Assembly: GCF_963921235.1 (NCBI RefSeq)
Contig: NC_086108.1
Location: 44,766,001 to 44,826,000 of the forward strand
From: Mobula hypostoma
Lineage: Eukaryota
Length of the DNA stretch: 60,000 nt
Reading direction: 5' to 3'
Of the stretch, positions 1 through 60,000 are shown piece after piece. The position numbers and the translations under genes were made by a program. The notes below the pieces were generated by a model. That model worked only from the letters and a program-made list of their open reading frames with translations, was not told the DNA's origin and made no database searches. Position 1 is the first letter of the stretch; every line of letters begins with the position of its first letter.

Positions 1-300
1 GAGGCAAGGGGAGAAAAAAACCAGAGGACATGGGTTTAGGGTGAGGGGGGAGAAGTTTAAAGGGAACATTGGGGGGGGGCTTCTTCACACAGAGAATGGT
101 GGGAGTATGGAATGAGCTGCCAGACGAGGTGGTAAATGCGGGTTCTTTTTTAACATTTAAGAATAAATTGGACATGGATGGGAGGTGTATGGAGGGATAT
201 GGTCTGTGTGCAGGTCAGTGGGACTAGGCAGAAAATGGTTCAGCACAGCCAAGAAGGGCCAAAGGGCCTGTTTCTGTGCTGTAGTTTCTATGGTTCTATA
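1..300 (+). mobile_element. 3' end of a CR1-type LINE (same family as the insert at 54973-55608)
   Basis: TRGHGFRVRGEKFKG-type ORF2 C-terminal remnant, then a 3' UTR ending gtttctatggttctat; close reverse complement of 54973-55280. Confidence 0.75.
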
Positions 301-3300
301 TGACAGTCCCGCCATCCCGGGAATTAACCTTGTGAACCTACGCTGCACTCCCTCAATAGCAAGAATGTCCTTCCTCAAAGTTGGAGACCAAAACTGCACA
401 CAGTACTCCAGGTGTGGTCTCACCAGGGCCCTGTACAGCTGCAGAAGGACCTCTTTGCTCTTATACTCAAATCCCCTTGTTATGAAGGCCAGCATGCCAT
501 TAGCTTTCTTCACAGCCTGCTGTACTTGCATGCTTGCTTTCAGCCATGTATTCAACCTGAGCCTGAGGCTCCGGAGGGTTCCTGTACTGTGGAAGATGTC
601 CTGCCTCGTCCCTGTGCCGAAGACGCCGCGCCCCAGTGGCCTCAATGACTACAGACCGGTGGCATTGACCTCCCACATCATGAAGACCCTGGAGAGACTT
701 GTTCTGGAGCTGCTCCGGCCTATGGTGAGGCCACACTTGGATCCCCTCCAGTTCGCCTACCAGCCCCGACTAGGAGTTGAGGATGCCATCGTCTACCTGC
801 TGAACCGTGTCTATGCCCACCTGGACAAGCCAGCAGGTACTGTGAGGGTCATGTTTTTTGACTTCTCCAGTGCGTTCAACACCATCCGCCCTGCTCTGCT
901 GGGGGAGAAGCTGACAGCGATGCAGGTGGATGCTTCCCTGGTGTCATGGATTCTTGATTACCTGACTGGCAGACCACAGTATGTGTGCTTGCAACACTGT
1001 GTGTCCGACAGAGTGATCAGCAGCACTGGGGCTCCACAGGGGACTGTCTTGTCTCCCTTTCTCTTCACCATTTACACCTCGGACTTCAACTAATGCACAG
1101 AGTCTTGTCATCTTCAGAAGTTTTCGGATGACTCTGCCATAGTTGAATGCATCAGCAAGGGAGATGAGGCTGAGTACAGGGCTACGGTAGGAAATTTTGT
1201 CACATGGTGTGAGCAGAATTATCTGCAGCTTCATGTGAAAAAGACTAAGGAGCTGGTGGTGGACCTGAGGAGAGCTAAAGTACCGGTGACCCCTGTTTCC
1301 ATCCAGGGGGTCAGTGTGGACATGGTGGAGGATTACAAATACCTGGGGGTACGAATTGACAATAAACTGAACTGGTCAAAGAACACGGAGGCTGTCTACA
1401 AGAAGTGTCAGAGCTGTCTCTATTTCCTGAGGAGACAGAAGTCCTTTAACATCTGCCGAACGATGCTGAGGATGTTCTACGCGTCTGTGGTGGCCAGTGC
1501 TATCATGTTTGCTGTTTTGTGCTGGGGCAGCAGGCTGAGGGTAGCAGACACCAACAGAATCAACAAACTCATTCGTAAGGCCAGTGATGTTGTGGGGATG
1601 GAACTGGACTCTCTCACGGTGGTGTCTGAAAAGAGGATGCTGTCTAAGTTGCATGTCATCTTGGACAATGTCTCCCATCCACTAGATAATGTACTGGGTG
1701 GACACAGGAGTACATTCAGCCAGAGACTCATTCCACTGAGATGCAACACAGAACGTCATAGGAAGTCATTCCTGTCTGTGGCCATCAAACTTTACAACTC
1801 CTTCCTTGGAGGATCAGACACCCTGAGCCAATAGGCTGGTCCTGGACTTATTTCATAATTTACTGGCATAATTTACAGATTACTATTTAACTATTTATGG
1901 TTTTCTTACTATTTATGGTGCAACTGTAACGAAAACTAATTTCCCCCGGGATCAATAAAGTATGACTATGACTATGTGACTGATGTACAAGAACACCCAG
2001 ATCTCATTGTACTTCTCCTTTTCATAACTTGACTCCATTTAGATAATAATTTGCCTTTCTGTTCTTACCACCAAAGTGGATAACCTCACGTTTATCCACA
2101 TTAAACTGCATCTGCCATACATCTGCCCACTCACCCAGCCTGTCCAAGTCAGCCTGCATTCTCATCACATCCTCCTCATATTTCACACTGCCACCCAGCT
2201 TTGTGTCATCAGCAAATTTGCTAATGTTACTTTTAATTCCCTCATCTAAATCATTAATATATATTGTAAACAGCTGCAGTCTCAGCACTGAACCTTGCGG
2301 TACCCCACTGGTCACCACCTGCCATTCCGAAAGGGACCCATTAATCGCTACTCTTTGTTTTCTGTCAGCCAGCCAATTTTCAATCCATGTCAGTACTCTG
2401 ACCCCAATACCATGTGCCCTAACTTTGCCCACTAATCTCCTATATGGGACTTTATCAAAGGCTTTCTGAAAGTCCAGGTACACTACATCCACTGGCTCTC
2501 CCTTGTCCATTTTCATAGTTACATCCTCAAAAAACTCCAGAAGATTAGTCAAGCACGATTTCTCCTTCGTAAATCCATGCTGACTCGGACCGATCCTGTT
2601 ACTGCTATCCAGATGTGTTGTAATTTCATCTTTTATAATTGACTCCAGCATCTTTCCCACCACTGACGTCAGGCTAACCGGTCTATAATTCCCTGTTTTC
2701 TCTCTTCCTCCCTTCTTGAAGAGAGGGACAACATTAGCCTCCACGATTTCTAAAGCCACCTCCTTAAGTACCCTGGGATGCAGACCATCAGGTTCCGGGG
2801 ACTTATCAGCCTTCAGACCCAACAGTCCATCCAACACCATTTCCTGCCTAATATAAATTTCCTTCAGTTCCTCCATTACCCTAGGTCCTTGGCCACTATT
2901 ATATCTGGGAGATTGTTTGTGTCTTCCCTAGTGATGACAGATCCAAAGTACCTGTTCAACTCGTCTGTCATTTCCTTGTTTCCCATAATAAATTCACCCG
3001 TTTCTGTCTTCAAGGGCCCAGTTTTGGTCTTAACTATTTTTTTCCTTTTCACATACTAAAGAAGCTTTTACTATCCTCCTTTATATTCTTGGCTAGTTTA
3101 CTTTCGTACCTCATTTTTTCTCTGCGTATTGCCTTTTTAGTTACCTTCTGTTGCTCTTTAAAAGTTTCCCAATCTTCCGGCTTCCCACTCATCTTTGCTA
3201 TGTTATACTTCATCTCTTCTATTTTTATACTGTCCATTATTTCCCTTGTCAGCCACGGCCTCCCCTTAGGATCTTTCTTCCTCTTTGGAACGAACTGATC

Positions 3301-3710
3301 CTGCACCTTCCGCATTATTCCCAGAAACACTTGCCATTGCTGTTCCACTGTCATCCATGCTAGGGTATTGTTCCATTGAACTTTGGCCAGCTCCTCCCTC
3401 ATAGCGCCATAGTTCCCTTTGTTCAACTGTAATACTGACACTTCCGAGTTTCCCTTCTCCCTTTCAAATTGTAGATTAAAACTTATCATATTATGGTCAC
3501 TAACTCCTAATGGCTGCTTTACCTCGAGGTCCCTGATCAAATCCGGTTCATTCCACAACACTAAATCTAGAATTGCGTTCTCTCTGATAGGCTCCAGTAC
3601 AAACTGTTCTAAGAATCCATCTCGGAGGGACTCCACAAACTCTCTTTCTTGGAGTCCAGCACCAACCTGATTCCTCCAGTCTACCTGCATGTTGAAATCC
3701 CCCATAACAA
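301..3710 (-). mobile_element. Degenerate CR1 LINE ORF2 (endonuclease end, RT, C-terminus) interrupted by a Rex1-like element
   Basis: ORFs 3049-3705 (GDFN, SDHN), 2022-2876 (YLDFQKAFDKV, GVPQGS, KFADD) and 157-645 (LVRPHLEYCVQFWSP); host sequence continues across 543/1977. Confidence 0.9.
544..1976 (+). mobile_element. 5'-truncated Rex1/Babar-type non-LTR retrotransposon
   Basis: RT motifs DYRPVALTSHIMK, DFSSAFNTI, GAPQGTVLSPFLF; in-frame stop at ~1091; 3' end gggatcaataaagt plus (atgact)n tail. Confidence 0.85.
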
Positions 3711-4988
3711 ATGTAGCATTACCTTGTATAGCAGCATTGCATCAAAAATTACTATGTTACAATAAAAAAACATGGAACAGTTCAAAGCAGGAATAGTGAG
3801 CGACTGTTCATGGGTTTCTGGAGAACTCAGAAATCTGGTAACCGAGGGGAAGAAGCTGTTCCTAAATGTTGGGTGTGCCTCCTCCCTGACAGTAGTAATG
3901 AAGAAAGGGCATGTCCCAGATGGCGAAGGTCCGTAATGATAAATGCTGACTTGTTGAGTCATCCTTTTCCAGATAACCTTGATGATGGGGGCTTGAACCC
4001 GTGATGGAGCTGGCTGAGTCTACAACATTTGATCCTCAGAATCAGGTTTAATACTACTGGCATATGTTGAAAAATTTGTTATTTTGTGGCAGCACTACAT
4101 TGCAATATATAACTATAAATTACAATAAGTAAACATTAAAAAAAAACTAATTAAGTAGCAGAAAAAGAGAGGGGGAGATATTGAGTTAGCTTCATTGGTT
4201 TATTGTCCGTTCAGAAATCTGAAGGCAGAGGGGAAGAAGTTGTTTCTGAAACAATGAGTGCATGTCTTCAAGCTCCTGTACCACCTCCTTGATGTTGGCA
4301 ACAAGGAGAGGGCATGTCCTGGCTGATGCTGCTCCTTAATGATAGATGCTACCTTTTGAAGGTGTCCTGGATGCTGGGGAGGCTAATGAGAGGGAGGTAC
4401 TTTTGAAGCTTCTTCACTTGTACTGAGATGATTGTGTTTAATGCTGAGCTGCAATCAGTAAACAACAGCCCAACATACCTATTGCTGTTGTCCACGTGGT
4501 TTAAAGCCAAGTGTAAAGTCAATAAGTTTGCATCCACTGTAGACCTGCCATAGTGCTAGGCAAATTGCAATAGGTTCAGGTCCTTGCTCAGGCAGGAGGT
4601 AACTCTAGCCATGATTAACCTTACAAAGCTCTTCAACTCAGATTTTTCTGAAACCACAGCCATGTGCGCTATTTGTCGTATGTGTGTGTGCTGTTGATGA
4701 TTTGTTTTGCACCTTGGCTACAGAGGAACGCTGTTTCATTTGTCTATATTTGTGTATGCTTGAATAATAAGTAAACTTGAACTTGTCTGCTACCAGATGA
4801 TTTTTTTTTTAACAATGAAAAGACTATTTTACCCAGATTTCTACATGTGCGCGATTTGGTTTAGTTGAAGAAAGCTTTTAACACATAGTCCTTAACTGAA
4901 AATTAGCTTTCTTGTATTTTTCATCGTGGATGGCAAGTAATTTCAAATCCTCCAAAATAACAAGTTTCAGTTCGATTTCCTATTCCAG

Positions 4989-5057
4989 TCCGCAGGCTTA
5001 GTATCGAGAAAAGTTCAGAAAAGGATCCTGTGGACTTTGAACCTTTAGCTAAAAGTG
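4989..5057 (+). CDS. IFT25: Intraflagellar transport protein 25 (HSPB11), internal exon (69 nt)
   Basis: ttccag|..|gtaagg; reads (V)RRLSIEKSSEKDPVDFEPLAKS, resembling human VQTLKIEKSTSKEPVDFE. Confidence 0.88.
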
Positions 5058-5170
5058 GTAAGGGCATTCAATAAACCTTTTTATTAAGTCATTAGAGTTA
5101 CGAGAATAAATTGTTCTGTCCAATTCACCTGGTAGGTTTCATCTTTTGGTGATTTATTTTGTCTAAACAG

Positions 5171-5214
5171 AACTTGAACATGCTGAGGAACAGCTTCAAT
5201 TAGAAGAATTTGCT
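5171..5214 (+). CDS. IFT25: IFT25 internal exon (44 nt)
   Basis: aaacag|..|gtaagt; (E)LEHAEEQLQLEEFA versus human DLVHTEGQLQNEEIV; phases fit both neighbouring exons. Confidence 0.88.
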
Positions 5215-6331
5215 GTAAGTATTTTTTCAAGTTGCCATATTGCTCAATGTAGAATGATTATAGATCAGGAGTTCAACAGAGAAGAAATGAGCTGTATCAA
5301 CCTCAGATAACTTCCCTTTAGGCACAACCATTCAGGTTACTGTTGTCACAGGATATGAAATTATAGGGGGTGGAGTTGATTTGCATGCAAGAGAATAGAT
5401 TACAGAGAAATAAGTTCAGAACGGGACTGATAGGAATGCTTTGACATCATAAACTCATGAGCTGAATGACTTGCGTTTTTCAAGAAAATATGAGAAGCTT
5501 ATAATAAAAAATTATAGCTCTCCCAGTGGTAGAAAGTGTAGTTTGAAGAATGCTGTACTGTGATGTTATTAATGAAATGTTACACTGTGTTGTAATGGCT
5601 GTTGAATGGTTCAGAACAATTTGAGCAAGATCTACTCCTCACCAAGATGGGAAGCACATTACAACAAAGATCCCAAAATCTAATAAAATACAAATGACCC
5701 CCCCCCACCCCAAAACTTTGTGGCTGTTTGGGTAATATAAATTACTAGCTGAAAGTTTGAGATACAGGGTAAAAGAATAAAATACACTCTTAGAGAATAA
5801 GAAAGGTAAATAAACAAATGTATTTACAGTTTTATCTATCTCTTGTTTCTTGACATACACAGATAAAGTGGCTTTATTTTATGGAAATATATTTCCATTC
5901 CTTAGTAATACAGGGGTACAAAAGTTGAAATGCAAAATATTTAATTGAAATACTGTTATTACATTAATTTATAGGCTCTTTCTCTCAAAACCAATTTGGT
6001 TTTACTCTCTTATGAAAGGGTGGATTTTGCTGTGCACCAGTATTCAGAATCTAGCTTCTTTTACAATAATTTGAGATAGTCAACTTTGAAATTTGTTTTT
6101 ACCCTGAACGTGAATTTTCCAGTATAGTTCAATAGACTGTAACATGAACTCCTGGCAGCATGCACTTACCCAGATACCCAACCAGATTGTTGTTTCTTTT
6201 GTTATACTAGTTGTAACAAACTAACTGAACATAGAAAAGGGCTCATATGTAGTTTTCTCCACTCGACTGTTAAGCTACTGGTGAAGCAGCATTTTATTTT
6301 AAAGTGAATTAAAGAAATCTTTTCTTTGCAG

Positions 6332-6439
6332 CTGGATGGAACAAGGGCGACACATCTACGATTTGTTATTAAATCAGCTTTTGACCATTTTGTATCAGTA
6401 CACAAAGTGACAGTAGAAGGTACAGAGGAAATCACTTAA
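6332..6439 (+). CDS. IFT25: IFT25 last coding exon
   Basis: tttgcag| LDGTRATHLRFVIKSAFDHFVSVHKVTVEGTEEIT*, resembling human ATYLRFIIVSAFDHFASVHSVSAEG; synteny with DIO1. The 5' exons are not in the window. Confidence 0.92.
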   Translation: MDGTRATHLRFVIKSAFDHFVSVHKVTVEGTEEIT

Positions 6440-6537
6440 GTCCATAGAACACAACTGTGAACTTTGTAAAGGGAAGATTGAATTGTGAAGTCCAGGTTTG
6501 TTAAGCAATTAATGTTATGTACATTCTTATTCTTCTG

Positions 6538-6543
6538 AATAAA
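6538..6543 (+). terminator. IFT25: Candidate IFT25 polyadenylation signal AATAAA
   Basis: First AATAAA after the stop, about 100 nt downstream. Confidence 0.6.
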
Positions 6544-6568
6544 CTCATGGCTTTGTAACATTACAGCC

Positions 6569-6574
6569 TTTATT
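6569..6574 (-). terminator. DIO1: Candidate DIO1 copy A polyadenylation signal (another at 6642-6647)
   Basis: TTTATT on + strand, downstream of the SECIS in the DIO1 direction. Confidence 0.45.
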
Positions 6575-6808
6575 GGTCATTCTGGAAAATATTTGATCAA
6601 AATCCGAATGGTGCATTGAAACATTTTCAAAGTGAAGATACTTTATTTCAAAATTGTTTCAACTCATCAGAATGGATTGTAACAGCTTTATAATAATTCA
6701 GATATAATAAAAAAAATTCACTCCTTTTAAATACATAGATATGCAAAGTATGTGTGGAATAATTGTTTAATAGTCCAGAATCAAAAAAACTTCATCCACA
6801 GATTTAAA

Positions 6809-6888
6809 TGATCTTAGCCATATTTCACAACATTAGACTACAGCCTTAATTTTGGCTGCAATCTTCATAAATAACATAGCTAAAATCA
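6809..6888 (-). promoter_or_regulatory. DIO1: SECIS-like hairpin of DIO1 copy A (form 1 geometry, non-canonical AUGA/UAAU core)
   Basis: Minus strand: TGATTTTAGCTATGTT-ATTT-ATGAA-GATTGCAGCC-AAAATTAA-GGCTGTAGTC-TAAT-GTTGTGA-AATATGGCTAAGATCA; 16-bp helix I, 10-bp helix II, apical AAA. Confidence 0.85.
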
Positions 6889-8178
6889 TTACACCCCAGT
6901 GGTTGACGTTCCAAATTCGTTAAATTCTAAGTGAAGCAGAATAATTGTTATGATTGGGTTTTTAAATTCTAGAAATTTGAAAAATGGATGGAAAAGAAGC
7001 AGGAAGATAAGATTTGTTAACATGAGAAATTGGCATGGATTTCTGGAAAGGAAGTCATCTGATCAATGTACTAGATTACACTGCAAAATTGTTTAAAATA
7101 AAAAAAAAGTAAAAATAGTGGAAAGCCAATGAATGTGCTGTACATGAATTTTCAGATAACTTTACACTCTAACCTTTGCCTTTAAAAACTAAAGAGCATG
7201 ATTATTAGAATAATGGCATGATCAAAAATTGGTTGACAAGTGTCACAATTGGAATAAAATGACTGGCAATAATAATTATAAATAGCACCATAATCAGTAT
7301 TTGGGCCTTAGCTCTTCACAATATATCAATGATTTAGATGAGGGAAGAAATTTAATTACCTGAAGTTTGACAATAATATAAAATTTAGTGGAATTGAGTT
7401 GCAAGGAGGCTCGAGGTGATTTAGAGTTTGAACAAGTGCACAAAGAATTGGCAGATGCATGCAACATTCATAATTGTTGTGCACTTTAGTAGGAGAAAAT
7501 GGTGGTGAATTATTTGAATTATGTGGTAAATAGTAAGCATTCTTGTATTCCACATACTGAAAGCAAAATCCAGATGTTGTAAAGTGTACTTGGGTTTAGC
7601 ATTGGGGATGCTAAACCCAAGTTTAGCACCCAAGTGTGGGGGGCGGTGGGACCCAAACAGCACATACAGGAGGGGTGAGGGGAGGGTAGGGCTGGAAAGG
7701 GGAAAGGAGACAAAGTAGTAGGGTTTCCTTTGCTTTTTGCTTGTTTACTATGCATACATTCATTTGACTTTCATTACGTTGTTATAAGAAAAAAGCAGCA
7801 TTGTACTTTAAGCTGATGTTGCTTCACAATAAAAACATTTGAAAACAGGAATCCGTTCTTTTTCATTTGTTAGTATTGTGAAATTGAATGTTTCAGAAAG
7901 CAGTAATTTATCAAGCATTTCCCACCACCAGCCCTAACTGAAAATTTTCAGTTTAAACTTTTAGTAATTAGTACAATTTATATTAAAACATAAAATACAA
8001 AGTTACCTTTCCTTATTTTCAAACCATCATATCCCAGTCATAGCAATTCAAACTGAGAAAATTATCAAGATGGAAATGAAAACTACTCAGATCAATTTAC
8101 AATTAGGCTTGATCATATGAAAAAGTCAAAGAAACCTTTCTCAGATTATACCAGTACTGAAAACTGCCAACATGTGGT

Positions 8179-8244
8179 TTAACTTTGGTTTTGCAAAATT
8201 AATCGTACTTCTTCTGGTTTGTATCCTGAAGGTCCTACGTCGCC
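8179..8244 (-). CDS. DIO1: Type I iodothyronine deiodinase copy A, exon 4 coding part
   Basis: tttcag| GDVGPSGYKPEEVRLILQNQS*; compare human GKSGPWNYNPEEVRAVL. Confidence 0.92.
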   Translation of the reverse strand, partial: GDVGPSGYKPEEVRLILQNQS

Positions 8245-8694
8245 CTGAAATACATGTAAATATATAGTTATGAGAAATTAAGCACCATTGCTTTCAGAGA
8301 TTGACAGTGTTTTGATCTGCCTTGTCTGATTCATACCTGTGACAGATCAATTTGTTTCACTCTTCTCTTCAGTAACATTTTACTCCATGATTACTGCTAG
8401 AAACACAAGACGTCTTTGAGTCTGTAACCCTAAAGTTCCATTTTATGACAAATTAATGGAAAACAATGGCAATTTAATGTGCTGGGTGGGTGGGGGGGGG
8501 TTGTGGTGGTGGGGTTAAGGTTCCAGTACCTATTAAGTGCTCCTAATGGTTTGCGTCAACTAAGTCCAGCTCCTTGCCTTCATGTGTGGCTTAGCTACTA
8601 AGCTGGGTGGAACACTTTCTACTGGCAAGAGAAGGGGCAAAAGTGGGTTAACTGGTGCCTTAAAACCAGTCGCTCTGGGCAGATAGGGCTCACA

Positions 8695-9810
8695 GAAATA
8701 TAGAAAACCTACTGCACAATACAGGCCCTTCGGCCCACAAAGTTGCGCTGAACATGTCCCTACCTTAGAAATTACTAGGCTTACCCATAGCCCTCTATTT
8801 TTCCAAGCTCCATGTACCTATCCAAAATTCTCTTAAAAGACCCCATCTTCTCTGCCTCCATCACCATTGCCAGCAGCCCATTCCACACATTCACCATTCT
8901 CTGCATTAAAAAGCTTACCCCTGACATCTCTGTACCTACTTCCCAGCACCTTAAACCTGTGTACTCTTGTGGCAACCATCTCAGCCCTGCGAAAAAGCCT
9001 CTGACTATCCAGACAATCAATGCCTCTCATCATCTTATACACCTCTATCAGGTAACCTCTCATCCTCTGTCACTCCAAGGAGAAAAGGCCAAGCTCACTC
9101 AACCTGTTTTCATAAGGCATGCTCCCCAATCCAGGCAACATCCTTGTAAATCTCCTCTGCACCTTTTCCATGGTTTCCACATCCTTCCTGCAGTGAGGCG
9201 ACCAGAACTGAGCACAGTACTCCAAGTGGGGTCTGACCAGGGTCTTACAAAGCTGCAACATTACCTCTCGGCTCTTAAGCTCAATCCCACAATTGATGAA
9301 GGCCAATGCACCGGATGCCTTCTTAATCACAGGGTCAACCTGCGCAGCTGCTTTGAGCGTCCTATAGACTCAGACCCCAAGATCACTCTGATCCTCCACA
9401 CTGCCAAGAGTCTTACCATTAATACTATATTCTGCCATCATATTTGACCTACCAAAGTGAACCACCTCATTATCTGGGTTGAACTCCATCTGCCACTTCT
9501 CAGCCCAGTTTTGCATCCTATCAATATCCCGCTGTAACCTCTGACAGCCCTCCACACTATCCACAACACCTCCAACCTTTGTGTCATCAGCAAACTTACT
9601 AATCCATCCCTCCACCTCCTCATCCAGGTTCTTTATAAAAATCACGAAGAGTAGGGGTCCCAGAACAGATCCCTGAGGGACGCCACTGGTCACCGACTTC
9701 CATGCAGAATATGACCCGTCTGCAACCACTGTTTGCCTTCTGTGGGCAAGCCAGTTCTGGATCCACAAAGCAACGTCCCCTTGGATCCCATGCCTCCTTA
9801 CTTTTGAGCA
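8695..9810 (-). mobile_element. 5'-truncated CR1 LINE in DIO1-A intron 3
   Basis: ORFs with GVPQGSVLGP, KFADDTK, LVRPHLEYCAQFWSP. Confidence 0.85.
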
Positions 9811-10299
9811 TGGCTTGTTACCCATGGTTAGCATCCCACCTAGGAGGAAATCTCTGATCGCAAACCGCCTGTCTTGTGGCAATACCCACTCACGGGGAAG
9901 GCTTCAGGAGTAAATCCCAAAGAAAAATCAGAGGCTGGGGTCCCTAATTGACTGGCAGTTCCTGAGATGCAGCTGGTGTCAAGCTGTATCAGTTTCTGCC
10001 ATTCCTTTGGATTCATCAGCTGCATGGAGAGGGGGAGCTGCTGCATGGGCAACAGCTTGCTCTCCATATTGTACTGTCCTGGCTTGTGTATCATGTAGAC
10101 AGCTAGGATGCAACATCCATGGTCGGCCTCACTCGCTGTAGATTCATTGTGTCAATAGCATCAACAACATGTAAAAACCAGTTATTCAAAACGATTTTGA
10201 AATAGTATCCTGCTATTTGGTACAGTTTTCTTTAAATTTGAGCAAGTTAATTCTACTGGTAAACTTGGATTGAAAAGTCAAAAACGCATTTACAGGACC

Positions 10300-11720
10300 A
10301 CATGACACAGGAGCAGAATTAGGCCATTAAGTCCATTGAGTCTGCTCCAGCATCCCATCTTGGCTGATTTATTATCCCTCTGAGCCCCATTCTCCTGTTC
10401 TTTCCCTGTAACCTTTGATATCCCTACCATTCAAGAACCTATCAAACTCTGCTTTAAATATACAAAGTGATTTGGCCTCCACAGCCATATGAAGCAACAA
10501 AATTCCAGTTTCACCACTTGCTGGCTAATGAACTTCCTCCGCATCTCCGTTCCAAAGGGACAATGTCCTATTCTGAGGCTGTGCCCTCTAGGTACTAAAG
10601 TCCCCCAATACAAGATACATTCTACCCAGTTCCACTCTATCTGGGCCTTTTAATATTTGATAGGTTTCAATGAGATCTCCCCCCTCATTCTTTTAAAATC
10701 CAGTTCACCACATTTTTTGATAATTGTTTGGAAACCATTGATTTTATTTTCCCCCTCATCTTTCTCATATTTACACAATCTTCCCTTTTCAGTTTTTCCA
10801 TTCAATCACAAAAGACATGCGCAAAATGTAAAATTCCATGTTTACATTTTCCCAATTTAGAAAGCTCAATTGTGAATTTACTCAACTGTGCTATTTTAGT
10901 CTTGCCAACTTCTGGCACCATGCCAAGTCCCAAGACCCTCTCTTACCTTGCTTACATCCTCCTTTAATCAGAGCGAAAACACAATCAATTGAGATGCAAA
11001 GGGACTTGGGAGTCCTTGTGCAGGATTCCCTAAAGGTTAATTTGCAGGTCAAGTCTGGTGAGCAAGGCAAATGTGATGTTAGCATTCATTTCAAGAGGAC
11101 TAGAATACAAAAGCAAAGATGCAGTGTTGAAGCTTTATAAAGCATTGATGAAGCCTCACTTAAAGTATTGTGAGCAGGTTTGGGCCCCTTATCTTAGAAA
11201 GGATGTGCTGAAACTTGAGAGTTCGAAGGAGGTTCACGAAAATGATTCCAGGAGTGAACTCTCAAACTCAGTGTCTGATGGCTGTGGGCCTGTATTCACT
11301 GGAATTCAGAAGAACAGCGTGGAGGGGAGGGAGGTGACCTCATTGAAACCTATCAAATAGGTGGAAAGGCCTTGACAGAGTGATGTGGAGAGGATGTTTC
11401 CTATGGTGGGAGAGTCTTAAGACCAGAGAACACAACCGCAGAATAGAGGGGCAACCTTTTAGAACAGAGATGAGGAATTGCTTTAGCCAGAGGGTGGTGA
11501 ATCTGTGGAATTATTTGCCACAGGCTGCTGTAGAGGGCATCTTTATGTATTTTTAAGGCAGAGGTTGATAGATTCTTAATTGGTCAGAGCATGAAGGGAT
11601 ACAGGGAGAAGATAGGAGATTAGGGCCAAGAGGAAAAGTGGATCAGCCATGATGAAATGGCAGAGCAAACTCAATGGGCCAGATGGCCTAATTCTGCTCC
11701 TATATCTTACAGTCTTATCA
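10300..11720. mobile_element. Old CR1 3'-end fragments in both orientations
   Basis: RGHSLRI and KANVMLAFISRGLEYKSKD remnants; CR1-like 3' UTR gcctaattctgctcctat. Confidence 0.7.
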
Positions 11721-11980
11721 ATTTTTAAAAATTTAATTAATTTGCTTATTTATTGACATACAGTGCAGAGTAGGCCTTCTGGCCCTTTGAGCCATGCCAT
11801 CCAGCAATCCCCCAATTTAATCCTATCCCAATCATGGGACAATTTACAATGTCCGATTACTCTACCAACTGGTACATCCTTGAACCACACAGTATGGGAA
11901 GAACATAGAAACTCCTTGCAAGCAGAGTGGGAATGTCATGGATAAAAACCAGACTTTTTAGGTTTGAAATTTATTTTCAT

Positions 11981-12220
11981 TAGGGGCAGCACAGTGGCTT
12001 AGAGTTTAGTGCAACACTGTTATAGTGCCGATGATATGGGTTCACTTCCTGCTGCCGTCTGCAAGGAGTTTGTACGTTCTCCCCGTGACCATATAGGTTT
12101 CCTCCCACATTCCGAAGATGTGGCCAATTAACCACCCAACTCGTACATGGGTGTTACTGTGCAGTGCGGGTTGTTGGGCAGAAGGGCCTATTACCGTGCT
12201 GTATCTCTAAATAAATAATT
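11981..12220 (+). mobile_element. tRNA-derived V-SINE-like element (copy at ~58000-58240)
   Basis: A/B-box-like head, gtttgtacgttctccccgtgacc...ggtttcctcccacattcc core, (taaa)n tail. Confidence 0.65.
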
Positions 12221-12408
12221 TAGCTTATCTAGTATTAACCAACTCCCTCAGGAACAGGTAAGGTACAAATTAGAGTGCATTAGCCTTTGCATTGTACTTG
12301 GGTAGAAACAAAATGTCTGATAAAAGACTAGCAGTGAAGCTACTGATTTGGAATTAAGGATGGATTTAACATACAAAGTAACGTTTGAGTGTCAGGATAC
12401 TCAGTTAC

Positions 12409-12608
12409 CTTGTAAATGATTTTGCCATTGAGCACCACGTACAGTCTCTCTGGCATGGCTCCATATTTAGCACAAGTCATATTATCCATAGAGTCAACTA
12501 CAATTGGACAGGGAGGCTCCTCTTTTAGCAAGATCCTTGCTGCATTGATACGATCATTTAATGTTTGATGTTTTTTAATATCCACATTGTTCTTGAATGC
12601 CCAGACAT
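12409..12608 (-). CDS. DIO1: DIO1 copy A exon 3 (200 nt)
   Basis: tttcag|AT GTC TGG ... TAC AAG|gtaact; [24 protein letters not shown]...[10 protein letters not shown]...YGAMPERLY. Confidence 0.96.
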
Positions 12609-14253
12609 CTGAAACAAACAAGTAATAAAATGAAGTAATCAATATAAAGGACCTCACAAAAATTGTCATTTTTGTTTGGAGATAAAAACTGAGATGATTT
12701 ATAATGAAACATTTGCAAAGATGCTAAATAAATGATTGAAAAGCCAAGGGTATAATTAAGTAAGGTAAAAGATAAAACAGGCAGTAATAATAGTGAGATA
12801 ACACAAAACTTGGTTTTACATTTCCACCAGTTAAAGATGTGAGTGAAATCTATAACTAAGAAAGATAATTGTGGTTACAAATCTTTTTTTCTAACACTTG
12901 AACTAAAGTACAACAGCCATACCTCAGAGCAGTGTCCCCAGCCCAACCATCTTCAACTGCTTCACCTATGACCTCCTTTCTATGATATGGTTAATGGAGA
13001 TGATTGCTGGCAACTGTACGATATTCAATTCCATTTACAACTTCTGTAAATAAAGTAGTTCAGATCTTCATGCAGCAGGACCTGGACAATGTGCAGGTAT
13101 GAGTTGATAAGTAGCATTTAACAGTCACACCAAAGTAGCAAGCAATCACCATCTCTATTTGGGAGAATTCAACCATCTACCCTTGACATTTAATGCAATC
13201 ACTGTTGCAGGGTTCCACACCATCAACCTTCAAGGGGGACTGACTAAAAACTTAGTTTTTAAGATAAAGTGTGGCTCGAGGAGCAGCTCAGAGACAGGGG
13301 ATCTGAGATGCCAAAGCTTCTAAACATCTGCAATGCTCAAATCAAAAGAGCAATGAGATTATCTGTTTTGATGCAAGCTCAGTATCATCCAGGACAAAGC
13401 AAACCACTTAGCTGACATACTACTGGTACCAAAATAGCAGTACAGTGCCATCTGCAGTTACTTGCCTAATCTAACCTGAAAGCAGCTCCAAAACATATGA
13501 CCTCTACCACCAAGCTTGACAAGAGTAGCAAGCATATTGAGGACACCACCTGTACGTTCCCCTTTAGGTCACATATCCTACCTTGGCAGTATATTGAAAA
13601 AAAGTCATTTTCAGTATGTCTAAGTACCAGGAACCATGATCACTAGAATGGCTGGTTCAGGAAGCTGAATATTCTACATCCTGGCTGGCTGAATCATCTC
13701 CTGGTATAATAATTCCAACGCACAGGAATGCAAGAGGCTGCAGGAAGTACTGCCAGCACGAGAGCATCTCTCCCCACCACTGTAAGCATTTAAATGAAGA
13801 GCCACCTCAGAAGCAGCAACTTTCATCAAGGAATCCTCATCACCTGTAACTTGCTGTTACAGTCAAGCAGCAGATACAGAAGCCATCAGGTTCTTGAACC
13901 AATCTGCCAAAACCCTCATCCTACTTCAGCAAAACAGAATTCCTCTTGTACTACCATGGGCTTGCCACCGACTGTTTGTGTTTTCACTTTAATGTCTTAG
14001 ACAAAATTATGTACAACTTATGTCCTCTGAATCTATGTCTATGCTGCTGCTGCAAGCTTTTCACTGTTCTTGTACCTCACCATACCTGTGCATAGGACAA
14101 CAAACTTGACTTGACCACCACCAGCTTCCCAAGGGTAATTGGCGAGCATGGATGATGAGCAGCTTTGTGCATACCGAAGATACAGCTTTAAAATCGTATG
14201 TAAGAGCAGCAAATCACAGAAAAGGATTTCTTTCTCTGAGAATCTATTCATAC

Positions 14254-14397
14254 CTGTAGCATGCGCTTCTTCAATGTAGACAATAAGAAAATCAGCCACA
14301 GATTTGAAGTCTTTGACAAGATTTTTGAACTCATCAAAGCGGAAAAGAAACGGAGGTCAGGTGCAACTTCCAAAATTCAACACCAGTGGTCGATTAT
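14254..14397 (-). CDS. DIO1: DIO1 copy A exon 2 (144 nt) with selenocysteine TGA at 14359-14357 (Sec124)
   Basis: ccccag|AT AAT CGA ... ACA G|gtatga; [48 protein letters not shown], the deiodinase active-site signature. Confidence 0.97.
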
Positions 14398-14759
14398 CTG
14401 GGGGGAGGGTGGGAAAGTAAATCTATTTAAAAGAAAGCTCTGGACATACAATTTACAGTATAAATATTACCTGTCAAAGATCACATTGGATGGATATGAA
14501 AATAGTGCATAATGAGACTGTAACCAAAGAATTCAGAAACTTTTCATTTTTCAGAGATTTAGAACAATTGGGAAATACAACTGAAAAAAAATTATTCATC
14601 TTATACACAATGAATTACTTCGCTCTTTCACAGTTGGCACAGAAGTTATGAAAGAATAGGACAGAGAAAACAATCAAGGTTGTGGAGAATGCAGCTGAAA
14701 GTGGGATTAATTGGGACAGTTTTTAAATTGATATTTTTTAAAGCATCAATTTAGAGAGA

Positions 14760-15870
14760 AGAAAAAGTCTGCAGATGCTGAAAATCTGAGCAACACACAA
14801 AATGCTGGAGGAACTCAGCAGGCCAGGCAGCAGCTACAGGGAAAAAAAAGCACAGTCGACAGGACTGGGGGGAAAACGTTGAGCAGATTTGAAAGATGGG
14901 GGAAGGAAGAGAGAAGTGCCAGGCGATAGGTGAAACCTGGAGGGGGAGGGATGAAGCACAGAGCTAGGAAGTTGATTGGTGAAAGAGACAGAAGACCCTG
15001 GAAGAGAAGGGGGGGGGAAGCACCAGAGTGAGGATATGGGTGAGCGTGGAGCTAACATGAGAGGGCAAAAAAGGCGATGGCAAATTCTGGAGGGGGCAGG
15101 GAAGAGGCATTACTGGAAATTTGAGAAATCGATAGTCATGCCATCAGGTTGGAGGCTATTCTAATGGAATTTAAGGTTTTGTTCCTCCAACCCAAGTGTG
15201 GCCTTATCCAAACAATGGAGGAGGCCACGGATGGACATATTGGAATGGGTAGTGGAATTAAAATGGGTGGCCGCTGGGAGACCCTGCTTGTTCTGGTGGA
15301 CGGAGCGTAGATGCTCGGTGAAAGCGGTCTCCCAGTCTACGTCCGGTCTCTCTGATATACAAGAGGCCACACCGAGAGCACCGAACACAGTAAATGACCC
15401 CAACAGACCCACAGGTGAAGTGTTGACTCACCTGGAAGGACTGTTTGGGGCCCTGAATGGTAGTGAGGGAGGAAGTGTAGGGGCAGGTGTAGCACTTGTT
15501 CTGCTTGCAAGGATAAGTACCAGGAGGGAGATCAGCAGGGAGGGACGAATGAACAAGGGAGTTGCGTAGGTAGTGATCTCGGCGGAAAGCAGAAAGTGAA
15601 AGTATGGGGGGGGTGGGGAAGAGAGAAGAAGGAAAGAAAGAGGGAGGAGGCAGTAGTTTCGGAGAATTATGCAACACTCACAACACGCTGGGGGAACTCA
15701 GCAGGTCAGGCAACATCCGTGGAAATGATCAGTCAACGTTTCGGGCCGGTCCTGACAAAGGGTTCCGGCCCAAAACGTTGACTGATCGTTTCCATGGATG
15801 CTGCCCGACCTGCTGAGTTCCCCCAGCGTGTTATGAGTGTTGCTTTGACCCCAGCATCTGCAGAGTATTT
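14760..15870 (-). mobile_element. Penelope-like element remnant (GIY-YIG endonuclease fragment) with inverted terminal repeat segments
   Basis: ORF 15258-15677 VIYCVRCSRCGLLYIRETGRRLGDRF; ~170-bp inverted repeat at 15670-15843. Confidence 0.75.
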
Positions 15871-16869
15871 TGTTGCTACACATTCTATGGGCCAATTCAA
15901 CCTCCATGTAAAAAAAAACACGATTGGTCGAAGGAGGAATCTCAAGTACAACGTTTATCTTATTTAAACTTAAAGCCATTTTATATAACCTAACACGACA
16001 AAGTAACAAAACATGGTCCATTTTTAAGTGAAGATACTACCCATTTCTTTGTTCTCCTTCGACCCTGTAATTGTCCAAAATATACAATGTTTCCAATTCC
16101 TATTTCAATCGCTCAAACATTGATGGATCTATGTTCAGCTGCCTAAACTCTGGAACTACCACTTTGAAATTCTCCCTCACTTTCCTGCTCCAAGACATTC
16201 TCTACAACTAAATGCTAATGTGGCTGCCTCAGATTTTGTTTGATCGTGCTCATTTTTAGTGCCTGAAAGGCACTCGAAATAGAAGTTTTTGTTTTTTTTT
16301 AATGTATAGAATGCTCCATTGCCCAAAGCTAGCGAAATGTAGCTTGGTTATATCTATTCTATCGTTATGGGAGGAATTGCTCAAATTACTTAAGGCAGCG
16401 GTTGCGGACGTGATGAACATGACTTTTGTTGCATAAAAATACGCTGAATAAATACGGCGTTTATTTTGGTAAATCTCACACAAGACCAAACACGAACATG
16501 GAATGCTGCGCCCTTTGGTAGAGCTATGTAGGACAATAAAGCCTTAAAGTAATTTAACTTTCTTAAAACCAATGCCCCAAATTACGTTGTTTTTTGTTTG
16601 TCCCATTGATACGCTTTTGAACGTTTGTCTACATATAAACGAGCTGTTATCAGAAAGTTCAGCTTCATATATTTGACATTTGGCCACCAACAAGATGCAG
16701 TTTAGTTTTGAGCTTAGGTGTTTCGAATCTAAGCCTGCCTTCAGGAAAGAATTACGTTACATTTAAAATATATATTACAGAGATCAAATGTACTTGTTGA
16801 GCTGAAAATACGCGAACACATTACTGTTTTCACAAGCCCCGAACGTTATTACGTGTAACTCACACAGAC

Positions 16870-17200
16870 CCCTCGAGAAATCAAGCACTCGATGTTCTTT
16901 GTTGTCGAAGTCAATAACTCGTGTATTGGGAGCAAAGGCACCCTCGAAAGCTTCATCTCCAATATTTATCAATAGCTTTTTGGCTACCGCTTTCACGGTG
17001 CTGAGACTGAAAAATGTTGGTCCCCAGTCTTCGTATTTGAATTTTGGATTTTGAGTCATGAATGTTTTCAATCCAGATTTCAGCATGACTTTCTTCACAG
17101 TTTCAGGAAAGAGAAGCAGCATAAATTTACCAACTAATGCTTGCAAGCAAAAAAATATTAGCAAGCCCAAACTCTTTACGTACACCACTAATTTCCCCAT
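16870..17200 (-). CDS. DIO1: DIO1 copy A exon 1 coding part (331 nt)
   Basis: MGKLVVYVKSLGLLIFF.. hydrophobic N-terminus, MTQNPKFKYEDWGPTFFS, APN; donor AGG G|gtctgt; the four exons total 741 nt = 246 aa + stop. Confidence 0.95.
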
Positions 17201-17252
17201 CTCTGCAAAAAGCTAGCTGCTCCAATGGACACAAAAGCTAGCAGCGCCAGTA

Positions 17253-17285
17253 TTTATACTTACGTAAAATATGACCCTTTGACCC
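17253..17285 (-). promoter_or_regulatory. DIO1: DIO1 proximal promoter: TATAAA (17258-17253), TTACGTAA (17260-17267), GGGTCAaaGGGTCA direct repeat (17285-17272)
   Basis: Motifs read directly 53-85 nt upstream of the ATG; function inferred. Confidence 0.6.
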
Positions 17286-17419
17286 TGGCAGGGCGTAAGC
17301 ATTAGAGATCTAAAACAATTTATTGAAGATCAATGAAAAAAAATAGTAGAATATAGGATAAAACGACTTCATTATAAGTAAGTTTTAAAAAGTAGAGCCC
17401 AAACAAAGCCAGCTATTTT

Positions 17420-17720
17420 GTCTTTTGCACTTTGCCGCGGTGCAGGAGCATTGTTCAGGTGTATAAGTGGGGAATTATCTGTCGGCATATTAAAGTCTGT
17501 GGTGAGTGAGTTGAGTGACAATGCCTTTAAGAAGGAGTTGACGCTGACGCGTCACTGCGGCCTAAGCTCAGCTCAGATTCGACCAGTACTGCGTGGTGGC
17601 CGGACCTACTCCGGCTCGGCCCCTGGATTCAGACAGTGAATACAAATACGGTCGCTGTCAGGAGGGGATTGTCTGTGAACTTCTGCCGCGGTGAGGGAGG
17701 CCCGCGCCCTGTCTCCATGG
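17420..17720 (+). promoter_or_regulatory. YIPF1: CpG-enriched segment, probable YIPF1 promoter/first non-coding exon (candidate donor GCG|gtgagg at 17690)
   Basis: Locally high CpG, palindrome TGACGCGTCA at 17545-17554, head-to-head with DIO1 as in human. Confidence 0.45.
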
Positions 17721-19894
17721 CAAAGGAAAGGGGTGGATTCTTCATGTGACCCTGTAGGTTTCCTCCTGGTTCTTTGGTTTTCTCTCACACATCCCACCAC
17801 TGTCACATGCCCCTAGTGTGTAGGTGAGAGGTGTAATCTCTGGGGCAGTTGCTAGGTACAGAATTTGAGATACAAGGTGCATAACGGATGGTACAGATTT
17901 AGTCGGCTGAAGGACCTGTTTTGGTGTTCTGTGACTCCCCCCACCCCCCAACCTACCACCAGCACCACCACCACTCATGTTTTTAAGTAACTCCTTTTTT
18001 TTGCAGTTTTTTGTAGTGTAGTTATGTGATATTTAATACAGAGGCAAATTATAAGTAATTCAAATAATGAAATTGTTTAGCTTGTTGATAAATGCACAGA
18101 TGAATTGAAGCCCTCTGATGAAGCTAGGTTAACACCTCTTTAGACAGAATCAGAATTAGTTTTAATATCACTGACATATATCGTGAAATTTGTTTTGCAG
18201 CAGCAGAACAGTGCAATACTTAAAAATACTATGTTACATAGAAAACCTACAGCACAATACAGGCCCTTCAGCCCGCAATGCTGTGCCGAACATGTACTTT
18301 CTTTAGAAATTACCTATGATTACCCATAGCACATTACAGTGAGAAAGATATTAAAATTAATTAAGTAGTGCAAAAATAGTGAGGCAGTGTTCATGAATTG
18401 GCTCATTGCCTTTCAGAAATCTATTACAATCCATTATCAGAACTATGGTGGAATGGATATGAAGTAAATTGTTAGTGCCTATCACAATTATTTTTGTATT
18501 GTCCCTGGCCCATTTTATTAATTTAGTGATGAATTTAGCACAGTTAGTTTGCAACAATAATGACCATTTGTAGAGCTTTAACATAAATAAAAATACCAGC
18601 AACATTAAGAGTATTCAGATGGTTAATAATACTTTTATAATCTTTCATTCATCTGTGTTTTAATGTAGAGTTTGATGATGCTACAAACCTATTGGCAGCA
18701 AATCCTGATGCCACAACAATAAGCATCACGGATCCTAATGATAAGCCTAAAAATCAGAGAGGTCCATCAGATGAACTGGGAAAAGATGAAGATAAAGATT
18801 TGTTGGAGAATGAAGACTGACAAGGCAGAGGTGAGTAATTTTTGTAGTAGTAATTGAACACTAAGGTCAATATCTTATGTACCCCGAAATATATAATTAT
18901 TTTAATAATGTGCAAAATTTTTAAAAATGGGTTGAAAAGAATATTGTCAAATAACCCCATTTTTATCATTATTAATCACCTTCAGTCCGCCTTAAAATTA
19001 AAACCTTCCATAAAATCTCTTATTGGAAATGCATCTAGTTGTCCTTTTTTGTATTGTTACACCACAAGTGAATGTGGTTCTTGTTTCTGTTTGTGAATAT
19101 AATATAGGCAAATTAAGGGTGGATTATAATATTGATTGCTTTTAAATGAAATTTTAATTGAGTTATTGCATCATCCCTGCTACGTAGCAACTTTGCTATT
19201 TCTTAATGAATTTTATTTCTATTTTGTAAAGCAAAACTATCCACATTTAGAATATTGATCAAGTTTTGTGGTTAATATTTGTTGTTTTCTTTAGTTGCTT
19301 GCAGGACAAAAGAAAAGTGCTCCTTTTTGGACTTTTGAATATTATCAAACATTTTTTGATGTTGACACCTTCCAGGTAGGGACAGAATTAAATTTCTTTA
19401 CCATCTTTGATTACTATATAATAACGAAACAGCAAGGTTTAATAATATTATTTAATATTTTCTTACCTTATCTTCATCTTGTCATTGTGGGTATTGATTT
19501 ACATCATGTTTTGATTGTGGCTGATATCAATTTACTGGTATCGATGCGCACAACCCCTTCTTCCCAAATGACCATTCCTTTTATGTGATCATAACAGTGA
19601 ATGGCAACAAAATTCTGCACGATCACAGAGCCTGATCCTGTTTTATCTCTTGTAGGCATACATTAATGTTCAAATAATCAACGATTAGGTAATGTAATCC
19701 AAGCCTGTTTGTTTTTCCAATCTTGCACAAACTACTATATTCAAATTTGGTATCCCTGTTGCCTTTGTGCAGGAAATCATCTATCTCAGCAGTTACCTGG
19801 GGTTTTTTTTAACTTGCTAAGAAATTAATTAGGAAGTTGAAAATTCTGACATAGCACAATAATTAAACTCAAATTTTTCCTTTCTGCATTGTAG

Positions 19895-20044
<150 letters not shown>

Positions 20045-20321
20045 TGAATATGAAATGTCCTTTTTTCCCCCTTTCATATTAACCCTCGGCAGCCACTTTA
20101 TTAGGTATTTCCTGTACCTATTAAACTGGCTACACAGTGTGTGTTCTGTAGCCCTCTGCTACTGTAACCCATCCACTTCAAGGTTCGACATGCGCATTTA
20201 GAAATGCTCTTTTGCATACCATTGTTGTAACGTGTGGTTATTTGAGTTACTGTCATCTTCCTGTCAGCTTGAACTGTCTGGCCATTTTCCTCTGACCTCT
20301 CTCGTTAACGAAGTGTTTTAG

Positions 20322-23300
20322 CAAAAGAGAGGGCGTACAAGAAAGCCAGAGCTCGTCGGAAGATAGAGGATTGGGGAGCTTTTAAAAACTCAAAGAAGGA
20401 AACTAAGAAGGTCATTCGGAAGGAAAAGATGAATTATGAGAGGAAGTTGGTGACTAATATCAAAGAAGATACTGAAAGCTTTTTTAAGTATCTAAAGGGT
20501 AAAGAGAGTCGAGGGTAGATACAGGTTTCCCCCGCCATCCGAAGGTAGAGCGTTCCTATGAAACAGTTCGTACTCCGAAATGTCGTAAAGCGAAGAAGCA
20601 ATTACCATTTATTTATATGGGGAAATTTTGAGAGCATTCGCAAACCCAAAAATAACTGACCAAATCATGACAAATAACACATGACACCTAAAATAACAGT
20701 AACATATAGTAAAAGCAGGAATGATATGATAAATATACAGCCTATATAAAGTAGAAATACTTCTCTACAACGATTGCCTGCTCAGATCTCCGTAGCGAAA
20801 ATCTCACGCAAGCGCTGTTGGCATAAACGCGCTCTCCAGTAACCTTTAAGCTACGAAGCTGTCAAATCTACCAAATAACACGTAAAAATACACAGCCTAT
20901 ATAAAGTAGAAATAATGTATGTACAGTGCAGTATCACTTACTGGAATTGGGAAAACAGCACCGAGCACACTGATGATGGTGTATTAGACTGAGTCGTCGC
21001 AGGTTGGGTGGTGCGGTGGCCCCCACTCTCCGGGCCACCGACCCGATACATTGCCGCGAAGAACGCAGCAGTAGCCGGGACCACACAGCACATCTTTAAG
21101 AAAAAAGCCGAAATAAACATGCTAATTAATTAGGCGCCGCCGACACATAATTGTCGGCCCAGATCAGAGGCGATGCAATCGGAAATCGGCACTGATCTGG
21201 GCCGACAATTACGTGTCGGCGGCACCTAATTAATTAGCTTGTTTATTTCGGCTTTTTTCTTAAAGATGTGCTGTGTGCCTCCCGGCTACCGTTGCATTCT
21301 CCACGAATCGGTATTTGTCTGGGGCCCGGGGGTTAGGGTGGTGGGACACGGGAGGTGTCATCTCATCGTCGATCAGGGCAGGCAGCTCACCTTCTCCTAT
21401 GACTGCCCGCCTTGATGTCGAAGGTTGAGGTTCGTCGTCTGCTGTGGCTGATGTGGAAGGCTTGCTTGACTGCTGAGCCTCGCGCATTTTTCTATCATAC
21501 AGTTGTTTGTAAGGACTCAAACCATCCTGCAAATATCCCCTAAACCTACGTACCCTTTCAAAATTAAAGTCGTACTTTATCATTGCAGCGAAAATCTCAC
21601 ATCGTTACTTCATGTTCATTTCGCTACTGCATTCGGTTTCGATTGTTATCCTTTCCTCTTCCAATTGCATCAGCTCTTCATCTATCAGATTTTGGTCATG
21701 GGATGCCAAAACCTCTTCAACATCATGTTCGTCAGCTTCCACAAGCCAAACTCACTTTGTCTTTACTTCGTTCACCACGATTGAAACGCTTAATTATGTC
21801 TAGTTTTATGCTAAGTGTAACACCCTTACTCTTTCAGGCTTTTCCGACACCTTAGAACTCATCTTGCAAACGGCTGCTCACAGGCACGTGTTAAAGCAAT
21901 GCCGTTCCAAATCCAGGGCAGAGCGGCTGCTTGGGGCGCATGTTGCCTTTTATCGCGCACTGATTTTTTCGCGCGCTGATTTTTTTATCACGTGCTGCCT
22001 TTCTTCGTAACAGTGAAAACCCCTTCTGAAAGCGAAAACAGGGTACTAATGTAGGTCTTTCGTAACAGTGGGGTTTCGTAAAGCGAACTTTTGAAAAGCA
22101 GGGGACACCTGTATAGGACCAATACAAAATGATGCTGGAGATATTGTAATGAGAGATGCAGAGGTGGCAGAGGAACTGTATGAGTATCTTGCATCAATCT
22201 TCACCATGGAAGATGTCTGCCGTATACCGGACATTCAAGAATGTCAGGGAAGTGAAGTTTGTGCAGTGAAAATTACGACTGAGAAGATGCTCAGGAAGCT
22301 TAATGGTCTGAGGGTGGATAAATCTCCTGGGACCTGATGGAATGCACCCTCGGGTTCTGAAGGAAGTAGCTGGAGAGATTGTGGAGACATCTGCGATAAT
22401 CTTTCAAGAAGCGATATATTCTGGCATTGTACCAGATGACTGGAAAATTGCAAATGTTACTCCACTATTTAAGAAGAGTGGGAGGCAGTAGAAAGGAAAC
22501 TATAGACATGTTAGCCTGATGTTAGTGGCTGGGAAGTGTTGGAATCCTTTGTTAGGAATGAGATTACGCTGGAACACATGACAAGATAGGCTAAAGCCAG
22601 CATGGTTTCCTGAAAGGAAAATCCTGCCTGACAAACCTACTGCAATTCTTTGAGGAAATTACAAGCAGGGTAGACAAAGGAGATGCAGTAGAAGTGGTGT
22701 ACTTGGATTTTCAGAAGGCCCTTGACAAGGTGCCGCACATGAGGCTGCTTAGCAAGATGAGAGCCCATGAAATTACAGGGAAGTTACTAGTGTGGGTGGA
22801 GCATTGGCTGATTGGCAGAAAACAGAGAATAGGAATAAAGGGATCCTATTCTAGCTGGTTGCTGGTTACCAGTGGGGTTCTACGGTGGTCTGTGTTGGGA
22901 CCGCTGCTTTTTAGGATGTACGTCAATGATTTGGACTATGGGATCAATGGATTTGTGGCTAATTTTGCCAATGATACAAAGATAGGTGGAGGACTGGGTA
23001 GTGTTGAGGAAACAGAGAGCCTGCAGAGAGATTTAGATAGTTCAGTGTAATGGGCAAAGAAGTGGCAAATGAAATACAATGTTGGAAAGTGTATGGTCAT
23101 GCACATTGGTGGAAGAAATAAACGGGCAGACTATTACTTATATGGGGAGAGAATTCAAAATGCAGAGATGCAAAAGGACTTCAGAGTCCTTGTGCAAGAT
23201 ACCCTAAAGGTTAACCTCTAGATTGAGACAGTTGTGAAGAAGGCGAATATAATGTTGGCATTCATTTCTAGAGGTGTAGAATATAGTAGCAGGGATGTGA

Positions 23301-23880
23301 CGTTGAGGCTCTATAAGGCATTTGTGAGACCACACTTGGAGTTTTGGGCTCCTTATTTTAGAAAGGATATACTGACATTGGAGAGGGTTCAGAGAACATT
23401 CATGAGAATGATTCCAGAAATGAAAGTGTTACTGTTTGAGGAACGTCTGGCAGCTCTTGGGCTGTATTCACCTGGAGTTCAGGAGAATGAGGGGAAATCT
23501 CATAGAAAAGTTCCAAATGTTAAAAGGCTTAAACAGATTAGATATGGCAAAGTTATTTTGTATGGTAGGGGATTCCAGGACAAGAGGGCACGACTTCAGA
23601 ATTGAAGGACATCCTTTTAGAACTGAGATGCGGAGAAATTACTTTAGTCAGTGGGTGGTATATCTGTGGAATTTGTTGCCACGAGTGGCTGTGGAGGCCA
23701 AGTCATTGGGTGTATTTAAGGCAGAGATGGATAGGTTCTTGATTAGCCAGGGCATCAAAGAGTATGGGGTGAAAGCAGGGGAGTGGGGATGACTGAAAGA
23801 AATAGATCAACCCGTGATTGAATAGCAGAGCAGTCTCGATGGGCCGAATGACCTACTTCTGTTCCTATATCTTATGGTCT
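20322..23880 (+). mobile_element. CR1 LINE (degenerate RT and 3' end) interrupted by a Tigger-like element
   Basis: ORFs 22694-23050, 23234-23605, 23436-23792; host is continuous across gtagaTA|TAggacc. Confidence 0.85.
20522..22111 (-). mobile_element. Non-autonomous Tigger/pogo-like element with TA target duplication and a long internal palindrome
   Basis: Termini CAGGTTTCCCCCGC / GCAGGGGACACCTG, TA on both sides; transposase-like C-terminal remnant 21260-21583. Confidence 0.75.
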
Positions 23881-24143
23881 ACAGAACTGCTGCTCACTGG
23901 ATGTTGTTTGATTTCTTTTGCACCAGTCTCTGTAAATTCTAGAGACTGTTGTACATGGAAGTCCCAGACCATCAGTTTCTGAGATTCCCAAACCACCCTG
24001 CCTGGCACCAACAATCATTTCACGGTCAAAGTCACTTAAATCACATTTCTTCCCCAATCTAATGTTTGGTCAGAACAAATGAACTTGTCAACTACATTTG
24101 CATGCTTTTTTCCATTGAGTTGCAAGTTAATACCTTTAATATA

Positions 24144-25680
24144 CAGGTTTCCCCCGCCATCCGAAGGTACAGCGTTCCAATGAAATGGTTCATAAGCCGA
24201 AATGTCGTAAAGCGAAGAAGCAATTACCATTTATTTATATGGGAAAATTTTGTGAGTGTTCGCAGACCCAAAAATAACTTACCAAATCATGCCAAATAAC
24301 ACATAAAACCTAAAATAACAGTAACTTATAGTAAAAGCAGGAATGATATGATAACTACACAGCCTATATTAAGTAGAAATACTTTTCCACAATCATTGCC
24401 GGCACAGATCTCCGTAGTGAAAATCTCACGCAAGCGCCGTTGGCAGAAAATCACATAAGCGCTGTTGGCAAAAACACGGCGCAAGCGCTCTCCAGTAATC
24501 TTTAAACTATGAAGCTGCCAAATCATACCAAATAACACGTAAAAATACACAGCTTATATAAAGTAGAAATAATGTATGTACAGTGTAGTATCACTTACCG
24601 GAATTGGTTCAGCGCCGAGCACACTGATGATGGTGTGTTAGGCTGAGTCGGAGTTTGGGTGGTGCAGTGGCCCCCACCCTCCGGGCCACCAACTGATACA
24701 TTGCCGCGAAGCACGCAGGGGTCCAGCGGTAGCCGGGACGCACCCAGCACATCTTTAAGAAAAAAGCCGAAATAAACATGCTAATTAATTACGTGCTGCC
24801 CCACACATAATTGTCGGCCCAGATCAGTGCTGATTGCCAGTTGCATTACCTCTGATCTGGGCCGACAATTACGTGTGGGGCAGCACCTAATTAAATAGCA
24901 TGTTTATTTCGGCTTTTTTCTTAAAAGATGTGCTGTGTGCCTCCCGGCTACTGCTGCATTCTCTGCGAATCAGTACAGTATCTGTCCGGGGCCCGGGTGT
25001 TGGCGTGGTGGGACACGGGTGTCATCTCATCGTCGATCAGGGTAGGCAGCTCATCTTCTCCTATGATTGCCCGCCTCGATGTCGAAGTTTGAGGTTCGTT
25101 GTCTGCTGTGGCTGATGTGGAAAGCTTGCTTGACTGCTGAGCCTCGCGCATTTTCCTATCACACAGTTCTTTGCAAGGACTCAAAGAATCTTGCAAATAT
25201 CCCCTAAACCTACGTATCCTTTGAAAATTAAAGTCGTACCTTATCGTTACTCATTCGGTTTCGATTGTTATCCTTTCCTCTTCCAGTTGCATCAGCTCTT
25301 CATCTGTCAGTTCTTGGTCATGGGATGCCAAAACCTCTTCAACATCATCTTCGTCAGCTTCCACAAACAAAACTCATTTTGTCCTTGCTTCATTCACCAC
25401 GATCGAAACGCTTAATTATGTCTAGTTTTACGCTGTGTAACACACTTATGAGCTCTTTCAGGCTTTTCCGACACCATAGAACTCATCTTGCAAATGACTG
25501 CTCACAGGCTCGTGTTAAAACAATGCTGGCGAGAATGCCGTTCTGAATCCGGGGAGAGCGGCTGCTTTTTATCGCACGCTGAATTTTTTTCGTAACAGTG
25601 AAAACACCTTCTGAAAGTGAAAACAGGGTACTAATGTAGGTCTTTCGTAAAGTGAACGTTCGAAAAGCGGAGGACACCGG
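24144..25680 (-). mobile_element. Second copy of the same Tigger-like element
   Basis: Colinear with 20522-22111; TA flanks; same termini and palindrome. Confidence 0.75.
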
Positions 25681-26609
25681 TATATGATTGTATAAAAGTT
25701 TTCTTTTGTAAAAAAAAATATAGTGATTATCTTTGAGGAAATCTATAGTATTTCTAAAAATTCCAAAACTGAAATGAACATTTTTTCTATCTTATGAAGA
25801 TGAAGGTAACAAATCTGTTACTGTTATTTGATACTTAGGAAAAACAAACAAATGCTTTATTTTAGAAATTTGTGTTTGTCAGATCCCTTCTGGATCTGTG
25901 CCACTCTGGTGTTTGCAATTGCAATAAGTGGGAACTTTGCCAATTTCTAGACTCATCATGGCCAGCGTGGTTATCGTTACGTACCTGAGTTCCATAAAGG
26001 TAGGGAGGAAATACTTCATTATTACAGAAATATAATTTAATTAAAATGTTTTCTTTAGGTGGCTCAGCGATGTAACGAACACGCTATCCTATTTAAGAAC
26101 AAGAAAACATTGATCACCATTTCACTCTGACATGAATGACCTCATCAGGCACATTGTGCACATTTTCCAGTATTGGTCTCACATGAAAAATGGTGCAGGT
26201 CAAGAAGCTATCTTTTAAATGCTGTCATTTGTAGATGGAATCTGATAATATTACAAAACTAATTTCATAATTATAGAATCTGCAATAACATAATAGATTT
26301 TAATTGCACTGTTGGTGATAATGGTATATATTAAAGGGTTTAATGGGGATTTAAAAATCTCCATTGGAAAGTGACTGTAACCAGACGGCATAAATGTAAA
26401 AGTTCCAAATGCAAATTGTTTGAATATGGAATGCTGTTATCAGTGGAAACAAAATCCATACAGCCTTTTGCTGGGATGCAGATAATATCTGAAAATGAAT
26501 TTTAAAAGGGCACAGGATATGTTCTGAAAACTAGATGTGCACTTGTTCATTGCCATCTTTCTGTGATGCAAAATTCTTGAACTACTTTGCAATAGTGTGT
26601 TAAATAATC

Positions 26610-27671
26610 CAGTGGATTCCATCTAATTGGGCCATTGGTGAATCAGGGCCGCTTATTTGGGACAACTCTTTTATTAAAAAAAAACACAAATACTAATGGA
26701 GAAAATAGCCAAGATTCCCTTCACTTATTTAGGACACCATGCTGCTTAATTGGGACAGGAGACTGTTGCTGAATAGTTTCTCTTTAATTTCAGTCATGTG
26801 CACTTATATGTCCATTAGATACTACAATGTGCTTAAAGTGTTAGTTGCTTGTGCTTACGTTATGTTATCCATTTGGCTGACAGATGCCAATCCAAAAAGC
26901 AGAGATTTTTAATAATTTTGTTTTTTATTTTGACTTTTAAAAAATTCAGACCCTTGCCAAACAGGCAAGTTTGAAACAGGCTGCATAGTTTGTCACTGAT
27001 ACTTGGCAAGAAATAAGCAGTACGACAATTCAGAACTGTTTTGCTCACTGCAGTTTTGAGCACTCAGACTTGGAGATGCCAGAAATGGCCAGCCGTGAAA
27101 ATGAAATGATTTCACTACTTCAGCAAGTTAGAAACAATGAAAAATTTGAAGGTATTGACAATCATCTTGAATGTTGTAATGAAAATGAAGATTTGGAGGA
27201 TGCAATTGTCAAAATCATTATATCAATGCACAAAGCTGAGAAAAAAGGAAATTATAATAAAGGTGACACATTGGAACTTGAGCTAGTGACTACACAGGAT
27301 GCCAGGAAATTTATTGTTGAATTATGACACTACTTCATGCAGAAAGACAATGAAGACAGTCCATTATCTATACTAAGTGTCTTTGGTGATTTTGTTCATT
27401 TACAATCAATCAGAAGAACATGACAGAGCAATCCGGATAAATTCCTCTGTTAATAACTATTAGGAACTAATACACAGTTTTATAGTACTGTTGTATTATT
27501 AGTAGAGTTCTGATTTGTTCTGCATTTCATTTAAATACATAATTTGTGAATCAGTTAAATGGTAGTTTTGTCTTTTATCTATTTCCATGAAACTTTGGTT
27601 AATTGGGGTAGCTGCTTAATTAGGCCAAATTGCACTGTTACTGATCTGTCCCAGTTAATCGGCATCCACTG
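26610..27671. mobile_element. Older Tigger-like non-autonomous element
   Basis: Inverted termini CAGTGGATTCC / GGCATCCACTG followed by TA; acidic ..VTTQDARKFIVEL remnant. Confidence 0.55.
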
Positions 27672-28669
27672 TATATACGAAAATGCTTGTTTTCCATGCC
27701 TGATTCTCTCCTTCTGCAGGTCCTTAAATTCTTCTCTCTATTGGAATTAAGATTCTTACATTTTAAATAAGCAACATCCAATCACATTTTGCTTTTATTC
27801 AGGAAACTGAATTTTGCTTGCTGTGGTAGGTGGCTGTCTGGGGCTGCCCACCTTCCAACTTGTAGCACTGACAGTTTTGATTGAGGACACTGTCATTAGT
27901 TTTGCCTTCTGTCAAAGCTTGTGAGGGGTATTAAGAAGGTCAAGTACAGCAGTGAGGTCTAGATAGCAAACTGCCCTGAGGTTGCAAAGGGCCAATAAGA
28001 TGGGCTGTCCACATTTGGCTCAGGTCAGAGCAGAAGTCTGAGGAAGATGGGCAACAAAATGTGGCCCAGCTTCTATTACAATATGTGATTCATAGATTGA
28101 TAGAAATTGGGCTCCCATTCTTAATGTTTAAAACATTATTGGCTGATTTTTCTACTCTTAGTATTTAGTATTTATTCCTGATCATGTTGAGGACAGAAAG
28201 CTACAATTGCAATTCATAAGATATTCATATTCAGAATTTATAAATGGCATAGTACAGACACTGGTATTATTACAATTATTTCCTTTATAAATTCTCAATG
28301 CTTTCAGTTTTCAGTATAAAAATGTATTTATAGTAGCTATTGGAGCATAACTTTCTTTTTATTTGTAGTTTCTATAGCAGCTACAGCAATCTACACTTAC
28401 GCCTGGCTTATTCCTCTTGGACTCTGGGGCTTTCTGATGTGGAGAAACAATAGTGAACATTGTCTCGTACTCATTCTTGGAGATAGTGTGTGTATACAGA
28501 ACTCACTATTTATTTACATCCCTACCGCAGTAAGTATGACCTTGATTTCGGTTAGGCTAAATTCATTGGGATGGTGTGACAGATCTTAACTCCAGTACTA
28601 GCGCCAGAGGAATGTATGTGTAGAACAATACAACAGGAACTTAGGAGGAATACTATTTGTAAATAGTTC

Positions 28670-30620
28670 AAAGTAAGTTGATTATCAAAGTACATATATG
28701 TCACCTTGTACAACCCTGAGATTCATTTTCTTGCGGGCATACTAAATAAATCCATACTAGAATGATAACCATAATTGAATCAAAGAAAGACCGTGCCAAC
28801 TTGGGTGTTCCGCCAGTGTACAAAAGGCAACAAACTGCAAATACAAAAATGAATAATTAATAATAATAAACAATAAATATCAAGAATGTGAGATGAGGAG
28901 TCCTTGAAAATGAGTCCATAGGTTATGTGAACATTTCAATGATGGGGGCAAGTGATGTTGAGTGAAGTTATCCCCTTTGGTTCAAGAGTTTGATGGTTGA
29001 AGGCTAGTAACTGTTCCTGAACCCAGTGGTGTGATTCCTGACATTCCTCTACCACCTTCCCAATGGCAGCAGTGAGAAGAGAGCATGACCTGTGTGGCGG
29101 GGGTCGCTGATGACGGATGCTGCTTTCCTACGACAATGCTTTGTGTAGATGTGCTCAATGGTGTGGAGGGCTTTGCCCGTGATGGACTGGGCCCCCTCCA
29201 CTACTTTGTGTGAGATTTCCATTCAAGGGCATTGGTGTTTTTATATCGTGCTGTGATGTATTCAGTCAATATGTTTTCCACCACACATCTGTAGAAGATT
29301 GTCAGAGTTTTAGAAGTCAGGCCAAATCTTCGTTAACTTCTAAGGAAGCAGAGGCATTGCCATGATTTCTTTGTAAATTCCTGTACATGCTGGGCCTAGG
29401 ACAGGTCCTCTGATGAACATTGACTTATGGACCTCTGGTTTCCTCCTCCTGAAGTCAAAAGTCAGCTTCTCAGTCTTGCTGATATTGATTGCGAGGTTGT
29501 TGTTATTTTCAGTCTCCCTCCTTTGTGCTGATTCATCATAACCTTTATTTGGCCAATAACAGTAGTGTTGTCAGCAAATTTGAATATGGCATTGGAGCTG
29601 TGCTTAGTCACACAGTCATATGTGTAAAGCGAGTAGAGCTGGGGGCAAATCATAGCCTTGTAGTGTACCTGTGCTGATGGAGATGGTGGAGGAGGTGTTG
29701 TTGCCGATCCAAACTGACTGAGGAAATCAAGGATCCAGTTGCACAAAGATGTATTGAGGCCAAGGTTATTGAAACTTATTGATTAATTTTGTGGGGATGG
29801 TGGTATTTTGATGCCAAGCTGTAGTTGATAAAGAGCATCCTGATGTATGCATTTTTGCTGTCTAAATGTTCCAGGGTTGAGTGAAAAGCAAATGAGATGG
29901 CATCTGCTGTGGCTTGTTTCTCCAGTAGGTAAATTGGAGTGGATCTAAGTCATTTCTGAGGCAGGAGTTGCTATGTTTCATCACTAACCTCTCAAAACAC
30001 TTAATCACTGTGAATGTAAGTGCTACTGGATGATAAGTCATTGAGGCAGGTTACTATTTGCTTAGGCAATGTTTAAGTAAAGTCTGCCTGAAACAGATGG
30101 GTACCTCAGACTACGGAAGGGAGGGGTTGAAGTGAACACTCCATCCAGCCCAGGTCTTTAGTACTCAGCCAGGAACCCCGTCTAGGCTGGATACTTTCCA
30201 TGGGTTCACCCTCCTGAAGGCAGCTCACACATCAGCCTCAGAAATGGGAGTCACAGGATTATCCGGGGCTGTGGGAGTTCATGATGGTTCGTCCATGTTT
30301 TGACAGTCAAAGCGAGCATAGAAGGCATTGAGCTCACCTGGAAACGAAGCCCTGTTGTCACCAATGTCGTTTGACTTGACTTTGTAAGAAGTGATAGTAT
30401 TCAAACCCTGCCACATCTGTCAAGTATCCTTCAATGATTCAAGTTTTGTCCAGAATTGCCACTTTGCCTGTGAGATGGCTTTCTGGAGATCGTACCTAGA
30501 CCTCTTTAACTTTCTTGGTCACCAGACTTGAATGCCTCTGATCTGGCCCTCAGCAGGTTTCAAATCTCATGGTTCATCCAGGGCTTCTGATTGGAGAAGA
30601 CTCGGAACGATTTTGTGGGT
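28670..30620 (-). mobile_element. Highly degenerate Rex/Babar-like LINE
   Basis: LYSLYTYDC..IFKFADNTTVIG RT remnant (29462-29746). Confidence 0.6.
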
Positions 30621-31203
30621 ACTCAAAAAAAGTGTAAAGTAGTATGGATTGTTAACTTTATAGTATTTGGGTCTGTTTGAAGATGGTACTGACTTCTCTG
30701 AAAGGTGAAGGAAATGCAGGTGGAAAATTTGGAAAGGTATTAAGAGTTGTTGCTGGGATTAGGTGTTCCTGGGGACACTTCGCCAGCCAACTACTTTAGT
30801 GGCTTGGACTTGGCCACAGTTCAGGAAGCCGACTGATATCAGGATATCTGATCCTGCTGAGGTTTTTTTTAAGGAATAGCTTGTAGATGATTCAAAGATC
30901 ACAGAGGCATGTTCATCTTAGTTTGTAGTGTTTGGCCATGCTATTTGTAAACATTGTAAGAGAGGATCAAAGCGAAACTGCTCATTATTTTAATACAAGC
31001 TGCAGACAAAATAACAAAAATGTGCTGAGGTGAGGAGCAGGACAAAATATAGAATGTATTGTAAGGCTGGTACCAACAGTGCAAAGGTAATAATGACTGA
31101 GGATTCTTGCTGAAAATCTACAGTAAGAGCCTCTTGTGTATCATCACATTTCAGAAAAATTCAGTAATGTAGCTATGCACTTTTCAGAACCACATTTATG
31201 AAA

Positions 31204-31257
31204 ACGAAAACCAATTTCCCCCGGGATCAATAAAGTATGACTATCACTATGACTATG
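31204..31257 (+). mobile_element. Extremely 5'-truncated Rex1-like 3' end
   Basis: Matches the tail at 1929-1976 (gaaaaccaatttcccccgggatcaataaagtatgact...); tatgaaaac on both sides. Confidence 0.65.
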
Positions 31258-33841
31258 AAAACAATGTTTCTAAGAGTACTGTGTGATCATGCTTTTTTCC
31301 CGAGATGAGATGCAACTCTGGAATTTTGAGGCACTGCTTGATCATACTTGTGTTAATGAACCATCCTTCGTATCTGATGTTCTTAGAATCATACAACTAT
31401 CAGCGCAAAAACAGGCCTTTTACCACCCCCCCCCACCCCCGTCTGAGAGAACCATGAAGCAGCCATTTATACTAATCTTACACTAAACTCATTTCCTTCT
31501 CCACACATTCCCACCACTTCTCCCACATATGAATTAAATAATCCAATGCCTAAAGCAAAGTTGAATTGCTGAGGTAAATTAGATCTCGTGTATCCAAAAT
31601 TGGTCTCTTGCAACTCAACAAAATTTTTGTAGCAGTGCTTGCTCAGCAGTTGCCTGATTTAATGGAGACCGACCGCTCTGACTAGTAGTGGAAGCTCAAA
31701 GCGGGTAGTTTTTCTTTAAACCATTCACTTGCCAGCTCCAGCTATCCTTCGCCCACTAAGATTCAAGCTCAAACTTCCACTGAGTTTCTTTTCCTATGCT
31801 TTGTATTAACACAGACAGCATAGATCTTGTAGAAGCATGTAATGCTTTTTCCCTTGCTGTGTTGCAGATGCTGTGGATTATTCCAAGTGAGATAGTACGT
31901 TGGCTGACAATAGTATTAGCCATGTGCCTTTCAGGCACCGTGCTAGTGATGACCTTCTGGCCAGCTGTCCGGGATGATAACCGGAGAATTGCCATAACAA
32001 CTATTGTAGTTATTCTGATCCTTCATGCCCTGCTTGCCGTTGGCTGTAAGGTACATATGGATTTGTAATTCTGATGATGTGTCACAAACCTGAAATGTTA
32101 ACTTCCTCTTTTCACAGATGCTGCCTGACACGTTAAGTTTTACAGATTTTTAAAAACTTTATAATTTACTTGCTTCATGGAACCAATAATTACTGTATAT
32201 TGACATTCTAATTAATTACAAAAGCATTCTGCTTTGTCAATTTTTTCACTAAATTGTGCATTGGGAAAGAATTAAAATCAGGATGATTTTTGTCTTGTAT
32301 TTATTTTCCTTGATCTCCATAAATCCACTGAGCAAATTCCATCAGCCTCTTTTCAATAGTTCCATTTAATATCAGAGAATGCACACAATGTACAACCTGA
32401 AATTTCCACGAGAAAAGAAGAGTGCCCCAAAGAATGAGTGACAATAAAAACATTAGAACCCCAAAGCCCCCCTGCTTCCCTCCCATGCGCAAGCAGCAGC
32501 AAAGCAATCACCCTCTCCCTTCCCCACCCCATTTACTTCAGTAAAAAAATATCAGCACCCTTCACCCACCAGGCAAATAATTGCAAAGCCCCCAAGAAAG
32601 ACCATGATCTGCAGTACCACAAAGACTAGTCTTTCACCTGGCAATTTGACATACCACAGACACATGCCCTCTCCCCTCCCCCTCCCCGTTGAGTTCAAAG
32701 AAGTTGCTGTCAAGTGCCATCATATATTCCAACAGTTTTATTTTCCTAATGAACATAAAACAGATTTAGAAAGACAAAATTGATTCCAATATTGAGCAGT
32801 CAGTAACTGAGGTGAAACTGAGTGTAGCATACAGCTTAGAAGGATTTACAAATTCTCTTTCAAAAAATGGAATGTGTTCCATTTTATATTAATGTAAGTA
32901 AATATGTTTTTATTTGTTGGGCTCCAAATTCGAATGGCCTGTATCTTTTTATCTGAAACTATCCTTATTTTCCAAAGCATGTTGGAAACCTTGTTGAAAC
33001 AATTTTTTTAAAATTCTATTGGTAATGGATTTCTTGTATTGTTCAAGCTTTCACTGTTTTTATTATATGTTTTCTGATTTTACAAGTTATTTTTCTTCGG
33101 TTTTTTTTGCACAGTGAATGCAGTTTTTAATTAACCACCATCTGAAGCCAAGTTTCTTTTCTTTTGCCTTAAGGGTCATATGCACACATCTGGTGTACAT
33201 TTTCTTGGGAAAATTTACTTTAAAATACCATTGGTCTTGATATTAAAGTGTTTTTATTGCTATTCCCCAGGCCTATTTCTTTGATCCACCAGAAAAAGTC
33301 AAGCCTTCTCTTGTCACGACAACAATTACTCCAACTCGTAACGGAACTTTGGTGACAAAGCCCCAAGTTACGAAGGCTTCATAACTTGTCAGGTGAGCAT
33401 TTCCATGAGCTGGGTATGAAGGGCAAATAGGAGAAACAAAATTCTTAATCCCAATTTAGACTTTGATTGTTTTAGCTTTAACTTAATGGGTTTTACATTA
33501 GATTCCAAAAACTAGTTAGCAGATTGTCATGAACGAGAGATTCAACAGATGCTGGAAATCCAAAACAACACATACAACTTGCCGTGGGAGCTCAGCAGAT
33601 CAGGTAACAGTATTGTCAGTTAATCATATGAAACAGCCTCTGACCCATGCAGAATAGGAAGTCTCAGGATTAGCTCCAATCTGTGAAAATTTATCTGAAT
33701 CTCATGGTTACATTTCAAATGGTCTTGAATGGATACAATAGTCTAATAGTTAAATTACTTGATTAGCACTCAGGGTTCTGAGCCATTGATCCAGAGGCTG
33801 AATCCTCTCCACCATAGCAGATGGGGAAGTTAAACTCAAAT

Positions 33842-34530
33842 GCAAGCACGAGGAAATCAGCAGATGCTGGAATTTCAAGCAACACACATCAAAGTTGCTG
33901 GTGAACACAGCAGGCCAGGCAGCATCTCTGGGAAGAGGTACAGTCAACGTTTCGAGCCGAGACCCTTCGTCAGACTAACTGAAAGAAGAGCTAGTAAGAG
34001 ATATGAAAGTGGGAGGGGGAGGGGGAGATCCAAAATGATAGAAGACGGTGGTGGGGGTGGGAATGGAGCCAAGAGCTGGACAGTTGATTGGCAAAGGGGA
34101 TATGAGAGGATCATGGGACAGGAGGCCTAGGGAGAAAGAAAGGGGGAGGGGGGAAGCCCAGAGGATGGGCAAGGGGTATAGTGAGAGGGATAGAGGGAGA
34201 AAAAGGAGAGAGAGAAAAAGAATGTGTGTATATAAATAAATAAATAATGGACGGGTTACGAGGGGGAGGTGGGGTATTAGTGGAAGTTTGAGAAGTCAGT
34301 GTTCATGCCATCAGGTTGGAGGCTACCCAGACGGAATGTAAGGTGTTGTTCCTCCAACCTGAGTGTGGCTTCATCTTTACAGTGGAGGAGGCAGTGGATT
34401 GACATATCTCTTACTAGCTCTTCTTTCAGTTAGTCCTGACGAAGGGTCTCGGCCTGAAACATCAACTGTACCTCTTCCTAGAGATGCTGCCTGGCCTGCT
34501 GCATTCACCAGCAACTTTGATGTGTGTAAC
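33842..34530 (-). mobile_element. Penelope-like insertion with inverted terminal segments and a 12-bp target duplication
   Basis: ttaaactcaaat at 33830-33841 and 34531-34542; arms ~33884-34000 and ~34405-34527 are inverted; similar to 14760-15250. Confidence 0.7.
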
Positions 34531-35416
34531 TTAAACTCAAATACAGCTTCTGAGACATTGGTGCCAAGGTGTGTGAATTCAAATCAACTTCTCTAAACAT
34601 GTCCCTGAGCCATGCATTCACTTTTCAGATCTTGTTGATCCAATGCCATTTGCACATTGTGCAGGTAGTACTCCAGGGATTGTTATCCTCTGTGATTCTG
34701 TTTCTTGAATCTAGAACCAGGCTGTTCATGCTCCCTCAGTAGAACCTCCTTCCTAGTTCTACTTAAGATCTGCTAAGGCTATTGGGAAGAGTTTAAACTA
34801 GAATTGCTGGGGGGTGGGAACCGAACTGAAGAGATGGAGGAAGGGGCAGCTGGCTCACAAATAGAGAAAGCTTGTAGGGACTGTGAGAAGGAGGATAGGC
34901 AGATGATAGAGAAGGGATGCACTCAGACTGATGGTTTGAGATGTGTCTATTTTAATGCAAGTATCATGAACAAAGCTGATGAGCTCAGAGCGTGGATCAG
35001 TACGCGGAGCTATGATGTTGTGGCTATTACAGAGACTTGGATGGCTCAGGGGTAGGAACGGCTACTTAGAGTGCCAGACTTTAGATGTTTCAGGAAGGAC
35101 AGGGAGGGAGGCAAAAGAGGTGGGGGCAAGGCGCTGCTGATCGGAGATAGTGTCACAGCTGTAGAAAAGGAAGAAGTCATGGAGGGAATTGTCTACTGAG
35201 TCTCTGTGGGTGGAAATTAGAAACAGGAAGGGGTCAGTAACTCTACTGGGTGTTTTTTATAGACCACCCAATAGTAACAGGGACATCGAGGAGCAGATAG
35301 GGAGACAGATTCTGGAACGATGTAGTAACAACAGGGTTGTCGTGATGGGAGATCTTAATTTCCTCAATATTGATTGGCATGTCTCTAGAACAAAGGGCTT
35401 TGATGGGGTGGAGTTT

Positions 35417-36080
35417 ATTGTTATTGTTATCATCAATGAAGACCTCGACACTCAACTCGGCACGGACGGAAAGTGTGCCCGGGAGCGGCCTGACTGGATT
35501 CAAACTCAGGAACCTTCGCTCCGAAGTCTGGCGCTGATGTCACTGTGTCACCAGCTGAGATACGATGGTGCCGAGACTAGCGCTTGATTTGGATTTAAGT
35601 GAGGGAGAGTTGCGCAGCATCAGCCTCACTCTCTCTTCCCAATTCCCATCTGGATCCAGTGGCAAGACAAGAATCGAGACGGCTGGAAATGGGACTAGGC
35701 GCAGCGGATGACCAGGACAGCTTCTGTGTCTTGTGCTCCACGCGTTCCACGACACTTGCAGAGACAGCCTTCTTGACTATTGGACCTTCCATTGGTCTCG
35801 TCTGCTCAGTCCGCCAGAGTCTGTCTTCACATGCTGGGATAGACAACTCCCTATCTCACCGAGGGTTGTAGACCCATTGGCTACCCCCACCTGGTTTAGC
35901 CAGCTTGTCGAAGCGATTGCCTGGGGTGTGGCCGCTGTCGCATGCAAACAGCTTCGGGGACCACAGGTGAGAGCTGAGTGCCAGGTGGGGACCAAAGGTG
36001 GACAAACAGCCCTGAAAAGGATGCGACATGTTCCCTCAGCACAGGTGCTACCCCTCCCTGACACCCCATACACTCCTAGT
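35417..36080. mobile_element. Composite insert: tRNA-derived SINE (-, ~35417-35556) plus RTE-5'UTR-like sequence
   Basis: Minus-strand A/B-box-like head and (aataac)n tail; agttt on both flanks; RTE assignment is from memory only. Confidence 0.5.
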
Positions 36081-37989
36081 TTGCTAGGTGTGTTCAGGAA
36101 GGTCTCCTGACACTATGTAGATAAGCCTACAAGAGGAGAGGCTGTACTTGATCTGGTATTGGGAAATGAACCTGGTCAGGTATCAGATCTCTCAGTGGGA
36201 GGGCATTTTGCAGATAGTGATCACAATTCTATCTCCTTTACCATAGCATTGGAGAGGGATAGGAACAGACAAGTTAGGAAAGCGTTTAATTGGAGTAAGG
36301 GAAATATGAAACTATCAGGCAGGAACTTCGAAGCATAAATTGGGAACAGATGTTCTCGGGGAAATGTACGGCAGAAATGTGGCAAATGTTCAGGGGATAT
36401 TTGTGTGGCATTCTGCGCAGGTACGTTCCACTGAGAAAGGGAACGGGGTTCAGAAACAGTGGTGTACAAAGGCAGTTGAAAATCTAGTCAAGAAGAAAAG
36501 AAAAGTTTATGAAAGATTCAAAAAAGTGGGTAATGATAGAGATCTAGAAAATTATAAGGCTAGCAGGAAGGAGTTTAAGAATGAAATTAGGAGAGCCAGA
36601 AGGGGCCATGAGAAGGCCTTGGTGAGCAGGGTGAAGGAATACCCCAAGACATTCTATAAGTATGTGAAGAGCAAGAGGATAAGACATGAGAGAATAGGAC
36701 CAATCAGTGTGACAGTGGAAAAGGAAGGAGGAGGTAGCGGAGGTACTTAATGAATACTTTGCTTCAGTATTCACTATGGAATAGGACGTTGGCGATTGTA
36801 GAGATGACTTACAGCAGACTGAAAAGCTTGAGCATATCGACATTAAGAAAGATGATGTTCTGGTGCTTTTGGAAAGCATCAAGTTAGATAAGTCACCGGG
36901 ACCGGACGAAGTATACCCCAGGCTACTGTGGCAAGTGAAGGAGGAGATTGCTGAGTCTCTGGCAATGATCTTTGCATTATCAATAGGGACGGGAGAGGTT
37001 TCGGAGGATTGGAGGGTTGCAGATGTTGTTCCCTTATTCAAGAAAGGGAATAGAGATAGCCCAGGAAATTATAGACCAGTGAGTCTTCAGTGGTTGGTAA
37101 GTTGATGGAGAAGATCATGACAGACAGGATTTATGAACATTTGTAGAGGCAGAATATGATTAGGAATAGTCAGCATGGCTTTGTCAAAGGCAGGTCGTGC
37201 CTTACTAGCCTGATTGAATTTTTTGAGGATGTGACCATAAACACATAGATGAAGGTAGAGCAGTAGATGTAGTGTATATGGATTTCAGCAAGGCATTTGA
37301 TAAAGAACCCCATGCAAGGCTTATTGAGAAAGTAAGGAGGCATGAGATGCTTTGTGGATCCAGAACTGGCTTGCCCACAGAAGGCAAAGAGTGGTCATAT
37401 TCTGCATGGAGGTCAGTGACCAGTGGTGTGCCACAGGGATCTGTTCTGAGACCCCATCTCTTCGTGATTTTTATAAATGACCTGGATGAGGAAGTGCAGG
37501 GATGGGTTAGTAAATTTGCTGATGACACAAAGGTTGGGGGTGTTGTGGATGGTATGGAGGGATGTCAGAGGTTACGATGGGACATTGATAGGATGCAAAG
37601 CAGGACTGAGAAGTGGCAGATGGAGTTCAAACCAGATAAGTGTGAGGTGGTTCATTTTGGTAGGTCAAATATGATGGCAGAATATAGTATTAATGGTAAG
37701 ACTCTTGGCAGTGTGGAGGATCAGAGGGATCTTGGGGTCCTAGTCCGTAGGACACTCAAAGCTGCTGCGCAGGTTGGCTGTGTGCTTAAGGAGTCATATG
37801 GTGTATTGAGTTCAAAAACTGAGAGGTAATGTTGCAGCTGTATAGGACCCTGTTCAGACCCCACTTAGAATACTGTGCTTGGTTCTGGTCACCTCACCAC
37901 AGGAAGAATGTGGAACCTATAGAAAGGGTGCAGAGGAGATTTACAAGGATGTTGCCTGGATTGGGGAGCATGCCTAATGAGAATAAGAT

Positions 37990-40900
37990 CATAGACCATA
38001 AGACAAAGGAGCAGAAGTCGGCCATTCAGCCCAGCGAGTCTGCTCCGCCATTTTATCATAAACTGATCCATTCTCCATTCTCCCATTTAGTCCCACTCCC
38101 CGGCCTTCTCACCATAACCTTTGATGCCCTGGCTACTCAGATACCTATCAACCTCTACCTTGAATACACCCAATGACTTGGCCTCCACTGCTGCCCGTGG
38201 CAACAAATTCCATAGATTCACCACCCTCTGACTAAAAAAATTTCTTTGCATTTCTGTTCTGAATGGGTGCCCTTCAATCCTTAAGTCATGCCCTCTCGTA
38301 CCAGACTCCCCCATCATGGGAAACAACTTTGCCACATCCACTCTGTCCATGCCTTTCAACATTCGAAATGTTTCTATGAGGTCTCCTCTCATTCTTCTAA
38401 ACTCCAAGGAATACAGTCCAAGAGCGGACAAACGTTCCTCATATGCTAACCCTCTCATTCCCAGAATCATTCTAGTGAATCTTCTCTGTACCCTCTCCAA
38501 CGTCAGCACATCCTTTCTTAAATAAGGAGACCAAAACTGCCCACAGTACTCCAAGTGAGGTCTCACCAGCGCCTTAGAGAGTCTCAACATCACATCCCTG
38601 CTCCTATACTCTATTCCTCTGAAAATGAATGCCAGCGTTGCATTCGCCTTCTTCACTACCAACTCAACCTGGAGGTTAACCTTGAGGATATCCTGTACGA
38701 GGACTCCCAAGTCCGGTTGCATCTCAGAACTTTGAATTCTTTCCCCATTTAAATAATAGTCTGCCCATTTATTTCTTCTGCCAAAGTGCATTACCATACA
38801 CTTTCTAACATTGTATTTCATTTGCCAGTTCTTTGCCCATTCTTCCAATCTATCCAACTCTCTCTGCAGACTCTCCGTTTCCTCAGCATTACTGGCCCTT
38901 GCACCTATCCATGTATTGTCAGCAAACTTAGCCACAAAGCCATCTATTCCATAATCCAAATCATTGATGTACAATGTAAAAAGAAGCAGCCCCAACACGG
39001 ACCACTGTGGAACACCACTGGTAACCGGCAGCCAACCAGAATAGGATCCTTTATTCTCTGTTTCCTGCCAATAAGCCAACGCCCTATCCACGTATGTAAC
39101 TTTCCCGTAATTCCATGGGCTCTTAACTTCTTAAGTAGTCTCATGTGTGACACCTTGTCAAAAGCCTTCTGAAAATCCAAATATACAACATCCACTGCAT
39201 CTCCCTTGTCTAGCCTACTGGTAATTTCCTCAAAAAATTGTAATAGGTTTGTCAGGCAGGATTTTCCTTTAAGGAATCCATGCTGAGTTCTGCCTATCTT
39301 GTCATATGCCTCCAGGTACTCTGAAACCTCATCCTTGACAATCGACTCCAACAACTTCCTAACCACCGATGTCAAGCTAACAGGTCTATAATTTCCTTTT
39401 TGCTTCCTTGCCCGCTTCTTAAATAGCGGAGTGACATTTGCAATCTTCCATTCCTCCGGAACCATGCCAGAATCTATCGACTTTTGAAGATCATCGCTAA
39501 TGCCTCCTCAATCTCCACAGCTACTTCCTTCACGGGGGTACATTCCATTTAGTCCGGGAGATTTATCTACCTTTAGGCTATTCAGCTTCCTGAGTGCTTT
39601 CTTTGTCGTAATTGCGACTGCGCACAATTCTCTTCCCTGCCACCCTTGAGTGTCTGGTATACTGCTGATGTCTTCCTCAGTGAAGACTGATGCAAAATAC
39701 TCATTCAGTTCCTCTGCCATCTCCTTATCTTCCATTACAATTTCTCCAGCGTCATTCTCTATCAGTCCTATATCTACTCTCACCTATCTTTTACTCTTTA
39801 TATACTTGAAAAAGCTTTTCGTATCCTCTTTGATATTATTTGCTGGCTTCCTTTCATAGTTAATCTTTTCCCTCTTAATGACCTTCTTAGTTTCCTTCTG
39901 TAAGGTTTTAAAAACTTCCCAATCCTCTGTCTTCCCACTAATTTTTGCTTCCTTGTATGCCCTCTCCTTTGCTTTAACTTTGGCTTTGACTTCTCTTGTC
40001 AACCACGGTTGCATCCTGTTTCCATTCAAAAATTTCTTCTTTTTTGGAATATACCTGTCTCGCACCTTCCTCACTTCTCGCATAAACTCCAGCCACTGCT
40101 GCTCTGCCGTCTTTCCCGCCAGTGTCCCTTTCCAGTCAACCTTGGCCAGTTCCCCTCTCATGCCACTGTAATTTACTTTACTCCACTGAAATACCGACAC
40201 ATCAGATTTCGGCTTCTCGTTTTCAAATTTCACAGTGCATTCAATCATGTTATGATCACTGCCTCCTAAGGGTTCCTTCACCTCAATCTCTCTAATCACC
40301 TCCGGTTCATTACACAATACCCAATCCAGTACAGCCGATCCCCTAGTGGGCTCAACAACAAGCTGTTCTAAAAAGCCATCTGGCAGACATTCTACAAATT
40401 CTCTCTCCCGAGATCCAGTGCCGACCTGATTTTCCCAATCCACTCGCGTGTTAAAATCCCCCACAATTATCATAACACTGCCCTTCTGACAAGCCTTTTC
40501 TATTTCCTGTTGTAATTTGTAGTCCACATCACTGCAGCTGTTTGGAGGCCTATAAATAATTGCCATCAGGGACCTTTTACCCCTGTGATTTCTTAGCTCA
40601 ACCCATAAAGATTCTGCGCCTTCTGATCCTATATCACCTCTTTCTAATGATTTAATATCATTTGTTACCAATAAAGCCACGCCTTCCCCTCTGCCTACCT
40701 TCCTATCCTTCCGATACACTGTGTATCCTTGGACGTTCAGCTCCCAGAGACATGCATCTTTTAGCCATGTGTCATTGATGGCCACAATATCATACCTGCC
40801 AATCTGTAGCTGTACGACAAGATCATCCACCTTATTCCTTATGCTGTGTACATTTAAGTATAACACCTTAAGACCAGTATTTGGTACTTTTGGCTTTGAT

Positions 40901-41455
40901 TTCACTGCAACTTTATTGCACTGCAACTCATCCCAATGGCTACAAATTTGCCCCAACACCTGCCTGTCTTTCCTGACATCTTTACTGCTCACTATCTTAG
41001 ACTTATTTCTGTTTTCCCCTTCTTCCGCTCTGTCATTCCGGTTCCCATCCCCCTGCCAGGTTAGTTTAAACCCTCTCTAACAGCTCTCTTAAACTGTCCC
41101 GCCAGGATATTGGTCCCCTTTGGGTTCAGGTGTAACCTGTCCTTTTTGAACAGGTCATACTTCCCCCAGAAGAGATCCCAATTATCCAAGAATCTGAAGC
41201 CCTGCCCCCTGCACCAGTCTCTCAGCCATGCATTCATCTGCCTGATCCTACTATTCTTGCCCTAGCTAGCACGTGGCACAGGTAGAAATCCCAAGGTTAC
41301 TACCCTGGAGGTCTTGCTTCTCAGCTTCCTTCCTAACTCCCAGAAATCTCCCTTCAGGACCTCCTTCCTTGCCCTATCTATGTCATTGGTACCAACATGT
41401 ACCAAGACAACTGGCTGCTCACCCTCCCCCTTCAGAATATTCTGGACCTGATCCG
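37990..41455 (-). mobile_element. Near-complete CR1 ORF2 (APE endonuclease + RT) with frameshifts, nested in the + CR1
   Basis: ORFs 39784-40992 (LKVLYLNVHSIRNK, GDFN, SDHN), 38944-39465 and 38087-39091. Confidence 0.92.
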
Positions 41456-41799
41456 AGGTTGAGTGAGCTTGGCCTTTTCTCCTTGGAGTGATGGAGGATG
41501 AGAGGTGACCTGATAGAGGTGTATAAGATGATGAGAGGCTTTAATCATGTGGATAGTCAGAGGCTTTTTCCCGGGGCTGCAATGGCTAACACGAGAGTGC
41601 ACAGTTTTAAGGTGCTTGGAAGTAGGTACAGAGGAGATGTCAGGGGTAGGTTTTTTTTACACAGAGTAGTGAGTGTGTGGAATGGGCTGTCGGCGACTGG
41701 TGGAGGCGGATACAATGGGGTCTTTAAAGAGACTGCTGGATAGGTACATGGAGCTTAGAAAATTAGAGGGCTATGGGTAACCCAAGGTAATTTCTAAAG

Positions 41800-43229
41800 C
41801 AGGAGTCCCCAACCTTTTTTTGCACCGCAGACCAGTTTATTATTGACAATATTCTTGCAGACCAGCTGACCCCGGGGGGGCTGGGGGGTGGTAGGGCTGC
41901 CAACAGACAAGAGTAGCAGTCAAATACGTTGTGTTTACCCTGAGAAAGACTACAATGACCATGAAGCCTTACGCGGGCACCTGTGTGCGCATGCGTGTAT
42001 GTGCCGATTTTTTTCTACAAATGGTTTTTGGCGATTCTGTTCAGTGAAACTACACTGTACATACATTTTTTCTACTTTATATAGGCTGTGTATTTATCAT
42101 ATCATTCATGCTTTTACTATATGTTAGTGTTATTTTAGGTTTTGTGTTATTTGGTATGATTTGGTAGGTTATTTTTTGGGTCTGGAAACGCTCAAAAATT
42201 TTTCTCCTAAAAATTGATGATAGTTGCTTCTTCGCTTTGCGCCATTTCGGCACGAAAAGTGTCATAGGAAAGCTCTACCTCAGCGGGGGAACTACGGGAC
42301 AAGGGCGGTCCTGTATGAGACTGACCAATTTAGCCCATAGGGTTCTGAGTTGGATGATCAACCATGATCATACTGAATGGCAGTGCAGGCTCGAAGGGCT
42401 GAATGGCCTACTGCACCTATTTTCTATGTTTCTATATGGGATGTCCGGGCTAATATGGGACAGTTGGCAATCCTAGGCGGGGGGGCGGGGGGTGTTAATC
42501 ACGAATTGAATATAGGTGATAAGTCAACTATAAGTCACTTATAAGTGGCTAGTACACTCAATTTCGTTTCTAAAAGGGTTTATCTAACGAATTTAATATT
42601 AAACACAGTGCATAATATAGTCATACGTCAATTATAAGTCACTTATAAGTCAATAGCATCATAACATTTTAAGTAACGTTTGGTTATTAAACACACACCA
42701 TGTATTTTCCCCATATGAACATATAAAATCATTGCAACACACCAATATCACTGAATCAGTGGGAGCCCTGGGCTTGTTTTCCTGCAACAAGACGGTCCCA
42801 TTGAAGGGTGACGGGAGACAGCGATACTCGAAGGGGGTTCCTTATGTCCAGTGTATTCCGCAATTTAGTTTTTGTTGCATTCATTGCAGAAAACCCCGCT
42901 TCGCAAAGATATGTTGGAAATGGAAGCAACATTTTCAGTGCTTTCGTGGCTATCTCAGGATATTTAGCCTTGACTTTCATCCAGAGTGCCAGCAGAGATG
43001 TTATGTCAAACATACTTTTCAGCCCACTGTCATTTGCAAGCTCGAGGAGTTGATCTTCTTCCCACGCTGACATGGATGACGCATGCGTAATGACCTCGCG
43101 TGCGTTCAAGTCCAACAGTGGGCGTGACAGGGAATGAGGAAAGGTGCAGCTGACTCATATTGCTGAATCATATCGTGTTCTCGCGGCCTGGTAGCACATG
43201 CTATGCGGCCCGGTGGTTGGGGACTACTG
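41800..43229 (-). mobile_element. hAT (Charlie/Buster-type) non-autonomous element
   Basis: Termini CAGGAGTCCCCAACC / GGTTGGGGACTACTG; 8-bp flanks ttctaaag/ttccaaag; dimerisation-domain remnant LLPFPTYLCEAGFSAM..KTKLRN. Confidence 0.85.
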
Positions 43230-43800
43230 TTCCAAAGTACATGTTCGGCACAGCATTGTGGGCCAAAGGGCCTTATTGTGCTGTAGGTTTTGTATGTTTC
43301 TATGAATTCCCATGAATTCAGCCAAATGAAACAGCATTGCTCCAAGGAAAAATGCAGTACCAATAGTCAAACACAGCACAAGGCACATATAGCATATATG
43401 ATAGCAGTAAGTACATGTTTGGCACAGCATTGTGGGCCGAAGGGCCTGTATTGTGCTGTAGGTTTCCTATGTTTAAAATCCCAGATGCCTGTCAGATTCA
43501 GGAACACAGGATCTTTTCCTTTGAGCTCCCTTCCATTTGCAAGGGAATGATCTCCACATAACACCAAGCAACCAACAGCCTTCTGGATTTGTACTTACAA
43601 CTGCAAGGAACATTTATCACCCTAATCATATCTGACTTCTGTCACTACTACATTTCACCTTACTCCCATAAATTTGATCTGGCGCTATCATCAGTTCACT
43701 TATTTTCCCTTATGTCAGCAAGAACCTGGGCTCCTTCAACAAATGCAAAGGCTAAAGTCTTTCCAAAACTACTTCCTGGATTTCATACCTAACAGTGGTA

Positions 43801-45690
43801 ACTACATAGTCATACTCATACTTTATTGATCCCGGGGGAAATTGGTTTTCGTTACAGTTGCACCATAAATAATAAATAGTAATAGAAACATAAATAGTTA
43901 AGTAGTAATATGTAAATTATGCCAGTAAATTATGAAATAAGTCCAGGACCAGCCTATTGGCTCAGGGTGTCTGACCCTCCAAGGGAGGAGTTGTAAAGTT
44001 TGATGGCCACAGGCAGGAATGACTTCCTATGACATTCTGTGTTGCATCTCAGTGGAATGAGTCTCTGGCTGAATGTACTCCTGTGCTCACCCAGTACATT
44101 ATGTAGTGGATGGGAGACATTGACCAAGATGGCATGCAACTTAGACAGCATCTTCTTTTCAGACGCCACCGTGAGAGAGTCCAGTTCCATCCCTACAACA
44201 TCACTGGCCTTACGAATGAGTTTGTTGATTCTGTTGGTGTCTGCTACCCTCAGCCTGCCGCCCCAGCACACAACAGCAAACATGATAGCACTGGCCACCA
44301 CAGACTCGTAAAACATCCTCAGCATCATCCGGCAGATGTTAAAGGACCTCACTCTCCTCAGGAAATAGAGACGGCTCTGTCCCTTCTTGTAGATAGCCTC
44401 AGTGTTCTTTGACCAGTCCAGTTTATTGTCAATTCGTATCCCCAGGTATTTGTAATCATCCATCATGTCCACACTGACCCCCTGGATGGAAACAGGGGTC
44501 ACCGGTACCTTAGCTCTCCTCAGGTCCACCACCAGCTCCTTAGTCTTTTTCACATTAAGCTGCAGATAATTCTGCTCACACCATGTGACAAAGTTTCCTA
44601 CCGTAGCCGTGTACTCCGCCTCATCTCCCTTGCTGATGCATCCAACTACGGCAGAGTCATCGGAAAACTTCTGAAGATGGCAAGACTCTGTGCAGTAGTT
44701 GAAGTCCGAGGTGTAAATGGTGAAGAGAAAGGGAGACAAGACAGTCCCCTGTGGAGCCCCAGTGCTGCTGATCACTCTGTCGGACACACTATTTTGCAAG
44801 CACACGTACTGTGGTCTGCCAGTCAGGTAATCAAGAATCCATGACACCAGGGAAGCATCCACCTGCATCGCTGTCAGCTTCTCCCCCAGCAGAGCAGGGC
44901 GGCTGGTGTTGAACGCATTGGAGAAGTCAAAAATACATGACCCTCACAGTACCTGCTGGCTTGTCCAGGTGGGTGTAGACATGGTTCAGCAGGAAGACGA
45001 TGGCATCCTCAACTCCTAGTTGGAGCTGGTAGGCGAACTGGAGGGGATCCAAGTGTGGCCTGACCATAGGCCGGAGCAGCTCCAGAACAAGTCTCTCCAG
45101 GGTCTTCAAGATGTGGGATGTCAATGTCACTGGTCTGTAGTCATCGAGGCCGCTGGGGCGCGGCATCTTTGGCACAGGGACGAGGCAGGACGTCTTCCAC
45201 AGTACAGGAACCCTCCGGAGCCTCAGGCTCAGGTTGAATACATGGCGGAGTACTCCACATAGCTGAGGGGCACAGGCTTTGAGCACCCTGGTACTGATAC
45301 CATTCTGTCCTGCAGCCTTGCTTGGGTTGAGACGTTTCAGCTGTCTTCTCACCTGTTCAGCTGTGAAGCCCACCATGGTGGTTTCGTGTGGGGAAGGGGT
45401 ATGGTCATAAGAGCAGGGTGGGGGACTATGAGGAGGGGTAGGAGGGGAGAGTGGCATATGTGTTGGTTGGGGGCCGACAACAGATGGCTCATGTGGGGGA
45501 CGGACAGGGGCCACAATGTCAAATCTGTTAAAGAACAGGTTAAGTTCATTGGCCCTGTCCACACTGCCTTCAGCTCCTCTGTTGCTAGTTTGCCGGAACC
45601 CAGTGATGGTCCTCATCCCCCTCCAGACTTCTCTCATGTTGTTCTGCTGGAGTTTCCACTCAAGCTTCCTCCTGTACCTGTCTTTACCTC
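43801..45690 (-). mobile_element. 5'-truncated Rex1/Babar-type element
   Basis: ORFs 44927-45700 and 43954-44868 (KFSDDSAVVG), same family as 544-1976; one frameshift. Confidence 0.88.
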
Positions 45691-45746
45691 TGGTAAACAA
45701 TAACCAATTAACTTATTTTTTCTCTGAAATCTCTGAAACTCTAGCT

Positions 45747-46500
45747 CAGTGTTTCCCAACCTTTTTTCTATCCCACCACCCCCAAAGCACTTTCATACTT
45801 GCCAATGCTCCCCAATGATTATGCTTTAAATTTTTATTTGTCTTTAAACGCAGATCGCACAGTACCTTTGTACTCTATAGCAGCTTCAATATTAATGTGA
45901 TCCTTGAGCTTGATGGTTTTTAGCAAGAGTTGAATTATCTTATTCAAGTTGTGACTACCAATAAAAGCTGACATTTTTGAAAAGTATTTTTGCATCTTCA
46001 TCATTCTGAATATTGATAATTACTTCTTGCAATCTCTCTTCCTGTTCTTCCACTTTGCAAAGAAATGGGCTGATTACCCAGTCCAAAATTTCCAGATCAT
46101 TCAAATCCTTGGCTCGATTCTGAAAGTCCTTCCGTGACTGCAAGTGTAAGCAGTACTCTTGCAAATCACTGTCTGTGAAACGAAAGATTAAATTGAAATT
46201 CTCACCCTGCAGTTTCATATTTAAAATGTTAATTTTGTCATACAGTTGGGTTTGATATGCCACATCTCTATGTAGAAGTTCAATCTTGTTTCCCAAACAG
46301 CAACCTTTTGACAGCCAATGAACTTCGTGTGAAGAAGCAAGCGTTCAAACTCTTCATTGTTATCTTGGCATAACTGGCAAAATATTCTGCTATTTAGTGG
46401 AATGGCTTTAATTTTGTTGATAGCAGATATTACAAGAGTCATGCTTGAAAAAAGTCGCAGCCTGAGGTTTTTGGCTGTGAGATGTTGATGATGAATTACA
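45747..46500 (-). mobile_element. hAT (Buster/ZBED5-like) transposase remnant
   Basis: cagtgtttcccaacc terminus; INKIKAIPLNSRIFCQLC..LLLHT and LNMKLQG motifs. Confidence 0.65.
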
Positions 46501-49500
46501 ATGTTCAGAGGGTGTATTTGACTCGTACCATGCCATGAGTCAAAGGGGACTGTTGGGCATCCTGGTTGCTAATTTATGCATCCCCAACAATGCCTGTTCG
46601 GTTGATAAGGTCAGATGAGATTGTCGAGTTTCAGATGCATTCTCACTGCTATGGTTCTTCCTCTGTTCCAGTGGTTCATCCTCCTTTTTTTTTGGGAAGT
46701 GCCTGCTCTATTAGTGGTCGGTCAGGTCTCATGTTCAAGTTAGGCCTGCTTAACCCCCCTCCTCCTCCCCCCCCACCCAAGAATCTTGAGTGCCCCCGAT
46801 GACTTCTATTTCCACTAACACCTCCTTGGGAGATTTAAGGGAGATCAGGCTGAGTACAGGGCTACGGTAGGAAATTTTGTCACATGGTGTGAGCAGAATT
46901 ACTTGCAGCTTAATGTGAAAAAGACTAAGGAGCTGGTGGTAGACCTGAGGAGAGCTAAGGTACCGGTGACCCCTGTTTCCATCCAGGGGGTCAGTGTGGA
47001 CATGGTGGAGGATTACAAATACCTGGGGATCGAATTGACAATAAACTGGACTGGTCAAAGAACACTGAGGCTGTCTACAAGAAGGGTCAGAGCCGTCTCT
47101 ATTTCCTGAGGAGACTTTCAACATCTGCCAGACGATGCTGAGGATGTTCTACGAGTCTGTGGTGGCCAGTGCTATCATGTTTGCTGTTGTGTACTGGGGC
47201 AGCAGGCTGAGAGTAGCAGACACCAACAGTATCAACAAACTCATTCGTAAGGCCTGTGATGTTGTGGGGATGGAACTGGACTCTCTCACAGTGGTGTCTG
47301 AAAAGAGGATGCTGTCTATGTTGCATGTCATCTTGGACAATGTCTCTTATCCACTACATAATGTACTGGGTGGACACAGGAGTACATTCAGCCAGAGACT
47401 CATTCCACCGAGATGCAACACAGAACGTCATAGGAAGTCATTCCTGCCTGCGGCCATCAAACTTTACAACTCCTCCCTTGGAGGGTCAGACACCCTGAGC
47501 CAATAGGCTGGTCCTGGACTTATTTCATAATTTACTGGCATAATTTACATACTACTATTTAACTGTTTATGGTTTTATTACTATTTATTATTTATGGTGC
47601 AACTGTAACGAAAACCAATTTCCCCCGGAATCAATAAAGTATGACTATGGCTATGTGACTGATGTACAAGAACACCCAGATCTCGTTGTACTTCCCCTTT
47701 TCATAACTTGACTCCATTTAGATAATAATCTGCCTTTCTGGTCTTACCACCAAAGTGGATAACCTCACATTTGTCCACATTAAACTGCATCTGCCATGCA
47801 TCTGTCCACTCACCCAGCCTGTTCAAGTCACCCTGCATTCTCATAACATCCTCCTCACATTTCACACTGCCACCCAGCTTTGTGTCATCGGAAAATTTGC
47901 TAATGTTACTTTTAATTCCCTCATCTAAATCATTTATATTGTAAACAGCTGTGGTCCCAGCACTGAACCCTGCGGTACCCCACTGGTCACCACCTGCCAT
48001 TCCGAAGGGGACCCATTAATCGCTACTCTTTGTTTTCTGTCAGCCAGCCAATTTTCAATCCATGTCAGTACTCTGACCCCAATACCATGTGCCCTAATTT
48101 TGCCCACTAATCTCCTATGTGGGACTTTATCAAAGGCTTTCTGAAAGTCCAGGTACACTACATCCACTGGCTCTCCCTTGTCCATTTTCATAGTTACATC
48201 CTCAAAAAACTCCAGAAGATTAGTCAAGCACGATTTCCCCTTCGTAAATCCATGCTGACTCGGACCGATCCTGTTACTGCTATCCAGATGTGTTGTAATT
48301 TCATCTTTTATAATTGACTCCAGCATCTTTTCCACCACCGACATCAGGCTAACCGGTCTATAATTCCCTGTTTTCTCTCTTCCTCCCTTCTTGAAGAGAG
48401 GGACAACATTAGCCTCCACGATTTCTAAAGCCACCTCCTTAAGTACCCTGGGATGCAGACCATCAGGTCCCGGGGACTTATCAGCCTTCAGACCCAACAG
48501 TCCATCCAACACCATTTCCTGCCTAATATAAATTTCCTTCAGTTCATCCATCACCCTAGGTCCTTTGGCCACTATTGTATCTGGGAGATTGTTTGTGTCT
48601 TCCCTCGTGAAGACAGATCCAAACTACCTGTTCAACTCGTCTGCCATTTCCTTGTTCCCCATAATAAATTCACCCGTTTCTGTCTTCAAGGGCCCAGTTT
48701 TGGTCTTAACTATTTTTTCCTTTTCACATACCTAAAGAAGCTTTTACTATCCTTTATGTTCTTGACTAGTTTACCTTCGTACCTCATTTTTTCTCTGCAT
48801 ATTGCCTTTTTAGTTACCTTCTGTTGCTGTTTAAAAGTTTCCCAATCTTCCGGCTTCCCACTCATCTTTGCTATGTTATACTTCATCTCTTCTATTTTTA
48901 TACTGTCCATTATTTCCCTTGTCAGCCACGGCCTCCCCTTAGGATCTTTCTTCCTCTTTGGAACGAACTGATCCTGCACCTTCCGCATTATTCCCAGAAA
49001 CACTTGCCATTGCTGTTCCACTGTCATCCCTGCTAGGGTATTGTTCCATTGAACTTTGGCCAGCTCCTCCCTCATAGCGCCATAGTTCCCTTTGTTCAAC
49101 TGTAATACTGACACTTCCGAGTTTCCCTTCTCCCTTTCAAATTGTAGATTAAAACTTATCATATTATGGTCACTAACTCCTAATGGCTGCTTTACCTCGA
49201 GGTCCCTGATCAAATCCGGTTCATTCCACAACACTAAATCTAGAATTGCGTTCTCTCTGATAGGCTCCAGTACAAGCTGTTCTAAGAATCCATCTCGGAG
49301 GGACTCCACAAACTCCCTTTCTTGGGGTCTAGTACCAACCTGATTCCTCCAGTCTACCTGCATGTTGAAATCCCCCATAACAAATGTAGCATTACCTTGT
49401 ATAGCAGCATTGCATCAAACATTACTATGTTACAATAAAAAAACGTGGAACAGTTCAAAGCAGGAATAGTGAGCGACTGTTCATGGGTTTCTGGAGAACT

Positions 49501-50659
49501 CAGAAATCTGGTAACTGAGGGGAAGAAGCCGTTCCTAAACGTTGAGTGTGCCTCCTCCCTGACAGTAGTAATGAAGAAAGGGCATGTCCCAGATGGCGAA
49601 GGTCCGTAATGATAAATGCTGACTTGTTGAGTCATCCTTTTCCAGATAACCTTGATGATGGGGGCTTGAGCCCGTGATGGAGCTGGCTGAGTCTACAACA
49701 TTTGATCCTCAGAATCAGGTTTAATATTACTGGCATATGTTGAAAAATTTGTTATTTTGTGGCAGCACTACATTGCAATATATAACTATAAATTACAATA
49801 AGTAAACATTAAAAAAAAACTAATTAAGTAGCAGAAAAAGAGAGGGGGAGATATTGAGTTAGCTTCATTGGTTTATTGTCCGTTCAGAAATCTGAAGGCA
49901 GAGGGGAAGAAGTTGTTTCTGAAACAATGAGTGCATGTCTTCAAGCTCCTGTACCACCTCCTTGATGTTGGCAACGAGAAGAGGGCATGTCCTGGCTGAC
50001 GCTGCTCCTTAATGATAGATGCTACCTTTTGAAGGTGTCCTGGATGCTGGGGAGGCTAATGAGAGGGAGGTACTTTTGAAGCTTCTTCACTTGTACTGAG
50101 ATGATTGTGTTTAATGCTGAGCTGTAATCAGTAAACAACAGCCCAACATACCTATTGCTGTTATCCACATGGTTTAAAGCCAAGTGTAAAGTCAATAAGT
50201 TTGCATCCACTGTAGACCTGCCATAGTGCTAGGCAAATTGCAATAGGTTCAGGTCCTTGCTCAGGCAGGAGGTAACTCTAGCCATGATTAACCTTACAAA
50301 GCTCTTCAACTCAGATTTTTCTGAAACCACAGCCATGTGCGCTATTTGTCGTATGTGTGTGTGCTGTTGATGATTTGTTTTGCACCTTGGCTACAGAGGA
50401 ACGCTGTTTCATTTGCCTATATTTGTGTATGCTTGAATAATAAGTAAACTTGAACTTGTCTGCTACCAGATGATTTTTTTTTACAATGAAAAGACTATTT
50501 TACCCAGATTTCTACATGTGTGTGGTTTGGTTTAGTTGGAGAAAGCTTTTAACACACAGTCCTTAACTGAAAATTAGCTTTCTTGTATTTTTCATCGTGG
50601 ATGGCAAGTAATTTCAAATCCTCCAAAATAACAAGTTTCAGTTCGATTTCCTAATCCAG

Positions 50660-52119
50660 TCCGCAGGCTTGGTATCGAGAAAAGTTCAGAAAAGGATCCT
50701 GTAGACTTTGAACCTTCAGCTAAAAGTGGTAAGGGCATTCAATAAACCTTTTTATTAAGTCATTAGAGTTACGAGAATAAATTGTTCTTTCCAATTCACC
50801 TGGTAGGTTTCATCTTTTGGTGATTTATTTTGTCTAAACAGAACTTGAACATGCTGAGGAACAGCTTCAATTAGAAGAATTTGCTGTAAGTACTTTTTCA
50901 AGTTACCATATTGCTCAATATGGAATGATTATAGATCAGTTCAACAGAGAAGAAATGAGCTGTGTCAACCTCAGATAACTTCCCTTTAGGCACAACCATT
51001 CAGGTTACTGTTGTGGCAAGATATGAAATTATAGGGGGTGGAGTTGATTTGCATGCAAGGGAGAATAGGTTACAGAGAAATAAGTTCAGAACGGGACTGA
51101 CAGGAGTGCTTTGACATCATAAACTCATGAGCTGAATGACTTGCATTTTTCAAGAAAATATGAGAAGCTTATAATAAAAAAACTATAGCTTTCCCAGTGG
51201 TAGAAAGTGTAGTTTGAAGAATGTTATACTGTGATGTTATTAATGAAATGTTACACTGTGTTGTAATGGCTGTTGAATGGTTCAGAACAATTTGAGCAAG
51301 ATCTACTCCTCACCAAGATGGGAAGCACATTACAACAAAGATCCCAAAATCTAATAAAATACAAATGACCCCCCCCCCACCCCAACTCAAAACTTTGTGG
51401 CTGTTTGGGTAATATAAATTACTAGCTGAAAATTTGAGAAACAGGGTAAAAGAATAAAATATACTCTTGGAGAACAAGAAGAAAGGTAAATAAACAAATG
51501 TATTTACATTTTTATCTATCCCTTGTTTCTTGACATACATTTTCATAAAATAAAGCCACTATCTGTGTAATTCCATCCCTCAGTAATACAGGGGTACAAG
51601 AGTTGAAATGCAAAATATTTAACTGAAATACTGCTGTGACATTAACTTATAGGTTTTTTCTCTCAAAACCAATTTGGTTTTACTCTCTTATGAAAGGGTG
51701 GGTTTTGCTGTGCATCAGTATTCAGAATCTAGCTTCTTTTACAATAATTTGAGATAGTCAACTTTGAAATTTGTTTTTACCCTGAACGTGAATTTTCCAG
51801 TATAGTTCAATAGACTGTAACATGAACTCCTGGCAGCATGCACTTACCCAGATACCCAACCAGATTGTTGTTTCTTTTGTTATACTAGTTGTAACAAACT
51901 AACTGAACATAGAAAAGGGCTCATATGCAGTTTTCTTCACTCGACTGTTAAGCTACTGGTGAAGCAGCATTTTATTTTAAAGTGAATTAAAGAAATCTTT
52001 TCTTTGCAGCTGGATGGAACAAGGGCGACACATGTAGGATTTGTTATTAAATCAGCTTTTGACCATTTTGACCATCAGTACACAAAGTGACAGTAGAAGG
52101 TACAGAGGAAATCACTTAA
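50660..52119 (+). pseudogene. IFT25: IFT25 3' fragment pseudogene; exons 50660-50728, 50842-50885, 52010-52119
   Basis: No 5' exons between it and the junction; net +2 frameshift (ttttgtatcag to ttttgaccatcag) gives TGA at 52088-52090; S>G, L>S and LR>VG substitutions. Confidence 0.9.
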
Positions 52120-52489
52120 GTCCATAGAACACAACTGTTAACTTTGTAAAGGGGAAGATTGAATTGTGAAGTCCAGGTTTGTTAAGCAATTAATGTTATG
52201 TACATTCTTATTCTTCTGAATAAACTCATGGCTTTGCAACATTACAGCCTTTATTGGTCATTCTGGAAAATATTTGATCAAAATCCAAATGGTGCATTGA
52301 AACATTTTCAAACTGAAGATACTTTATTTCAAAATTGTTTCAACTCATCAGAATGGATTGAAACAGCTTTATAATAATTCAGATATAATTAAAAAATTTC
52401 ACTCCTTTTAAATACACAGATATGCAAAGTATGTGTAGAATAATTGTTTAATAGTCCAGAATAAAAAAAACTTCATCCACAGATTTAAA

Positions 52490-52569
52490 TGATCTTAGCC
52501 ATATTTCACAACATTAGACTACAGCCTTAATTTTGGCTGCAATCTTCATAAATAACATAGCTAAAATCA
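52490..52569 (-). promoter_or_regulatory. DIO1: SECIS-like hairpin of DIO1 copy B
   Basis: Identical to 6809-6888, including the UAAU 3' core. Confidence 0.85.
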
Positions 52570-53866
52570 TTACACCCCTAGTGGTTGACGTTCCAAACTT
52601 GTTAAATGCTAAGTGAAGCAGAATAATCGTTATGATTGGGTTTTTAAATTCTAGAAATTTGAAAAAATGGATGGAAAAGAAGCAGGAAAATAAGATTTGT
52701 TAACATGAGAAATTGGCATGGATTTCTGGAAAGGAAGTCATCTGATCAATGTACTAGATTACACTGCAAAATTGTTTAAAATAAAAAAAAGTAAAAATAG
52801 TGGAAAGCCAATGGATGTGCTGTACATGAATTTTCAGATAACTTTACACTCTAACCTTTGCCTTTAAAAACTAAAGAGCATGATTATTAGAATAATGGCA
52901 TGATCAAAAATTGGTTGACAAGTGTCACAATTGGAATAAAATGACTGGCAATAATAATTATAAATAGCACCATAATCAGTATTTGGGCCTTAGCTCTTCA
53001 CAATATATCAATGATTTAGATGAGGGAAGAAATTTAATTACCTGAAGTTTGACATTAATATAAAATTTAGTGGAATTGAGTTGCAAGGAGGCTCGAGGTG
53101 ATTTAGAGTTTGAACAAGTGCACAAAGAATTGGCAGATGCATGCAACATTCATAATTGTTGTCCACTTTAGTAGGAGAGAATGGTGGTGAATTATTTGAA
53201 TTATGTGGTAAATGGTAAGCATTCTTGTGTTCCACATACTGAAAGCAAAACCCAGGTGTTGTAAAGTGTACTTGGGTTTAGCATTGGGGATGCTAAACCC
53301 AAGTTTAGCACCCAAGTGTGGGGGGCGGTGGGACCCAAACAGCACATACAGGAGGGGTGAGGGGAGGGTAGGGCTGGGAAGGGGAAAGGAGACAAAGTGG
53401 TAGGGTTTCCTTTGCTTTTTGCTTGTTTACTATGTATACATTCATTTGACTTTCATTATGTTGTTATAAAAGAAAAAAAGCAGCATTGTACTTTAAGCTG
53501 ATGTTGCTTCACAATAAAAACATTTGAAAACAGGAATCCGTTCTTTTTCATTTGTTAGTATTGTGAAATTGAATGTTTCAGAAAGCAGTAATTTATCAAG
53601 CATATCCCACCACCAGCCCTAACTGAAAATTTCATTTAAACTTTTAGTAATTAGTACAATTTATATTAAAACATAAAATACAAAGTTACCTGTCCTCATT
53701 TTCAAACCATCATATCCCAGTCATAGCAATTCAAACTGAGAAAATTATCAAGATGAAAATGAAAACTACTCAGATCAATATACAATTAGGCTTGATCATA
53801 TGAAAAAGTCAAAGAAAGCTTTCTCAGTAGATTATACCAGTACTGAAAACTCTGCCAACATGTGGT

Positions 53867-53932
53867 TTAACTTTGGTTTTGCAAAATTAATCGTACTTCT
53901 TCTGGTTTGTATCCCCAAGGTCCCACGTCACC
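53867..53932 (-). CDS. DIO1: DIO1 copy B exon 4 coding part
   Basis: tttcag| GDVGPWGYKPEEVRLILQNQS*. Confidence 0.92.
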   Translation of the reverse strand, partial: GDVGPWGYKPEEVRLILQNQS

Positions 53933-54972
53933 CTGAAATACATGTAAATATATAGTTATGAGAAATTAAGCACCATTGCTTTCAGAGATTGACAGTGTTT
54001 TGATCTGCCTTGTCTGATTCATACCTGTGACAGATCAATTTGTCTCACTCTTCTCTTCAGTAACATTTTACTCCGTGATTACTGCTAGAAACACAAGACA
54101 TCTTTGAGTCTGTAACCCTAAAGTTCCATTTTATGACAAATTAATGGAAAATAATGGCAATTTAATGTGCTGGGTGGGCAGGGGGTTGTGGTGGTGGGGT
54201 TAAGGTTCCAGTACCTATTAAATGCTCCTAATGGTTTGCGTCCCAAATAGTGTCTGACAACTAAGTCCAGCTCCTTGCCTTCATGTGTGGCTTAGCTACT
54301 AAGCTGGGTGGAACACTTTCTACTGGCAAGAGAAAGGGCAAAAGTGGGTTACTGGTGCCTTAAAACCAGTCGCTCTGGGCAGAAAGGGCTCATAGAAATA
54401 TAGAAAACCTACTGCACAATGCAGGCCCTTCGGCCCACAAAGTTGTGCTGAACATGTCCCTACCTTAGAAATTACTAGGCTTACCAATAGCCCTCTATTT
54501 TTCCAAGCTCCATGTACCTATCCAAAAGTCTCTTAAAAGACCCTATCGTATCTGCCTCCATCACCATTGCCAGCAGCCCATTCCACGCATTCACCATTCT
54601 CTGCATTACAAAAAAAACTTACCCCGACATCTCCCCTGTACCTACTCTCCAGCACCTGAAACCTGTGTCCTCTTGTGGCAACTATCTCAGCCCTGCGAAA
54701 AAGCCTCTGACAATCTGCACAATCAATGGCTCTCATCATCTTATACACCTCTAACAGGTAACCTCTCATCCTCCGTCACTCCGAGGAGAAAAGGCCAAGC
54801 TCACTCAACCTGTTGTCATAAGGCATGCTCCCCAATCCAGGCAACATCCTTGTAAATCTCCTCTGCACCCTTTCCATGGTTTCCACATCCTTCCTGTAGT
54901 GAGGCGACCAGATCTGAGCACAATACTCCAAGTGGGGTCTGACCAGGGTCCTATATAGGCTGCAACATTACC

Positions 54973-55608
54973 ATAGAAACCATAACCATAGAAACTACAG
55001 CACAGAAACAGGCCTTTTGGCCTTTCTTGGCTGTGCCAAACCATTTTCTGCCTAGTCCCACTGACCTGCACACGGACCATATCCCTCCATACACCTCCCA
55101 TCCATGTATCTGTCCAATTTATTCTTAAGTGTTAAAAAAAATCGGCATTTACCACCTCATCTGGCAGCTCATTCCATACTCCCACCACTCTGTGTGAAGA
55201 AGCCCCCCCTAATGTTCCCTTTAAACTTCTCCCCCCTCACCCTAAACCCATGTCCTCTGGTGTTTTTCTCCCCTTGCCTCAGTGGAAAAAACCTGCTTGC
55301 ACTCACTCTATCTATACCCATCATAATTTTATATACCTCTATCAAATCTCCCCTCATTCTTCTACACTCCAGGGAATAAAGTCCTAACCTTTTCAACCTT
55401 TCTCTGTAACTGAGTTTCTCAAGTCCCGGCAACATCCTTATAAACCTTCTCTGCACTCTTTCAACCTTATTTATATCCTTCCTGTAATTTGGTGACCAAA
55501 ACTGAACACAATACTCCAGATTCGGCCTCACCAATGCCTTATACAAACTCATCATAACATTCCAGCTCATACTCGATTCTTTGATTAATAAAGGCCCATG
55601 TACCAAAA
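54973..55608 (-). mobile_element. Copy-B-specific CR1-type 3' insertion with attacc target duplication
   Basis: attacc at 54967-54972 and 55609-55614; absent at the matching site (~9260) in copy A; ORF 55169-55606. Confidence 0.85.
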
Positions 55609-58426
55609 ATTACCTCTCGGCTCTTAAGCTCAATCCCAGAATTGATGAAGGCCAATGCACCGGATGCCTTCTTAACCACAGGGTCAACCTGTGCAGCTGC
55701 TTTGAGCGTCCTATAGACTCAGACCCCAAGATCACTCTGATCCTCCACACTGCCAAGAGTCTTACCATTAATACTATATTCTGCCATCATATTTGACCTA
55801 CCAAAGTGAACCACCTCATTATCTGGGTTGAACTCCATCTGCCACTTCTCAGCCCAGTTTTGCGTCCTATCAATGTCCCGCTGTAACCTCTGACAGCCCT
55901 CCACACTATCCACAACACCTCCAACCTTTGTGTCATCAGCAAACTTACTAATCCATCCCTCCACCTCCTCATCCAGGTTCTTTATAAAAATCACGAAGAG
56001 TAGGGGTCCCAGAACAGATCCCTGAGGGACGCCACTGGTCACCGACTTCCACGCAGAATATGACCCGTCTGCAACCACTGTTTGCCTTCTGTGGGCAAGC
56101 CAGTTCTGGATCCACAAAGCAACGTCCCCTTGGATCCCATGCCTCCTTACTTTTGAGCATGGCTTGTTACCCATGGTTAGCATCCCACCTAGGAGGAAAT
56201 CTCTGATCTCAAACCGCCTGTCTTGTGGCAATACCCACTCACGGGGAAGGCTTCAGGAGTAAACCCCAAAGAAAAATCAGAGGCTGGGGTCCCTAATTGA
56301 CTGGCAGTTCCTGAGATGCAGCTGGTGTCAAGCTGTATCAGTTTCTGCCATTCCTTTGGATTCATCAGCTGCATGGAGAGGGGGAGCTGCTGCATGGGCA
56401 ACAGCTTGCTCTCCATATTGTACTGTCCTGGCTTGTGTATCATATAGACAGGTAGGATGCAACATCCATGGTCGGCCTCACTCGCTGTAGATTCATTGTG
56501 TCAATAGCATCAACAACATGTAAAAACCAGTTATTCAAAACGATTTTGAAATAGTATCCTGCTATTTGGTACAGTTTTCTTTAAATTTGAGCAAGTTAAT
56601 TCTACTGGTAAACTTGGATTGAAAAGTCAAAAACGCATTTACAGGACCACATGACACAGGAGCAGAATTAGGCCATTAAGTCCATTGAGTCTGCTCCAGC
56701 ATCCCATCTTGGCTGATTTATTATCCCTCTGAGCCCCATTCTCCTGTTCTTTCCCTGTAACCTTTGATATCCCTACCATTCAAGAACCTATCAAACTCTG
56801 CTTTAAATATACAAAGTGATTTGGCCTCCACAGCCATATGAAGCAACAAAATTCCAGTTTCACCACTTGCTGGTGAAAGAACTTCCTCCTCATCTCTGTT
56901 CCAAAGGGACAATCTTCTATTCTGAGGCTGTGCCCTCGAGGTACTAAAGTCCCCCAATACAAGATACATTCTCCCCAGTTCCACTCTATCTGGGCCTTTT
57001 AATATTCGATAGGTTTCAATGAGATCTCCCCCATCATTCTTTTAAAATCCAGTTCACCACATTTTTTGGAAACCATTGATTTTATTTTCCCCCTCATCCT
57101 TCTCATATTTACACAATCTTTCCTTTTGAGTTTTTCTATTCAATCACAAAAGACATGCGCAAAATGTAAAATTCCATGTTTACATTTTCCCAATTTAGAA
57201 AGCTCAATTGTGAATTTACTCAACTGTGCTATTTTAGTCTTGCCAACTTCTGGCACCATGCCAAGTCCCAAGACCCTCCCTTACCTTGCTTACATCCTCC
57301 TCTAATCAGAGAGAAAACACAATCAATTGAGATGTAAAGGGACTTGGAAGTCCTTGTGCAGGATTCCCTAAAGGTAAATTTGCAGGTCGAGTCTGATGAG
57401 CAAGGCAAATGCGATATTAGCATTCATTTCAAGTGGACAAGAATACAAAAGCAAAGATGCAGTGTTGAAGCTTTATAAAGCAGTGATGAAGCCTCACTTA
57501 AAGTATTGAGAGCAGGTTTGGGCCCCTTATCTTAGAAAGGATGTGCTGAAACTTGAGCGTTCAAAGGAGGTTCACGGAAATGATTCCAGGATTGAACTCT
57601 CAAACTCAGTGTCTGATGGCTGTGGGCTTGTATTCACTGGAATTCAGAAGGAAAAGTGGATCAGCCATGATGAAATGGCAGAGCAAACTCAATGGGCCAA
57701 ATGGCCTAATTCTGCTCCTATATCTTACAGTCTTATCAATTTTTTAAAATTTAATTAATTTGCTTGTTTATTGACATAGTGCGGACTAGGCCTTCTGGCC
57801 CTTTGAGCCATGCCATCCAGCAATCCCCCAATTTAATCCTATCCTAATCATGGGACAATTTACAATGTCCAATTACCCTACCAACTGGTACATCCTTGAA
57901 CCACACGATATGGGAAGAACATAGAAACTCCTTGCAAGCAGCAGTGGGAATGTCATGGATAAAAACCAGACTTTTTAGGTTTGAAATTTATTTTCATTAG
58001 GGGCAGCACAGTGGCTTAGAGTTTAGTGCAACACTGTTATAGTGCTGGTGATATGGGTTCACTTCCTGCTGCCATCTTGCAAGGAGTTTGTACGTTCTCC
58101 CCGTGACCATATAGGTTTCCTCCCACATTCCGAAGATGTGGCCAATTAACCACCCAACTCGTACATGGGTGTTACTGTGCAGTGCGGGTTGTTGGGCAGA
58201 AGGGCCTATTACCGTGCTGTATCTCTAAATAAATAATTTAGCTTATCTAGTATTAACCAACTCCCTCAGGAACAGGTAAGGTACAAATTAGAGTGCATTA
58301 GCCTTTGCATTGTACTTGGGTAGAAACAAAATGTCTGATAAAAGACTAGCAGTGAAGCTACTGATTTGGAATTAAGGATGGATTTAACATACAAAGTAAC
58401 GTTTGAGTGTCAGGATACTCAGTTAC

Positions 58427-58626
58427 CTTGTAAATGATTTTGCCATTGAGCACCACGTACAGTCTCTCTGGCATGGCTCCATATTTAGCACAAGTCATAT
58501 TATCCATAGAGTCAACTACAATTGGACAGGGAGGCTCCTCTTTTAGCAAGATCCTTGCTGCATTGATACGATCATTTAATGTTTGATGTTTTTTAATATC
58601 CACATTGTTCTTGAATGCCCAGACAT
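58427..58626 (-). CDS. DIO1: DIO1 copy B exon 3 (exons 1-2 would lie beyond the window)
   Basis: Identical to 12409-12608, splice sites intact. Confidence 0.93.
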
Positions 58627-60000
58627 CTGAAACAAACAAGTAATAAAATGAAGTAATCAATATAAAGGACCTCACAAAAATTGTCATTTTTGTTTGGAGA
58701 TAAAAACTGAGATGATTTATAATGAAACATTTGCAAAGATGCTAAATAAATGATTGAAAAGCCAAGGGTATAATTAAGTAAGGTAAAAGATAAAACAGGC
58801 AGTAATAATAGTGAGATAACACAAAACTTGGTTTTACATTTCCACCAGTTAAAGATGTGAGTGAAATCTATAACTAAGAAAGATAATTGTGGTTACAAAT
58901 CTTTTTTTCTAACACTTGAACTAAAGTACAACAGCCATACCTCAGAGCAGTGTCCCCAGCCCAACCATCTTCAACTGCTTCACCTATGACCTCCTTTCTA
59001 TGATATGGTTAATGGAGATGATTGCTGGCAACTGTACGATATTCAATTCCATTTACAACTTCTGTAAATAAAGTAGTTCAGATCTTCATGCAGCAGGACC
59101 TGGACAATGTGCAGGTATGAGTTGATAAGTAGCATTTAACAGTCACACCAAAGTAGCAAGCAATCACCATCTCTATTTGGGAGAATTCAACCATCTACCC
59201 TTGACATTTAATGCAATCACTGTTGCAGGGTTCCACACCATCAACCTTCAAGGGGGACTGACTAAAAACTTAGTTTTTAAGATAAAGTGTGGCTCGAGGA
59301 GCAGCTCAGAGACAGGGGATCTGAGATGCCAAAGCTTCTAAACATCTGCAATGCTCAAATCAAAAGAGCAATGAGATATCTGTTTTGATGCAAGTTCAGT
59401 ATCATCCAGGACAAAGCAAACCACTTAGCTGACATACTACTGGTACCAAAATAGCAGTACGGTGCCATCTGCAGTTACTTGCCTAATCTAACCTGAAAGC
59501 AGCTCCAAAACATATGACCTCTACCACCAAGCTTGACAAGAGTAGCAAGCATATTGAGGACACCACCTGCACGTTCCCCTTTAGGTCACATATCCTACCT
59601 TGGCAGTATATTGAAAAAAAGTCATTTTCAGTATGTCTAAGTACCAGGAACCCATGATCACTAGAATGGCTGGTTCAGGAAGCTGAATATTCTACATCCT
59701 GGCTGGCTGAATCATCTCCTGGTATAATAATTCCAACGCACAGGAATGCAAGAGGCTGCAGGAAGTACTGCCAGCACGAGAGCAACTCTCCCCACCACTG
59801 TAAGCATTTAAATGAAGAGCCACCTCAGAAGCAGCAACTTTCATCAAGGAATCCTCATCACCTGTAACTTGCTGTTACAGTCAAGCAGCAGATACAGAAG
59901 CCATCAGGTTCTTGAACCAATCTGCCAAAACCCTCATCCTACTTCAGCAAAACAGAATTCCTCTTGTACTACCATGGGCTTGCTACTGAGTGTGTGTGTT

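Follow-up and report, generated by a model that had tools for sequence, protein, structure and literature searches.

The gene for the thyroid-hormone enzyme type 1 iodothyronine deiodinase, DIO1, has, to our knowledge, been treated as single-copy across vertebrates. A 60,000-nucleotide stretch of contig NC_086108.1 of the devil ray Mobula hypostoma (here, the window) nevertheless carries exons of two DIO1 genes, raising the question of whether the second copy is real and, if so, why both persist.

Self-alignment of the window yielded same-strand collinear blocks (1157-9265/46837-54972, 9257-11312/55606-57650, and 11631-13982/57649-60000) at 96-99% identity. With 100 kb of extra sequence on each side, the repeat alignment extended to 46184/91856. 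The repeat consists of unique sequence, and its two copies run collinearly on the same strand and meet at one junction. It is a head-to-tail tandem segmental duplication of 45.7 kb, confirming the ~46-kb unit proposed by a sequence-only reading of the window. The repeat is laid out as follows:

1157..46836: tandem unit A, with IFT25 exons 3-5, DIO1-A, and a YIPF1 pseudogene; its left end lies within a LINE in IFT25 intron 2.
46837..60000: the first 13 kb of tandem unit B, which continues to ~92,000.
Beyond the window: the rest of unit B, with DIO1-B exon 2 (60258-60401), DIO1-B exon 1 (62993-63323), and an intact YIPF1.
46826..46850: duplication junction, with the joint at 46836/46837, where a 5'-cut LINE abuts unrelated sequence.

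A 7-base word occurs on either side of the joint. The break probably fell in the LINE of IFT25 intron 2 and was joined by microhomology. The duplication copied the 3' half of IFT25 together with the whole of DIO1 and the whole of YIPF1. Another repeat lies beyond unit B (92004-94801/126932-129688), with no DIO1, YIPF1, or IFT25 exon inside it.

Units A and B differ by 2.7% substitutions (3.1% where the identical tracts are left aside) and by 109 indels, and kilobase-sized stretches have been inserted or deleted. Two haplotypes wrongly set in tandem by the assembler could also produce a repeat of this kind, and contig depth is no measure of copy number, but we regard such an artifact as very improbable: diversity in the epaulette shark is 0.2%, the two supposed haplotypes would be null for different genes, and in a second organism (organism B) the last IFT25 exon comes in two versions, of which one shares the R>G change of the inner Mobula copy. 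We take the tandem duplication to be real. It is probably shared with organism B and probably about as old as the split between the two. Ordering the duplication against that split by distance alone was dropped, as the distances over the same 7045 bases (129 differences between organism B and copy A, 120 between copies A and B) do not order the events. Absolute dating by the epaulette-shark per-generation rate, which gives an implausibly old age, was also dropped because that rate can be carried over only with a generation time.

Divergence is uneven along the repeat. A 1.3-kb tract (12061-13359) containing DIO1 exon 3 is identical in both copies, and two further regions are nearly so:

29453..33305: tract spanning the last two YIPF1 exons and nearly identical between units, with exact matches of up to 1875 bp.
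17201..17736: head-to-head DIO1/YIPF1 promoter region, shared and nearly identical in both units, with a TATA box at 17258.

The long identical tracts probably reflect gene conversion, which would have homogenized DIO1 exon 3.

The DIO1 exons within the window are these:

8179..8244, minus strand: DIO1-A exon 4, coding part, with the Ser231 codon TCA at 8229-8227.
12409..12608, minus strand: DIO1-A exon 3, inside the 1.3-kb identical tract.
14254..14397, minus strand: DIO1-A exon 2; its in-frame UGA for selenocysteine lies at 14359-14357.
16864..17200, minus strand: DIO1-A exon 1, with the ancestral donor after 16870 and a copy-A-specific donor after 16864.
53867..53932, minus strand: DIO1-B exon 4, coding part, with Trp231 retained.
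58427..58626, minus strand: DIO1-B exon 3.

All eight exons, four per copy, have open frames and AG/GT ends, and in both copies the selenocysteine UGA stands in frame within the active-site motif with the frame open on either side. The six exons in the window were thus rightly read as open with intact splice sites, except that a contig of a probable RNA run shows copy A spliced at a site 6 nt deeper in intron 1. DIO1-B exon 2 had been predicted at 60270-60415; both it and exon 1 are present and open beyond the window, neither missing nor broken. In human, DIO1 lies between IFT25/HSPB11 and YIPF1, and these neighbors were found on the two sides of DIO1 here. Both copies contain the PF00837 deiodinase domain and are closer to DIO1 than to DIO2 or DIO3, the genes for which lie elsewhere, on another contig (C1). 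They share with vertebrate DIO1 the four coding exons, the UGA in exon 2, the place between IFT25 and YIPF1, and, in the motif AMPERLY, the DIO1-type Pro where Dio2 and Dio3 have Phe before Glu-Arg (PMC11592359). The U-P-P motif is as in PTU-resistant fish enzymes. The matches from protein searches included no full-length Sec-bearing DIO1, and copy number in other rays is therefore not readable from them.

The neighboring genes fared differently:

4989-5057, 5171-5214, and 6332-6439 (span 4989..6439), plus strand: intact IFT25/HSPB11 exons 3-5.
50660..52119, plus strand: inner IFT25 fragment, exons 3-5 only, with 4 missense changes and a +2 frameshift at 52071.
18669..33384, plus strand: inner YIPF1 pseudogene, seven coding exons left.
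18817, 25949, 28451, and 28501: inner YIPF1 lesions, respectively a 2-bp deletion, a TTG>TAG stop, a 5-bp deletion, and a 1-bp deletion.
17736..17737, plus strand: site in unit A of a 1.08-kb deletion that took out the YIPF1 start-codon (ATG) exon.
64665-76947: intact YIPF1 in unit B, 314 aa.

At least four disabling lesions had been claimed for the inner YIPF1; four point lesions are seen, plus the deletion of the ATG exon, which was not visible to the sequence-only reading, and the intact YIPF1 expected past the window is there. YIPF1 was identified by homologue search, since a genome search with the Yip1 family profile gave no match because the exons are too short; a Pfam scan of individual YIPF1 and IFT25 exons also gave no match. 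The intact IFT25, whose identity was confirmed by comparison with solved structures, has its exons 1-2 2.0-2.6 kb left of the window and encodes 140 aa in an open frame. Over 221 coding bases, its inner counterpart carries one silent change beside the 4 missense changes. The frameshift and missense changes previously described in this fragment stand, but it is not a decaying passenger in the sense that YIPF1 is: exons 1-2 lie outside the duplicated unit, and the inner copy, cut in intron 2, was therefore without them from birth. The duplication is, as had been suggested, old enough for neutral decay.

That selection retains both DIO1 copies is only moderately supported by sequence comparison, and borderline. 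The copies differ by 8 non-synonymous and 7 synonymous changes (that at 14342 is synonymous), giving a pN/pS of 0.31 (one-sided P=0.025), and the 1482 coding bases of DIO1 are free of lesions, whereas the dead copies have 5 in 1135 bases (Fisher P=0.015). From the rate of indels and substitutions across the whole unit, however, the two DIO1 copies would be expected to carry only 2.7 lesions, against 0 seen (P=0.067). pN is low relative to the unit-wide 2.7% rate (P=0.03; P=0.22 without the converted exon 3), and the ratio of non-synonymous to synonymous changes, 8:7 in DIO1 vs 9:2 in the dead copies, does not differ significantly (P=0.14). One DIO1 may therefore simply be surplus and not yet hit by a stop or frameshift, with the shared promoter keeping both copies transcribed and gene conversion partly repairing them. 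We consider such neutral redundancy a serious contender with perhaps half the likelihood of the account we favor. It draws on the P of 0.067 for the absence of lesions, on the loss of significance without exon 3, on the damage to one conserved site in each copy (W231S in A, P114L in B), on conversion having homogenized dead YIPF1 exons too, and on the decay of second DIO1 copies in bamboo sharks. The pN/pS and the 0 vs 5 lesions speak against it, as does the inner YIPF1, which under the same promoter took five hits in equal time. The earlier view of DIO1 as the retained gene thus holds in that both copies are intact and spliced, but selection is borderline, and each copy has altered one invariant residue. 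Retention of both copies for dosage under relaxed constraint, with the passengers broken, is our best explanation, at about an even chance: both would be kept for the extra dose of deiodinase rather than for a new substrate.

The amino-acid differences bear directly on this choice. At residue 231, in the substrate loop, copy A has Ser in place of the Trp found in copy B and in the homologues (9/9 homologue rows); copy B has P114L at a site that is proline in all 11 homologue rows covering it. The donor shift in copy A replaces Asp111 with Gly-Leu-Tyr, an insertion of two residues seen in 0/18 homologue rows. The two donors match U1 equally well (5 vs 5 of 9), and the shift accordingly rests on the joint seen in RNA. 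Polarized with a stingray entry, 5 derived amino-acid changes fall on A and 4 on B, a symmetry that fits shared relaxation rather than one copy innovating. The accelerated or asymmetric change of a neofunctionalized pair is thus absent, at pN/pS 0.31 and 5 vs 4 derived changes.

Solved relatives are mouse Dio3 (4TR3) and Dio2 (9H48). Residue 231 lies three after the position of Dio3 Arg275 and Dio2 Lys241, in a loop lining the proposed substrate crevice (PMC11592359), and is isoform-specific among homologues: W in DIO1, D/E in DIO3, and F/L in DIO2. Copy A, with W231S in the beta4/alpha3 loop and two more residues before beta1, could thus be starting to handle thyronines differently from copy B, for example by an inner-/outer-ring shift, and its shifted donor is in use in a guessed RNA run. 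We think this unlikely, given that amino-acid change is neither in excess nor asymmetric, that the catalytic exon 3 is identical in both copies, and that nothing indicates non-thyroid substrates. A new substrate for the pair is unsupported, and nothing in the analysis favors the marine halogenated aromatics that had been suggested.

Transcript evidence came from run contigs compared over 6250-18900, which give neither level nor phase; the runs are guessed to be RNA, none being on record as such, and contig depths were not read as expression levels. Spliced joints in contigs of two of these probable RNA runs remove all three introns, as in a four-exon DIO1 transcript. In run X5 one contig has copy-A letters throughout, with 0 of any other kind, and uses donor 16864; in run X12 a copy-B-type exon 2 occurs with donor 16870; and each run has both copies' letters at 16940 and 17005. 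The spliced contigs of these probable RNA runs therefore carry letters of both copies, contrary to the possibility that one is unexpressed, though no spliced copy-B exon 4 is among the contig rows listed. One X12 contig joins A-type exon 4 to B-type exon 2; since both letter types occur in X12, the assembly has probably switched copies within the identical exon 3, which would make the contig a mosaic rather than a hybrid allele.

Both copies end in a SECIS-like hairpin:

6810..6890, minus strand: SECIS-like hairpin of DIO1-A, with the AUGA core at 6868, an 11-bp helix, apical AAAA, and 3' core UAAU.
52491..52571, minus strand: SECIS-like hairpin of DIO1-B, identical to that of copy A, 3' core UAAU.

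The reported identity holds over 81 nt (folding z = -7.5), but the element is non-canonical. It has the 5' AUGA, a helix II within 11-13 bp, apical adenines, and flanking helix of the eukaryotic SECIS (RF00031), whereas both copies have UAAU, not KGAW, as the 3' core, with an A at 6834 in copy A where G is canonical, so that it reads UGA/AA and not UGA/GA. Canonical cores are UGAN/KGAW, and the one exception given in the literature consulted, GGA/GA, keeps the 3' GA, which the literature calls conserved or invariant. The RF00031 score is 19.4 bits against a gathering cut-off of 35, a threshold that the canonical DIO3 SECIS of the same genome, our control, also misses at 28.3 bits. A pattern scan found no second, canonical SECIS in the 4.3 kb behind either DIO1 stop; as it missed the DIO3 SECIS found with Rfam, it may overlook real elements. 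Rfam over 1157-14300 gave chance-level matches only, with the known hairpin also unlisted.

The UGA/AA hairpin, shared by both copies, must function for either selenoenzyme to form. It might recode UGA poorly, with the duplication compensating for low Sec insertion or, at the extreme, with both copies mostly truncated. That reading, which we hold to be slightly less probable still than a shift in substrate handling, has in its favor the UAAU core of both copies, the canonical DIO3 element in this genome, the empty scan past either stop, and the G.A/A.G tandem described as needed for SBP2 binding (PMC1874613). Opposed to it are the conserved, open sequence beyond the UGA in both copies, the fully spliced contigs, the capacity of the scan to overlook real elements, and the tolerance of A.A at the corresponding k-turn position in other RNAs, where such a pair at 2b.2n leaves folding normal and L7Ae still binds (PMC3985660). 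In Thelohania solenopsae the non-standard k-turn Kt-23 has A at 2n, as the hairpin here would if SECIS positions map onto the k-turn in this way; Kt-23 is a ribosomal element, and the protein used to test it was L7Ae rather than SBP2. Both DIO1 copies may accordingly make selenoenzyme through this hairpin, in which the A.A pair would still allow a kink-turn to fold. A bolder version, in which two distinct DIO1 selenoenzymes, one with a remodeled substrate loop, are both recoded through a UGA/AA SECIS and the duplication is kept to offset weaker Sec insertion, seems to us doubtful, a little more so than neutral redundancy.

Compared with known vertebrate DIO1, this locus is set apart by two intact tandem copies, the copy-A donor shift and W231S, the copy-B P114L, and the UGA/AA SECIS. 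Deiodinase paralogue pairs kept in one lineage appear in the accessible part of a 2026 selenoproteome survey (DIO3b, DIO3a2, DIO2b, DIO2c, and DIO3c; PMC13134290), but those are DIO2 and DIO3 of ray-finned fishes, salmonids, and lampreys, whereas the Mobula pair is DIO1, a young local tandem of 2-3% divergence. That same portion enters only copy B for Mobula hypostoma and names no DIO1 duplicate. As far as its supplement was available, Chiloscyllium plagiosum and C. punctatum have second DIO1-like entries, which lie at a distance of 26-31 kb from the first ones. These bamboo-shark copies look decayed or fragmentary, whereas both Mobula copies are whole and spliced, and the low divergence of the Mobula pair suggests an independent origin. 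"Usually single copy" is thus a fair description of DIO1 only with the proviso, based on those partial entries, that tandem copies also arose in bamboo sharks and decayed there.

Should redundancy prove ordinary, the locus would be a well-documented but ordinary young duplication. The basis of deiodinase ring selectivity has been described as not understood (PMC11592359), and a nearly isogenic, apparently expressed DIO1 pair that differs at eight positions is a natural system for asking what the DIO1-specific tryptophan of the substrate loop does. The UGA/AA hairpin likewise makes the rule of an invariant GA/GA SECIS core testable, and SECIS finders requiring GA-AG would miss it. If two selenoenzymes are indeed made through it, Mobula DIO1 would provide a naturally occurring departure from the SECIS core rule.

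Self-alignment of the window gave same-strand blocks offset by ~46 kb, and after extension by 100 kb in both directions these grew to a full head-to-tail unit without any N. The ~46-kb tandem duplication proposed by the sequence-only reading was borne out. Across 37,697 aligned bases, unit A and unit B differ by 1013 substitutions (2.7%) plus 109 indels, and the substitution figure is 3.1% once both near-identical tracts are set aside. For comparison, the diversity in an epaulette shark is 0.2% (PMC10587355, in part), and that the pair is an assembly artefact we regard as extremely improbable. The main features of the repeat are as follows.

1157-46184 and 46837-91856, same strand: unit A and unit B
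31430-33305: exact identical tract of 1875 bp, covering dead YIPF1 exons
12061-13359: exact identical tract of 1298 bp, covering DIO1 exon 3
42400-44982, 20526-22114, 24144-25680 and, in unit B, 87314-91157: kilobase-sized segments in one unit only, which we read as mobile-element gains or losses later than the duplication
~92004-94801 and 126932-129688: separate 2.8-kb repeat (L004, L007; 97% identity) just beyond unit B, in which no gene exon lies and which is probably a mobile element
~90 kb left of the window: 31-bp units arrayed over 1.2 kb (L020)

The left break sits in IFT25 intron 2, within a LINE-type reverse transcriptase frame. The sequence preceding the junction is non-LINE, and one 7-base word occurs on both sides; our inference is that microhomology joined the ends, not unequal crossing-over between two elements. 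A genome-wide profile search with PF00837 returned eight matches, namely three exons twice at the DIO1 locus and two single-exon genes on the contig bearing DIO2 and DIO3 (C1).

The two passenger genes differ in their history. IFT25, whose identity was confirmed by a match to solved IFT25/HSPB11 chains, has five exons when intact, the first two of which lie outside the window, to its left. The inner copy comprises exons 3-5 only and was therefore dead from birth; the frameshift (+2) and missense changes (four, with one silent change) described earlier are present, but exons 1-2 were never copied, so decay is not what disabled it. The inner YIPF1 arose whole and was broken later. At least four disabling lesions had been reported, and we count five since the duplication: 2-bp, 5-bp, 1-bp and 1.08-kb deletions, the last of which took the ATG exon, and a nonsense change. 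The outer YIPF1 model is open (314 aa), with 0 differences from the Mobula hypostoma protein, 7 from that of M. birostris, and 14-15 from those of two stingrays. The YIPF1 C-terminus (3' end 33271-33384 and in unit B) is three residues longer in both Mobula proteins than in stingrays and other rays.

In each DIO1 copy the four exons are open and bounded by AG/GT, and exon 2 contains the UGA, so exons 1-2 of DIO1-B are intact. Thirteen codons distinguish the copies, for which we count 8 non-synonymous and 7 synonymous steps. With the stingray entry of the survey supplement as outgroup, compared by eye, F66L, N75K, T78I, W231S and a change at 111 are derived in copy A, and G12S, S65T, N75I and P114L in copy B (246-aa numbering). 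In an alignment of 18 homologues, Pro114 is found in 11 of the 11 covering rows and also in Mobula DIO2 and DIO3, while Trp231 is found in 9 of 9, the corresponding residue being E or D in DIO3 and L or F in DIO2. Residue 231 lies three places after Dio3 Arg275/Dio2 Lys241, in the beta4/alpha3 loop lining the proposed substrate crevice; the consulted part of PMC11592359 describes this loop without a test of residue 231. Background on the U-P-P motif in fish comes from PMC8143656. At the start of exon 3 (12606, 58624), in the loop-D region, both copies carry D-V-W in place of the D-G-W or D-A-W of the homologues.

The sequence-only reading took DIO1 to be the retained gene, and the tests of this were divided. 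In favor of selection, pN/pS was 0.31 (P = 0.025) and pN fell under the unit-wide rate (P = 0.03); a Fisher test of 0 lesions in 1482 DIO1 bases against 5 in 1135 bases of dead copies gave P = 0.015, inflated since the dead copies were chosen by their lesions. Against it, the unit-wide rate predicts only 2.7 lesions (P(0) = 0.067), the pN test without exon 3 gave P = 0.22, N:S did not differ from that of dead copies (P = 0.14), and a conserved site is altered in each DIO1 copy. The two exact tracts far exceed the ~240 bp expected and are read as gene conversion; as conversion also homogenizes dead YIPF1 exons, identity of DIO1 exon 3 is no sign of selection. Collectively, there is moderate support for purifying selection that may act on both copies in a relaxed and symmetric form. 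Neutral redundancy of one copy is a less likely account, though one we give real weight.

Four of 23 runs were compared over 6250-18900, of which X5, X12 and X10 are guessed to be RNA and X6 DNA; contigs carry no level, strand or phase. In X5, an 867-nt contig is spliced at three introns, carries no other letters over the exon 2-4 pieces listed, and joins 14397 to 16864. This donor is exclusive to copy A, arises from one base change at 16863, and converts Asp111 to Gly-Leu-Tyr in frame, an insertion found in 0 of 18 homologue rows. In X12, an 832-nt spliced contig has two other letters in exon 2, of which the one listed, at 14342, is that of copy B, and is joined to the ancestral donor 16870. 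Letters of both copies occur at 16940 and 17005 in X5 and X12, and X12 has copy-B letters in the 3' UTR at 6556, 6606, 6632, 6716 and 7696; among the difference rows listed, none was of a spliced copy-B exon 4. Both DIO1 copies are therefore transcribed and spliced, in runs guessed to be RNA. Incipient divergence of the two copies, to which the residue changes and the donor shift are relevant, seems unlikely.

The ancestral intron 1 donor (GTCTGT) is far off consensus and used in X12 and X10. The TATA box of each DIO1 copy is immediately preceded (17272-17285, 63395-63408) by two GGGTCA half-sites 2 bases apart, which we take to be a nuclear-receptor-like direct repeat. DIO1 poly(A) signals (6647, 6574 and 6298, minus strand) lie beside and past the IFT25 stop (6439), and one strandless RNA-run contig covers 6332-7751; DIO1 and IFT25 probably run into each other tail to tail at their 3' ends.

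A single SECIS-like hairpin follows the DIO1 stop at a distance of 1.3 kb (-33.8 kcal/mol, z = -7.5), within the stretch covered by X5 contigs. It is, as claimed earlier, identical in both copies (81 nt), but its 3' core (6834 and 52515, minus strand) is UAAU, not KGAW. The DIO3 SECIS of this genome is canonical. In the consulted parts of PMC3753652, PMC2647825 and PMC3316567 UGAN/KGAW is given as the consensus and UGA/GA is described as invariable except for a GGA/GA case, and tandem pairs are described as required for SBP2 binding (PMC1874613, in part). No canonical SECIS was found in the 4.3 kb behind either stop by a scan that also missed the DIO3 control. By our own mapping, the changed base corresponds to 2n of the k-turn, a position at which a rare A.A pair still allows normal folding and L7Ae binding (PMC3985660, in part). 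A weak SECIS is a rather improbable explanation.

A second organism, B, probably shares the duplication. Its run X10 has the last IFT25 exon in two forms, one with the inner-copy 6359 R>G change; the joints listed use the ancestral donor only, and no change at 6834 appears among the rows listed. Among 15 inner ends of the eight X6 contigs listed, one at 17736 and one at 18817 fall within 1-2 bases of both inner-YIPF1 lesions in the compared 6250-18900 (chance ~7e-5, for sites picked after the table was seen); a third ends 30 bases past a 16-bp A/B indel, and the 12 others match no such lesion. Over 7045 bases, organism B differs from copy A at 129 positions and A from B at 120, a distance that does not decide whether duplication or species split came first.

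In the consulted parts of a 2026 vertebrate selenoproteome survey (PMC13134290), duplicates are named for DIO2 and DIO3 only, and its DIO file has one DIO1 for Mobula hypostoma, matching copy B in exons and sequence, with copy A absent. Six of the nine cartilaginous fishes in those parts have one Sec-type DIO1 entry and one has a broken fragment only; because the pipeline missed copy A, such single entries are weak evidence of single copy. In two bamboo sharks (Chiloscyllium) there are additional entries that look decayed, 26-31 kb away, suggesting that the locus duplicates repeatedly. In the literature searched, which took in few subscription journals, no report of a DIO1 duplication was among the papers listed, and there was no paper on Mobula with deiodinase.

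Taken as a whole, the original observation was confirmed and extended. The locus is a tandem duplication of recent origin in which both DIO1 genes are expressed; that they are retained for dosage, with constraint loosened, is the most likely account, at about even odds. Tandem duplicates are known to be retained as paralogues; what is new is the previously unreported DIO1 pair, the splice-donor shift in copy A, and the UGA/AA SECIS.

Follow-up and report, generated by a model that had tools for sequence, protein, structure and literature searches.

The window, by which we mean the entire 60,000-nucleotide stretch of Mobula hypostoma DNA analyzed here, carries on its minus strand one type I deiodinase gene (DIO1 copy A) and the 3′ part of a second (copy B). 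The coding part of exon 1 of copy A lies at 16870..17200, exon 2 at 14254..14397, exon 3 at 12409..12608 and the coding part of exon 4, which ends in TAA, at 8179..8244. For copy B, the coding part of exon 4 is at 53867..53932 and exon 3 at 58427..58626, and exons 2 and 1 (60401-60258 and 63323-62993 in extended coordinates, also on the minus strand) fall past the end of the window. The gene was identified by a PF00837 match and four coding exons, and among named proteins the nearest are type I deiodinases of sharks, with identities of 60-67% in exon 1 and 75-82% in exon 3. Exon 2 holds an in-frame TGA as codon 124 (SCT*PPF; 14359-14357 in copy A), which sits in the active-site motif of PF00837, 303 nt 5′ of the last exon junction; if it were read as a stop, the product would be 123 amino acids, as the initial annotation had stated. 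Both DIO1 frames are intact and retain this single in-frame TGA.

The proteins used for comparison are uneven at this site. The UGA-containing segment is absent from six named shark and eel DIO1 entries (P0001-P0004, P0011 and P0012), which may be either mispredictions or isoforms in which exon 2 is skipped, and in the unnamed P0005 and P0010 the site is occupied by W, likely a TGA called as Trp by the gene caller. One further protein search recovered nothing beyond its own query at the cut-off applied.

The two DIO1 genes belong to a tandem duplication, of which unit 1 covers about 45 kb (1157..46186) and unit 2 runs from 46837 to ~91857 (extended coordinates). Aligned blocks are 94-98% identical, for an overall identity of ~97% (~3% diverged), and the units carry unit-specific insertions. 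We considered whether the second unit could be a false haplotype copy, a reading disfavored by the ~3% divergence, the unit-specific insertions and a frameshifted neighbor exon, all of which favor a real duplication. The exon in question (18674-18830, plus strand) is part of a head-to-head neighbor gene, which we take to resemble YIPF1; it has a 2-nt deletion and frameshift in unit 1 only and is intact in unit 2 (extended 65878). Intron 2 differs between the DIO1 copies by 0.7% and intron 1 by 3.4%, and the low value for intron 2 suggests gene conversion. A genome search with PF00837 returned eight exon matches, which belong to the two DIO1 genes, one DIO3 and one DIO2-like gene; a third DIO1 was found neither among these matches nor by DNA or pattern search of the genome. 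The DIO2-like gene (G000:C1:25007605-25008330; L005, L015) is a single GC-rich open frame without a coding intron, followed ~1.4 kb downstream by a canonical SECIS. Vertebrate DIO2 usually has one coding intron.

A SECIS hairpin with one changed core base

On the minus strand beyond the copy A stop codon, the sequence 6888-6809 folds into a hairpin with the geometry of a type I SECIS and an energy of −35.4 kcal/mol (z = −7.87); none of 200 shuffled sequences was equally stable. Its core lies 1310 nt past the stop and 5′ of three candidate AATAAA poly(A) signals (starts at 6647, 6574 and 6298, within 6293..6647), which is the 3′ UTR placement expected of a SECIS. An ATTAAA at 7356 (minus strand) is located between the stop and the hairpin and, if used, would yield DIO1 mRNA lacking the element. 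In the pair table obtained with the core held open, helix I joins 6888-6873 to 6809-6824 (16 bp, extendable to 18) and helix II joins 6863-6854 to 6836-6845 (10 bp, or 11 bp when the core pair A6864-U6835 is counted), with an internal loop below the core. The apical loop is AAAAUUAA, beginning at 6853, and its unpaired AAA occupies 6853-6851. Refolding thus reproduced every element of the geometry first proposed from inspection, namely the 16-bp helix I, the internal loop, AUGA, the 10-bp helix II and AAA. An identical hairpin accompanies copy B (52490..52569, minus strand), with no differences from copy A over 85 nt, and DNA and pattern searches of the whole genome found exactly these two occurrences.

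The 5′ core strand reads A6868-U-G-A-A6864 (6864..6868), its AUGA at 6868-6865 fitting RUGA, and the 3′ core strand reads U6835-A6834-A6833-U6832 (6832..6835). The plus-strand letter is T at both 6834 and 52515, the equivalent position of copy B, so that the RNA has A in both copies and the unusual UAAU is indeed common to the two. Because the core consensus published in the accessible part of PMC3753652 is UGAN/KGAW, base 6834 is the sole departure from it: where the canonical 3′ GA would form the tandem sheared G·A/A·G pairs, both copies and the related organisms described below have AA (6834-6833). The folding model leaves A6834 unpaired with a probability of 1.0. The Rfam SECIS_1 model (RF00031) aligns to 6820-6877 with 19.4 bits, where its gathering score is 35, and the hairpin fails the SECISearch pattern NTGA..AA..GA given in the available portion of PMC2375036, which bears out the expectation that standard search patterns would miss it.

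Presence and age of the variant base

We asked whether sequencing runs agree with the assembly at this position. The last exon and UTR were at least partly present in 20 of the 24 runs listed, and four of them were compared over 6500-7020. A single contig from X1 (Mobula hypostoma) covered the entire 521-nt stretch with no differences. The other three runs come from three studies other than that of X1, and all cover 6834: the X17 contig (organism C) spans 6500-6945 with 14 other letters, the X19 contig (organism D) spans 6526-7020 (495 nt) with 44 other letters and 18 gap letters, and the X20 contig (organism E) spans 6800-7020 with 12 other letters. For none of the four runs was a difference at 6834 among the rows listed (40 of 50, in order to 6907); the remaining rows include one common to three runs while weaker single-run rows are listed, so the selection looks positional. 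The absence of a change is firm for organisms C and D because such a row would outrank listed ones in depth or in distance from a contig end, and organism E likely has A as well, with less certainty than C and D.

None of the runs with these sequences is recorded as RNA. X1, X19 and X20 are guessed to be RNA, the kind of X17 is not given, and the stretch compared spans no splice joint; the sizes of these runs (50-143 million letters, against 1,671-2,832 for large DNA runs) fit RNA. Of the words sampled along the last exon and UTR, a fraction of 0.98 is present in four probable RNA runs, one of them at a depth of 225. X1 may share its source with the assembly, and contigs drop minor variants. 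No copy-B contig was found in X1 over the stretch compared, which has no bearing on whether copy B is silent.

Contigs from other organisms carry the same base, which excludes a sequencing or assembly error. The presence of the variant in both copies, which the initial annotation had put forward as the argument against error, is weak evidence when taken alone: the UTRs of the copies differ at 33 of 1626 sites, and the probability of seeing no difference in 80 nt is 0.19. Organism D is ~9% diverged from Mobula hypostoma in the DIO1 UTR, roughly threefold the distance that separates the duplicates. Since it has the A, A6834 is older than the ~3%-diverged duplication. By the SECIS consensus, the ancestral base was presumably G; a degenerate pattern run against metagenome contigs gave no matches to shark or skate DIO1 3′ UTRs. 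Taken together, the hairpin is a real, natural exception to the SECIS core rule that is common to the lineage.

Other SECIS candidates

No better SECIS had been seen below the DIO1 stop, and this held. Two pattern-and-fold scans found no canonical GA-core SECIS on the 60-kb minus strand, and the loosest scan found none in the 4.2 kb below the stop. The sensitivity of these scans was limited with respect to known elements of the genome: DIO3, which Rfam did find, escaped all three, DIO2 escaped both the strict scan and the second, and the second also failed to recover the right register for one GPX element. A scan that relied on helix pairing alone was discarded as too loose. Within 5500-8400 the best Rfam SECIS match was the hairpin 6809-6888 itself, no match in the window exceeded the gathering score, and a genome-wide Rfam search, in which 130 of 59,395 candidates were scored, gave only two unrelated hits. 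These three scans and Rfam are good, though not complete, evidence that another SECIS is absent from the DIO1 locus. A GA does occur at 6826-6825, 9 nt below helix II, and we rejected this alternative core register on geometry because it needs a 9-nt one-sided bulge.

Seven distinct SECIS candidates elsewhere in the genome served as controls, and all seven keep the 3′ GA, so in this sample the G-to-A core change is specific to DIO1. The controls comprise DIO3 (GUGAA/UGAU), DIO2 (AUGAA/GGAA), four GPX loci and a duplicated element on C67; two of the six GPX loci examined (L029 and L031) yielded no candidate. The C67 elements (C67:60041466 and C67:60442394; L012 and L013) have an identical core and helix II and are inverted, 400 kb apart, which suggests another duplicated selenoprotein gene. 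A search of the genome with PF10262 gave no match. Canonical elements of this genome scored 28.3 and 29.2 bits (DIO3 and one GPX) and 38.6 bits; since the first two also fall below 35, a sub-threshold Rfam score is not unusual here.

We also looked at the protein that would have to read the element. The one SECISBP2 exon examined encodes a sequence that differs little from its human counterpart, retains GLREV and shows no obvious compensating change relative to it. We take the Arg of GLRE to correspond to N33 of L7Ae. The genome also has a SECISBP2L-like gene, so called on our assumption that SECISBP2L is the paralogue.

Selection on the reading frame and the hairpin

Of the coding differences between copies A and B, 8 are nonsynonymous and 7 synonymous (pN/pS 0.31, p = 0.025). 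Upstream of the UGA there are 7 and 3, respectively (pN/pS 0.65, p = 0.38), and downstream of it 1 and 4 (pN/pS 0.07, p = 0.008), bearing in mind that these tests rest on 15 differences and that the split at the UGA was chosen post hoc. As the half after the UGA is protein only when read-through occurs, constraint there is the best indirect sign of function, implying, within these small counts, that read-through of UGA 124 would still be under selection. Had the gene evolved neutrally after its lineage parted from that of organism D, the whole frame would be intact with a probability of roughly 0.03-0.06, and the post-UGA half with one of 0.16-0.23.

The hairpin itself was compared with its flanks using the differences listed up to 6907. 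In organism D the hairpin interior has 2 changes in 73 sites and the flanks 32 in 309 (p = 0.025; p = 0.049 for C and D combined). The difference is not significant for the full 80-nt hairpin (4/80 and 30/302, p = 0.12) or for the 37-nt upper stem (2/37, p = 0.34), and we regard greater conservation of the hairpin than of its flanks as suggestive only. None of the hairpin changes in organisms D and E is compensatory; they break pairs, one or two of them at the far end of helix I. Both organisms have U at position 6857, giving a U·U mismatch (6857·6842) in helix II where Mobula hypostoma and organism C have an A-U pair.

The protein shows some lineage-specific changes at conserved sites. Both copies carry G160V (codon 160, within 12608-12600, minus strand) in a DGW motif whose G is present in all eight other aligned DIO1 proteins; P114L is found in copy B and W231S in copy A. 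Across 89 conserved columns this lineage has 5-6 private changes, compared with 1 in a relative (p = 0.13-0.22), which hints at relaxed constraint on DIO1.

Discussion

The DIO1 hairpin resembles the vertebrate DIO1 type I SECIS (RF00031) in its location in the 3′ UTR of a UGA-containing DIO1, in its helix I, internal loop and AUGA, and in its 10-bp helix II with one core pair, its apical AAA and the G-C first pair above the core. It differs in having UAAU for KGAW and in scoring well under the Rfam cut-off, and because one defining canonical feature fails we class it as a variant of the type I element. The accessible parts of earlier surveys describe the core as uniform: UGA/GA was invariable in the 286 curated elements of SECISaln apart from one GGA/GA exception (PMC2647825), and GA/GA was found in every element of a 44-vertebrate survey (PMC3316567). 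A 2026 survey including nine cartilaginous fishes places DIO1 in all jawed lineages and, in the portion available, reports no core variant (PMC13134290). We found no prior report of a SECIS with a G-to-A change in the 3′ core in the main texts of the largely open-access literature; the classic mutagenesis and structure work may contain the exact mutant.

Two other natural core changes offer a comparison. The SelT elements of Toxoplasma and Neospora have a GGA/GA core, and the accessible part of PMC11431864 credits the Toxoplasma element with high activity; that core departs at the 5′ U and keeps both sheared pairs, whereas here one sheared pair is changed and the host is a vertebrate. The U-to-C disease mutation of SELENON (AUGA to ACGA) is likewise a single-base change in a vertebrate SECIS core, but it is a patient mutation of the protruding U, with which SBP2 binding is lost (PMC3706390 and PMC1874613, both in excerpt), unlike the Mobula change, which affects another position and is common to several species.

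That position can be named in kink-turn terms, a point absent from the initial annotation. The protruding U of the SECIS AUGA is kink-turn L3 (PMC1874613, in excerpt), and by the nomenclature of PMC1874613 and PMC5061560 the 5′ strand AUGAA would supply L2, L3, 1b, 2b and 3b, making G6866 1b, A6865 2b, A6833 1n and A6834 2n. On this mapping G1b·A1n and A2b are kept and A stands at 2n. Non-standard kink-turns vary most often at 2b·2n (PMC5061560), and A·A at this pair is an isosteric substitute for A·G, occurs naturally in Kt-23 of Thelohania solenopsae and has been crystallized in the folded state with L7Ae (PMC3985660). This Kt-23 and the G2nA mutant of the SAM-I riboswitch share with the DIO1 core an A at 2n, with an A·A 2b·2n pair beside an intact G·A 1b·1n pair. 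They differ in being an rRNA and a riboswitch with a 3-nt bulge, a C·C at 3b·3n, and archaeal L7Ae or tertiary contacts to hold them, while the Mobula core has a large internal loop, an A-U at 3b·3n, SECISBP2 as its would-be binder and a fold that is predicted.

Several observations indicate that such a core would be weaker. G2nA blocks ion-only folding of an isolated kink-turn, although tertiary contacts rescue it, and Watson-Crick pairs at 3b·3n, as here, fold weakly without protein (PMC5061560). A competing fold, in which 6870-6865 pair with 6825-6830 and the 5′ core is buried, is favored by 2.0 kcal/mol in this hairpin and by 1.0 kcal/mol when a G is placed at 6834 in silico; in canonical elements of the genome the value is 0-0.5 kcal/mol for six of seven and 2.7 for the seventh, and all of these figures come from folding models that treat sheared pairs poorly. 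With G2nA and A-U at 3b·3n both folding poorly and the competing fold favored, a weaker, protein-dependent kink is predicted. The contact lost with the guanine, between N33 of L7Ae and O6 of G2n, was judged unlikely to be replaced by anything important (PMC3985660).

We therefore do not expect a normal element, and the reading that we consider probable, from sequence and by analogy with solved kink-turns, is that the DIO1 hairpin is a functional but weakened non-standard SECIS directing selenocysteine insertion at UGA 124. Under this proposal, G6866·A6833 would form a normal sheared G·A pair (1b·1n) and A6865·A6834 an A·A pair (2b·2n) with one hydrogen bond, isosteric with the A·G of solved kink-turns. 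The kink would fold poorly on Mg2+ alone and form only upon binding of SECISBP2, which would still bind because U6867 and G6866, the bases read most strongly by L7Ae-type proteins, are intact. Without the guanine O6 contact, affinity and selenocysteine insertion would be lower, so that less full-length DIO1 would be made per mRNA and the other ribosomes would stop at codon 123. A weak SECIS can nevertheless be a working one, since the activities of human elements in cells span several thousand-fold (PMC2761289, in excerpt). The suggestion of a functional non-canonical SECIS, one of three that had been offered for this hairpin, is thus the best supported, through the occurrence of A in several species, the apparent purifying selection after the UGA and the kink-turn precedent. 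The second, a weak SECIS compensated by gene duplication, survives in part. Weakening is likely; the duplication (~97% identity) is much younger than the A, which is present in an organism ~9% diverged, and so did not arise with the core change. Later dosage compensation by the DIO1 duplication is possible.

The precedent drawn from L7Ae may not transfer, as SBP2 is described as more demanding than other L7Ae proteins (PMC1874613). Mutation of the tandem GA pairs abolished binding of L30 (PMC3706390), and SBP2 is said to need these pairs in order to bind (PMC2761289), each statement being taken from the accessible part of its source. Given a choosier SBP2 and the loss of L30 binding in GA-pair mutants, a loss of function has to be reckoned with.

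A weakened element is not the only way in which the hairpin could work. It is conceivable, though we give it clearly less weight, that the A·A core is a full-strength SECIS, its stable helices and SECISBP2 binding offsetting the lost hydrogen bond so that the change is near-neutral. The A has been kept across organisms up to ~9% diverged, the hairpin is very stable (z = −7.9), A·A is an isosteric pair and L7Ae is said to read its targets mostly by shape (PMC3985660), and the other known core variant, that of Toxoplasma, is highly active in the account excerpted from PMC11431864. A harmless change should, however, turn up in SECIS surveys, and none is reported in the available parts of PMC3316567 and PMC2647825. 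Destabilization of isolated kink-turns by G2nA (PMC5061560) and the 1 kcal/mol that the competing fold gains over the G form also speak for some cost.

The third suggestion, that DIO1 is losing recoding, fares worse, and we think it unlikely. The SECIS would then be dead or nearly so, UGA 124 would mostly terminate translation to leave 123 amino acids from an mRNA that is a candidate for nonsense-mediated decay, and full-length protein would come from leaky near-cognate read-through. An otherwise invariant base is indeed broken, the UGA lies far enough upstream of the last junction (303 nt) to be in keeping with decay, conserved sites have changed in this lineage (G160V in DGW among them), and the function could be covered by DIO2 and DIO3, both of which have canonical cores. 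Moreover, an intact post-UGA half is by itself not improbable under neutrality (P = 0.16-0.23). A whole intact frame is improbable (rough P = 0.03-0.06), however, and constraint after the UGA (pN/pS 0.07), conservation of the hairpin interior and the retention of TGA in both copies with no switch to a cysteine codon all argue against such a loss, as do the probable RNA runs that hold nearly all of the last exon and UTR, one of them at great depth.

Two further explanations seem to us very improbable. A-to-I editing could turn A6834 into inosine in part of the mRNA and partly restore a G-like core. ADAR can act on an unpaired A in a long duplex, and A6834 is such a base. Editing, which had been raised at the outset, gained no support: the Mobula hypostoma contig has no difference at 6834 and no A>G appears there among the rows listed for the four runs, from whose contigs minor variants are dropped. 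Inosine also has no N2 for the G N2-A N7 bond, which is described as always present at 2b·2n (PMC5061560). Alternatively, a working SECIS could sit outside this hairpin, in a 3′ exon that is distant or alternatively spliced, or the hairpin could use another register such as the GA at 6826-6825. The scans covered the window and simple patterns only, and that GA exists; the minus strand of the window, however, has no GA-core candidate, the genome-wide Rfam search, within the candidates scored, returned unrelated hits, and the alternative register calls for the one-sided bulge noted above. Error in sequencing or assembly, for which one could cite the prior rarity of the variant and a possible common source for X1 and the assembly, has a negligible chance of being correct, since the two copies have A and so do contigs that separate studies obtained from other organisms.

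The one sequence feature of the eukaryotic SECIS that is regarded as fixed is the tandem G·A/A·G core, and the patterns with which selenoprotein genes are sought have it built in. A vertebrate SECIS in which A is kept across species offers a ready test of how SECISBP2 recognizes its target, and of whether the folding rules of kink-turns predict the efficiency of selenocysteine insertion. A working element would mean that search patterns have to be broadened, and a failing one that a selenoprotein gene has been caught losing its recoding signal. We tentatively raise the further possibility, which we hold with less than even confidence, that a cartilaginous-fish lineage has long run DIO1 on an A·A kink-turn SECIS with near-normal or usefully tuned selenocysteine insertion. 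If this were true, recognition by SECISBP2 would depend chiefly on core shape, the “invariant” GA/GA rule would fail for one pair of the two, and a class of genuine SECIS elements would escape every search that demands a 3′ GA. The base at 2n would then be a natural dial on thyroid-hormone activation.
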